NCBI RefSeq assembly: GCF_006345805.1
Contig: NW_021832597.1
Location: 1 to 64,000, forward strand
Direction: 5' to 3'
Origin: Octopus sinensis
Lineage: Eukaryota
Length of the DNA: 64,000 nucleotides
The notes under the pieces were generated by a model. It saw only the letters and a list, made by a program, of their open reading frames with translations, made no database searches and was not told where the DNA came from. The first letter of the stretch is position 1. The number at the start of each line of letters is the position of its first letter. A program made the position numbers and the translations under genes. Of this stretch, positions 1 through 64,000 are shown one piece after another.

Positions 1-301
1 GTTTAACGCCATGGTGTTACCCGTCTTGACCTATGGCGTCCACGCTTGGTACCTCTATGAGGACAGGGATAAGCATGTTGACGTGCTTAAAAAAGTAAGA
101 AGACGAGCCATAAGGCTAGCCTATGGCTTAGGATTCCGGACTGAGCTCTCCGACGCCCAGGAATCATCTCTCAAAGGCCTCTCTGAGGTCCTAGAGAAGA
201 TTATTTCTGGATGGCAGGTAAGGCGGTAAGTCTTAACCTGTGGTTGTGTGTAGGGAGGCGTGTGTGAGATGGAGACTGAAAAGGCGGCGATGCCGAAGGT
301 C
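1..301 (+). mobile_element. 3' end of a non-LTR retrotransposon (post-RT C-terminal region plus 3' UTR), cut by the window edge
   Basis: ORF 11-229 (VLPVLTYGVHAW...KKVRRRAIRLAYG) matches the post-RT region of LINE ORF2 and is homologous to 4800-4900 (ILPSLLYGMEAW). It is the inverted twin of 413-711. Confidence 0.8.
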
Positions 302-412
302 TACTTAGTTAGTTTTTAACTCCCTTAACTTATAATGTTTTTTCTCCCAGAACTTGGAAATTTTTTTATTTAATAATTAATTAGAGAGGCTGTTAGTGAG
401 GTAACATAAGGA

Positions 413-2125
413 GACCTTCGGCATTCCTGCCTTTTCGGTCCAGCACACACGCTCGCCTCTCTACACAACCACAGGTTAGGACTTACCGTCTTACCTGCCA
501 CCCAGTCATTATCTTCTCTAGGACCTCAGGGAGGCCTTTGAGGGACAATTCCTGGGCGTTGGAGAGCTCATCACGCCATCCTAAGCCATAGGCTAGCCGG
601 ATGGCTCGTCTTCTTACTTTCTTAAGCGCGTCAACGTGCTTTTCCCTGTCCTCGCAGAAGTGCCAAGCGTGCACGCCATAGGTTAACACGGGTAACACCA
701 TGGCGTTGAACACACGGAACCAGGCACCTCTCCTCAAGTGGAAAGCACGCAACGCGCCTAATCGCTGCATCGTTCTTCGCCAAGGATCTTCTTGGCCTCG
801 GCAACGTTGCAGTGTAGCATTTCATCTACACTGCAATTCATCTCCCTACAAAATTTTAATAGGGAAACGCATAATTGCACCGCAGGACTAATACTGTCCT
901 GCGGTACACGCTCGCCAGAGGCTGAGTGCAATGGCATCTCCACGTATGGAGGACGCCTTTTCAGCCCCACGTTGTGCCGGACGGTGCCGCCGTTAGCCGC
1001 CTCGGAAGGCATTGCCGGCTTAGGCAACCAAGCGGACTCGGAAGCTTTCGCCTGCTTTGCCAACTTTGTCGGCGAAGGCTGCACCGACCCACACGCAGCA
1101 TGGCTCACAGGTTCCACTGGCTTCGCCACCCTAGCGGGTTTGGAAGGTTTGGCCAGTATCGCCTGCTTGTCAGGTTTTGGGGCAGGGGGCGCGACGCGAG
1201 GCGGGCGCCTTACCTTTGGGATTACATCCCCACCTACCTTTCGGGTTGCCTCCTTAAACTTGGGGCAACCTCTGAAGTTGGCAGTGTGTCCTAACTTACC
1301 GCAGTTGACACACTGCCTCTCCTTGGATGGTGAGGGGCACGTCTTGCGACCATGCTCTCCACCGCAGATAAGGCACTTAGCCTTATCCGGGCACTTCGTA
1401 GAGATGTGCCCGAACCCCTGACACCGAAAGCATTGGGTTGCTTTCGGGCGGGGCCAGGCAGCTCGGATCCTAATGTAGCCGATCCTGGTACCAAGAAGTA
1501 CCAGGCGCTCGGCTTCTGCAGGAGATCCCAGTGTTAGCTCCGCCACTTCAAGAGGGCGATTACCCTGCTTGAAGCGTGCAATGGCAGAGGCACTGGGGTA
1601 CTCCTGCTGCAGGTGATCTAGGAGGTCATTATCCTCGAAGTCCCGAGGAACCCCGAGGAGGAGGACACTTACCTTTCTTACCTTACGTTCGATCCTGACT
1701 AGGCGATGCATGCCAGGACCGAACGGATTTGACTTCTCCAACTCCCCTTTGAAGTTGGAGAAGTCATCCTCCTTCTCCCACCCAAGCAGGAATTGGGTGG
1801 GCTCCCTCTTCAGGACTCTATACAGTTTTGAGGGCTGGATAGAGTCCAAGACACCTAAAATTTTTATGACCGAGGCCTTCCCACTTGTAGGGAGGACCTC
1901 AAGTCGTGCCACAGCACCAAAGGTAATTCTACCCCCGGCGCCAGTGGTCTTCTTTGGGTGTGCATCCACCTGAGCGGACGCACACCCAGTACCTAAAACA
2001 TTAGGGGTTGGACGGCCAGCAACACGTTTCGGCTTCCCCACCGTGTGCCAACCGTCCTCGGGGGGAACCTTATTTCCTGCCGGACCCACCGGAGCGGGCC
2101 CAGGAGACGACACCCTGTTAGCCTT
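413..2125 (-). mobile_element. Internally deleted non-LTR element: ORF1 (gag-like) joined directly to the ORF2 C-terminus and 3' UTR; no endonuclease or RT
   Basis: ORF 758-2152 has three zinc knuckles (CFRCQGFGHISTKC, CLICGGEHGRKTC, CVNCGKLGHTANFRGC). It overlaps ORF 483-770, which encodes only the post-RT tail. Confidence 0.8.
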
Positions 2126-2152
2126 CAGAACTTGTTCTCTACGATCCCACAT
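758..2152 (-). CDS. LINE ORF1p, gag-like nucleic-acid-binding protein with 3 CCHC knuckles (Jockey/I/R1-like)
   Basis: 464-aa ORF with a pre-C2HC region, three knuckles and a Pro/Ala/Lys-rich tail. The true 5' end is probably truncated. Confidence 0.8.
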   Translation of the reverse strand: MWDRREQVLKANRVSSPGPAPVGPAGNKVPPEDGWHTVGKPKRVAGRPTPNVLGTGCASAQVDAHPKKTTGAGGRITFGAVARLEVLPTSGKASVIKILGVLDSIQPSKLYRVLKREPTQFLLGWEKEDDFSNFKGELEKSNPFGPGMHRLVRIERKVRKVSVLLLGVPRDFEDNDLLDHLQQEYPSASAIARFKQGNRPLEVAELTLGSPAEAERLVLLGTRIGYIRIRAAWPRPKATQCFRCQGFGHISTKCPDKAKCLICGGEHGRKTCPSPSKERQCVNCGKLGHTANFRGCPKFKEATRKVGGDVIPKVRRPPRVAPPAPKPDKQAILAKPSKPARVAKPVEPVSHAACGSVQPSPTKLAKQAKASESAWLPKPAMPSEAANGGTVRHNVGLKRRPPYVEMPLHSASGERVPQDSISPAVQLCVSLLKFCREMNCSVDEMLHCNVAEAKKILGEERCSD

Positions 2153-2778
2153 AAAGTGGTCAAGTATATGTACACATGTTTTAAGTGATTGTCTGAGAAG
2201 GCGCTGCTCCTAACGGCCTGGAGAGGTTTTTGATAACCAATTAATGACTCTTTTCCTCTAACTTTCCATATGTAGTCAATGAAGCGGGCGATCTCTTCAT
2301 AGCATGATTCATACACCATGCAACCCAAAACTGCATTCATTGTGGTCTTATAGTGTTTCTGGAGAATCATAAATCTGGTGTAACAAATGTTTCCCCTATG
2401 GCATATGTTCAATGTTTTGAACCTTATCACCGAATCAGCATGGTCCGGATTTTTGTTGAAAGTTTGATCAATAATAGCGGCTAATTTGTCAACATCTCTG
2501 TCAGAGACATAACCATCTGCCCAAGTCTCTGCTTTCTTTTTCTCCATGGACCTGTAGTTGAGCAAGCATATTGCAGTCCATCTATCCAGGAAGTTTTGTC
2601 TGGCCTGAATTGCAGATGATGAGATAATGGATAACCTTAAGCGAAGAAGACACTTGAACACCGCGAATTGGATGATTCCCTCTGGCCTTCTATTTGTCGC
2701 CTCAACCCTTTTATCACCATAAGTCACATTAATTGATGTCCCTACGAATTCACATAAATTCGGTTGCCTATGTTCCAA
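2125..2778 (-). CDS. Orphan intronless ORF fragment (217 aa), no family recognised
   Basis: 654 nt open frame that starts at TTG against the tail of the neighbouring LINE, so it is 5'-truncated. Composition looks globular. Confidence 0.4.
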   Translation of the reverse strand: MEHRQPNLCEFVGTSINVTYGDKRVEATNRRPEGIIQFAVFKCLLRLRLSIISSSAIQARQNFLDRWTAICLLNYRSMEKKKAETWADGYVSDRDVDKLAAIIDQTFNKNPDHADSVIRFKTLNICHRGNICYTRFMILQKHYKTTMNAVLGCMVYESCYEEIARFIDYIWKVRGKESLIGYQKPLQAVRSSAFSDNHLKHVYIYLTTLCGIVENKF

Positions 2779-2779
2779 G

Positions 2780-4397
2780 CTTATTTTATTTATTGAACCA
2801 GAAAACCACCGTCATAGCCAAAAGAAAGAAGAATTCAGGTGATCCCAGCCTCCCTCAGCAGTTCGCGCAGCCTCTCCCGATGTTCCGCCGTTGTCCTGAC
2901 GCATTTTCGGTACGGACGGGGATTTTCAGGACGAACCTCTCGTAGATGGATTGCAGATGACTTTATGGTGTTGTTCCAGGCTTTTGGGATAATCTCTTTA
3001 TCGGAAAAAGTATTTAGCAGGTTTGCCGCTTTCAACCGAATTTTGTCGATTTTTGATTGATTGTTTGCACTTAAGTTTGTTCCCCAGATTCCGCACGCAT
3101 AGCCGATCGTAGGTTCCAAGTATTGATTATATATGTTGTTTAGGCCATATAGGCCTTTGCATTCTCCTGCGTTCTTCAGGAAGGCATTCAGGGAGTTAAC
3201 CTTTCTTGCACCCGCCATAACTACATTTTCGACGTGGGTTGGAAAGGTGTCGAATGTAACTCCAAGAATCTTCTGGGTTTTGCTCTGCGGTATAATTTCC
3301 CCGTCTAACTTCGCTTCAATTGAGACTTTCCCAAGCCTTCTGTTTTTCGTAAACAGAGTCAAAATAGATTTTTCCGGACTTGCCTCCAGTTCGTTTTTAT
3401 ATAGCCATGAAATCAGATTGTTGAGGTTATCCTGTATTCTATCCGTTGCTTTTATTATGCTCACATCCCTTGATGCGACGATAATATCGTCTGCATATAG
3501 TAATGACAGATCGTTGTCCCCTTCTGGCTGTGGTATGTCGTTCATCATAAGATTGAATAAAAGTGGAGATAGTGGAGAACCCTGAGGGACCCCATTTGGT
3601 AATAGTCTCGATATGGAAGATCTGTTTCCACAGCAAGCCCTTCCCCGACGGCCGCTCAGGAAATTCCCAAGCCATAGTTTTAGATTCGTATCAATATTTG
3701 AGGAATAGATCTTTTGTGTGAGTATTTTCCTTGGCACCGAATCGAAAGCCTTCTTTATGTCGATCGAGCAGACAATGGATTTTTTCTGTTTAGGTTTTTT
3801 GTTTAGACCGTCTGATATAAACTTCATTAAAGCATTTAGGTGTGTGACAGTTGATCGCCCCGCTTTGAATCCATGTTGAAACTGACTTCTAGGAGGAGGG
3901 GGCGAATCAAACTCATCACCATTCTCTCTAGAATTCGTGCCTGGACGCATAAAAGGGACAGTGGCCTGTATGATCCAGGTTGCTCCTTCGGTTTTCCAGG
4001 CTTCAGGATTGGGTGAATGCACGACAGTTTCCATAATGTTGGAATGAAATTGAAGTTGCACGAGTAGTTGTAAATACTCGTAAGTGCAGAGATAGCTGCA
4101 TCGCCCAATTTTTTGCTTGCTGTACTCATACAGGAATGCAACTACAAGCCCCTCGTCCCAAGACCCAGAGTTCTCAATTTTTTCTGCAAGCGAATAAATT
4201 GGGGAACCTTCCATGTAGTCGTGCTTATGCTTACACCAAGCAGGCTGTTCGCAATAGTCTTCCTCGTTGGGCGGGTCGTGGTACATAGTCACCCACCTGC
4301 TGACAATCATTCCATTTTCTCTCGGTGTTCTCTTGGATGCAGCTGTACCAAATTTAATAAGGTCATACTTACCATTGTTTTCAGACATAATACTGGT
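2780..4397 (-). mobile_element. 5'-truncated Jockey/I-like LINE (RT domain, frameshifted)
   Basis: RT motifs YRPLSLL (frame 3836-4141), QHGFKAGRST, SIDIKKAFDSV, GVPQGSPLSPLLFN, LLYADD, KILGVTFD. A-rich tail aataaataaaataa near 2780. Confidence 0.9.
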
Positions 4398-5368
4398 CCT
4401 GCCTCAGTCCACTTCTTTTCAATTTGGTTATGAGCAGTTTCCCTTTGCCCCAAGACCCTCGGACAAATCTACTTCTCTATGCTGATGACGTCCTTATCCT
4501 TGACACCTCAAAGGATGTGATGGCTTCAGAAAAGAGGCTTTTCACCTACATTGAGGTAATAAAGAAGTGGTGCGCCAGCAAACAGCTTTCGTTAGCAATG
4601 GATAAATCCGCTTTCCTACAAATCAACTCGAAAAAGTCATCAGATCAAAGCTCTGGGCCCCTAGCCGAAATTGTAAGCCCCAGCTGCATACGCTACCTGG
4701 GGCTTACAATTGACGCTAACTCGGGCTACCGTCTGCATGTCAAGAAAAAAAGAGCGAAAGCCATTGCGGCTCTCCGCCTCTTAAGAAGCATGCACCTGGA
4801 TCCAAAGACATTCCTCTTCTTGTTCCACGCAACCATCCTACCCAGCTTGCTGTACGGAATGGAAGCATGGTACTACTCGAAAGATCTCGATAAAATTTAC
4901 AGGAAATGCGAGAAAATCCGGAAATGCGAGAAAGTCGATGTCTCTATTCAGACGTCGCCGGCCCCCATCACACTCACAAGCTTGAAGACAAACACTAATG
5001 GGCGCCATAACTCAGAAGTGGTCCGCTCGACTGTCCCCCATAAGAAGGCAAAACTTCACCGTGACAAAGCTTTGCCACAAAGAGGTCCCCACTCGGATCA
5101 GGACCTACACAACAAAGATGCCCTACTGGAATGCTTCCGCTGTTGTGTAGGAGCCCTAAACATACCTGGAGTGGATATGGATACGCTGCAAGAGCTCCTG
5201 CTAGAAGGGAGCAATTCAGCAACATAGCCACTATTAACTCTGGCTCACAACAGATGAATTGGACGCAAGCTCAAAAGAGTTCAGTTGCCTTGGCATCAGT
5301 CTCGTCCTATCACCGTTCTCAATTCCTGTCACTTTCTCTTTCTCTGTTAATTACAATAAACTTAATTG
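4398..5368 (+). mobile_element. 5'-truncated LINE (RT C-half plus 3' UTR), head-to-head with the previous element
   Basis: SCLSPLLFNLVM, LLLYADD, IRYLGLTID, ILPSLLYGMEAW. Ends in aataaacttaa(ttga)n. Confidence 0.88.
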
Positions 5369-5389
5369 ATTGATTGATTCAACATACAA

Positions 5390-6115
5390 ATATGCTGTGA
5401 GAATCCAGTTGAATGGTCAAGGAAAAGAAAGGTCAAGAATAATCAAAATCTCTCATCAATCAAAGCTTGCTCCAAAGTCTAAAGACGAACATCGGTAAAG
5501 CCACAGCCCGTTTGCGAACCCATCAAAGCTGAATATCCCACCGAACCTCCGAACCCTACTGTGCCTCAAAAACACAGGGAGACCCAATGCCATCAGACAA
5601 CAACCGAGCCTAACAGCTCAAGCCTCACATATTCTCTGAGTATCGAAAACCCGGCACTTGGAAAGATCAAGAGGTTTAACCTCCTATCCAAGTCGCCAAC
5701 TGCTTCCAAAGCCCGGATAACTTTACAGAAGTCCGGCACCTTCATTCTAAAATTCAGATCGCCCGAGGATGCTGCTGCTTTCAAAGCAGAGCTGTTTCAA
5801 TCGAATATGTTTGGCGAAGACGGTCATAAACTTGCCTCAGTAGCTGAGAAGGCCTCAGTCTTGGTCCTTAAAGGAATCCCTCATTGGATCTTGACAGAGG
5901 ACCTTAACCTCCACTTGAGAAAAAATCTAGAATCGGACTTCAAGTTCGAAGGATTCTCTCGCAATGGATCCGACATGCCTGTCGGCAGACTCACGCTGGA
6001 TTCCAGAGCCGAGGCCAACACCCTCATCCGCTTTGGAATAACTGCAGGCTTCAGCCATATCCGCTGCGAATGGCACAAGCCCTCAGCAACGAGATGCTTC
6101 CGTTGCAATCAGTTT
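5390..6115 (+). mobile_element. LINE ORF1 (gag-like) fragment, truncated after the first knuckle
   Basis: ORF 5561-6211 is homologous to the ORF1 at 758-2152 (VLVLKGIP...LTLDSRAEA...KPSATRCFRCNQF). Confidence 0.75.
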
Positions 6116-6549
6116 GACATACAATCTAAAAATACTAATAAACCAACTGTACTCTCAAAAATGACAGTGAGCAAACAGGCATGTATTCCTGAGGTCAAAA
6201 TGGATTTTTAAAGTATTTTATCAAACTGAAACAGCAGAGTTGTCAAAATCTTTGCAAACATGGTTGATCCACGGAATAGCAAAAACTCCAATACGCCTAT
6301 CGACTTGGTTGTCTTAAACGGACACAAGTAAATTTTAAAATTTCTCATTGAGATTAACGCAGACATCAAAGCCGGGTTGCTTATTTGCGTAAACACAAAA
6401 ACCAATTTTTATGGACAGCTCTCGACTTTGCGGCAACAAATGGCAATGTATGTCGATATTGCTTAATGATGACGCCCCAATTGATGCAAATACGGATTAA
6501 AAAGATCTGTCCTTTCTATTGGTATACTATCTTCTGATTTATTTTTCAC

Positions 6550-7300
6550 TTATCATTATTTAGAATTCCAAAACAATTTGAAATAATATGTTGCAATACA
6601 TCTTCCCATGCCATTTTAAAAAATATCACAACATCGTTTAATGTGAATTTTGCGGTATACACATGATTTCAATATTAAACAAATTTTCTGGTATGCAATG
6701 CAACGAGTTATCCAGAATAAGCAAAATTTGTTTTTTCTGTAATTTTAGATTCAAATCATGTTTGTTAGCCAAACTATGAATATTTTCCCAGTCATCCAAG
6801 CACACTGGGATTTATAATATGAAATAAATGAATTGTAATTGTAGTTTTTGAAACATTTTTTGGGTTTTGATATCATCACAGGTTTTAATTTTTTGTATTA
6901 ATAAAAAGACTGAAGAAAACTGGTCATTGGCAGATAGCCAAAGTATTATCTCTGGTTTTAATTTATGAGTTTTACTCATATTCGTGCAAAGCATTATGGA
7001 AACACGATTCTTTAAATTATTGTAACCTTTAAATCGGTTACGACAAATGGATTTTGAAAGAATGATTTTATAAAACAGTTCAGTTTCCTAAATTCGCGCA
7101 ATCAGTCATTAAATTATTCTTTACAAAGATCACAGCAAATTAATCAAATAATGTCTCGTAGCAATTATTAGTAACGACTTCTTCAATGACTTTGTAGTAT
7201 TCAGTGGTATGTTACTCATTAATCCAAATCATTAATGATCCCTTCTTTTTGTATTTCTAAAATAATATAAATAATTGCTCAATAATTGATCATGTGCAGG
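6550..7300 (-). mobile_element. Degenerate pogo/Tigger (DDE_1) transposase remnant; limits approximate
   Basis: Frameshifted motifs read by hand: SAWMTGKIFIVWL and QILLILDNSLHC..NIEIMCIPQNS. Confidence 0.65.
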
Positions 7301-7403
7301 TTAGAAAATTTAACACTCTAAGATAACTAGTTTTGTGAATACATTTTGTCAAGTACTAATTTCTAATAGATTCTTGAATTAGACAAGTATCGAAGCAGAT
7401 GTA

Positions 7404-8862
7404 CAGTGCTGGTAGAAAAAAACCGGTTTTGCAGTTACTAACTTTTTTTGGCAGATAGCATTTATTTTTTTAACTGAATCGAACTCTTTGTAGTTGATTA
7501 GATTTATATTTTTTTTATTTATAAAAAATTTCATTAATCGTTTACAATTCGGATGATTTAAATTTTAGCGTGTGAATAAAAAACCGGTTTTCATTATTGA
7601 GTGATATTTTAGTAGTTGAATTTTTAGTTTTATAAGCAAATGTTAAATAAAATAATTAAAGGGAAGATTCTTGCTCTTTATGAGTTAAATGGACGATAAA
7701 AGATATTGCAGATCATCTAAATACTCCAAAATCGACAATCGGAGATTTTCTTCGAAAATTCAAAAAATATGGAACTATTGATAGGATTCCTGGTTCTGGG
7801 CGTCCTAAAAAGCTTCAAAAAACAGACGTTGAAATTTTATTGCATCTTGTTGAGTGCGATCCAAAAAAATCTTCTAACACGTTGAGGAATGAAATAAACC
7901 ATTTAACTGGTAAGAGTGTCTGTAGAAAGACAATTGGAAATTACTTAAATTCCAATTTTCTCTTCGGAAGAGTATGTCAACGCAAACCGTTGCTTTCGAA
8001 GAAAAACATAATAAAAAGAAATGAATTGTCAAAAATTTTTATTCGGATGAACAATGACGCATGGAAAACTATTATTTTCTCTGATGAAGCATCTTTTCAG
8101 ATTTTTCCTACTAAAAAAAGGCAATACAGTTATCGAAAAAAAAGTTCACGTTATGAATTGAGCCATACTACGCCGACAGTAAAATTTGGTGGAGGCAGTG
8201 TTATGGTTTGGGGCTGTATCTCCTATCAAGGAGTGGGCAATTTAGTTTTTGTTAATGGAACCCTCAATTCCGCTAAATATATAAATGTTTTAACGAATAA
8301 TTTGTTCGTTTCGGCGCGAAAAATGGAACTAAATCGGTTCACTTTCCAACAAGATTTGGCTCCCTGCCATCAATCTGCATTGACAACCAAGTTTTTTGAA
8401 GAAAATAAAATTCCAATTCTTGATTGGGCTCCGCAATCTCCAGACATGAACCCAATGGAACATGTTTGGAGCATGATGAAGCAGAAGTATTCTTTAGATC
8501 CTGCAAAAAATAAACTGGATCTGGAAGTTAAATTAACAAAAATTTGGAACGAATTGCCGTCTGAAAGTATTCAGAAGTTAATTGATAGCATGCCTAAAAG
8601 GTCATACGAGCTATTTATTAATCGAGGATACCACACAACATATTAACTGTTGATTTTGTTAACTCTTTTTGTTAAAACCGGTTTTTTATTCACATGCAAA
8701 AATTTAAATTTTTAAAATTTCGGCCGATTATTGAAATTTTTTAAAAGTAAAAAAGATTATATATATAATCAACTTCAAACTCTTTATTTCATTTAGAAAA
8801 TTAATAGCTATCCGCCAAAAAAAGTTAGTAACTGCAAAACCGGTTTTTTTCTACCAGCACTG
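7404..8862 (+). mobile_element. Full-length Tc1-family DD34E transposon, IR/DR type (1459 bp)
   Basis: TIR cagtgctggtagaaaaaaaccggttttgcagttactaac at both ends with TA target duplications (7402-7403, 8863-8864). Inner repeat aaaaaaccggtttt about 180 bp in. Transposase 7640-8646 with IFSDE / QQD-34aa-E (SPDMNPME) and one frameshift near 7689. Confidence 0.95.
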
Positions 8863-9649
8863 TATGCCATTATGATATTAATTTGTTTCTGATTTGCAAG
8901 TAAAAATCATGCTACAAAAATATGTTCTGATTATAAATAAATTGTTTTTTTTATCTCCTGTCAGTTTTTAATTAAAACACAGAGGTGTTGCAATAGTTTA
9001 TGTTTGTTCAAGATCATTCATTGTCAAGCGCCATAAATGAAACGCGTGCCTAAAGTGAAACGCTGTAACCTTGAATTTAACCTTCAATTGAGCTCTTGAC
9101 AATTATCAACTCAATATTAAAGATTTTTTCGCACTTTGAGATAATATTATTGGAATGAGATTTGCCAACATTGTAAAGGATGTTCAGGAGTATAAGAATA
9201 TTCTCGATGTTTTAATAAATAATACAGTTTTACGACAAATTGTTTATAGTGGAAATTTGTCCCACAGCCTTGTGACGAAAAGTGTACACATTAATTTTCT
9301 GATTTTCAGGAGTCTTTTGATTTGGTCTCTAAATCAATTGTGTACTATGAAGCATCAATTACAGCGAATGTTGAAATAAATCGTTACACGAAGCAATGAT
9401 ATAAATTTGTTTTAGAATTGTAGATCATGACGTAATCGTGAGACAAGCCTTACGACACACGTGAGAGTTAAAGTAGATAAGACTTTATTCAAAGTCAGGT
9501 CATGTCTAATAGTAGTTGTGTAATAATAAATGATTTAATTTGCAGAGTGGTAAACCCAAATTTGAAAATGAGAAAGTAGTGATGAATAGTAATGTTGATG
9601 TGTGGGTATAGTAGTGAAAGCTAAGCGATAAGTGTTAATGTTGAATTAG

Positions 9650-12600
9650 ATGAGTGTTGCGAAACGAATGAAGAGTGAAATAGACGAGGGACTGTATTCA
9701 CGGCAACTGTGTGAGGGATGATAGATATGTTAGATATGTATTGGGGCACCAAGCAATGAGGAGGATGAGTAGTGCGCGTGTGTTGATAAGTGGAATGGGA
9801 GGATTAGGGGTGGAGATAGCGAAGAATATAATCCTGGGGGGGATAGGTGTGGTGTGTGTGCAGGACACGAGGATGACAGGAATGGAGGACCTGTCGAGCC
9901 AAGTGAGAGTGAGTAGTGAATGAGTAGTTTTACGGGGGGAGTGTGGGGGAGAACAGAGCGAGTGCGTGTGTGGGACGGTTGAGAGAACTGAACGAGAACG
10001 TGGTGGTGGAGTGTAGGACGGGGGAGTTGACAATGGAAGTGTTGAGTGAGTATAGCATGGTGGTGGTGACGGACAACATCGAAATGAGTGGGGAGGCCGG
10101 GCGAATAAATGAGTGGTGTCGTGGGGCGAATATTCTCTTCATTTTGTGTAATTCGTTGGGCGTGTTTGGGTTGGTGAGTGGTGTGATTGGCAGACAAATA
10201 TTCTGCGACTTTGGGGAGGCCTTCACAGTGTATGACACGAACGGGATTGTTCCTCGCCCTTCTGTGGTGACGTGTATTGACCAAGTACTGTGCTCTGTGA
10301 GTGTAGAATGGAGTGGTGTTAGTCCACGACGACCACCCACTCGACATGGACGACGACAGTCTGGTCACGTTTTCCCAAGTGAAAGGAATGAGTGGAATAA
10401 ACGAGCATCCCCCCATGCCCATCCGACTCATCAGTAACCACCACTCATCATTCAGGCAGTTCGTCCTTCTCCATTGATGCCTCTTTCGGCAAGTACGAGG
10501 GAGGAGGAGTAGTCAGGGCTGTCAAAGTGCCCGTGGTCATGTCCTTCGTAGGCCTCCCCCTCATTGTAGAACTCCCTCCTCACTTCATTGGACGACTGTC
10601 CTTCCGAATATGCCTCCACTCATTCTGGCTTCCGCACTCTCGAATTATTCGTCCAGACTTATCACCGAATGCCCTCAGTCAGGGATGAGGTATTCCCCCT
10701 TTCTCCACCAGACTGATGCTCGTGCCTTCCAACACCTCGCCCAGTCCTCCTCCAACCAATTCTCTTATTACTGTGGAGCACGCCTCTGCCCCATGGACGC
10801 AGTCATTGGCAGTCTGTGTGCTCAGGAAGTCATCAAGGGATGCACCGGCAAGTTCACTCCCATCCACCAGTGGTTCTACTTCGACGCTCTCTCCTGTGTG
10901 TCCCACCACAAGGTCGACTACACCCCCGGCAATAGATATGCTGGCCAGTCCATCCTTTTTGGCGACCAAGTACAGAACAGACTCATGTCCCTCAACACTT
11001 TCATCGTCGGCATGGGCGCCATTGGCTGTGAACTCCTCAAAAACTTTGCAATGATGGGAGTCAGTTGTGGCTCCGGCACTACCTGGGTCACCGACATGGA
11101 CAGAATCGAGAGGTCCAACCTCAACAGACAATTTCTCTTCCGTTCCACCGATATGATGCGCCCTAAATCGACCACCGCAGCTCGAGCAATCAAGGAACTG
11201 AACAAGGACATGAACATCCAGGCATTGGAGTATCAAGTCGGCCATCCTACTGATTTCTATTTCAACGACCAGTTCTACGCTCGACTAGACTTGGTCCTCA
11301 CTGCCCTCGACAGACTTGACGCACGCAAGTTTGTCGATCTCAAATGCGTGTACTACCGACTCCCCATGATCGACTCGGGCACTCACGGAACAAGGGGGCA
11401 CTGCCAGCCTGTCATTCCCCACCTCACCGAGTCATACTCCTCCTCCAACGACCCCATCACTCGCGACTTTGCCTTCTGCACTGTCCGACACTTCCCCAAC
11501 TCTATTGAACATTGCATTCAGTTCGCCCTCGACTATTTCCGCGGGGTCTTCTACAACCAGATCGAGGCCGCCCACAAATATACTCTTTCTCCTCCACTCC
11601 TCTGTTCTCATCCACTTGTCCTCGCTCTCAAGGATGTCTACCCACTACACGCCTCCTTCGACTGGCCTTCCTGCGTCTCCTGGGCCTTCCGACAGTTCCA
11701 TGACCACTTTACCAACAATATTTCACAGTTACTCCACAACTTCCCCCCCGATCACGTATTCCCCACCCACACATCCACAGACCACCATCCACGGACTCCC
11801 CTTCTGGGCTCCCCCCAAACGATGTCCTTCCCCCATCACCTTCGATGTCGCCAATGTACTCTCCTTTCCTCATCCCAGCCTACTCACATACAGTATATCA
11901 CTCTCGCCGCACACCTCCGAGCACAGTCCTTGGGAATAGTCCCTCAGTCCACTCCCGTCCTCCACATACTCCACTCACTCACAGTCCCTGTCTTCACTCC
12001 CCAGGAGGGACTCGAGATTGGCGAGGATGACCAGCAGCCTGTTGACCCGGGGGGGATGAGTCGGGAGGACTTGGAAAAATGTTTGGTGGAGGACAAGAGC
12101 GGGGTCACTCTCACTCCTCTGCAGTACGACAAGGACGACGATGTGCATGCCCAGTTTTTGACGTGTGTGGCCAACCTGCGAGCACAGAACTACGGAATCG
12201 AACCGACGACGGTCTACAATGCTCGATTCGTGTCGGGGAAAATAGTCCCGGCAATGGCGACAACCACTTCTCTGGTGGTGGGATTGGTGTGCCTGGAGTT
12301 GTACAAGATTGTGCAGAACATGACTGACTTGGAGTCCTACTCGAGCACATTCGTGGACACGGCTGTCAACCAGTTGCTCAAGTGCACTCCAATCAAGTGT
12401 CCTGTCTCCAAGGTTGCCTTCTTTGTTCACTCTTAGTATGACCAGTTTGCCTGGACTTTGTGGGATCGCATTGAGATCACTCATAAAATGACTTTGTCCC
12501 AATTGTTCGAGTACTTGAGGGACGAGTATCGAGTCAACGTCGACGTGTTGTCTCAGGGAAATGCCACTTTGTATTCCTTCTTCATGAACAAGGACAAACA

Positions 12601-12785
12601 GCGCACTCGTCTGGCCATGGAGTAACACTTTCTTTCACGTTTGTAGAATCACCGATATTGTCAGGTCTGTTCTCGACGAGGGTATCCCCGAACATGTCCA
12701 ATTCATCGTCCTCGATGTCCTCTGTACTCCCCTTGACTCTTCTCAGGACATTGACTTTCCCTTCATTAAGTACAAGGTTCATTAA
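9650..12785 (+). CDS. UBA1: Ubiquitin-activating enzyme E1, multi-exon with 22-25 nt introns
   Basis: IDEGLYSRQL|YVLGHQAM, GMGGLGVEIAKNIILGG, VGMGAIGCELLKN, DMDRIERSNLNRQFLFR, catalytic CTVRHFPNSIEH, GKIVPAMATTT, and C-terminal UFD ending FPFIKYKVH*. Introns checked include 9709-9733 and 9903-9927. Confidence 0.95.
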
Positions 12786-13028
12786 CATTTCCTATCCCTA
12801 ATCAAGAGTTGTCTATTTTGGCTTTCTAATTACTTGTTCAATTAATTCCACCCTCCTGACCTTCCAAGTGAGTAGGGATGGCACCTCCTTCCCTGGCTTT
12901 GTAGAGGAAGTCAAGTCCATAATACATAGAATCATCTACAGTACCCCTACCAGTCCATCGATTAATATGACTTTACACTAGTTCAAGGAATAATCCGAAT
13001 AGAATGAATAAAATAAAAAGTGAATTAA

Positions 13029-13475
13029 CTAAGCCTTCTCCCCACGAATCCTCCTGGCGAGTTGAATGTCTGATACCATAATGGTCACTCGTTTCGCATG
13101 AATGGCACACATGTTTGTATCCTCGAACAAACTGACGAGATACGCCTCAGATGCCTCCTACCCAATTACTCCACCAGTCCAACCTGGAGTGCCCCAATGG
13201 CCGAGCTTTGGAATCTCAAATCAGTCTTGCAGTGTTGTGCTGTTTCCCTCACTAATCTTTGGAAGGGAAGCTTCCTTATCAGCAAATCCGTGCTTTTCTG
13301 GTATTTCTTTCATTTCTGGCATTTCTTTCATAGCCAGCGCTCCCGCCCGAAATCTTCGCGGGCGTTTGAGTCCTCCTGCCGCGGTAGCACTTTTACGGGC
13401 AGTTTTCACTGACAGCTGCTTTCTTGGCACCTTTGCTCCCGACGATTTGCGTGCTGTGTGCTTGGTTCGTGCCAT
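13029..13475 (-). CDS. H3.3: Divergent H3.3-like histone with one intron and an apparent frameshift (variant gene or pseudogene)
   Basis: [15 protein letters not shown]...[20 protein letters not shown]...[10 protein letters not shown]|EASEAYL...[10 protein letters not shown]. 26-nt intron 13158-13183 after Q93. No histone stem-loop seen downstream. Imperfect 18-nt duplication at about 13296-13331 with net +1 frame. Confidence 0.85.
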
Positions 13476-13617
13476 CAATCACCCTAAACATGTCAACAAG
13501 CATACACCACTAAAATTATCTAAGTGAATAAATCTAGGCAGAAAAAGTATCATTGAGGTGATCCAGTCGACAAAACTGTATATATTTTGAAATAATATAT
13601 ATTACCAGCTGGCTATT

Positions 13618-13662
13618 CCAATCGATTTCATTTGCCCTCCTCTGAGGCAAGTGTAAGCCAAT
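13618..13662. promoter_or_regulatory. Two CCAAT boxes 40 bp apart upstream of the H3 gene
   Basis: CCAAT at 13618-13622 and 13658-13662, 143-187 nt upstream of the ATG. Paired CCAAT boxes are common in histone promoters, but these could be chance. Confidence 0.3.
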
Positions 13663-14189
13663 CTTTTCACTGGCGGCGAATATCCTCATTAGTATGAACT
13701 ATATTTTGATTTTTTACGTTTTAAATATAGTATACATATTTATGTTTATATAAATATTTGTTTAGGGATGTTTGAGACCCAAATAGAGCATGCTTATTAA
13801 AGAAAGCGTACAGCTCATTAATTTCATCAATATTGAGTTATGTTGCAAATAGAAGAGGCCATTAGTGAGAATGCCTTTTTCTGTGCCCGAGGAAATTCAA
13901 TTACTATTTAACTGGACAGTTGTAGAATAAGGAGCACACGGTTTATGAAATTGTTTCTTTTTTTAATTCTCCAAAGCAGTCCACTCATAATAAAAAGTTG
14001 CCTCACTAAATGGACTTTTAGAGTTGAAATTGTGGAATGACTTGGTCATACCATATTACAAGTATAACAGAGGTTATCTTGTGTTCGATAGTAATACAAC
14101 GACTATCAAATCCATTTCCACTTACTTCAAACAAGACAGTGCTGATGCTGAGGAAATATCATTGACTAAGAAATAAGCAAACTAAAGAG

Positions 14190-17100
14190 TTGTTGATTGT
14201 TGCGAAAAGTGTAGGTAGATCATCTTGGGTCTTAAAGTTTAACGCGTATTTGTCAGTGAAACAAAATAAGTGCCGTAAAATCAGATATTTTTGTGTACGA
14301 GTGTCGACATTGAAGGGGGAATTGGCTTACAAATGTATTTCCATTGCAAATAAGTTGTCTTGCGCACCGGGTGGTAGTGCTGTGATGTATCACAGGATTG
14401 TCATATTTGTCACTTGAAATAACCAAATTCAAAAATATCAAATGGAACAATTCGGACATTGCTATTCGTCTCAGATGCTTCAAAATGGCATCCAAAGGAT
14501 CAGGTCTACAATATTGCAACTCGAAGTGGAATGCGTTCTACGGATTGCGCATTACCGGTGACAAAAATAGAGTGGAATACAAAATTGTGGGAGATTGGGT
14601 GGTGTATTTAGACCAATACAAGCGAAAAACAAAGTAGAAAGGAATATATTTCCATGACTCTTCACAACAACATCAATTTCACAGCCATCTTCAACCAACA
14701 GCAGACAAAATGCGCATACCACTCATTCTCGCTCAATTTGGTGGCTAATAATAAACGGTCGGCGATTGTCTTAAAGAGCAAATGGACATTAAAAGTGAAG
14801 ATGTGTCGAAAATGTAAGCCACTGATCCTGCATTGAGTAGTTCGAGTCGAGTTGTTGTTAACTCATTTTGAGGAGAATTTTGACCAAATGTGCATTTCCT
14901 ACGAAACCACGTTCTACCCATTGCAGAGCCAGTACATTCTCAGTGTTTGCGGATTGATTGTGGACAGCGACTACAACACACGTGACATTTAATGGGAAAT
15001 ACTTTCAGTCACCACGCTTGTTCTCGATCGAGTCAAAATGAAGAAAAGTCGTGGGAAAATGAAGTTAAAGCGGACCAAATGCCGGGGGAGATTTGACATT
15101 GAAAATGCATTCGTTGTCGTGTTCTATGCAATGGCAGAGGACGTCAAAGACCCCGAAAACTTGTATTACGCGTCGAATACTTATGTCCGCCTATTGCAAG
15201 TGAGGAAAAGCCGAGAACGCCGGCATACTATTTCACTGAGCAGTATTAACTAAACCTGTTAGCAGCAGTCATAATTAACGGGAATAATACTCTTAATATT
15301 GGCCACAATGAGTTGTCTCTCATCACCAAAACATTCCTTCCCATACCAATTGAGGTTTTTACCTCTCCGTTCACATTCAGTGCAGACTGACGCCCAACAA
15401 CAGACTCATTTATTCTGGCAGGATTGAGACCGGAGTTTTAGCGAACTTTGATTTAAACATGGCCGACCATCCGGACATTTGCGTTGATGACTTGGAGAAC
15501 CACATTGACTGTGATCTGGGGGTTCGGGGGAAAGTGGGCAAAGTCCTTGTCGTTAAAAATTCGGAAAATCCGACGTGTCCGCGTATTGTTCTACTAACAC
15601 GTCAGTGGGGGTGGATTTGAGGGTCGAGAAATTCCAATTCCGACCAAACAGGAGTGTTGTGAGGCCGGACGAGCCTTTCGGAATTATGGCAGAAATGAGC
15701 GCATTCTCGTTCGATTTCGTCCGTTTCCATAAATCCGCGTTCCGTCCAGTTCTCAGCGCACGTGCAGGGAACTACTCGGTGGTACTCGCCCAGTTGGGAG
15801 AGGAATGGAAGGACACATTGGTGATGTGTGCATGTCGAGCGTAGATGACGAGCAAATACTACCACTCCAAGCTAAACATAGAAGAATTCAAAATTGGACT
15901 AAACAAAGCAACATTCATTATTTGTGAACAGACGGTGACATTTGAACTGGCCATCTCTTTTCAAGAATACGCTCACTTTGATATTGACTTGGCAAATAAT
16001 CTTGCAAGTCTCTCCGCCTTCTTTGCGTGCCACGGTAGTCCCTCATACCATGACCCCAATAGTCGTTGACCCCTGCAAGGAAAACCTCCACAGCTGTCCA
16101 CGTGGGGCAAAGTGCGTTCGAGTCCACAAAACTTATTCTTCGCCCTACGGCGGGAAAGGTTACAAGTGCATTGTTAGTGCTGACGGAAAACAAAGTATAT
16201 TTTGAATCACCCATTTTGGCGTCAAATGTGCAAGTGGTGGTGCGAAAGAATGTCTGAAAATAGACGGAGCGTACTGCGAGGACACAGCCGGGTCGTTCGC
16301 TTGCAAGTGTGTGGACGGCTATGCACGAGTGACCAGACAAAACAAGACATTCTGTGAAGGTGATGATGAGAAATATTCCAGAAATAAACAAATGTAAGAA
16401 TGTTTGCGACGAGAATGCGAAATGCAGTAAAGTGATGGACTCGTATGTTTGTGAATGCAGTCATGGCTTCGAAGGGAATGGATTCGAGTGCACAAGTTCA
16501 TGCAATACTCATTTCTAGAAGTGAACGACTGCGAGTCCGTCAGTTGCAGTCACAACGGAGAGTGCGTCGAGTCGTCGGAGGGACACCAATGTCTTTGCAA
16601 TGCACAGTTCTATGGCCGAGACTGTGAATTGGGTGACTCGAGTCGATATTTCAGAATGGCCGATAATGAGTCCGTGGAGTAGTTGGAGTGAGTGCATCTC
16701 GGACTGTGGCGTGGGATACTCCCAGAGAACCAGGAAGTGCTTTATCGGCCACCAACAGATTGACTGCACACAACATGTTGGAGAAGGCACACTTTTCGAC
16801 TACAAAACGTGTCATTCCTCTCCCTGCTCAGCTGGTCACATGAGTTTTCATTTTCAGATTTCCACTTTTGTGACTCGGACCCTTGCGGAGTTGAGTTCGG
16901 GGGACTCTGCTCGACTACTGACAATGGTCGGGGGTTTATTTGCCATTGCCGCAAAGGCTACACAGAAATCAGAGACCCTCACAATACCTTCATTCGATGT
17001 CATGGTATTTTTCCGAGATAGTTCCAGACGTCAATGAGTGTTCCTCCGTTCCTCACGTGTGCTTTGGAGGAGCCCAGACGTGCGAAAACTCCATGGGAAG

Positions 17101-20100
17101 CTACTCCTGTTTCCCACGTGGGTGACGACTGTTCAATCGTAGGAAAAGCACCCAAAAAAGCCTCAGTGTTGCGAGAGACTGGCATTTGGAAGAAATATGT
17201 CAAATTCCCGTATAAAGTCAAATTGGAACAAAGTCCCATGATTAAAGGATTTGAAGTATTCTTTGGGCAAGTCACGTCGAGGTGTCCAGAAATGGGTTTG
17301 TTCTACTTCTCAAGTCCGAATGGCCTCTTTCGATGACCGAAGACTTGCATGAAGTACAAGACTTTGGGAAATTGGAAAAAGGACTCTCACTTATTGACGA
17401 CCTGGTGGGAATGGTGGCTGCTTCGTGGGCAAATTACGATTCCCAGAAAGGCCATGTGCTCGTGACTAATAATCTCTCACAGGTGGCAGTTTATTTTCCC
17501 ACCGACATTTCTGACAAACTTGGATTGGACTACGTCAACTTCTCAGCCAGAATTGTGTGGAAGGACATGTCCATCGCCAACATACATTATCCGGACAATC
17601 AAGTGGTCTCACTCGGTCTGAATAATAGAGGGAATCCTTCACCCTGACTATGGTGCTCAAGGATTACGATTTGTTCATTTTATACTCACTTGAGAAATAT
17701 GAGTGGTGCACCCACACTACGTAACTCTGTTGGGGGAGGTTGGCAGGGTGACTCCGCAGAATGGGGCGAAGATGGGACTGATTTATCGGACAGGCAATGC
17801 TTTCAAATGGGAGAACATGACCAATATTCCAACGAATATAAATGTCTCCCAAACAAGCAGCAATGAATGCGAAACGGTGGTCTCATTCACGGAGAATGAG
17901 GACATGGTCGACTGCAACCGGTGGATAAAAGTGATTGATGATTTTTCACGTTAGGAAAATAAAGTGAATGCCGAAGACTTGTCCTGTCCCTTCACGGAAG
18001 CACAAGTCATGGAATCCGAATTCAAATTGTTGTCAGCAGAGAACAAGAACATAAAGTGCTACGATGACGTGACAGTGGGTCTTTACATGAGTAAGTGAGT
18101 GGTTATTATGTCAGAAGAGAAAGTCACGTGCTGCTATGACCGGACTCACCACTCGCTTGTCGCACACGGCGAATATTCAGACGGATTCGACACTTTGGGC
18201 GTGATGGTAGACGATCAGTTTAAGTGTTAGAAATTGGACAAGGACAGGTCATTCTACGCCAAGTGCTGTGTCCATCCGAGTCTGTGCACACAATTTTTCA
18301 GTCTCAGGCCGTTCATTAAGTCAGTTCGGCGAGTGGGGCAGTTACACGGTAGGATTGACTATTCACCGACTTAGGATTTATTTATACGGATGGCACAGTT
18401 TATTCTTTGAGAAAAAACATTTCCAAGATGGTCGGACAATTCGTTGTTCTCGAAGGAGCACTGTCCCGCAATTTCCGTTTCCAAGTCAATTTTTCTTCAG
18501 AGTTGAGAACAGCAGTCCTCCGAATAGCAATCCACGACGACCAGACTCTATATTTATACGAAATACCTAATAACGGTTCCACTTCCCAATTAAACGGAAA
18601 ACACGTCTTCTCCCCTTTTTATGGAAAAGACAGGAAAACTGCTTACTTGGAGACTGGTTAACACTTTTGGACTCAATCATAGCCACGTCCGTCACAATTC
18701 TGATCGGACACCAAGTTTCCATCACTCTGTATGAGCTTGGCTGGGTCTTCACCATTAATGAGGATATACTCGATCTATTGGACGGAATTCTCGTGGAAGG
18801 GGACAATGAGTACAATCTTTGTCCCAAGAAAGACTATTCGGCCGAGTGTTTTCCCACACTTTCGTCCCTGAGGAGTCAGTTCGACGCCTTTCTACACAGA
18901 TTTGACAAGAAAGTGACCATTTCAAGTGCAATGTGAACTAATTTGGGTAGAAATGGAGAAAATATTGTTCTGCAACGCCACTCTGCGAGTTGTCCTCAAC
19001 GACTACGTCCACGTGGAGTGCCGAACCAAAGTGCGCGTGCCCCAAATCCACGTGTCCGTAATAGACGACATGACGGTTGTTAAAAACGTGACTCTGGAAA
19101 CAAAGCAAGTGGGAAGGGGCTACTCGGCAAACTTGTCGTTATTCTGGTGGAGTGCAAATCTGCGTTTGTTATTCCACGTGGAAAACAAACAAGTGCGTGA
19201 GGTGGAGGAACCGCGAGTATTACTGTGCGACTGTTTGAACGGGGGGTGGTGCGATTGGAGGGGAATGGAAAAAAAGTGTGTCTGCAGGGAGGGGTATTCG
19301 GGGGAGCGTTGCCAAGTGGTGTACAACTCGTGCCTGCTGTACCCGTGTTCTGAGGGTAGTGGTTAGTGAGTATTGAAGAATGTGTCAACTCGACAGACTG
19401 CGGGAATGAGGAGTCATGTTCGCGTGGGTATAAACTGGACGTCGACAAATGCATTGGTAATGGCATTTGGGCAACTTTCAGACATAAACGAATGTTTGAC
19501 AGATAACCCATGTCGGGCAAACAACACGGAATGCATAAATACTGAGGGGTCGTACAGATGCCAGTGCATGGGGGGATTTGTAGAGAGGAGTGTGAATGAG
19601 TGCGTGGGTGACTACCCCGATACATATATAGATGACAATGAATGTCTCAGGGACAACGGTGGATGCCAGCAGATCTGTGTTAACACACACGGAGGCTACA
19701 CTTGCAAATGTAGAGAGGGATTCTCGCTGGTCCAACCGTCGTCGTGCCATGGTAGGAGGACAGAGTGAGTGCTAGACGTGGACGAGTGCCTGGATGGCAG
19801 CAAGTGTTCACAAAAGTGCATCAATCTCCCCGGGGCGTACACGTGTGGTTGCAGTGAAGGACATGGACTGTTGAGTGATGGGCAGACTTGTGGGAGTATA
19901 ATTGTCTTGACAGTGCGAGGAATGAACCAATGCAGGGATAAGCAATGTGATGCCCGGAATGGTTATTGCTACGTTATGGGAGTCGAGACGTGTGCTTGCA
20001 AGGAAGGATATTATCTGGATGGGGACACGTGCATAGGTCATACTCCCCAACATGTTCAGACGTCGACGAGTGCAACACACGTCTTCACAATTGCTCAAAT

Positions 20101-21559
20101 AACCAAAAGTGCCACAATCTCCCAGGCGGGTTCGAATGCGAGAACGTCCCAACTGACAAGTGTCCTGACCAAAGTCGTCCAATCTGCCGAAATGTTTCAG
20201 GAGGATGTGGAAGGGGGTTTCAGCCCAATGCCCACGGAGATTGCAAGGGTTGCCTTACAAATCGGATTGCAGATTTTAATGAATGCATTAAGCATAATGA
20301 CTGCACAGAGCAATGTGTCAACTTGCATGGAAGTTATCGTTGTGCCTGTCCTGAGGGAATGCACTTGCTCAACGACGGGATCACCTGCGCCGGTTTGAAT
20401 CAAATTGTCATGGCAGTTTCAAATGAATGTAAGCATAAACACAATTGCCAGCATTTGTGTGTTCATCGAGACGCCGCCGACGTTTGTGTGTGCCACAGTG
20501 GCTATCAGCCTGACCCCCTCTCTCCGGACAAGTGCATTGGTATGTCCACATCACTAATCAACCAGACATTGACGAGTGCAGTACACTTCACCATTGCGGA
20601 GTAAATAGTCAGTGTCACAACCAAGAGGGCACTGCCAATGCGACCAATATTATATTCCTGACCCAGACGAGGCCTCCTGCAGTCGTCTGCTCTATATTTA
20701 TACATTTATAGGCAGACACGGAGAGTGGGGGATTTGGGGGGAGTGGTCACAATGTAGTCACATGTGCCACGGAGTCAAGTTTCGGCAAAGGCGTTGCGAC
20801 TCCCCTCCACCCGTCGGCTTCCAACAAACATGCATCGGCGATTCCACTAATTTTGTAATGTGTAATATGTATACAAGTAATTGTAAAAGTAAATTCATGT
20901 TTATTTATTTTGAGTTATCGAGGCAGAAGTAGAGCATTCGGTGATTGTCGTCTTGCAAGGCCTCGATGTCACCAAAGTAGTATAACATTACTCACTCCAA
21001 GTGGAACCAACACCAACACTCGTTCAAGGAAGGACTGTGCCGGCAATCAACTCATTTTGTTTCCAAAACCCAGAAGCATGTTATAATAACTCCGATACAA
21101 AGTAACAGTTCACTCCCTAAGCAAAGGAGAATGCTCTGTCTCAGCTTTGAGCAAGTCAAGTTAGCCGTTGGCTATCCAAGACCTTCGCTTGAGGGCAGCA
21201 CCAAGTTGAATTGAATTAAGACTGTTAGAATAATGGTTTATGTGGTCGACATGAACTCGTTCCTCAACAAGTCAGTGCTGTTGGAGGTAATGAAGAGCAA
21301 CTTCACTTTGAAAGTGATTAAACAAGTTAAGAAAATTGTTTAAAAGTAGGCGAAGAAGAACATTTCCCAGATATATGCCAAAATAGCAGTCAACGAAGAT
21401 GCGGAGGAGAAGACCGTACAAATAAAACAATTTTCCCTTGAATTCGACTCGACGACCTCGCCAATTCTGATAGTGCTGGCTGCTCTGTTCTCCCTTATTT
21501 ATGTCTCCCATGCACTCTACAAACTACTAAAAGGGTGTTCTGGAGATTCTTCTGACTAA
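14190..21559 (+). CDS. MUC4/Mesh/SUSD2-like type I membrane protein: EGF, TSP1, NIDO-like, AMOP, VWD-like, about 10 EGF/EGF_CA, TSP1, SEA-like, TM; 5' end unresolved
   Basis: EGF_CA repeats ([22 protein letters not shown]). TSP1 ([14 protein letters not shown]; [13 protein letters not shown]). AMOP-like LSCPFTEAQ...CCYD. NIDO-like [31 protein letters not shown] before TAA at 21557-21559. The 25-nt intron at about 17119 keeps frame across an apparent stop. Confidence 0.75.
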
Positions 21560-21849
21560 TAACATTTCTTGGATACTAACATATTTTTAACATACCCATT
21601 AAGTGCTGTAAATTTCCGCGCACATAGTATAAATTTGTGAGAAATGGGCTTTCCGTCAATACTAAACCTAACTTTTTTAGGAAAGCAAGTATTTGTGTTT
21701 ATCTTTTTGTTATGAAATGAACAAATCAAAGTTCGACTGGGAACAGCTTGAACCAGTACAACAGGCTATCCAAAATTATCAGAAAGCGGGCCAAGTGAAA
21801 TGAAAAAATATTGACTTTCTAGGGAATACAAGAAACAAATATTGTAAAA

Positions 21850-22290
21850 TGTTCAGAGACCAAGTGCGTGTACACCCAACATGTACAAACTGATAAATTC
21901 ATAACGTAATTTAATTATTCGTGGTGTTAGCAATGGTTTTTTTATTGGTTTGTGGGCATATATTTTTTTCTTGTTCAACATTCTTTTAATTGTCATATGA
22001 CTAATTGATAAGTTTCTCTCATTTTTCAATTTAATAGAAATTTTCCTAAGTGACAATTTGGAGTTTTGTTCAATTTCATAAGAAATCATGTTTGAAATTT
22101 CTTCAGAATAAATATTATGACCACCACTGCCTTTTCTGGGTACCTTTGTATTGCTTAAAGACATTTTTTTTATTTGTTTCAAAATTGTTGATTGGCTAAC
22201 GTGCAGAATAGATGCAATATGTTTTTGCTTGAAACCGGCATTTTTTAATGAAATAATTTGTGCTATTTTATTTGAAGTCAGTTTCATTTC
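21850..22290 (-). mobile_element. Tc1-like transposase N-terminal HTH fragment
   Basis: ORF 21853-22287: QKHIASILHVSQSTI...RKGSGG...SLRKISIKL...ISHMTIKRML...KKPLLT. No DDE core or TIRs found. Confidence 0.7.
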
Positions 22291-22689
22291 TATAAGTTAT
22301 TATTTATTTAGCATGTACACAACAGGAATCAACAGAAATCAACAGAAATTTTTAAAAATCAAAAAATATTACTTTTTGCTGTTACAAAATTTCAAATAAT
22401 TAACTAAAATTATGTATTTTCAAAGATTTTTAAAATTTATAAAAACGTAATTACATAATAATTAATGTCATTAGAGTGATTTAAATATTTAAAATGAATA
22501 TTATTTAATATTAAATGGTGTTTTAAGAATATTCCTTTTTGCTGTTACAGACTGTAGGTGTGAATAATAAACTATTGGATATGTCGAAACATATGGCCAA
22601 TTAGTAAAAATCAACTTGGAACACGAAGAATGTGTAAATGAGGGAAAGAACAGGCAATCTTCAATAAGTTTATCAACCAGCAAAATGGG

Positions 22690-23120
22690 AATATGTTATC
22701 TTATATGTGGATTGATGTGAGGAAACCATTTTACTCGTTCGACCGACCACGAATTCTTAATCCAGATTCTGCAAAACTTCCAAAGAATAAAACTGACATT
22801 CTTCAACCCCTTGATATGGGATCGTCAATTCTTTCAAATTATCTTATTCAAGCAATTTTTATTGGCGATATTTAAGAGAATTATTATGAGACCATATTGA
22901 AGATAAATATGCGACAAGTTATCATATATTTAAGAGAAGCATGGAATCGAGTAACAAAAGACACAATAACTAATTGTTGGAATAAAATAAATGAATTAAG
23001 AATTAATGATTTCGAAATTAATCAAAACATTCAATTTGAACTTTCGAAGGCTCATATTTTAGATGTAATGCAAATAGAATTTGATGGAACTGAAAATGAC
23101 TTTCAATTATATGATGGGTG
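22690..23120 (+). mobile_element. pogo/Tigger DDE_1 C-terminal remnant
   Basis: LPKNKTDILQPLDMG and LREAWNRVTKDTITNCWNK. Confidence 0.7.
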
Positions 23121-23779
23121 AGATAGTGAAATTGTGAATCATAACATCAAAGACACGATGAATATAATGAATATTTTAGAAAATTCATTATTCAATGTAT
23201 GTCCTAAAGCACTTAGTGAATATTATGTTTTTAAAATGAACGTCTGCAAGAAATTGAGGAAAAATGTAATATAGGAGGGAAAATTAGCGATTACTTTTTT
23301 AATTGATAAATAAAATGGATTTTTTGATTTTTAAATGCTATTTTATTTAAAGAAATTAAAGAAAAAGTTAGAAACGGGGTATAAATTATAATACCCTCTG
23401 TATTTGGGGCAGTATATATTGCGGCAGGGGTTCGACTGTAATATGTTTTATTAATAAACGTTAATTTTTGCATAAAATACGAAATTTTTTAATGTTTTTC
23501 TTGTTTTTCTTTATTAGATCCTTGAGACTTCTATAAGGTTTGCTAGAAGTTTGAGGGTTTGATTTGCGGAACGTGATGAAGTCCCTTGATCAAGCCCTAG
23601 CAGATTAATATCGACTGTTTGTATCTTCAGGTAAGTTATTTTTGCTTCTTCCGAACTAAAAAGAATCTCTTATAAAATACACATTACTGTGAATTTTGGA
23701 CATCAAAGGGACTCAAAATGATTTGTCTTTCCTAGTCTATTTTCAACCACAACTCACCGAGAGTGTAATAAGTTATTAC

Positions 23780-25483
23780 TAGGGCAACCAATTGCAATTT
23801 TTTGCAATTAAATATAATTTAATTAAAATTCGATAAATAATAAAGTAATGAATAGACATTAATTTTAATTATATTTTTATTCGATTTAAATTTGCAATTT
23901 TTGCAATTTTTTGTAGTCATTTACATTTTTTGCAATTTTTTTAAATTAAAAAAAAATTTTTTTATTAAAAATAATATAATTATAAGTAAAAGATTATTAA
24001 AACGTTTTTAGTTTTTTGTTGTAAATGGGTAAAAGGACAGTGTCACAGAAAATTTCATTTTATGCAAAGAAATCCCCAGTTTGTTATTGACAGTGAAGGG
24101 AATTTATTTTGCTCCAATTGCTCAACTGTTGTAAACGGTGTGACACAAAAATTTTTTGTTGATGCGCACCGTTCTTCTCAAAAAACATTTAAAAGCACAC
24201 AGTATTTCTTGAATTTAAATTTATAGAATGGACAAATTCATCTCAGAGTTCACAACATTTCTTTCGGCGATAACGGATACTCGAAAGGATTGGGGGATCA
24301 AAGTACAACAAGCGTTTTTGGAGGCAAACATACCAATTTATAAAATCAGACATCCTTCCCTCATACGGCTTTTTGAGCAGGAAACATATCCTTTGCCATC
24401 TGAATCATCTTGCAGGTTAAATGTTAAAAATATCAAAATATAAAATTAATACCATTCAGACTCATTTACTGTTGTTTTTTTTAAGTTATTCAATAGTGGG
24501 GAATGTGTTTTTTTTTGTTTGTGATGTAGCCCATCAATGGAACTCGTTTTTTAATTACTTTGATTGGGAAAATCTCCACTCCAAAATCTTCATTTAGTAT
24601 CGTGTACCAATCTATATTATCCGCCTACTACTTCACAAATTTGTGTTGAGGTGGACAAAGTAATAAAGAAATTTTCTATTGAACGTGAAAATTTTATATT
24701 ATTCGTTACAGATGGGGCGAGATATATGACCAGTGGTATATATAATAAATTTAATTTTAGCTGGGGCATCAATGAAATTGATATACCAAAATCTTTTCCA
24801 CGTGACTTGCGTGTCACATTTATTGCACAACTGTGCTCTAAAGATTAAGGCATACTTCGCAATATGGTGATGATTGATTCGTCTATAAAGGCTGCCACAG
24901 TCAAAAACAAAGAGACGTTTGAAGGAATGGAGTTTTAATACAAATGTTTTAGTTTTTAATTATTTTAGGCAAAAACTCATTGAATAATCCTACGTTGTTC
25001 CAAGCTTAACCCAAATCAGTTCAAATTATTTGGATTAATTGAAATGATTTCAAATACTGAATTGCTTGATTACTCCATTGCAACAGCTTATGTGAATCTA
25101 AACACCCTAGACTTTACATCAGATCCATGCGACATAAAATCCTATATATAAAAAAGCTTGAGAAATCAGGAATACTAAGTATTCTTGAATCTCAAATAAG
25201 AATCTTCGCCAGAAGTTTATTCACATCTCAGAAAAATGTAGCGCAAGTTCAGCATCTATCGAAGGGCAATATCTCTTTTGACGAAAATTCTTAGTAAGAG
25301 AGGAACTTTAAACCTGAAAATGTTCAGGAATATTTGATTTCCTATTACAATAAATAATTTCGTTAATTTTTTGCATAATGTAATGTTTACAATTAAAAAA
25401 AATTATTTTTGCAATTTTTTACAATTTTTAAAATTCATTTTTGCATTTTTTTTATTAAAAAGTGCAATTTTTTGGTTGCCCTA
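23780..25483 (+). mobile_element. hAT-superfamily element (CGGBP1/DUF659-like degenerate transposase)
   Basis: TIR tagggcaacca. 8-bp TSD gttattac on the left (23772-23779), restored on the right once the MITE is removed. Coding remnants LFCSNCSTVV...HRSSQKH, FLEANIPIYKIRHP, LFVTDGARYM. Confidence 0.85.
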
Positions 25484-25486
25484 GTT

Positions 25487-25771
25487 CAGCGGTTCTCAAC
25501 CTTTTTTATACTGGGGACCACTTTTGCACTATAAATTTTGTGGGGACCACCTTAAATAAATAAACATTTTTTGGTATTAGCGCACAATTTTTTGGCCTCG
25601 TTCAGGGACCACGATTGAGAACCGCTTGATTAATTTCAATGTTTTTTATTTATACTTATTGTACAATTAGTTTTAACTTTAATAATATTTTTATTTCGAA
25701 ATTCCTGGGGACCACTAAAAAATTTCTGGGGACCACTAGTGGTCCCCGGGGACCACGGTTGAGAACCGCTG
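25487..25771. mobile_element. hAT (Charlie-like) MITE
   Basis: TIR cagcggttctcaacc / ggttgagaaccgctg with 8-bp TSD ccctagtt (25479-25486, 25772-25779). Internal ggggaccac repeats and an internal right-end copy at about 25605-25627. Confidence 0.92.
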
Positions 25772-25805
25772 CCCTAGTTATTACAACTAATAAGTTATTA
25801 GTTAA

Positions 25806-28800
25806 TTATTCATCCAAACAAATTGCGGCTACACTACAGGCAGGAGAGCAGTTTGTGGCTTTGCATAATCCATGGGAAATGACGGCCTCCCCGTGGTGAT
25901 TGGCCCAAGAATTGAAAAGACAGCTCAAGAGGACTTGGGTTGGTAAGCATTGGACTTGAGGAATACTATGGAGCATCACCTCACTGTTGATGACACTGAC
26001 CTTGGTGGCATGTAGTCTGGGTACTCCACATATTGCTCTCACCTGATGGATATTACGTGGTTAGACTTTAATGCTGTTAAAGGAGAAGGACTGGCATTGA
26101 GACGCGAATACCTCCTGTCCACTGCACTTTGATTTAGGGGAACACTGGCAGTCGATTAGGAGTGATCCCTCAGGACATTTGACATAAGAGAAGTGCCCCG
26201 TCTCCCCCTCCACCGCTGAATATGACTTGAAGTACTTCCAGAACATGACTTTGTGAGTTTCCATTTTGTCCGTATAATTAGTAATCCATACCAGGAAGTT
26301 TCACGCAGTAGACGGTCGATGTATAATTCTCCGTCATTAAGTGTTGGAAAGCATATTTCAACGAGTCGACTTTGCACTCTTTATTCGAAATATACGGCAG
26401 AGATGTTGTTTTGCTGTACATTCTGACTTTGGGGGTAACCTGAATGTGGTGGAACAGGAGACTGTAGTGTAATCTGGGGGACATGCTGGGAAATGAACGA
26501 CGGGACTATTATTCTGAATACTCAGTATTTTGGTCAGGTTTTTCAATACTCCATTCTCTTCCATGTAATCATGCTGACAGAGAGCAAATAACATGGAGGG
26601 ATTCCAGTCAGTGGATTGGGCAATGCAAGAATCACCAGTCTTGCTTATTTTTATGTTCGATTTCGTCAGCCGCCGATTTGTTTTGTGAATGTTAATATTC
26701 GTGTCCGACGTGTACAAAAAACATTTTTTGAGCGAATAAAAGTCCGGACAACTCACTTTCGAAGGGTGGGGAAAGTCAGACTCGAATGTGATCCCTGCCT
26801 TCCTCGTGTGGTGACAATCCGCGATAGCCTATATAGTTGAGTCAGAATACCTGCAGAGTCTCAGTTCTCACAGCTGAGTGGACATGGCAACTGTTTTCCG
26901 TGATGAACGAGTGATTGGTCGAACTGTCGTGGTTCATGCAACCAGAAATTTGATGATTGGGAGGGCACGTGGCAACAACTTTGGTCGGCGGCTCATATTC
27001 TATATGAAATGCAACTTGGCTGAACGATCTGACCAGTCTCGACTCTGTGGTGATAATGAATATATTACTTTTACACACTGCAACTATTTCGTGTCTTCCA
27101 CTACCAAAACAGTAATTTCTAAGCACAACGGGGAGTTGTTTCCTGCCACTGCTTACCAAATTTTTACGTGTTTGATAAAAAACAGGTGTAGAGATACTCG
27201 TCCTTCCCGCAATGGGAAAATCGACGATTTCCATCACGCAAACTTGTTCGTAAAACATATTTCGTTTCCTCATCATTTTCTTTGCAGATTATAAATAACT
27301 GTTAAAATAATTCATCTTATGTTAACCTTGTTTATTTTGTTGGCAGACTTGCACTTGTTTTCTTGATATATAAACCCGTCCCGAGAAAAGCAAGAAACGA
27401 TTATTCCTTGATTAGGACACCCAGTAAAATCTGACTATTCGAATTCAATGAATATACTGTCTGATTGTATTTTTATAATCCCTTTGGGTTTGCAATTAAA
27501 CCCTGCATTCGACTGTTTGTACATTTGCAACAAATCAGTCCAAGCGAGATTGCGTTTGTAAGTCACAACACACCTCCCATTTATGATTTTTGCATTTAAA
27601 CATGTTTCGGGATCTTGGCATACACAGAGCGACGCTTTGTACTGCGGGGGGCATGTTTTAGTCAACATTTTGTTTCCGTATTGAAGGATAGTTGACCATT
27701 GGTTCATGACTTTGGATGGCTGTTTTAAGTATTCGGATTTTGTACAAATAAGTTTAAACTAATACTCGATCTAACAAACCATACCATCAGTACATTACGA
27801 ATTTGATAAAAGCAGGAATTATTTTTGATCAGAGGTGGTGGAAACTTGAAAAGGTTTTCTTTTCCTAGATAACATTGTTCTATTTTGTAGCCATCGGGAC
27901 AACGGGCTACATCATTTCCGTAATTGGTTAATTCCAATTTAAAGACCCCTAAACAATGTGCAACTTTTGCTAACTTTTACAGACAAGAATAACCCTTGTT
28001 GGCATAAACGAGTAGCATTTGTTGTCCTTTGCATACACAAATGTCGATATTGAACTAAGTGATACTCTCGAATGACTCACCCATTTGCTAATAGGCAGGC
28101 CATTAGAATTTCGTCCGCAGGGCAAACGCCTATGTACTCGTTCTCGTGTAGGAATGTGGTCTGACGATGGTAAAAAATCTCAGAGTTACGAGATTTTTCA
28201 CATGTAACTAAAACCTTCAGACCTTATATAAAATCCCGAACAGAATTGTCAGAACGGCAAAATCTCCCATCGAAATTAGAATACCCCCCAAATCCGAAGC
28301 AGCCCGTCAGCATTGTTCCAGACGGGCATTCTTTGATCCCAGGGCTGACTAGTCTTGTCAGTTTGGGAACTATGTTTATTCGGTACACCATACGAATGGA
28401 CAGAGAGTATATTCTGGAAAAGATTTTCCGCGTTTTTCTGCAGTTTTTACCAAGAATATTCAAAACATGCTTCAACGAAGGAGTTACTACTCTCCTATTT
28501 GAATAACTTTTAAAAATGCCTTTTCACAAAGCATTCTGTTTTATAAATCGAATTGTACGGTTCTAGAAGATATTTTGAATCAACCTCACTGTGCTTGACA
28601 CAAAAGACCGTCATCTATCAATAAAAGTATTCAATTACCCCGACGGGCTTACTCGATATGAATTTACAACCAAGGTAGTTATATTTGATGAATGAACACA
28701 TGTCATCAGCACAACTGCAGGCCGTGACTATATATCCTTTCGGGCAAAACAACTCAAGTTGGGTGGAAATTTTACTAATTTGTTTTTCGATATATTCTAT

Positions 28801-29337
28801 CGGTTATGATTTATTCCCAACCAATGCATGTTAATTGAAGACTATAATTTTTATATTGTAACGTGCCGCTAAAACATCCAGTCTGAGTTTGATAAAAAAT
28901 ATTATCTATGTATCTAAAATACTTTTCAAATATATACTCGTAGCTGATTATTCTGCAATCGCTCAAATTGTGTGTCACGGGGCATTCTATATATTTTGAT
29001 TTTGTTTTATTAAAAGAAACTGTAAGTACTCTGGTTGAATATTTTGCCAAGGGGACACATGTCACCACAGACTAGAATTGATGGAGACCAGCACACCTGA
29101 ACATATCTGTCATCCGACTTTCCAATTGCATTGCAGATAATGTCTTGGGTAAATGACCCATGGCCTGACCCCTGATACTGGCACTTGGCTATAATCTTGT
29201 TCAGAGGACACTGCACTGATGAAATGGCATTTCTTCCTTTAATTTGGGGACCCAAAACAATTTGTGCTCCTTGATCTAATTAATAGTAATGTGATATTCC
29301 GACACTGCATTGTCAGAGAGAACAGAGTTAAAAGCAT
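25806..29337 (-). CDS. Predicted secreted Cys-rich protein with about 13 resistin/PCSK9-C-terminal-like modules; many tiny introns
   Basis: Signal-like MLLTLFSLTMQ. Repeated C-x8-C cores: CPLNKIIAKC, CPVTHNLSDC, CPKGYIVTAC, CPSGTMLTGC, CPADEILMAC, CPDGYKIEQC, CPPQYKASLC, CPNQGIIVSC, CPPNHQISGC, CPDFYSLKKC, CPPDYTTVSC, CPEGSLLIDC, CLPTQVLLSC. Ends AAICLDE*. Confidence 0.7.
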
Positions 29338-29371
29338 TTTAGATTGGCACGATTTTGCATTATAACTAATT

Positions 29372-31165
29372 CACTTGGCCTTAGGTATTAATATTAAAAA
29401 CTTCCCCTCTCCAGAAATCACAATATCGATTTCTGAAATAAGCCAACTCATCAAAAAGCTAAGAATTCTCACGCTTGTGGACCCCGACGGTCTTTGCATA
29501 TACCATCTGAAAAATCTTGGCCAAAATGGGTTGATTGCACTATCGGATATATTCAAAACATCGCTAAACTCAGGTCTAATACATATGGTCTGGAAAAAAT
29601 ATATTATAATTCCAATTTTGAAGCCCAATAAGGACCCCTGCGACCCCGCCTCGTTCAGGCCAATCTCACTTATCTCTGTCATATCAAAAATCCTAGAAAA
29701 ATTTGTCCTGAAATCAATTTACCCCTTCCTCACTCTCTCAAAGTCACAACATGGTTTCCGACCACAGCACTCAACAACAACACATCTATCTACCCTAACG
29801 AGACTCATTGCAGACGGATTTAACAACTACTCTCCTCCCCAACGAACAATTCTGGCATCGATTGATATCAGCAAAGCGTTTGACCGGACTTCGCGTCATG
29901 TCCTAAGCTCAAAAATCTGCTCTTCTATCCCTCATCGTCTGAAAATATGGCTGTGTAGTTTCTTATCTGGTAGACTGGCTCAGACCAAATTCGGGTCAAA
30001 AAACTCCCGGTTTCGCTACTTACCTAATGGAGTACCTCAAGGCTCCTGTCTTTCTCCAGCCCTTTTCAACCTATACCTCAGTGATATGCCAACTAACTCA
30101 GAAACACTACTCCTCTCCTACGCTGACGATCTTGTGTTTGCTTCCCGACACAAGATCATTAACACAGCGACTAGCTCACTCCAAGCTCAACTTGACTTCC
30201 TAACCAAATGGCTAACATCTAACCATATGACTCCTTCGGCATCCAAATCATCTATCACTGTTTTTACCTCTGATAAACGACAATTCAACTTAAACCCAGC
30301 CCTCTATGTGGCCGGTGAAAGAATTCCTGTTGTAAAAAACCCAAAAATCCTTGGTATCGTATTCGATTAATGCCTTTCTTTTACGAAACATGTAAAGTTC
30401 ATTTCCACCAAAGTCAAACGCAAGCTGAACGCATTATGTGCCTTATAAGGACAATCTTATGGCCAAGCCAAAGAATGCCTCGCCCTGGTCTACAGACAAT
30501 TTGTCAGATTATCGATGAACTATGGTCATGGAACCTTTCTCTATCAAATCTCCAAAAACTACAAAGAATCCAAAACTCAGGCCTCCGGACAATAACTGGC
30601 TGTCTAGCCTCCACTCCCATCGATCATCTTCATTGGGAATCTTGCATCTTTCCGTTCGAAGACCATTTGGAGATGAGAGGACTTCAATTCCTCTACGAAA
30701 TACAAGAAATATCTCATCCATGCCACAAAATCTCTATCTCAGAAAACAAAAGACATATTATCACTACTCTAGCCGATCAATGCAGACCTCTCTCAAAAAT
30801 ACTCTTAACGAACAATGGGAAAACTGGGAAGAAATTAATTCACGATTACATCTCAACTCGTGCTATCAGGATGCTTAAAAATAACAATTCCTTGATTCTC
30901 CTCCGCCACCAGTCCATCCTTCAGAGCAATCACTCGACAGGTACTTCCGTGTCCAGCTTGCACGACTTGGCTCGGGACATCATCCACTCTTTTTCGAAAC
31001 ACTCCGCACCCTCGCCCCTGAAGACCTTTTTTCCTGTCCTGGACCGCCTCACCAGTCGCCACCTATTGGGATTCGGGATCTCTGGGAGCGCCCGATCGCC
31101 GCTGTCCGCTACCTGATTGCAGCCGGCTTCCTACATGCTAGAGAAGCCGGGGTAACTAACTAACT
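29372..31165 (+). mobile_element. 5'-truncated Jockey/I-like LINE (RT plus C-terminus)
   Basis: FRPISLISVISKILEK, QHGFRPQHST, IDISKAFD, GVPQGSCLSPALFN, SYADD, KILGIVFD. (taac)n tail at 31153-31165. Confidence 0.92.
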
Positions 31166-31197
31166 ATTAAGAAGGGAGAATAAGCCAAAAGTAAAAA

Positions 31198-31815
31198 TCA
31201 GTCTTCTTCTTGGTCGACAGCCATTTTCCTCCTGCGGGCCCTTCCTATGAATGAGGGAGGGTGGAGGACCAATTTTGGAGGAGTTGGTATTGAAGGAGGA
31301 ATTCTCAGCGAAAGTGATGAGTGGCTCGGAAGTGAGTCTGACCATGTAGGAAGGGGAGTTGACAATCTGTGAACCAATTCTACAGTAAGAGTGTGCACTC
31401 ACTGAATGTGTCTCTGCCTGATCAGAGTCCTGGCCATGTGCATCGACTTGGCGAGAGACAGTTGATTGCATATCACTGACTGCAGTCGTCTATTCAGCAG
31501 GTCACTCAACTGCAGGGACAGCACGTAGTCCAACTTGAGCTTATCCAACGGCAGCAGTCCCAACAAGTGCAGACGCCGCAGCAGGGCGTTTCCCTGGAAC
31601 AGTCTCTTCGGGTCATTCTCTTCCAATGTAAGCAGGTCACGCGCCACCGTCCGGATCTTTGCCAACGTGAATTTGACTCGCCACAGTTCACGCTTATTCC
31701 GCAGACCAAACTCGCCCACCAATTTCATCTCGTCGTCCAAACGTGTCTTTTCGTACGGACGTCGGGGGGTTGTGTACGTCTTTCTGTAATTCCTCGGAAT
31801 TCGACGGTTCACCAT
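31198..31815 (-). CDS. RPS9: 40S ribosomal protein S9, two introns (23 and 25 nt)
   Basis: [12 protein letters not shown]...[19 protein letters not shown]...GNALLRRL, spliced to [15 protein letters not shown] and [15 protein letters not shown]. Confidence 0.97.
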
Positions 31816-32008
31816 TCACTACTCTTTTAACCAAACAACACCCACAAAACAACAATTCAATGTCACGCTTTTTCAATTAATTAACTCTATTCTAATATTT
31901 AAGTATAATTTATATAATTAAATTATGTTTTCAGAGGTACTTTATGTCTCTAAAATATGGTTAATATAAATTGGGTCTGTTGTTGTAGTTGGCATAATTT
32001 ACTGTCTA

Positions 32009-32933
32009 TACCATTTTCAGTTCAAGTTTGACAATTTTTATATCAATCTTGACATTTTTATGTTAATTTTGACTTTTGCCGATTTGTCAATTATTTTATA
32101 TTTTCTGATTCGCTGTTCCTGTATGAATTTTATATCAAGAAAAAATTCAAGAGTATCAGAAGCTACAGGAAGAGCACTTATAAATAAGGATGAAGAGGGT
32201 GGCGATTATATACAGCTTGCTCGCAATCTTGGTGTCAAGAGGACAACAGCTATAGCCATTGTAAAAAGTGGAAATCCGTATTTTTGTAAACGTGGAGGTA
32301 GAAGGGATGCTACGATTAAACCTACGGATGAGGATATGAATTTGATAATTGAGAATAATCCATCGATAAGGAATTGCAAAAATTGGTAAATAATAAAGTT
32401 TGTATTGCGACACTATACCGACTTGATGGCGGTTGATTACCTACAAAATGCTGCGAAGAAAACCAATTTCCAGGAATAGTCCGGAAAATATAGAAAAAAG
32501 AAAAATATTTTCATTGGATTATAAACGTAATACAAATAGAAAAATACATTTGGACGAAACAAATTTTAATCTCTTTACATAAAAAAATTTGGCCGATTGT
32601 ATACACGTGCGATAGTTCCAGTAAGGGCAAGCAAAGTTATATTGGCAATTGATGACAACCCTGACGGAATTTCGAGCACTATTGTTAAAAAATGCGTTAG
32701 AATATTCTATGACAAATCTAACTCGGGCGAAAATACGGAATTTTTACAGAAATGCAGAAAAAATCATTGCAAATTGTACGATTGGGATTCCATTAACCTA
32801 ACCTGATTAATAAAATTGTCTTTATTAACTCTCATTTTGATTTAGCCGAGTAGAAAAAGTCCTTGTGTGTGTCCATTATAAAAATATTTGTTAAAATTGA
32901 TCTAAAAATGTCAAACTTGAACTGAAAATGGTA
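32009..32933 (+). mobile_element. Degenerate IS630/Tc1-like element
   Basis: TIR taccattttcagttcaagtttgaca with TA flanks. HTH remnant (YIQLARNLGVKRTTAIAIV...KRGGRR) and DETNFNLF. Confidence 0.75.
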
Positions 32934-33312
32934 TAGATATAACTAAGAGGGTCTGTTAATTGGGCAGATTAAGTTTTTTTCCCATGTGCAAATTAAGTTT
33001 TTTTCTTTCTCGAGGGGATTTTCAAGCGAGTTTTTTCCAGATCAACACATCCGCTGGATGGATTTTGACTAATGGTTCTTTTTGGATACAAAATTAAGAT
33101 TGTATCTGACGCCACCAGAAACGGTGAACCACATGACGCACGCTAATTCCTATTCTTTGTGAAGTTGATGTGTAACTCTGCTTGTCCAATAACTTTTATT
33201 AATTGTGAAATATATAGTAGAGTGTAAAGGAGTGATTAATATTATAAAAGATGTAAAAAAGAGTAAAGTAAAAGAAAGAATAATAGAGAGAGGAAATACA
33301 TATCGGATTAGA

Positions 33313-35104
33313 ATGACGGTAAGTGGAGAGGAGTGAATGTTAGGAAAGACGAATCCGGAATGTGTTGAAAGACATGGATAGTGTGGAGAAAGTAATGGGA
33401 GGGGAGTTTGAAAGCTCGACGGGGCTGGCAAGTCAGTTAAAGTGAGTAGAACAAAGATTAATTATGCAAATGATTGAATATTCGAATAGGTCATACACGA
33501 GCGCGTGTTTTGTAATCTACAAGGACTTCATAAGGGTAGTGTGTGAGTGTGATTGAAGAGTGTGGCCGAGCAGACAATCAAGTTTTCGAAGAAAGTGGAA
33601 GAGGAGGAGCAGGAAGGGTGGAGTGTGTGAGAGAGTGGCAGATTCATGACCCGTTTGTGTAAAATGTATATCAACTCGTGGACGGATATTATTGCCAACA
33701 TGCAAAAGGAGAGCGAGGCACAGGCGCAGGTGAGGGAAGACCTGAAGGCGTTGATCAGGGCCAATGCGGAGAAGCGAAAGGAGGTGGTGGTCTGCCCACA
33801 GTCGTAGATCGGGGCGAGTGTGCTGGCCGATCACAGGGAACTGGAGGTGGCCATGAAGCACGTCTTTGCAAACGAGAAGCACTACAATTGTGTGCTCAAG
33901 AAAAACCAGGCAAAAGTGACAAAAATGGAAAAGTATTAATAATGCAATATATTGAAATACAGTGGAGGGAACCCTCACAGTCGGACGGAAGGCCAGGCAG
34001 CAACTGAAGGTGAGGGGATTCAGTGCCACAGTAGAGAGTGAAAGAGGCCTGCGAGTCTCAGAAAATGGTGGCCATGGCCAAGAACGAGTACTTGTGCAAC
34101 CTGTCGGCACTCAACACTCATTTGGGGCTGTACAACTCGAACCTGACAGAGGTGTTCAGGGTGTGCTGTCCCACTCACTGTAGTGCTTGTACATCGAGGA
34201 CGCACAGATCGCCCACAAAATGTTGGAACATGCCCTCCACATCAAAAACAGTGTCGAGACCATCCAATCATTTCTCTTCACATTAACCAACAAAGTGGAG
34301 AATGTTGTCCCCCCTCTCATTTGTAGTTGAGTCCCGCCTCCATGGCCTCCATCTTCACCAGCAAGTATACCACTCTCGACTTGGCCCCCTTCCCCTTCGT
34401 CGCCCCCGACTCACAGGTCCCCCACTCTCCCCACCCAGACTGACCAACTCGACAAACACGAAGGCACCGACACTGCATTCAAGGAACTCACCGACCGGTG
34501 GAGCTGCGTCCTCTCCCAAAGCAACGGCAAAGTCTACCAACTGGAGACCATGCAGGCCAACCTCATCGACACTGTACTCCCCCTCATCGACACAGCCCTC
34601 CAATTCCAACATGACCACCTCCATGCTCATCCTCCTCCTCAAGGCCAAGGTCCCTCCCTCTCTCATTCCAGACGAGGAAGCTCATCTCTCAGAACGTCCT
34701 CGACTTGCTCGGCACCGACGCCCGTCCCGCCACCATCAATGTCGACAAAAACTACTTGGAGGAAGATTTCTGCGACATTTACGCGTCCGCCACCGACGAG
34801 GGGGTAATTTGGGAATCCACATTCTAGGGCTTCCATGACGAAAGTTCAGTCTCCACTTTGCAGACCGACGGCGATAAGAAGGCCAAGGTCGTCTACACTT
34901 ACGAGGTTGTCTCCTCCCCTCACTCCAAGGCCGTGGGCAGCAGCGACATTTCCGTGACCCAGGACGAGGTGGTCATGTTGTTGGGGGACTACCAGGAGAC
35001 TGATTGGTGTTACGTAATATACCACACTCTACTCACAGGTCATGAAACTCGACTCGGAGTCGGCGGGGTACGTTCCCGGGAGTTATATACAACCCACTGA
35101 TTAA
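33313..35104 (+). CDS. F-BAR plus SH3 protein, FCHSD/Nervous wreck-like (one SH3 only)
   Basis: Coiled-coil F-BAR with AKNEYLCNLSALNTH. SH3 KVVYTYE...DEVVMLLGD...DWCYV...GYVPGSYIQ before TAA at 35102-35104. Confidence 0.75.
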
Positions 35105-35152
35105 TATTTAACACTTAATTATAAGGCGGCTAACATATACACACTCCTTTAG

Positions 35153-35902
35153 ATGTCTCCTCACTCATTCAAATATCCACCCACTAACCAACCCACTCCA
35201 CACTGTCTTCTTCGAAATACCCCGCGGATTCATTGCCACACGACTCTAAAAGTATTCCCCCGGCTACCACGAGGCTGACTTTTACCTAAATATTCTCCAC
35301 TCCCCCCACCAGTACTTCACCAAATTGTCCTCCTTTTCCCCCAAATTCTACGGCCTGACAAAGAAGGAGGTAAAGTTCATTTACTTGGAAAATATATTCC
35401 ACAACTTCGCCAAACCCACGTCCGCCGACATCAAAATTGGGTTCCTCAAAAAAGAAAAGTACTCGGCTGCCGACAAAGTAATGTTTCAAATAAGTGGAAT
35501 GAAAGTAATCGAGGAAGAGCACTTTTAGGTCCACCAACCGGACGGGTCGTGTCACACCCTCTACAAGTCGGACGGACGCCAACTGAACGAGCACACTATC
35601 AGGGACGGTGAGGGGTCTTTGTCATTTCAGAATTGCAAACGTTTTTATTGCAAGACCACAAGTTGGGGGACGGGAGGAGGCGGAGAATATTGGCCGAGAA
35701 ATGCTCACTCTTTTGAAGGCCCAGTCAGCCTGTTTCGAGTTGGGTGATAATCGCCTACGAGAACGTGTCCAATTGGAGTGAGGGACAGGTGGCTGTCCAC
35801 ATCATTGACTTTTCTTACGCTTCCCCCGCCCAGTCGAGGGACATTTATTCCGGGTTGGCTAATTTAATTAATTTCATTTCGAAATTATTAGATTTGATCT
35901 AA
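35153..35902 (+). CDS. Inositol polyphosphate kinase (IPK superfamily: IPMK/IP6K-like)
   Basis: EADFY, PKFYG...IYLENI, signature PTSADIKIG (PxxxDxKxG), SSWV (for SSLL), IIDFSY (for MIDFAH), GLANLI. One probable homopolymer frameshift near 35262. Confidence 0.8.
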
Positions 35903-38690
35903 TCAGACTCATTACATCCCTACTAAAAGATGTGGAATGCCTAAAAGACAATTCAAGGATGTATGCGGGCCTACGACTACTGCGGACTACTAAGAAAGGA
36001 CAAAACATCCTCCACATTAAAGACAAAGATGGAAAATTCGTGGGTAATCCGAAAGAAAAAGCAGAGCTGATCGCACGACACTTCGAAACCTTGCTGAATA
36101 AAGAAAACACGGACTTTCCCTGATTCCAGGGAGATGCAAAAGCGTTAAAAATCCCAATCACAGCGGAAGAGGTGGAACTAGCGATAAATAAACTGAGGAA
36201 CAACAAGAGTGCTGGGCCGGACAACATAAGCTCCGAGCTCCTAAAATATGGGCCAAAAAAACTCAGCGACACAATTGCAAAAACCCTAAATGAAATTGTC
36301 GAAACTAATACCGATCTGGGACTTGGAAATGTATTACTAATACCCATACAAAAACCGAACAAACCAAAAGGACCAGTAGAAAATCTCCGCCCGATAATAC
36401 TCCTGAATTCGATACGCAAGGTGCTGGCAAACGTCGCACTAAGGCGGATAAAGGGTGTGGCGGATCAATACCTATCACCGAGTCAAAGTGGGTTCCGAGA
36501 TGGGAGATCTACTGCAGACATTGTATGGAGCCACAGATGGCGCTGCGCAACGCACCAAAGATTCAAGAGCACAACGACCGTGCTGGGAATAGATCTCTCC
36601 AGAGCCTTCGACTCAATAAACAGACAGAAACTGATGAATGTGTTTGAGCAAATGCTGGATGAATCATCGGTTAGGACAGGGGTCGGCAAAAGCAGGCTCG
36701 CGAGCCTTTGAAGGCTCTTTAACTCCTACGGTAGGCTCTTTCAATTTTTAACTATTTTTTTTAATAAATGATTTCAATTTTTAACTATTTTTGTGTTTTG
36801 TTAATAACAAAAAATCTTTGCACGTTTAACATTAATTTTTTGTGGTACATCGATATATGCCTAGCAATAAAAAAATTAATAAACAAAATCGATAATGTGC
36901 GACATTTTCAATCAAAATGGACTGAAACTTTTGCATTCACGTCTAACTCAGAACAACTACCGAGATGTCTCATTTGCCAGGAAACTTTGAATCAAAATAA
37001 AAAGTCAAATTTAGAGAGACACTTTAACACAAAACACTCAAATTTCGCAAAAAAATATCGAACTATAAATAATTAAATTTATTGCCATTTGAAATCAACG
37101 CAGCTGACTTCAAAATGCAGCTATTGGGCTTGACATGTAAGGAATTATGGGCATCAAAATTTATTAGCCTTTCAGAATTACTTGAAACAGAAACATTGTC
37201 TTGTAAAATTAAAAATGATATTAATGTTATAGAAAAGAAACTTGAAGATGTGATTCTCGAAACTTGAATTCTCTTCCAGATTCTTATTATGAATTGAAAA
37301 AATTTGCATATGGAATTTTGACAATATTCGGGTCCACTTATATGTGTGAACAAAGTTTTTCTCATATGAATTATATAAAATCGAAATTAAGGAACAAAAT
37401 TACAGATTCGAATTTGGAATCTAACCTCAGATTAAAATTAACGACTTACGACCCAGACAATAACCAACTCTCCAAAGAAATGAGGAATCACATTTCTCAT
37501 TAATGCGTCTGATTAATTTAATTTTTTAAAATGAATTCTTAATTATTTTTTAAATTAATGTCTATTTAATTTTATGAATTTAAATTTTTGACAAGTGATA
37601 AAAGGTGGCTCTTCAATTTTTCGAAATTTCCAAAAATGTTCAAAATTGGCTCTTCTCCAAAAGTATTTGCCGACCCCTGGGTTAGGATAATCAGACTACT
37701 ACTTGCGAACACAAGACTATCTGTGAGGACAGAAGGAGCAACTTCCCGCAGTTTCAAAACAACGACTGGGACACCCCAGGGTGACTCCCTCTCCCCCCTA
37801 CTATTCACCATCTACCTTGAATCTGCACTCCGCGACCTCCGTAAATGCTATACGGGAGACATAGAAGAGGCATCCTATGCCGATGATGTGGATTTCGTAT
37901 CACGGGACGTGACCGCACTCCAACACCTACTAGAAAATGCACCTATGGAGCTTGGGAAATGGGTCCTCAGCGTAAATGTGAACAAAACTGAGATTACGGA
38001 AATCAAAAGAGAAGATGATACTACCCATGAAAGATGGAGACACACTAATAAGCTTGGATCCCTACTGGGAGACGCTGAAGATGTACTAAGGAGGAAAACA
38101 CTGGCGAATTCGGCAATGGCGAAACTGAAGAAAGGATGGCTAAGAGCCAAAGGACTTGGAGTTGGCATCAGATGCAAGCTCTACAACGCGTTTGTGAAAC
38201 CGATCCTGCTGTACAACGCTGGGACATTGGATGTTCCTTCAACGATCTACTGAAACTGGACTCATTCCATAGAAGACACTAAGAAGCTTACTTGGAATGG
38301 AGTGGCCACGTCGAATATCAACCAATGGTATCTACAACAAGTGTATGTGCTCCTGCATCAGCGGGGATGTGGTAGATGCCCGGTGGAGGCTATTCGGGCA
38401 TGTACTAAGAATGAACCCGGACGCACCCGCTAACAAAGCGATGGAAGACTACTTCGACAGATGCGACATACCCTTCCGCGGACGACCTAGATCGACACTT
38501 CCAACTGCCTTAAACAAAGACCTAAATCGAGTGAGGAAAAACCTAAAGACGGGGGACGACCTGGACGAATTGAAATCACTCGCATACGACAGAGGAAAAT
38601 GGAAAAAACTAACCTTAAATATCGTTACATTGAGTGCTGCACATGCGGGGCTATAAACATTATGGCTTTCGTGAAAGTGCTATAATAATA
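35885..38690 (+). mobile_element. 5'-truncated RTE-clade LINE, interrupted by a hAT element
   Basis: KSAGPDNISSELLK, LRPIILLNSIRK, QSGFRDGRS, IDLSRAFDSI, GTPQGDSLSPLLF, YADD, RWRLFGHVLRM, RGRPR. Ends in an ataataataa tail. Confidence 0.92.
36677..37679 (+). mobile_element. Internally deleted hAT (Charlie/SPIN, ZBED8-like) element inserted in the RTE
   Basis: TIR caggggtcggcaaa / tttgccgacccctg with TSD ggttagga. N-terminal CLICQETL...NLERHFNTKH and C-terminal FGSTYMCEQSFSHMNYIKSKLRN. Removing it restores DESSVR|IIRLL. Confidence 0.95.
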
Positions 38691-38726
38691 AAGAATGTTT
38701 ATAAATAAGCCCAGAGAATAGAAGAG

Positions 38727-40699
38727 TTAATAGTCCATGTGATTAAAACAGTCGTGAATCCTCTGTTCGAGAAGGTCGAATTGTTGAGTAATGTGTTGTT
38801 GAGTCATCTCGGAAGGATTGTAGAACTTGGAGTTGGAAATGTCGACAAGAATGTGATGTTGGTTGAGAGAATGGCGGATGGTGTTCCAGGTGAGTTTGTG
38901 AGTAGTGACGGCCTTGGAGGCCAAATCGTACAAAAGAATGATGTTGCGGAGCATGGCGACAGTTTTGTAGAAAGGGCAATACCTGTCGTATTGTGAGTAA
39001 CTATTCTGCTGTAGAAAGTCCTCTTTGATAATCTTGGCAATCTCGATGGTGACCTTGTCGGACTCAGCGAGGGAACTCTTGCCGACTAATTGGACGACCT
39101 CAGTCAAGTCCTCCTCATTCTGGAGAATCATTTTAGTCTTGTTTCTGAGAGGAATAAAGTCAGGGTGGTTGGCGTCGTAAAAGTCGTCGAGGATGAGAAT
39201 ATATTTGCTGTAACTGTTAAGCCAATTGATGGCAGGGAAGTGTTTGCGTTGGGCCAAAGGCTTGTCGAGCCCCCAAAAGACCTGGACAATGCCGAGTGTG
39301 GCGGTGGTGACGGGATCTGCAAAGTCGCCACCGGGAGGAGAGACTCTAGAGGTGGAGTGAGGAGAGATACGCTCCGACAATGCTGACAGATCCGATCCTG
39401 TGGGGTGAGCCAATGGAGAGAGCCCTGCCTGCCCGCTCGTAGAAGGAGGCGAGTCTGGAGGCGAGGTAGGCGGGGTAGCCCGAGTCGGCAGGCATCTCGG
39501 CGAGGCGTCCGGAGATTTCCCTGAGTGCCTCGGCCCAGCGAGAAGTGGAGTCGGCCATCATAGCGACGTTGTACCCCATATCCCGGAAGTACTCGGCGAG
39601 TGTTATTCCTGTATAAATGGAGGCCTCTCTGGCGGCCACGGGCATGTTGGAGGTGTTGGCCACTAAGAGGGTTCTGCGCATGATGGACTCGGCCTTTCCA
39701 TCCACCTCAATAGTCAACTGGTGGTAACCTCGGGGAAATCACCTCGGGGAAATCCCTGAGCACTTCGGACATTTCGTTGCCGCGTTCTCCACACCCGACG
39801 TAGACAATCACATCCGAGTTGGAGTACTTGGAGAGAGACTGGGAAATGACCGTCTTTCCACACCCGAACGCGCCTGGAATGGCCGTGGTGCCTCCTTGCA
39901 CACACGGAAACAGAGAATCGAGGACTCGTTGCCCCGTGAAGAGCGGGTAGTTTGCGTCCAACTTTTCCGCGACTGGGCGGGGTTGGCGGACTGGCCAGGT
40001 CTGAACCATCGAGTAGTCTTGGTGGGTGTCCCCGTACTCCACCTGCATCACAGTTTCCTGTCCAGTGAGTAGAGAATGGTCACCCCAATGCTGTACGAGC
40101 CAGTGGGGGCCACATAAGTCACTCGCCCCTGTGCGTTGGGGGGGAGCATGACGCGGTGGGTCACCAGACTGCTCTCGTACACATCCCCGATTATGTCCCC
40201 CCCGCACACCAAATCCCCCACCTACGCATTACCAGTCCTCACCACCCTCATCTTCCTTGGCTTGTACTCCCAACTCACTCCCTCGTCCAACGCATTCACT
40301 GTCACTCCCCGAGGAATGTATATGTCCTCCGTACACTCACATATCGACTTGAGCGGCCGTTGAATCCCTACACATGTCACACCTCCCTACCGTCGTAAAT
40401 ACTCCCCATCACCCCCGGCCCCAGTAACACGCTCAGAGGCTTCCCTGTGCACAACACCGGGTCACCACGCGTCAGCCCAGCTACACATACCACACACCAC
40501 TCACCTGTCTCCTCGTACACTTGAATCGTCGCCCTCTCACCCTCCAGTCTAATTATCTCCCCCACCAATCCACCATGCCCCACTCGCACCAGTTCGTACA
40601 TCGCCGCCCCCTTCATGTTCCTCGCCGTCACCACTGCACTATCACTCACACACTACCCGGCCCCGACACTCCACTCACCAATCCTACATCGCGCACCAT
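38727..40699 (-). CDS. ATP6V1A: V-type H+-ATPase catalytic subunit A
   Basis: GVSGP|[26 protein letters not shown]-loop [47 protein letters not shown]. Confidence 0.97.
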
Positions 40700-40989
40700 T
40701 AATGCCCTTCCTATTCTTTACACATTCTTTCTACACCTCCAATACTCCTTCCATTATTACCCATCCATTTTTTATACGCTTCCGCTTTGTCTGTTCAAAT
40801 ACGGGGAGTAAAGGGTCAGTTCGTGGTTGCGGTTAAGGAGGAATTTATGGCTTTTTGTTGTTTCTGAAGGAGTGTTTTTAGCAGCAGAGGCCCCCATGCG
40901 TAGTCCAATGTTGGAAGAATGTATTGTTTGTATACGAGTATCATACATTCCTTGTTTTGTCAATGAATACAGCTGGTCGATTTAGACGT

Positions 40990-41700
40990 TCGATTACCGA
41001 CTGGTTTTCATTGTTTCTAACAGTTTTTTAACATGTCCAGCATTGGAAATAACTTCTCACCTTTTCTTTTGCCCAGACGTATCGTGAAAAATATGACTAT
41101 TTCAAGTCCATGCACATATATTTTCACGTCTCTGAACTTATTTGCTCTTTGAATTAAACAAAAAGCAAGCTAAAAGTACTACGTTCACTTTAGCGTTATG
41201 AATGCTTATTCAAGCTTTACAAGTTATAGTTCCTTTTGTCTTATTTAACACGAAAATTGTCGTGTCAGCTTGTATCCACAACTTCAATAGCTGCTGTAGA
41301 TTCGACAGACTGTGTCTTGTCCAGAAGACATTTAGACTATTTTAATATCTTTATAGTACATCTGGTTAGAAGAGACACCACACCTTTATTGGGCACAAGG
41401 GTTGCCGCCTAGTTAGGTCATGGTGTATTGCCAGTTTGGTCTTTTGTATCAGCAACGTTGCTTTTCAAGTTTGTCAGGAGTAAGCACAGTTCTCTTTCCC
41501 TTTAACCCCATTAATGTTTAGTCGGAGGACAGTTAAGTGTTTTCCACTTCTGTAGGCTGAGGATGTCTTCCGGTAAAGTTCGGTCTTATAAAAAGTGCGT
41601 CATCCTGGACGAGAATGACCTCGGGGTGTAAGTTTTAATGGTCCTTTTTCGGTGGGCATTAGGTGCCCCTCAGCGTTTCCAAATCCGTTTGAATTGATAG
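40990..41700 (-). mobile_element. Degenerate LINE 5' fragment (APE endonuclease); limits approximate
   Basis: TVLRLNINGLKGK motif, like the APE start at about 48070. Confidence 0.55.
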
Positions 41701-41849
41701 ATCCAATTGACTTGGTAGACCACATAAGGTTACGGTATTTATTTTCATATTTATAACAACGCAATAATAGTTTCCTTCATTTTGATTACCAATCCATCCT
41801 CATAGATAATCCCATCAATACATTTTTGGTTAAATAAATATTAATTATT

Positions 41850-42160
41850 CATCATATTCTAGATGGGCATACCTACGAAACAAACAATATATTTCGCCCA
41901 ACTCACCACATTATTTAGTACTATGGAAAACTCTCCCAGACATAATAAAAAATACGACAATACATTCAGTAGTTCCAATCTCAATGAGAGGCATTTCTTG
42001 AGTTTTGGTTCATTTCAAATAGGCAAAGAAACAAATATGGGACTAACTCATCCGAACTGGACGCGTGGGCGCAGATTGGGCGTTGGAGGAGCAGCAGTGG
42101 CAGTTCATGGGCAGACTTTACTGGATCACCGGATCCATCCAAGAAGTAATTTAATTTACT
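41850..42160 (+). pseudogene. Truncated diverged duplicate of the upstream region and first exons of the GYF gene (51360-51670)
   Basis: Colinear matches: caaacaata(t/c)atttcgcc, ctcaccacattattt, atggaa, acgacaatacattca, ggttttg(g/t)tcatttca, caaatatg(g/a)g, tcgaactgga, tcaccggatc. It ends abruptly. Confidence 0.75.
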
Positions 42161-42179
42161 TTTCGTTATTCCAGTAATC

Positions 42180-43080
42180 TATATTAAAAAATCAAAAAGG
42201 TGCAAAAAATAAGTTAGCTAGGTCAGTTTTAAAATATCCATTGAGCAAATTTTCATTTTCACGTCTTTTTTAGAACAACTCTCAAACTTCCCTGAGGTCA
42301 CCTCGTCACATTATCAACTACTAACAATATATCCTACAATAAAAAGGATTTATCAACTCTTCCACCCGTTTCAATAATCTGATAAGTGATACAAAATACA
42401 TTATATTTGTTGTTTACTGTTCTGGATATATTTTGGTACCAGCCGGTATCTCCACAAATCATAGCATCTGTAGATTATCTGAATGTACATGAGTGCTGGG
42501 ATTTGTTTACCTAGAAAGGCGTGAATGTGTCTAAACCACATAATTATATCTACTCAAATAATCAAAAATAATCAATTTTCATTGCTGAGTTGCAGTGAGA
42601 ACACTTTTCCTCCTTCCTCCTCGCTTATCTAACCACAACCCCAGTACTTTTTCATTAAGAATTTTGTCAGTTTAGTCCATCAACTTTTAAAAAGCATCCA
42701 CTGGACCCATCATTGAATGTTTCTTTTTCCAAAACTTATTCTACTCTTACCATTTAATTTTCATAATTTTTCCTCCTTTTTATTTTAAAATTCTTTCTTT
42801 GTATTGCCTAGTTCTGATTATTGTAAAATTTGAACACGTTTACTATATTCTTTTTACGTTTCATCTTCAATTTGAGTACTTGGTTTGCAAATTTCAATCT
42901 AATCATAGGGTGGTGTTTACTATGAATGATATTACTCATATCAGTTGTGTTTGTAAATGAATTGCAGTCGATGTATTAATCACTCCATTGACTGTATTTC
43001 TTAGACTTGCCAATGCACATATCACATAATATATTGCTACCTCACACATAAACAACGCCATACAAACAAGACGGAAATTT
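42180..43080 (-). mobile_element. Possible Merlin/ISXO2-like transposase remnant
   Basis: Frameshifted GP-GCFLKVD-TKLTK, resembling the GPGxxVEVDETK motif. No TIR found. Confidence 0.35.
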
Positions 43081-43167
43081 ATTAACCAAATGAATGAATT
43101 AAAGTACTGATAAAACCTAAAAAAATAATAAAATGATAGGAATGCTGAATATAGGCAAATATATGTT

Positions 43168-43385
43168 CGTACTGAACTGGATAACTGGACTGATTATGCT
43201 TAACTTGATTAGTGATGCCATATCAACACTTTTATACTGCTACTTGCTATGTTGATTACTGGACTGCAATATCAAGACTGCTTAGCACATATGTTGGTAC
43301 TGAACTTGATAACTGGACTGATTATGCTTAACTGGATAACTGGACTGACTATGCTTAACTGGACTGGCATGTGCTATATGCTTAG
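43168..43385. repeat. Degenerate minisatellite (about 27-nt unit aactggataactggactgattatgctt) downstream of Tra2
   Basis: Unit or partial units at about 43175, 43304 and 43331, plus shorter actggact pieces. Confidence 0.75.
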
Positions 43386-43402
43386 TATACATACCCACCC
43401 GA

Positions 43403-44216
43403 CTAATAGCGAGCCCCTACAATACAAGAACAGACATACTCCGTGAATGACGATAGCGGGGGGACACACTTCGAGAGTAACGACGGCGTGGAGAAGGACT
43501 CCTGGAGTAAGAACGACGTCGCCGACTGGTCCTTCCTCTTCTTCTGTAGGGACTCCGTGATCGGGACCTCGAATAGGACCTGTGACGGTCATACGGTCTG
43601 GAGGTGACTCCCATTAGCTTACACAGTCGACTTGCCCATGTACACGCCCGGCGTGGGGGTATGCGGCCTCTCCGTTATCGAAAAATCCACTCGAATCCTC
43701 CTTCCGTCCAGTTCCAGTCCACACAGCTTCTCTTTGGCCTATTTGTCAATCAGAGAGAATGCCTCGGTGGCTTCCTCCACGTTCTTGAAGTAAATGAAGC
43801 CAAATCCACGAGACACACCAGTCTGAATATGTCAGTGAGAACATACCCGTCTGTCAAACACCACATTCACGTGCTCTACCTCCCCGTGTTCTCCAAATAT
43901 GTGCTTCAGATCACGTTCCGTCGTGTTTAGGCTCAGTCCAAACACCCCCAAGCATTTGTTTGGCCTGGGCACATCTCCGTTCGTATATCTCCGTCGATCT
44001 CCGTATGCTGGAGACCGAGAATTTCGTCGACGCCTCTCATTTGATCGAGATCTCCTTCGTCGGTTGTACCCTCGACTAGAACTTCTGTAATCACATTTTC
44101 GTTGTTCTATGGTGGAACCTTGATCTGGAAACTGATCGGGAGTACGACTGGTTTCGTTTCTCGGGAGTTCGTGATAAAGATCGGGTCTATTTATATGGCA
44201 ACCACCAAACAACCAT
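43403..44216 (-). CDS. TRA2: Transformer-2 SR-like splicing factor (RS-RRM-RS)
   Basis: [19 protein letters not shown]1 [36 protein letters not shown], flanking RS domains. First exon appears to be ATG only. Five introns, one of them GC-AG. Confidence 0.95.
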
Positions 44217-44379
44217 AACAGGAAGCAAGTCCTAAACTCGTGCTATTATATTAATTGGGGAGGTTGCCCATTTAATAATGATAATATTGAATTAATTGTG
44301 ACATTTATATTTAGCCAACAATTAGGAAGTGAGCTACTCAATTGGAAAGTGGAGAATAGTAAAATAGAGAGGAAAGTAT

Positions 44380-45112
44380 GTTAATGAGCTTATAAACAAA
44401 TAAGTGTGGTGATGCCCAAGTAAGGAATGGTGGAGAGTGCCTTTAGAGTGGACAAATTGGTGAAGAAAGTGTTGGAGTGTGAGTGGATAAAAAAGTCAAA
44501 GGCCAAGACGGGCGTGGAATTGCACAACAAGTCAACCAAAGGGAAGTATTTGCTTGAGCTGAAGGAGGTGGAGTGTGAATGTAACTGGCAGACCTCGGAG
44601 GGGAGGACAGTGGTGGAGGGGGTCATCCAAATCCACTGGGAGGTCACCTCGGGTGTCCACCTCTACTCCGAACGAGTGGAGAGGACAGAAAACATGGAGA
44701 GGGGGACGAGGGTGGGGAGTGAGGAGATGGCGTGGGAGTTGATAAAGCGAATATTCGGGGAGTTGGAGGTGAGTGTGTGGTGAGAGTGCAGATCACGGCC
44801 GACCAGACCAACTACGCCATATTCCTCACATGTCCTTCATTCTCACTCGAACTCGACCACCACCACCGTCCTCTCGTCTTGTACTTGAAACTCATCAAGT
44901 TCTCCCCGCGCGTCCTCATCAAGGACCGAGTGGCCAGCAAGGTCGTCACCAACGAGGTATCCCACTCCCTCATTCTGGTTTTGGAGTACTGCAACTACTC
45001 CCTCTCCTTCCTCCACGGTCTCCTCGACTATTACACCAACCAACAGTCACTCTCTATCAATGCACTCAGGAAGAGGTACCACTCCGCCAAATCTAGACTC
45101 TCTAATCCTTAA
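44380..45112 (+). CDS. Hypothetical protein, spliced; family not recognised
   Basis: ORFs 44427-44783 and 44732-45112 join in frame via the 23-nt intron gtgagtgtgtggtgagagtgcag. Start uncertain. Confidence 0.5.
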
Positions 45113-45339
45113 TCATGTAGTATCCTACTGGTTTATTCTCTTTCTAAGCTTTGTCTCACCTGACTTTTTAAATCTCATACTTTTAAACACTCATAAGTTA
45201 TGAAACATTCTAAATGGCAATTCTAATTTATGTACAGAAACTATGGATCTCGGTTGGGAAAACTACTGTCTTGGTCGTTCTTTATAGACTATCTCCTACC
45301 GTTGACACTGTTCGCAGAGGAAGTTTATTCAGCTGTTAG

Positions 45340-45680
45340 GAACATTGTTGGATGAGGACAGTTTAGAATGATACGTGTTCTAGTTGCAAACACTGAAATG
45401 AAAGCGTGGGTCGGGTCGGACAACCCTCGAATTGGAAATTCTCAAAGTGACTTCTTATCTCGGATGTTATTTGTTATCTACCAGGAAGCTGTTCTTCGTG
45501 ATGTGAGAGCTACAATTGGGGCAACCTCTATCATGCAATTAATATATGCGGACGACATAGTTTTTGTTTCAGACGACATGAATAACATCAGGATTGCACT
45601 GAATCACGCTCATGAAGTATTTGGAAAATGGTTAGTAAAAATGAACGTTTTCCTGACGGATCTCATATTCTCGTAGTTGT
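45340..45680 (+). mobile_element. RTE-like RT fragment
   Basis: IRVLVANT...GNSQSDFLSRMLFVIY...IYADDIVFVS, homologous to 37690-37900. Confidence 0.75.
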
Positions 45681-45730
45681 AAAATAAAGAAGGGCATTAA
45701 GAATGACAGATTGTGCCAAAATAAAAAGTG

Positions 45731-46970
45731 TTAAATGTCCAAATTGTCAAGCCTGTAGAGTCTAGCAGTGCCATGTGCATCAGCGAGAGCGAGTAATGGA
45801 GAGATGGGAGAGAAGGCGAGAGTGTTGACGAGTCCGTAGTAGGGTAAATGTTGATAGACAGTGCGAGAGGAAGTATTAATCTAAATGAGTATGAATGTAA
45901 ACCAGTCTGAGTGAATTGTGTGATGAGAGTATGGCGAGGAGTGAGTGAGTGGGGTGGAAAGTGGTGAGTGTGGGGGAGGTGAGCAAGTGAGTGAACTTGG
46001 CAGAGGGGATGGATGGGAGTGAGTAATGCAATCAGTGGTGTTGTGACGACTCCACTCGCACAGCTGGGAGTGTAAAGAAAGAATACCCGGAGGCAATATA
46101 TACACAGCGAGACATGTGCCCCTGACACACCCCACATCGACGAACAACAGGCGTGCATTCGAGTGTCCCACACCCAGACAACCCCATCGTCTGCCACCTC
46201 ACTACCCCCATTCATCAATATTTGATTGTTTCCGTAAAAGTGGCTGGCCTACACTCTCCACATACACACTACTGGGGGGCACTATCTTCGCCTTTTCTGT
46301 CTCCAAGTCCTAGTGAAGGAACGACGTCGACTTGCCTGTCCTCACCACACACCCACTCAGTGTTCCCTCTAAGCGAGTGGTAGCTATGCGCGCTGGGCAC
46401 ATTGCATTGTGCAGCGTTATAAAGTGACGTGTGCAAAAAATTTTAATTTTATACTTTCTACTGCGCAAAAAAAAAATTCGCTGCGCAGCAAGGTGCAAAC
46501 TGCTGCGCGGCCGCGCACGCGCGCAGCTTAGAGGGAACACTGCACCCACTCCCCACGAATTTGGCCATTTTTAGGGCAAAGTGGTCGAAATGGAGTGGCA
46601 CGTCTCCTCATATCCCACGAATTGCAGTGATTTGTGTCCCACCAGGATTAGTCGACTTTGAATTGTAATGAGTGGATTGGGGACTAATCACTCTCCTTCC
46701 TACATTCAAGTTGGTCACCACGTCCTCCCATCGGTGGTACTCCACCTCCTCCGACCACACTTCACACGACTGTCCACCCATCCTCTCTGCCCACTCACCC
46801 TTCCCCTTCACAAACCTGTCTACTCACCACCACACTTACTCCTTCCGCAGGTATTCACTACTCACTGAGTCCTCCATGTCCGTCCACGCTGCCTTTCTCT
46901 TCCCACGCTCACCACCCCTCTTAACACTTTCCTTCCTTCCAAACAGCAGAGATTCCGTTGAGTTGGACAT
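45731..46970 (-). pseudogene. UTP18: UTP18 (WD40 SSU-processome protein), disrupted by an exonic MITE, an in-frame TAG and frameshifts
   Basis: TESLLFG, AAWTDMED, GVVWVWD, FVDVGCVRGTCLAV, YIASG|CASGVV, TFHPTHSLLAI...LRL|INTSSRTVYQHLP...LAFSP...LALADAHGTARLYRL. Confidence 0.8.
46358..46542. mobile_element. hAT MITE (185 bp) inside a UTP18 exon
   Basis: TIR cagtgttccctctaag / cttagagggaacactg with 8-bp TSD cacccact. Confidence 0.95.
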
Positions 46971-46974
46971 AACC

Positions 46975-48165
46975 TTGTCTCCCACTGAGGTAATTGGATA
47001 TCCATTGTTTTGAGTTATTTGTGTTGATGATTTTCGATTGTTTGAGTCAACAATTCTGTTTATTGTTTTGAAGAGTGTTTTTGTTTTGTAGTTGAGTGTA
47101 TTGGCGAACTGACGCCACTTTTCTTTTTCCTTTCCTTGATTTGCTAGATATCTTCTTTAGTTCCCTTATTCAGGTAACAATATTCGTGGTTCCTGACCGA
47201 GACGTATTGTGTTTGAGGTTGTCACGAGTTTTCATTAAATCTGCTATTTCCTTCGTGTAGTTCGGGTTGTATTTCCTTATGTTCCGCATGGGGATGTGTC
47301 TTTTCGCTGCTTTCGAGATAATATCGGTGAAAAGCTTGTTGGATTTATGTATATTTGACAGGCGTTTGTCCCCGGTAATTTCCAAGAAAAGTTTTTCGGT
47401 TTCGTTTTTATAGAGGCTCCATTTGGCTCTTTTGTAGTTTATGAACGTGTTATTGTTCGGAATGTTGATTAGGACATGAGTTTGTATTGGTGTATGATAG
47501 TTGATTGATTGTATTCCATGTGGTATTAGGTTTGGAGAGCAGAGAAAGATATCCGAAGAGGTGGTGTTGTTATTTTCTTGGGGTTGTTGAGGATGAATAG
47601 ATTGTTTAATTGTTAACATATTAGGTTGCCGCGAAAGCTGTTAGGGTTTGATTTGTACCAAGATGTGTTGTGTGCATTCTAGTCCCTGACGAGAAGGAAA
47701 TTATTCATGTCGTGAAAGTTTCAAGATGAGGATTGTATGAGCATGGAATAGTAGTTGAGATTGGGGGATGTAGATGTTGATTATACTGAGATCGGATTTC
47801 ATGTTATTTTTTATTTGGATGGATTTTAGCTCGGTTTTTTTATCGACTTTATGTTTGAAATCGTTTGATGTTTCGATATATGAGATATTTTTACTGATGA
47901 ACGTAATCAGGCCCCCACCGGACGAGGGTCTGTCAAGTCGTGTAGTCGAATAATCTGGAATTTTTGGTGTTTAATTTGCTTTGTTGTATTAAGGCAATAT
48001 CGATGTTGTTTGAGATAATAAAGTGTTTGAGCTCCATGAATTTGTTTTGGATTCCGTTAATGTTCAATCGGAGAATATTTATCTTATTCCGACGCTTTGG
48101 ACTGTTAATGGTGTGATCCTTTTGGATCTGACGGCTTTTAGCCTTGGCCGCCTGGGAGTGTCACC
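46975..48165 (-). mobile_element. 5' part of a Jockey/I-like LINE (leader, APE endonuclease, linker), 3'-truncated at the UTP18 start
   Basis: INILRLNINGIQNK...NIDIALIQ, SSDIFLCS, FINYKRAKWSLY, KWRQFANTL...NGYPITSVGDK. Confidence 0.8.
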
Positions 48166-48191
48166 CGGGGGACTATTATTATTTTAGCACA

Positions 48192-48356
48192 TGTGCATTC
48201 AAGTCCCTGACGAGAAGGAGATTATTCATGTCGTAAAAAGTTTCAAGATGAGGATTGTACGAGCATGGAATAGTAGTTGAGGTTGGGGGATGTAGATGTT
48301 GATTATACTGAGATCGGATTTCATGTTATTTTTTATTTGGATGGATTTTAGCTCGG
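48192..48356. repeat. About 165-bp near-identical direct duplicate of 47671-47834
   Basis: tgtgcattc...gtccctgacgagaagga...ggattttagctcgg in both copies. Confidence 0.9.
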
Positions 48357-48399
48357 CCAAAAAAAAGTCATATTCCTACATGTGCCACACACACGACAC

Positions 48400-50175
48400 G
48401 ACCTTCTGTACCAACGATTTCCAGCTTCCGCGGTTTTGGGTCAGTATCGGAAGTTCGTCGAGAGCATCACAAGTCTTCAGGGTTTTCTTTAAAAGCCTCA
48501 AGTCGTCTTGCAGAACAAACGGTAGGGTATTCTTCCATGGTCACGTAGGGAGGTGAAGTTGGAGTCATCCTCAAGATGTGTCCAAATAGCCTCCAGCGAC
48601 CATTGACGATGTCCCGGCTAATTGGCCCCGAGTTGCTGATCTTGTAAATAGTCGAGTTGCTCGCACAGCTGGGAGTGTAAGTGTAGGCAGTTCAGGGAAC
48701 GAAGCTGATTTCTGTGGAAAGAGTCGAGGTTCTTTAAATCTGAATCAGAAATGCCCCATGTCGAGGAGTTGTAGAGTAGTGCAGGTTTGACACAACCGTT
48801 GTAGACTTTGGAGCGTAGTGATGGGCCCATCTGGCAGTGTCGTAACCAATTCTTCATGACAGTTTTTAGAGCAACAGCAGCCAGTGTTTTTCTACGCATT
48901 ATGTCCTCCCGGTCACCAAGCAGTGAGCCAAGCTTCTTGGATAGTCTCCATGTTTCCATAAGTTGAGTGTCTGAGCGTGATATCTCAACCACTTCCGTCT
49001 TGTCCGGGTTCATTTTTAGAAACCATTCCCCGAGTTTTCCTGATGCAATCTCCAGCAGTCTAGCCAGTGCTGATCTGTCGCTCGACACCAAGTCGACATC
49101 ATCCGCGTAGATAATTTCGGTGATTGACTCCCCGTATAGGCTTCTCAGCTCTCGTAGGGCAGCTTCGAAGTAAATCACGAAGAGCAGTGGTGAAAGGGAG
49201 TCACCCTGAGGAGTTTCCACATTTGTTAAGAAGGGTCTGGACAAAGTCCTCCCAAGGCGGACAATAAGTTCCGTGTTTGTCAGTAGTACCTGGATCATTC
49301 TGTTTTCATTCTCTTCTAAGAAGCTCCGCAGGATCTCGGTGAATGCTGTCGAAAGCTCTCGACATATCGATCCCCAGAATGATTGCGGTACTTTTGAATC
49401 TTTGGTGGGTTGCACATCGCCATCGGTAGCCCCACAGAACGTCTATCCTTCTCTGAATCCGCTGTGGTTTGACAGAACGATTAATGAGAGAATCTTCCTC
49501 AGGGAGTTCAGCAGGATAACCAGGCGGAGGTTTTTTACTGGACAAGTTAGTTTATTAGATTTTTGAATAGGCATTAGAATCCCGGATCCGAGTGGGAGTA
49601 AGTCGTTTTCAGTGAACATATCATTCAGAATGTTCGCTATATTGCTTAAGAGAGACTCGGGTCCGTGTTGTGTTGAATCCTTGTTCAAAGAAATCCGCTA
49701 TAAGGCTTACGCTCCGTGTCCTGTTCCACCGGGTCAGATACTTCAGTTCCTTTGTTGGTTAGGAGTCGAAGTTTGGGGCTGCATTTCTTCCAATTGAGTA
49801 ACCGTAATGCTTGAAACATTGTCCTTGAGAGATTCCAGCTCTTTAAGTCGGGAGGTCGGAATATCCCGACCGTATTGGAGATTCAGTCGCTTTATTTGTT
49901 TCTGAATAATTGCTCGTCGGGCTTTCAGTGCATGTTTGGTATCCGAATCCGTAGTGTTCTCAATCGTCAACTTGACCTCCTTTTGTTCAGCCGATAGGGC
50001 GAAAACATCCGGATAGTCTGGTAGTGTTCTTTGTATGTTTTCCAACACATTTATCTGCGATGGATGCCACTAGACATAGCTTTCCAAGGGGCAGTCGGCA
50101 TTAGTCCATCTTCATATTTTGGAGTGATCCTTTTGGATCTGCCGGGTTTTAGCCTTGGGCGCCTGTGAGTGTCTT
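48400..50175 (-). mobile_element. Degenerate RTE-clade LINE with internal deletions (no APE)
   Basis: LRLVILLNSLRK, IDMSRAFDSI, TPQGDSLSPLLF, IIYADD, RWRLFGHILRM. Related to the RTE at 35885-38690. Confidence 0.85.
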
Positions 50176-50257
50176 GTAAAGACAATAGTTATGTAATAGA
50201 GGGTGGAGATGAATATTGAGTGTATAATAAAAATAGTAATAGTAGCGTGGTGAGGTG

Positions 50258-51284
50258 ATGGGGCACAAGAAGGGAAATAGTGAGGAAATGCGGGCAGTGT
50301 CGGCGATAGAGAAGGCGTTGGGGGGGAAGAAGGAGAGAGTGGGGGAGGAGGTGGAGAGTAGTCTGTTGGGGGTGTTTGGGGAGAGAAATGGCAAGTATTG
50401 GCGGAAGCTTCGTTCGATAGTGTTCAACCTGCGGGAGAATGAGGGAGGTGGTGTGTGTGAGGCCTAGAAGTTGTGTGAGGGAGTGAGGAGTGGGGAAATA
50501 ACTCCAGACGGATTGGTGCAAATGACGACGGCGGAAATGGCGAGGAAGGAATTGGCGGAGTGGAGACACTCTCAGAACATGGTTGTCCTCTCCTTCCATT
50601 GGTAGAACATGGCACATATCAAGTCCATCCCCCACTCCACTCACATTCTCAAAATGACACACAAGGGGGAGGTGCCCGTGGGGGAAGAGGACATGAAGGT
50701 GTTCAACCTCCCTGAGGAGATGCCGGTGAGGGGTGTCAGTCCATCCCCCCTCCCCCCGTCCCCCGTCCACTCCACTGGGGATTTGAGGGAATTGGAGAGA
50801 CTGAGGCGGGAGACTGAACTGATCATCCACTCGTCTGATCACCACTCGTGGGAGGGCACAGTCCGAATGGACACACTCGTCTTCCCTGCTGTCCTCGACA
50901 TGCACTTTCCCCACAATCCCCTCCTCTCTGAACTCCTCCCTCCCTCTTTGCACATCTGTGGACGGGTCAAGTCTGCCCACGCATTCCACTATTTGCACAC
51001 CTGTCTCCATTCTTCCACCAAGGTCACTCCTCCCCTTATTCCAGAACCTCCTCGTCTTCACACTCTCCAGCACACACCATCACTCTGACCTATTGAGGCA
51101 TTATCTCCTCTCCAGGGACCGTCTCGGGGTCGTCGACAACTCCACCTGTCCATTGGCCGACACTTACCTCTCCCCCTTCCCATTCCCCCCCGCCACTCAA
51201 CTCCTTCAACACACTCCATGCTCACTCACACACCTCGATGCCCCTTTCATTCTCCTCGCTTTGGTCCGCCCTGCTGACATTTAG
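50258..51284 (+). CDS. PHF3/DIDO1/SPOCD1-like protein (TFIIS-M plus SPOC), possibly 5'-truncated by the RTE
   Basis: KYWRKLRSIVFNL...LVQMTTAEMARKELAEWR, THKGEV, SPOC-like SWEGTVRM...LPPSLHICGRV, LLALVR. Confidence 0.75.
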
Positions 51285-51431
51285 ACTATCAATTATTGCC
51301 AATCCATTTTCATTGATTATCAATACATTTCTAGTTATATAAATTTGTTTTTATTGTTCATATTCTGGCTGGCCTAACTACCAAACAAACAATACATTTC
51401 GCCGACCTCACCACATTATTTGTTGAGTAAA

Positions 51432-52075
51432 ATGGAAGCCGGCTCACCTAAACCAAACAAAAAGAACGACAATACATTCATTAGTTCCCCCCTCCTTCCT
51501 GGAAAGCCCAGACATTTCTTTGGTTTTGTTCATTTCAATCAGGCCAGTCAACAAATATGAGTCTGACTCATTCGAACTGGACACCTGGTCGGAGATTGGC
51601 CGTCGGAGGAACAACAGTGTCAGTTCGACTGGGGACTTTGTCGGGTCACCGGATCTGACCAAGAAGTCGCAGATTTGGGTGGGAAATACATCCGAGAGGC
51701 AGTCGAAAGAGCACTTCGACATGGAGGATGTGGTTATTCTCATTTGATGATGCTCAGGTGGTGAGGGGTGGGCACACCTGGTCGTACTTCGACGAGGAGG
51801 GGAACACCCAAGGCCCCTTCTCCCCCGCGGACATGTCGATGTGGTATCGAAGGAACCTGCTTTATCCCCAACTGATGATAAAGAGGGCAGATATGAATCA
51901 CCACATTCTACTCGGTCAGTTTGGTGTGTCATGTGCAGGGGACTTGGTCAAACTTAGGAATGGAAGAAATCCATTCGAGGACGAGGAGGCGTGTTTCCCC
52001 AACGGAGTCACTAAGTCCCCCTACAAATCACACTATTTTTCTGAATGTCGCAGTTTCCCGCACAGAAGGCATTGA
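51432..52075 (+). CDS. GYF-domain protein (GIGYF-like fragment or minimal form)
   Basis: WSYFDEEGNTQGPFSPADMSMWYRRNLLYPQLMIKR...L|GDLVKLRNGRNPF, with short introns. Confidence 0.75.
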
Positions 52076-54259
52076 CTGCTTTAAATAATGGACTTTTGTT
52101 TTTACCCACTTTTGTCTGACTTTACTCTAATCGATGAGATAAAAGTAGTTTGAGGTTGCTTTGATGGGGCCGGGGATTGCCCACTTCTGACTGGTTAGTT
52201 GTGTGAGTGCAGTACTCACACTCGAATGTGGTAAGTCACGCCCAATCTCGCCACTCGGACTTGGCAAGACATGTGCGATTTAATGTTTATCAAACTAAAA
52301 TTAATTTGAGCACAACCACAAAGTGCTTCCTCATTAATATAAACTATGACTCATCACATTTGGGTATGTTTTTGAAAGCCCGTCGCAATGCACATTGATT
52401 GGTCATGGATGACTCATTAATAATTTGCTCTGGAGATGTCAATTTGTCTCAATTAGTAAGTCGACCACAAATTATGTGCCTTTACAGACTCCCAAATACT
52501 TTAAAGGAATTCATAATATACTTCCCCATGTTCAAACCAGTAAAGTGGGTCAGACAAAATTCACTTCCGTTTTGACGGTGTTTCAGGAAATGCTTGTTTT
52601 GGTGAACATATTTTCCCATGTGTGATAAGGAGAATCAAGTTCTATAGACTATAACAGACAGATACGCACTTTTACGTGTTGAACTTTTATTTTTTTGTAA
52701 TATAAAAGTGCTTGGCTTAAAAAATTAATTTTCGGCAGGTCACTGGAAGACGGGGTTGGCTGTCCAAACCACAGCAGTTTGGATGCAACGCAGCATGTCA
52801 AATGCAGGGAACAGGGAGGTGTGATTTTCTTAAGTATCTCTCTTCCTAATATTTAGTCGAGCAAAGTCTAAACAAATTATGAATTTTAGTTAACATTGTT
52901 AATTTTACATAATGGAAATGTAAAGTGGAAATTTGGTTCGATTTGCTTCGAGTCATAGATTTCGACATTTGAGACGAAGGTTGGACTTTTCGAAGAACGT
53001 AATTAATAGAAATTAGCCTAATTAATAACAGGAAGGAATGTTAATAAGTAATTTCGTAATCAGCTCGGAATTAATCCTTAAAGTATTCCAACTTATACGT
53101 CCAAAATAAACTAAATACCCAAATGGGTGGGATTATATTTATATTTTAAAACCATTAAAACATTTTCTCAGTGTTTATCAGATTTTAGATAAAGTTCTAC
53201 AAACTCGAAAAATAATTAGGGATCACTGATTCTTTGTTTTTGAATCCCAGACATACACATTACTCAAATTGAGGGATTAACTACTGACTATATTAATAAA
53301 AGTATTCAAAGCAATCGAGAAATACTAAAGTGTGTTTGGTCATCCAGATTTTGTAGTATTCTGCAGTTAGAATTCAACGTCGGACTTTTCTTAACGCATA
53401 GAAAATCCATGTTTTTCCTTGAAGCTGTTCTCTAATGTCTCTCGACGGTTTTTTTTCTATGTGCATGAAACCGAGGTTGTTTACTATTCTGTTCCTGTAA
53501 AAACGACCAGGAATAATTCTTATTCAAATGACTCATTTGAGTGAGGTATACTAGAAGACAAGAGTAGTCGATACAGTATCAATGAAATAAAAAGCTGTGA
53601 GATCACTTAAAAAAATCAGAGAAACCACTATAATTAACTTGTTCAAACACGCGGGAGGATTCCTAGTGTAAATAAACCTATCAAATAAAAAAACTGATCA
53701 ACTAATTGATCAATTAGAAAAACACACAGTTGGCCCATTCAAACCAAAAAGTGGCTAAAACATCTGATAAAAATCTTAGACATCAAATAAAAAAAATGAC
53801 TGTTTTCTTCTTATCCCCTTAGCTAATTACAAAAATTATAGAAATCAAAACAGAAATTGAAAGCAATTGATTGGAATACAACATTGACTAAAGATTTTTT
53901 TCGAAACAAACCTCAAAAACTTAAAATGAACTCACAATTCGAATAATGTTATGGAAACAACAAAGATTTGTCACGTACTGTCACAGAAATGTTTTTGCAG
54001 AATAAAGACAAAGTTCCCTTAGAAAACAATACGTACTTCATGATTAAAAACTGGAGAAAGTCTTAAACAAACTGCTGACCTTGCCCACTTGAGGTTTTAA
54101 GAAGTGCATAAAATAAAACTATTGAAAGAACCATCGGAGACAACATGAATAACCTTATTTGAAAATGTTGTAGGAAAGTAACCTTATTTGACTAAGAATC
54201 ACACGGAAGTGAGATGAAATAAACTTAAAAACATGTGAACTTTTCTTATAAGCGACGGA

Positions 54260-56010
54260 AACCTGTAATTTGAAGAGATGAAGACCACTTTAAGATGTTT
54301 GGATCCGACGGAAGGCAATATGGACAACCAGGTTTATTGAAAAAACTTTGTTTATTTCAAAGATGAGTAAGTTAACCAAAACAGCATCAACTCTCCCTAT
54401 CACCTGGTCGAAAATGTTACATAGAGGAGATGGCTGGAATAGTGAAGGCGATAGAAGAAAGAATATTGTCAGTGTCAACGCAAGAGAAACTGTGCTTGTT
54501 GTACTTGATGGACTCGGTGACAAAGAGCACGGAGAATGGGATATATGACTTATGCAAGAAGCACGCTGTAGTGGTGTGGGGATTGTTGGGAGGACTGGAT
54601 TTAGGGTGTGGAGACCGAAGTAGTAGTCAAGAGGCCCAGTTATCAATGGATGTGACGTACAGATTGAGTGTACAAGTCGATGTTGTGTGTGCAATGAGGG
54701 GCTGGAGGCACTGTGTTGTGAGGAGGACGAGGGCTGGGTCCTCAAGAATGCCATTGGTAGTTTTCTTTGTTCGGATGTTCCTAGAACTACCACCATGTTA
54801 GCGGGATAGGTTATTTGATTATTTTTGTTTAACTTTTCACTTGGGACAATCCTGATTAAATGTGTGGCTATAGTAGTGTAGATGAGTTAAATAAATAACT
54901 AAAATGGCGTGTCTTGCTATTTAAGTCGGAGAAAGGTAATTTGAATATAACTTGCGATAGTTTGCTTCATCTATAAGGAAGTAGTATGTCTTACTTTATT
55001 TATTTATTAACCCCCAAGTTTTTGATTCGTATCTAAAATTTGTATTTGATGCAATTGCGGATGAGACCCATTTTGTTGAAAATTAGTAAATTTTATTAAA
55101 CTTAAATAAAAATCCGTTTAATTTGTACATATATCGATTTGCTCATGTATACACGGAACTTGTTGTCCGGTAACTTGGTCAATTTTGTAAAACTGGCGGA
55201 CTATGGTGAAAGAAGTTTTATTTGACCCACAAAAACCTTGGGTGTGATGAGACCTTCTAGCAGGCCTTACCATCTTTCAGATTATTTCTATACAACATGG
55301 TTGTGACTCAGCAAATGTAATTGTAAAGTAAAAATCGTTATAATTAGTAAAATATTTGTTGATCTATTTAAATGTATAATCGTGAATTAAACACTAGTTT
55401 TAATAAGTCTGGTGTGAGATGACATTCGAATTTGTGCCTACGGAGATTGACCGACTACTGGAGGACGAGCAAGTAATTGTATGAGGAGAATGTGTGTTTG
55501 GACGACCTGTTGGAGCAGCCTGACATAATCGAGGAATGCAGGGAATGCGAAGCTGGTGTGCTAGTGTAGTGAGAATGCAGAAGACGGTCAATATTGGAGG
55601 AACTAAGGACGTTGGGAGTGCCGGAGAGTGGTGATTTCAGGTGAGTGTGATGGGGAGGAGAGGGAGCATGTGTTGGCCAGTGAGGAGTGTGTGCTGTATA
55701 CTCCTACATCGAAGGGGAGACAGTGCACCCAGTGACGATGAGCTTAGTGCTGAAAATATTTATTGCCAGTGTGGGTGGTGTGATGCCTTAATGAATGTGG
55801 TGTCGGGGGAGTCTGATTAGCATATATGAACATGCACGGGAGTGTTTATTTCGGACATTTACAACTGCCCTCTGATGTGTTTGTAATGGACTGATTGACA
55901 GGGACGTGCAGTGGGAGGAGGACTGTCCATTCGGGGATGTGTGGAGTGCCTACGATTACAACGACTTTACGCCCACTCCTTTGTCCAGACAGCCCACCAC
56001 TTGGTCTTTG
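54260..56010 (+). pseudogene. PCF11: PCF11-like gene (CID plus zinc-finger remnants), frameshifted and interrupted
   Basis: CID motif EKLCLLYLMDSVTK. Later decayed (DW)HNR...RSW and VHSGC motifs, split by AT-rich DNA at about 54810-55380. Confidence 0.5.
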
Positions 56011-56559
56011 AAGGATTAGATTATTTAAAGAATATGTTTTATTTGTTTGGCTAGTACAACTAGCGAGGGAGTTTCCTCAGGGTATTGTGTATAGGGATGA
56101 GTGTGCCTGCCCCTATCGATAACCATCCAGCATTGGTGAACACGCGAGGAAAGATATTTGTATGTTACGAATCCTTGCTCTTCCAACAATCCTCAAGATC
56201 CTTCTCAGTTTTTCCCGATGTTGGACTTTGGACCCAACGCAGATACGGGACAGGCGGGGAGCAGCCTTCTCTAAATGGGCAGTAAAACACATGAGGGTGT
56301 CAAAAGTGACCCCCAGTTCTTATGTAATAACATAGTGGTTGCTGTTTCCAGGTTGATTTGAGAGATGTTTATCCGTATGGTTTGCTTATGTTTTAGATAT
56401 ATTGAGATACGTCATCATTTCAACCAAAGTGTCGACAAAGGTACATTTTATCGTTTCAATGTGTTAATGGGTATCTTACCTTCGAATACTCTTGCGGAAC
56501 TTAAGTTATACCAAGATTAAATTATCCGCTTAGACTCATCTATTAGTCAATGCGGTACT

Positions 56560-57010
56560 TGAGGTTGAAATTCACAAAAATTAAATTTTCGATGTGAATA
56601 CTTCTCTATTAAAAAAGGCATTGGTACTCTCCAACATCGAAGTTCATCGGGAAAAAATAGCAAAAAACTATCCAAAAATAAAAGAATAGAATAGTTTTTT
56701 TTATTAAGACACTTTAGTTAGTATTATGTCTATGATAGATCTGTAGCCTGGCGGATTGAATAGTTTTTATCAAGAAAAACCAAAATTAAGAAAACAAGGA
56801 AAGGTCATTAACAGGAAGAGAAAAACAAGTCACCGAAGTGTTCTTTCCAAGCTAACCCCAATTATAATTAATCGACATATCTTTTCTCCAGAACCATCCG
56901 GATCGGTGGCACATAAAATTCATGTGAGTTTTTTAGCCCTTTGTCAAGTTGTACTCCATGAGCCAGTTTCAATGCGATACGTCTTGTCTTTTCCACAGGA
57001 GGGACTTGAC
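56560..57010 (+). mobile_element. Possible Merlin/ISXO2-like remnant
   Basis: KLTPIIINRHIFS resembles TLLPIIxxHIxPG. Heavily decayed, no TIR found. Confidence 0.3.
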
Positions 57011-57029
57011 TCAGTTCTGCGACGAAGTG

Positions 57030-57345
57030 ATCATTCGACCACTACACTGACACCTGCGGGGGCGACACCATAAGGGTACCACTCTTCCACAGCCGAGGTC
57101 GCCTTGATCAGTCACGTCGACAAGAACGACACACTAATATCGATAATCCCCTCTGTTAAGTTTTTCCTTTCGTTTTCTGTCACTCTTCTCCCGTGCTTTT
57201 CCTCTCGCCCACAGGATAACCATTTCCATGTCAAACTCCAGTCACTCGGTAGTTCTTTTTCTCATTCCAGCTGTCGAGTATGACTTCCCCACCGACGACC
57301 CCGCCTACAAGAGTGTCCTCAAGTTCTTCCTCGCCCTAAGGTCAA
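57030..57345 (+). other. C-rich exon-like fragments of an unidentified gene
   Basis: Short open segments bounded by gt/ag (e.g. gtagttctttttctcattccag|VEYDFPTDDPAYKSVLKFFLALR|gt). Confidence 0.35.
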
Positions 57346-57760
57346 CGATTTTCTTTAATTTGTACTCTTTACTGATTTGTCGGTTATTAGTTTTTCTCAT
57401 TTTTATATCCTTTGTGTGGTTACCGAGTGTGCTGACTGGTTGTCATTTTTTCAAAGTTTCTCAGTTTTCGACAACGAATAGTTAGATCATTATTTGCATA
57501 ACTATTTATCAGAAATTAGAAATCTGTGTGGGTCCATTTTATATCTTTGGCTATAGAAATTTTAAAACAGTTTAGCAGATAATAAAAATCTTTTAGATCA
57601 TTGAAAATTGATTTCTAATCACATTATTAATCAGGGGAAAGAGGTGTTGACTGAAAAAACACATGAATGGAAAATGTTTCATTTTTTCTTTTTTGTTAAC
57701 TGAAAATTTTAATTGGATAAAAGAATATGTTAGTTTAATCCAAAAAAATTATAAAAATGT

Positions 57761-58542
57761 CTAAATAAATGGAATTCCGATCCAAGTAGATTTTCGATAT
57801 TCTTCATATTGTGAGCCGAACAAGGAAATCAGAAGTGCTTCCTCCCCGTTAATTCGTTTTCTAAATACGCACAGTCCAGGAAAAAATAGCACTACAACCG
57901 AAAATAAATTACCAAGCATAATCTACAAACAAACATAATATTTCAAAACCTGTGTTCCCAAAAAGAAATAAAATAATCCAACATAAGAAGGATGTCGAAA
58001 ATATTTATAAACTCCGTTTTTTATCAGCACGTGATCTTTCCGATATTTATACTCGAGTTCATAACTGAAATTACTTCCGAGTGTCAAAATGGACACCTTC
58101 CGTAGAATATCTCCTGCTACACCAATAACAAGTCCAAGTACAGAAATAATCCAAATACGTTGTTTAAATTCTATAAATGTATAAATAAATGCAAAAACCA
58201 GGAAATAAAAGAGTCGAGACCAAATTTTCGAAGGTCGCAAATCCTATCTGAAAAAAATAAAATTTATATTCAATAAAAAAAGCAGTGGTTGAGAAGTTCC
58301 GAATGTTTCCAATGTTCGCAAAGGTAAATTCTAAAAAATGAAATAAACTTGTTTGAATCAAAAATGTCCCAAAAATTCTATTTTTAGCCCAAAATGACAT
58401 CAAAAATAGTCCACAGAATAAAACTGCGCCAAAAACTGTGGAACTTGCCAAAATCTTCCAAATTATATTCTTTTTTTACATATTTATAGTCATAATAATT
58501 GATTTTAAATGTTTCCTTAAAGAAAAGTGAAATTTGAATCAT
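57761..58542 (-). CDS. ICMT: Isoprenylcysteine carboxyl methyltransferase; start approximate
   Basis: FHFLEF, LTLGSNFS...HVLIKNGVYKYFRHPSYVG, RINGEEALLISLFGSQYEEYRKSTWIGIPFI*. Confidence 0.92.
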
Positions 58543-58884
58543 TATGAAAATAAATGTAAATGCGATATATACATTTATAAGGTAAAAAATAGGTAAAATT
58601 GAAAAGCCAAATAAATAGTAAACAGTTGAGAAAATCAGATAGTTTTCCCGTTGATCTTTCTATTTCTTATTCAAAATATAAATAACGTTTAAACTCATTT
58701 CCAAATAATGTCAGATATTTGTTTTCAGCAAAAGCGACCTAAAATAAAGTAAAATATAGTTTTCAAAAATTTTATTTATAAAAAAATTGAAATTTTTTTA
58801 CTAATTTAATTTCAATTTTCAGACCATTTTAAACCAATTTTTTATTTTTTTTCAATTAAATTTTATAAGGAAAGTTAAATTAAT

Positions 58885-59215
58885 CAGAAATTAATCGGCC
58901 AGCGAGCCGGATGGAACAGCTGTTCCCACGCACAACGGCCAACAGGATCCTTTGGATTAGGAATGTAAATTCCCTAGGATCCTTGAAGCGTAATGAACAG
59001 AGGTGGCCAAGTTTCTTCAGATGATCAACTGTCTTTGTGCCAAAGACGCACGAAGTCTCAACAACAATTGGCCAAAACCAAAGCCGTCTAACAAGCCCTG
59101 GTATTTTTCGGATTTTGTATATTCAGCCCTATTAGCACGAGACCCGGGCAGAGAGGCGAATTCGTTGATGGCCGACTTAGAGAAGGAATCAACACACGTG
59201 GCATCCCAAACTAAT
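58885..59215 (-). mobile_element. C-terminal restriction-like endonuclease fragment of a CRE/R2-type non-LTR element
   Basis: LVWDATCVDSF...AEYTKSEKY...PIVVETSCVFG...FLIQRILLAVVRGNS. Confidence 0.8.
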
Positions 59216-59311
59216 TAAAAACTAATTATTTCTCTGTTTCGGTGGTCTATAAAAATAAAATAAGCAATTATTTATTAACTGCTAGTGAAGAGAGTCTGCT
59301 TGATTCAACTA

Positions 59312-60774
59312 CACTAGGTGCAAAAAAAACCGTTTTTTCGAAATATCAAAAATTTACTATGCAACTATATTGTTTTTATTAAAGAATTGAATAATTTATC
59401 ATTTTTTAACACTAGTTTTATTTTTATATTTGAACTTGTATTCATTTTTACATAACAAATTATAACTAACAAAAAATCAAACGCAATAAAAAACCGTTTT
59501 ATTTTTGATTATTTAAAGTTAGTATTCAATATGGTCCCCTTTTGCCTTAAAAAGCTTTTGTGCTCTATTCGGCATGCTTTCGATTAATTTTTTTTATAAA
59601 ACTAATCGGTATTTCGTTCCAAATATTTTCGATTTTTTCTTTCAATTCCGAAACATTCTTTGGATGAAAGGTGTTTAATTCCCTCTTCATATGAGCCCAT
59701 ATATGTTCGATCGGATTTAAATCCGGTGATTGAGGTGCCCATAGTAAAAGGTTTACTTTCTTTTCTTGAAAAAATCGCATAGTCATCTTGGAAGTATGAC
59801 ATGGTGCCATGTCTTGTTGGAAAATAAAGTCACTAAGCTCCATTTTTTTTGCAGATTCCCATAAATGGTTACATAGTGTGTTGATATAAAGTGCGGAATT
59901 CATATTACCGTGTATAAAAGCAAGCGAGCCCATTCCGTAATAAGAAAAACAGCCCCAGACCATAACTTTCCCCCCACCAAATTTTACAGCAGGCGAAAGG
60001 TTGCTTTTTTGAAGGCCTGTATTGTTTTTCCGATAACAATATTGCCGTTTTTTAATATTAAAAACTTCGAAACTGCATTCGTCACTGAAAATTGTCCTCA
60101 TCCATTCAGTGTTTGGGACAGTAATGAAATGCTTTGCCATGTTATAGCGTTTTTCACTATTTATTTTGTTCAATAATGGTTTTTTTCTACATACACGAGC
60201 ATATATTTGCTCCCTTCTTAAATAATTTGCGATGGATCTTTTACCGACTGTTCTTCCGGTTATTTTACGGAGATCATTCCTTAAGCAATCAGCTTTTTTT
60301 GGGGGTCCTCTTTAACCAGGTTGAGTAAAATAAAGATATCGTCCTTATTAAGAATTTTTGGTCTCCCCGAACCTTTCATTCTTTCAGTCGTACCATATTT
60401 AATGAATTTTCGGATGAAGTCAGCGATAGTTGATCGCGGGATATTAAGCTCGTCAGATATTTTTTTAGTGGTCCAATTTAACGCATTCAAGCTTAGAATC
60501 TTTCCTTTTGTTATTACATCGAGCATTCGTAATTTTATCGAGGGTTAAAATTCTAAAAAAAGTAAAAAATGTCACATTCACCAGAATAAACGGTTTTTTA
60601 TTGCCCTTGTGTAATTAAAATTTTTAATTTAGACATATAACACAATACAAAAAAATATAACAAAATTGATTTAGGGTTAATTTAATGATCCCTTTCGATA
60701 TCAACAAAGAAAAATCACGGTTATCTTTGCAAAATATGCCGTATTTAAAAAAACGGTTTTTTTTGCACCTAGTT
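59312..60774 (-). mobile_element. Full-length Tc1-family DD34E transposon, IR/DR type (1463 bp), same lineage as 7404-8862
   Basis: TIR cactaggtgcaaaaaaaaccgtttttt with TA flanks (last base mismatched). Inner aataaa..ccgttt repeats. Transposase 60526 to 59519 with IFSDE, QQDMAPCH, SPDLNPIE and homopolymer frameshifts. Confidence 0.92.
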
Positions 60775-62194
60775 TATGTTCCATACATATCATTATTATT
60801 TTTTATTTCATAAAATTCTCTTAAAAGATTAAAATAATAAATAAGTAGCACAATCATTAATGTGATACAAATTATAGATCAGACAGATATATAGCTTGTG
60901 TGAAATAATCATCCTCTAATTCGAACTGTAAACATTTTGTGTGCGCAATCGTGCCCATTATATAAATACTGGCGGATTCTGATCCTACACCCGAACTCCT
61001 GGTTTACAGCCTCTCACGCATATTTTACAAGAAAATCAATTTCAGATATTCTTTGAAGAGGGCTGAAATGTTTTGAAATTTTGGGTTTTTTGGGGAATAT
61101 TAATTTATTTTAATATTCTTGCAAAATCCAACTTGTGCCAATCGGCAAAATATTAAAAAACAGCGAATTCCATATAATCATATAAACAAATGAGGGTGAA
61201 AGTTCTTTCGAAATTTTAGCAATACCTAAAAACTAATTTTTGTAATTATTTGTCTGAAAAATTAGATAAAATTGAATTTATCTTTGATTTTTACGAATTT
61301 ATTGAATGCTTACGAACTCAAAGTAAATTTTGTAGGACATTTCAACACAACGATATGTGATACGCAGAAAGAGTAATTGTCAGCAGCACAGGTACTCCAG
61401 TATTTGCGAGATGTGCCACTTTAACCTATTTATCATGGCTACTGTCTTAATTCAGTCAATATAATTAGAGTTTTGAGATTTAGGATAATGAAACTAAGAA
61501 TTTACACTGGAAGACCGTCCTATGGTTTAGTTTTATTGATAACTAGCTCGGCAGCTCGCTTCGCTCACCGCGACCTAGCTCCTGCGGAGGGCCTGTTTCA
61601 TCAAACAACTATAAGTTATGTAGATGTATAAAACTACCTGGTTTAATGTAACCCTATTCTATCGCCTGTTGATAAACGATGTTTGTCGTCCGTCCTTCCT
61701 TGGCATATATGAATAAATTTTCTCTTCTGCCTACCCTCGAGCATCCCACATACAGCTGTCCATGTGAAAAGCACTCACTCTCTAAAAATAACCCAACTAC
61801 TTTAATGACTGTCCCTGGGCCTTGTTTATGTCATTGCAAACTTTTTTTTCATTTTTTGTGGTTATTTTTTTTATATTTAATTTTTTCATTTTTCCTTTGT
61901 AATTTCCTTTTTTTTCTTTTTTTATTTTTACTGGCGGAAATGGGGCAGGGGAGATACGGCAGGCGGAAATGCGGCAGGCAAGAAAGCGACACACAAAAAA
62001 ATTTAATTAATTACCTTATTAAGCTGACCGTTTTTTCTTCAGCTTCGTTTTTCCTCCTTCGGTTATCTATTTAAAAAATTATTTTTGAATAATAAAAAAG
62101 TTTAGGAAAAGAGGCATACCGAAAATAAATTCTATCTTTACGAAAAACTCAAGTAAATAGTTAATATTTTTACGCAAATTCTTCTGATTGCGCT

Positions 62195-62396
62195 GTCAAT
62201 TGGTGGTAAATTGTGTTAATGGTTGTGCTAATGTGGTTTCAACTATCAAAGTGTTTTTCAAAATCTGTTAATTGCACACTCTATTCAAGGTCGTGCGTCA
62301 ATTGGTGGTAATTGTGTTAATGATTGTGCTAATGTGGTTTCAACTATCAAAGTGGTTTTTCAAAATCGTTAATTGCACACTCTATTCAAAGTCGTG
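62195..62396. repeat. Two tandem copies of an about 102-bp unit
   Basis: gtcaattggtggtaa...ctattcaa(g/a)gtcgtgc starting at 62195 and 62297. Confidence 0.9.
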
Positions 62397-62604
62397 CAAT
62401 CTGTGATTGCACATTCTGTCAAAGTCAATATGATAATAGCTTTAATTTTGATTCATGGTCGATAATGATAATGCATTTAATTTTAAAGAAAAACATAGGA
62501 TGAATTCAATTTCTTATATCGCGAATAATTGGGAGTTCATCATTGTTAATATTCTCGCTGTCGTTTTCATCAAGGATATTCTTAATACGTGAGATTTTTG
62601 CCTT

Positions 62605-63862
62605 GAAGGTTTTAATGGACCTCATCATGAATGTCGAGGACATTCGCGTTGTTCATTTAATCAAAATGCAGAAAATAATTTTTTGATTTTTTGGGGGAAA
62701 GGTTTTAAGGACTTCATCATGTAAGTCGAGGACATTGTAGTTGTTCATTTTAACCAAAATGCAGAAAATTTTTTTTAATTTTTTTGGGGGGGAAGGTTTT
62801 AAGGACTTCATCATGTAAGTTGAGGACATTGTAGTTGTTCATTTTAACCAAAATGCAGAAAATTTTTTTTTAATTTTTTTTGGGGGGAAGGTTTTAAGGA
62901 CTTCATCATGTAAGTCGAGGACATTGTAGTTGTTCATTTTACCAAAATGCAGAATTTTTTTTTAATTTTTTTGGGGGGGAAGGTTTTAAGGACTTCATCA
63001 TGTAAGTCGAGGACATTGTAGTTGTTCATTTTAACCAAAATGCAGAAATTTTTTTTAATTTTTTTTGGGGGGAAGGTTTTAAGGACCTCATCATGTAAGT
63101 CGAGGACATTGTACTTGTTCATTTTAACCAAAATGCAGAAAATTTTTTTTAATTTTTTTTGGGGGGAAGGTTTTAAGGACTTCATCATGTAAGTTGAGGA
63201 CATTGTAGTTGTTCATTTTAACCAAAATGCAGAAATTTTTTTTTAATTTTTTTTGGGGGGAAGGTTTTAAGGACTTCATCATGTAAGTCGAGGACATTGT
63301 AGTTGTTCATTTTAACCAAAATGCAGAAATTTTTTTTTAATTTTTTTGGGGGGGGAAGTTTTAAGGACTTCATCATGTAAGTCGAGGACATTGTAGTTGT
63401 TCATTTTACCAAAATGCAGAAATTTTTTTTTAATTTTTTTGGGGGGGAAGGTTTTAGGACCTCATCATGTAAGTCGAGGACATTGTACTTGTTCATTTTA
63501 AAACAAATGCAGAAATTTTTTTTAATTTTTTTTGGGGGGAAGGTTTTAAGGACTTCATCATGTAAGTCGAGGACATTGTAGTTGTTCATTTTAACCAAAA
63601 TGCAAGAAATTTTTTTTTAATTTTTTTTGGGGGGGAAGGTTTTAAGGACTTCATCATGTAAGTCGAGGACATTGTAGTTGTTCATTTTAACCAAAATGCA
63701 GAAAATTTTTTTTTAATTTTTTTTGGGGGGAAGGTTTTAAGACCTCATCATGTAAGTCGAGGACATCGTAGTTGTTCATTTTGACCAAAACGCAGAAAAA
63801 TTTTTTTTTAATTTTTGGGGGGAAGGTTTTAAGGACCTCATCATGTAAGTCGAGGACATCGT
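62605..63862. repeat. Tandem satellite, about 13.4 copies of an about 94-bp unit
   Basis: Unit starts at 62608, 62701, 62795, 62890, 62982, 63075, 63169, 63263, 63358, 63450, 63542, 63638, 63733, 63825. Variation is mainly in T/G/A run length; edge copies are more diverged. Confidence 0.97.
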
Positions 63863-63882
63863 ATTGCCAATTTGAAGTTGGT

Positions 63883-63946
63883 GTGCACACACACACAGAC
63901 AGACAGACACACAGACAGACACAAGACAGACAGACAGACACACACC
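63883..63946. repeat. (CA)n/(CAGA)n compound microsatellite
   Basis: cacacacacacagacagacagacacacagacag... Confidence 0.95.
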
Positions 63947-64000
63947 ATACCATTTTATTATTAAGATATATTTCAATGAATGGAGTCTAGACGGGAAACT

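Follow-up and report, generated by a model that had tools for sequence, protein, structure and literature searches.

Genes and skew blocks at the locus

The window, i.e., the whole 64-kb stretch of DNA that was analyzed, lies on a 107.6-kb unplaced contig of the Octopus sinensis assembly (2.72 Gb, 13,516 contigs). Skew blocks were mapped by a 200-bp GC-skew profile and HMM segmentation. An absolute GC skew of at least 0.4 was reached in 34 of 319 intervals of 200 bp, compared with a binomial expectation of 0.24 and with 10 of 299 in six 10-kb samples from chromosome-scale contigs. The most extreme values were +0.80 (at 50201), +0.78 (33201) and +0.73 (45801) on the positive and -0.67 (40601) and -0.57 (11801) on the negative side. 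The following features were delimited:

9461..10330, + strand: UBA1, first exons together with the 5' UTR-like leader, sense G-rich G block (skew +0.63, HMM segmentation)
10400..12002, + strand: UBA1, middle, C block (4-fold sites C 0.54-0.62, G 0.04-0.06; five G-poor introns)
12003..12400, + strand: UBA1, second G block (4-fold sites G 0.46, C 0.20)
31230..31860, - strand: RPS9, weak unit with G in the sense 5' and C in the 3' part (Pfam Ribosomal_S4; skew profile)
33205..34230, + strand: FCHSD-like gene, 5' part, G block (skew +0.54; third-position skew +0.38 and +0.17)
34233..35460, + strand: C block covering the 3' half of the FCHSD-like gene, ~150 nt of spacer and the 5' part of IPK (Pfam matches SH3 and IPK)
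35540..35870, + strand: IPK, 3' part, G block (skew +0.28)
35880..38650, + strand: nested non-LTR retrotransposon without skew, inserted where the IPK and V-ATPase genes converge
38769..39700, - strand: V-ATPase A, 3' half, G on the + strand, sense C-rich (Pfam ATP-synt_ab and ATP-synt_VA_C)
39700..40160, - strand: V-ATPase A, middle, GC-rich unskewed mixing zone (4-fold sites C 0.35, G 0.30)
40162..40802, - strand: V-ATPase A, 5' part, C on the + strand, sense G-rich (skew -0.58)
44344..45192, + strand: small gene, termed "gene44", changing from G block to C block between 44798 and 44799
45785..46985, - strand: UTP18-like WD-repeat gene (minus-strand open reading frames)
50165..51499, + strand: SPOC-domain (PHF3-like) gene with G block, mixed zone and C block (weak SPOC match)
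54406..55948, + strand: CID-domain gene region with two G blocks, 54406-54738 and 55460-55948 (weak CID match)

In UBA1, which starts with an ATG at 9650, the first block has 4-fold sites with G at 0.78 and C at 0.09 and contains four C-poor introns of 22-25 nt, while the residues encoded by the C block include 10% Pro and 8% His as opposed to 3% Gly. After the initial 1.06 kb, interrupted by seven introns, comes an intron-free stretch of 1,044 nt within the C block. The C-to-G switch at 12003 is abrupt (d=+0.88) and falls within conserved coding sequence (VPVFTPQ|EGLE); this motif aligns to LPVFTPK in orthologues, and the switch is therefore not an intron. A sequence-only reading had named blocks that are all present within ~100 nt of the positions it gave, and had rightly seen that there is not strictly one cycle per gene: apart from UBA1 with its second cycle, IPK is the sole gene running from C to G. 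Its C-terminus (HIIDFSYA...) is readable up to ~35900. In the C block preceding the IPK G block, third-position skew is -0.67 and -0.47 for the FCHSD-like gene and -0.39 for IPK.

The 5' part of RPS9 has 4-fold sites with G at 0.52 and C at 0.16. In the V-ATPase A gene, the 5' part reaches G 0.69 and C 0.00 at sense 4-fold sites and terminates at an abrupt switch at 40802/40803 (d=+1.19), G3 and C3 each amount to 0.2-0.45 in the middle, and C3 climbs to 0.5-0.64 in the 3' half (4-fold C 0.63-0.64). In gene44, 4-fold sites change from G 0.54 to C 0.63 at a switch (d=-0.98) that lies next to the 3' end of a 23-nt intron, at most a few nt away. On the + strand, the UTP18-like gene, for which a Pfam search returned no match, has G at 45785-46100 (sense 3', C-rich) and C at 46110-46985 (sense 5', G-rich), and its third-position sense skew runs +0.50, -0.25, -0.83 from 5' to 3'. 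The SPOC gene proceeds from 4-fold G 0.81 via a mixed zone (C 0.47, G 0.23) to C 0.71, and the CID-domain region ends with a weak C stretch around 57000-57345. The claim that each gene island is skewed goes too far, as there is little or no skew in the EGF-like, GYF, CK1, H3-like and ICMT genes; the exemption already made for ICMT stands. The retrotransposon has other copies that are 92-98% identical, reside exclusively on small contigs and run from query 777 straight into 1781. Young transposon inserts of this kind and genes with AT-rich third positions escape the bias, in agreement with the earlier proposal that the skew is older than the insertion.

Skew at neutral sites and origin of the contig

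Skew is strongest at 4-fold sites, in the introns of 22-25 nt and in UTR-like flanks. Sense 5' parts have G at 0.54-0.81 and C at 0-0.27 of their 4-fold sites and sense 3' parts C at 0.54-0.71 and G at 0.01-0.11, such that freely evolving sites are overall ~70% G in the first part of the genes and ~60% C in the last. The 11 curated introns match the surrounding block (G 0.43 and C 0.05 in G blocks, C 0.47 and G 0.04 in C blocks). Affected genes are GC-rich and broadly expressed, and their unconstrained sites are pushed to G on one strand; 4-fold GC rises to 75-90%, compared with 25-35% GC in spacers. As A and T drop together at skewed neutral sites, the signature is not that of transitions only, as expected for deamination. 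G co-varies weakly with A and not with T, and a search for a TC or WRC context preference of the residual base gave none. Relative to 40 orthologues, the amino-acid content of the skewed genes is displaced, as the sequence-only reading had suspected.

These blocks recur in two more contigs, C12468 (97-99% identity) and C8694 (92-96%). Together with the skew of 4-fold sites, introns and flanks and the shift in amino-acid use, this confirms that the observation is real and neither protein-driven nor artefactual. Although this is an unplaced scaffold from a long-read assembly, the chance that assembly, sequencing or annotation created the pattern is practically negligible: reading frames continue uninterrupted across switches and keep their homology to UBA1, V-ATPase A and RPS9, the blocks are repeated in three contigs, and the window is free of N, so that block boundaries were not found to be assembly joins.

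The contig stems not from the octopus but from a compact animal genome with tiny introns, most likely that of a dicyemid renal parasite. The best relative of UBA1 (97% identical) is on a different small contig, also labeled Octopus sinensis, while the next matches are only 44% identical; the transposon family of this contig is confined to small contigs, and host exons have AT-rich third positions. Among 51 metazoan genomes, introns below 30 bp are known only from myxobolids and Dicyema japonicum, a species sequenced from O. sinensis (GC 36.7%, repeats 49%). The "animal genome" of the original statement is a parasite's and not that of the organism named in the assembly. The UBA1 copy on C8694 is truncated; at 17 sites it carries T instead of the C of the intact copies, and the reverse was never seen. 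The dead copy thus drifts from C to T, which indicates that high GC is not its mutational equilibrium.

Polarity, edges and shape of the skewed units

Read in sense, 10 of the 11 skewed genes begin G-rich at the 5' end and finish C-rich at the 3' end. The strand gaining G is the one that has its 5' end at whichever end of the transcription unit is closer, and either strand consequently reads G-rich and then C-rich. Since reverse-complementing a G-to-C switch yields a G-to-C switch again, the statement that the pattern is "independent of gene orientation" follows logically and carries no information. The proposed period of 2-2.5 kb was not recovered either: periodogram peaks at 2.4-2.7 kb did not exceed a shuffled-chunk null and autocorrelation gave no peak at 2-2.5 kb. 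Instead, units of 0.6-2.5 kb track transcription units.

The identical polarity of 10 of 11 genes could reflect selection on nucleic-acid function, either for R-loop-prone 5' and hybrid-resistant 3' ends in transcription control or for GC-rich mRNA that is free of local structure or pairs end to end. A C-free or G-free stretch cannot make G-C pairs, and the gene44 transcript is predicted to fold into a single 5'-3' panhandle. However, this fold is not more stable than those of shuffled sequences (z=-0.93), selection would have to act on all 4-fold and intron sites of a parasite with small populations and prevail over amino-acid conservation, and the polarity of IPK is inverted, which makes selection very unlikely.

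The bias begins and ends at UTR-like edges, with leaders and trailers included, neither GC nor skew tapers off, and the flanks are free of bias. Mean skew is +0.44 inside the units versus -0.02 in outer flanks (p=0.64 against zero), and intergenic DNA is unskewed in the 200-bp profile. Such one-sided edges argue against origins or breaks located there. In the V-ATPase, SPOC, UTP18-like and lamin-like genes, skew is strongest at the edges and crosses zero gradually (lamin-like gene: +0.53, +0.23, -0.25, -0.45), a shape that argues against a central break. Zero crossings lie at 35-75% of the unit length, some genes show near-linear gradients, and middle zones are GC-rich with about as much G as C; the gradients and GC-rich unskewed middles support two opposed processes working inward. 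The switches at 12003 and 44791 are completed in less than 20 nt.

Replication could provide opposed processes if origins were licensed at both ends of active genes and forks met inside, with damage to the lagging-strand template supplied by transcription, so that only gene bodies would be marked. In bacterial ori/ter systems and human N-domains the strand in leading orientation is G-rich, and the sign found here is the same; abrupt C-to-G jumps, occasional near-linear declines to the next jump, equal amplitude on both sides and the position of the zero crossing also fit. Yet forks leave origins in both directions, and the mirrored C block predicted by the earlier placement of origins at C-to-G switches is missing from the outer flanks. 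The scale is 1-2 kb instead of 0.1-1 Mb and restricted to genes, intergenic DNA is unskewed, replicons of 0.6-2.5 kb with switches below 20 nt are implausible for metazoan initiation, and G co-varies with the wrong partner, A rather than T. We regard converging forks as unlikely.

The same holds for recombination-associated biased repair, in which break hotspots in or near germ-line-active genes would drive GC-biased gene conversion and unequal treatment of G/T and A/C mismatches on the invading strand would generate the strand skew. GC-biased gene conversion, a process discussed in PMC2927911, yields GC3-rich genes. In species without PRDM9, recombination hotspots lie at promoters. Gene specificity resembles such hotspots, the signature of biased conversion near transcription start sites is known from dog and stickleback, neutral sites of 75-90% GC occur amid AT-rich spacers, and the dead UBA1 copy decays towards AT. 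On the other hand, biased conversion as described is strand-symmetric and does not predict one half in which G occupies nearly all G-or-C sites and another in which C does. Breaks at the G-to-C switch, as suggested before, should produce a central maximum fading outward, the opposite of what the four genes peaking at their edges show, and breaks at the edges should leave mirrored flanks, which are absent; GC and skew halt without tapering. Reproduction of dicyemids is, moreover, largely asexual or by selfing. Kataegis-type strand-coordinated mutation clusters arise at resected double-strand breaks and resemble our blocks in their C-depleted and G-depleted sides, with the sign expected of 3' overhangs at a G-to-C switch; they differ in that our blocks lack a TC/WRC context, have equilibrium composition and are often strongest far from the switch.

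Neutral flanks would be accounted for if genes were excised or amplified as gene-sized units, like ciliate nanochromosomes, and replicated or processed from their ends. The two ends of gene-sized macronuclear chromosomes are symmetrically purine-skewed in ciliates (Ricard et al. 2008, PMC2633312; Sterkiella is another case), with the same self-complementary polarity, purine-rich from the 5' end of either strand. For dicyemids, chromatin elimination, circular DNA and selective DNA amplification have been reported. The ciliate skew, however, spans ~70-130 nt of non-coding subtelomeric sequence outside the coding region of telomere-capped somatic molecules, whereas our units are chromosomal, embedded in a 107-kb contig and most skewed at synonymous sites. 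No telomere-like repeats were detected in the unit-edge sequences examined, and published circular contigs of Dicyema sp. carry mitochondrial protein domains only. Somatic molecules are not inherited, so a mutational skew arising in them cannot reach the germ line. This third suggestion of the sequence-only reading is highly improbable.

A proposed transcription-coupled explanation

Our literature search retrieved no published description of such a gene-wide G-to-C skew. One of the closest likenesses is the 5' skew of human genes (2013, PMC3787257), where broadly expressed genes have more G than C on the non-template strand immediately after their start, R-loop-forming criteria apply and skew delimits transcription units. 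Here, six sites match R-loop sequence criteria versus 0.08 after G/C randomization, on the sense strand at the 5' and the antisense strand at the 3' end. The 3' skew is co-oriented with the 5' skew in human and reversed here, and the amplitude is much larger (4-fold G up to 0.81), extending over whole coding regions and altering proteins.

One could imagine two processes on one transcript, R-loop-type damage to the 5' non-template strand and conversion of the 3' part by minus-strand reverse-transcribed cDNA, which would be primed from the mRNA 3' end and bring this lesion signature to the other strand. The C phase grows towards the 3' end and ceases at the transcript end, the genome is rich in young retrotransposons encoding reverse transcriptase, and the long intron-free stretch of the UBA1 C block would fit. 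Nevertheless, introns in C blocks are kept and C-rich where spliced cDNA would delete them, and IPK and the second UBA1 G block are left unexplained. We find this combination quite unlikely.

Our best guess, a tentative one, is a strand-asymmetric pressure of mutation or repair, coupled to transcription, that converts any base to G on the displaced strand. Its link to the transcription unit is indicated by one-sided edges, inclusion of UTR-like parts, gene specificity and unskewed transposons (2-8% diverged). Bases would be lost from the displaced non-template strand, which is single-stranded in a bubble or R-loop, and gaps would be bypassed with C inserted opposite (Rev1-type "C rule"), which would write G into this strand from A, T and C equally. 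Transcription-dependent mutagenesis through uracil and abasic sites is known from yeast, where Rev1/Pol zeta bypasses abasic sites by inserting C and thereby produces T>G, A>C and C>G changes; loss of RNase H raises these on the non-transcribed strand only (Owiti et al. 2018, PMC6063437). Both this pathway and transcription-associated strand asymmetry in mammals, where G rises with T (Polak et al. 2010, PMC2927911), resemble our case in affecting only transcribed DNA and targeting the non-transcribed strand, and the yeast pathway also in writing G from T and C. Sense transcription would drive the 5' part; for the 3' part we assume that antisense transcription, whether it arises at the 3' end, by read-through of a convergent neighbor or at cryptic intragenic sites, has the same effect on the opposite strand.

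Against this explanation, known transcription-linked skews are compositionally weak, pair G with T and keep a single sign along the gene, whereas here G goes weakly with A, the sign flips within the unit and A and T collapse. Equal amplitude would need equal antisense activity or saturation, switches below 20 nt are hard to explain with overlapping transcripts unless feedback is assumed, and very high neutral-site GC in an AT-rich genome is also an outcome of biased gene conversion. R-loops may reinforce the transcription-coupled pressure: as G-rich RNA forms a more stable hybrid, the process would be self-reinforcing, saturating and boundary-sharpening, which would account for the equal amplitude on both sides and for occasional extra or inverted blocks as in UBA1 and IPK. 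In the ~100 kb of this putative dicyemid genome that were examined, the strand bias is strong enough to replace amino acids.

Skew blocks and their geometry

In a 200-bp profile, the GC skew of the window reaches extremes of +0.80 and -0.67, and its peaks fall at the positions where the sequence-only reading had named alternating G-rich and C-rich blocks. An absolute skew of 0.4 or more is found in 34 of the 319 intervals (binomial expectation 0.24), compared with 10 of 299 in six 10-kb samples of chromosome-scale contigs from the same assembly. Block borders were drawn with a three-state HMM.

Skew blocks of the window as delimited by the HMM, and strand assignment of the skewed genes
UBA1, plus strand: G 9461-10190, C 10553-12002, G from 12004
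FCHSD-like gene and IPK, both on the plus strand: G 33205-33790, C 34233-35351
V-ATPase A, gene on the minus strand: on the plus strand G 38769-38976, C 40162-40802
gene44 (a small gene), plus strand: G 44344-44798, C 44799-45192
UTP18-like gene, minus strand: on the plus strand G 45785-46045, C 46684-46985
SPOC gene (PHF3-like), plus strand: G 50165-50565, C 50872-51499
Genes on the plus strand by Pfam matches and orthologue alignments: UBA1, FCHSD-like, IPK, SPOC, gene44, lamin-like
Genes on the minus strand by Pfam matches and orthologue alignments: V-ATPase A, RPS9, UTP18-like

The UBA1 gene model was curated by hand and the other models are approximate; the names UTP18, FCHSD and PHF3 stem from the sequence-only reading combined with weak or absent Pfam matches. 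Three further G-then-C units, one of them the lamin-like gene, lie further along the contig, in the 20 kb that follow the window. About 100 kb clearly belonging to this genome were covered, namely 84 kb of the window's contig and parts of three others. The units measure about 0.6-2.5 kb, and the period of 2-2.5 kb that had been proposed is not significant in either periodogram or autocorrelation. On the same contigs, skew is absent from transposon ORFs, from EGF-like, GYF and CK1 genes (balanced) and, as had been noted, from ICMT, the third positions of which are AT-rich.

The pattern had been described as independent of gene orientation. This follows automatically from its geometry, since a G-to-C switch, when reverse-complemented, is again a G-to-C switch and thus looks identical on both strands. 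Read in sense, 10 of the 11 skewed genes are G-rich at the 5' end and run from G to C, with C-rich 3' parts; the sense third-position skew goes from positive to negative in UBA1, V-ATPase A, gene44, RPS9, the FCHSD-like, UTP18-like, SPOC and lamin-like genes and two more on the contig. IPK is indeed the exception, as it spans a C-to-G switch near 35500 and so runs from C to G. The extra cycle claimed for UBA1 is likewise present, with a second C-to-G switch at 12003 that is complete in fewer than 20 nt and lies within an orthologue-conserved motif.

Zero-crossings are located at 35-75% of unit length. The transition is gradual in the lamin-like gene (+0.53, +0.23, -0.25, -0.45), in the SPOC gene and in V-ATPase A, the middle of which is GC-rich and unskewed, and it is abrupt at 44791. 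Splice sites were considered as switch points and rejected: the switch at 12003 is within coding sequence that is conserved (orthologues have LPVFTPK), and the one at 10330-10400 is situated inside an exon. The 44791 switch adjoins the 3' end of an intron, which we treat as coincidence. No common motif is visible at 18 aligned unit edges.

The retrotransposon between IPK and V-ATPase A splits a G block and is itself unskewed, just as had been read from the sequence. Most of its listed relatives are 2-8% diverged from it, and the insertion is therefore young. The insert (35880-38650) consists of two nested elements, a 1-kb element inside a 1.7-kb one, and query positions 777 and 1781 are contiguous in its other copies; the listed relatives are mostly 92-98% identical, with a few fragments at 80-86%, and all reside on small contigs. 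A MITE-like insert of about 186 bp (46360-46545; terminal inverted repeats GTGTTCCCTCTAAGC and GCTTAGAGGGAACAC) sits within the UTP18-like gene and is unskewed, with an A/T-rich core. Neither the nested element nor the MITE recurs within the 264 kb searched.

Several other stretches of the window have a peculiar composition. Adjoining the 5' end of the UTP18-like gene, 1.3 kb (47000-48350) are G+T-rich, with GC skew to +0.59 and AT skew to -0.45, and an AT-rich spacer contains a C+T-rich patch of 200 nt with a skew of -0.65 (42602-42797). A tandem satellite of about 94 bp (62561-63917) has a G skew of about +0.4 despite 31% GC and is shared, at 86-94% identity, with positions 25001-26360 of another contig, C12468. 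A divergent histone H3-like gene with tiny introns (13029-13478, minus strand) has A-rich third positions in its 5' exon (A 0.42), unlike its neighbours.

Neutral sites, introns and amino-acid use

The skew is neither protein-driven nor an artefact. The sequence-only reading had asked for skew at introns and 4-fold sites as the test for a protein-driven origin, and it is strong at both. At 4-fold sites, G amounts to 0.54-0.81 and C to at most 0.27 in the 5' parts, while the 3' parts have C 0.54-0.71 and G at most 0.11. Eleven introns curated by hand are each 22-25 nt long, and removal of ten of them yields an open UBA1 frame of 913 codons. Introns in G blocks contain G 0.43 and C 0.05, those in C blocks C 0.47 and G 0.04, with T about 0.31 and A about 0.2 in both classes; the A/T ratio does not track the G/C flip, T exceeding A in the introns of both block types. 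The skew also extends into leaders (about 100-190 nt before the ATGs) and into trailers past the stops, and synonymous families change with the block (Leu TTG versus CTC, Ser AGT versus TCC). Assembly joins are ruled out as block borders, as the window contains not a single N, and the blocks are reproducible, recurring in two other contigs with partial copies of the UBA1 region (97-99% and 92-96% identity).

Amino-acid use follows the skew, as had been claimed: judged column by column against 40 aligned orthologues, residues are displaced in the local skew direction. At codon positions 1+2, G minus C is +0.37 in the first UBA1 block versus +0.20 in orthologues, and -0.24 in the second C block versus -0.07. 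The protein encoded in the G block contains 12% Gly and 12% Val, that of the C block 10% Pro and 8% His.

A splice-aware gene finder based on periodicity recovered the strands and most exons and missed in-frame tiny introns, for which reason the introns were curated by hand against orthologues. One 24-nt intron (10170-10193) is in frame, and its retention would insert eight residues (LVSGVIGR) without loss of the frame. A 652-aa ORF (10478-12433, plus strand) runs straight across a 25-nt and a 23-nt intron. In the skewed blocks, several frames are stop-free on both strands, an example being the 260-aa antisense ORF at 9733-10512 (minus strand).

Origin of the contig

Several sequence features lead us to infer that the contig is dicyemid DNA within the octopus assembly. 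The window makes up the first 64 kb of an unplaced contig, 107.6 kb long, from an assembly of 2.72 Gb and 13,516 contigs. The UBA1 protein closest to its own (97% identity) bears the label Octopus sinensis and is encoded on another small contig, whereas all other listed matches are at most 44% identical and no mollusc stands out among them. Myxozoans are absent from the 120 UBA1 matches listed, as are dicyemid sequences from the UBA1 protein matches listed. ThiF-family matches are long open frames on small contigs and short exons on chromosome-scale contigs; the latter, host exons have AT-rich third positions, the GC3 being opposite to that of the window genes. The retrotransposon inserted in the window is related, at 92-98% identity, to dozens of other elements, which lie exclusively on small contigs, none of them on C1-C30.

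Among 51 metazoans, introns shorter than 30 nt occur only in myxobolids (myxozoans) and in Dicyema japonicum, and in a Dicyema sp. the median intron length is 27 bp. The D. japonicum specimens that were sequenced came from O. sinensis, and the genome has 36.7% GC and 49% repeats. The contig combines introns of 22-25 nt with a cephalopod host from whose genome it is separable. Together with about 40 contigs bearing transposon relatives, the contigs C9068, C12468, C8694 and C9300 appear to represent a second compact animal genome, probably that of a dicyemid; at least one of its proteins (P0001) bears the name Octopus sinensis in public databases. In the literature on dicyemid GC skew and base composition, as covered with few subscription journals, no description of the pattern was found, and two dicyemid genome papers and a 2026 intron paper do not mention skew.

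Possible mechanisms and their significance

Compared with the AT-rich spacers, the blocks are depleted in A, in T and in the minor S base, and one S base dominates. APOBEC/AID deamination was rejected as a cause, as there is no TC or WRC preference (5' neighbour of residual C, observed/expected: T 1.05, A 1.18, G 0.76, C 1.29) and T drops instead of rising. A CpG-methylation signature was also dismissed (CpG observed/expected 0.82, no context preference). The composition, which cannot itself show the pathway, fits changes of A, T and C to G on one strand, as a Rev1-type insertion of C would cause. The UBA1 region exists in three versions (window 9000-19703 and the compared stretches L001-L004). 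C12468 matches the window from 9885 on, its breakpoint adjoining sequence that resembles window 32657-32712, and C8694 carries 9000-11705 minus a 417-bp deletion. The three copies differ at 54 positions, few of them polarisable. The truncated copy on C8694 differs from the intact ones by T in place of C at 17 sites and by the reverse at none; small and unpolarised as these numbers are, they suggest that a dead copy would not keep high GC at equilibrium.

The edges of the units are skewed on one side only: in the inward reading, the inner 350 nt have a mean skew of +0.44 and the outer 350 nt one of -0.02, not different from zero (12 edges). Any model must provide two opposed inward influences that start from the ends of the transcription unit, remain confined within it and write G into the strand running 5'-to-3' away from the nearer end.

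Replication or amplification origins at C-to-G switches had been the first candidate. Origins at the unit edges would be bidirectional and skewed on both sides, so that mirrored flanks would be expected, but the outer flanks are unskewed. Moreover, in origin-associated skew a G excess goes with T > A, whereas the blocks, oriented G-rich, contain A 0.273 and T 0.227 over all sites, G going weakly with A. We regard replication forks converging inside the unit as unlikely.

Break-centred models also fit poorly. A break in the centre of the unit fits the sign but needs outward decay, and several units behave in the opposite way. In V-ATPase A and the SPOC, UTP18-like and lamin-like genes the skew is strongest at the outer edges, and UBA1 and gene44 have a flat profile, without decay from a hotspot; edge breaks need the same absent mirrored flanks. 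What speaks for biased conversion is the GC enrichment of neutral sites, the 4-fold GC being about 0.75-0.9 in skewed genes and 0.25-0.55 in other genes and transposons. We consider it improbable.

Excised gene circles, the third candidate, find no counterpart in the Dicyema circular contigs, which hold only mitochondrial domains; published dicyemid circles carry no nuclear genes. Gene-sized chromosomes of ciliates (PMC2633312) resemble the units in that each strand is rich in purine or G at its 5' end, but they are free and telomere-capped with skew in non-coding ends, whereas the units here are embedded in a 107.6-kb contig and are most strongly skewed at synonymous sites. Conversion of the genes mediated by cDNA appears quite unlikely to us. 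Selection is given even less credit. The predicted transcript of gene44 (44344-45192) folds into one panhandle that joins its two ends, the G-rich 5' half pairing with the C-rich 3' half. Its fold energy is ordinary (z = -0.93 versus shuffles), which speaks against selection for RNA structure.

Our tentative preference, held as possible but short of probable, goes to transcription-coupled damage of the displaced strand, because transcription is one-sided and gene-specific and a G-writing pathway is documented in yeast. Abasic sites arising from excised uracil or cytosine are bypassed by Rev1/Pol zeta with insertion of C, which results in G in the non-transcribed strand, and persisting R-loops raise this transcription-dependent effect on the displaced strand (PMC6063437). 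In the 5' part this damage would come from sense transcription, in the 3' part from antisense or read-through transcription. Hybrids of G-rich RNA could act as positive feedback, which might account for saturation, equal amplitudes, sharp borders and odd blocks such as the second UBA1 cycle and IPK. By sequence criteria alone, six R-loop sites are predicted, compared with 0.08 after G/C randomisation, and they lie on the predicted strands; this is a consequence of block composition. Human promoter and terminator GC skew with R-loops (PMC3787257) likewise shows more G than C on the non-template strand beyond the start, but its 3'-end skew is co-oriented with the 5' skew, whereas here it is reversed and the 3' part is C-rich in sense. 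Known transcription-linked skews (PMC2927911) differ from the window in sign behaviour and A/T partner.

The blocks have practical consequences. ORF-based annotation is unreliable here because the blocks are open in many frames, and the public octopus reference would contain dozens of parasite contigs, with at least one protein named as octopus. Within single genes, synonymous sites change from about 70% G to about 60% C, with the amino acids following suit (Gly/Val/Glu versus Pro/His/Ser). If general in dicyemids, the pattern would be, to our knowledge, the strongest nuclear strand asymmetry in an animal. Nature would thereby offer a case of a strand-specific mutational or repair process run to saturation, in which the contributions of transcription, R-loops, translesion synthesis, replication direction and biased conversion could be tested directly. 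As a more speculative and, in our judgement, doubtful proposal, the DNA metabolism of the dicyemid germ line may process each active gene as a unit from its two ends. Origins might be licensed at both ends of a gene, genes might form replicons of their own size, or repair might be templated by cDNA or RNA. Such a gene-scale regime, unknown until now, would leave a gradient from G to C in all active genes, shape the composition of proteins and add to the extreme rates at which the group evolves. The skew probably contributes, unnoticed, to the compositional heterogeneity and the long branches that have plagued the phylogenetic placement of dicyemids.
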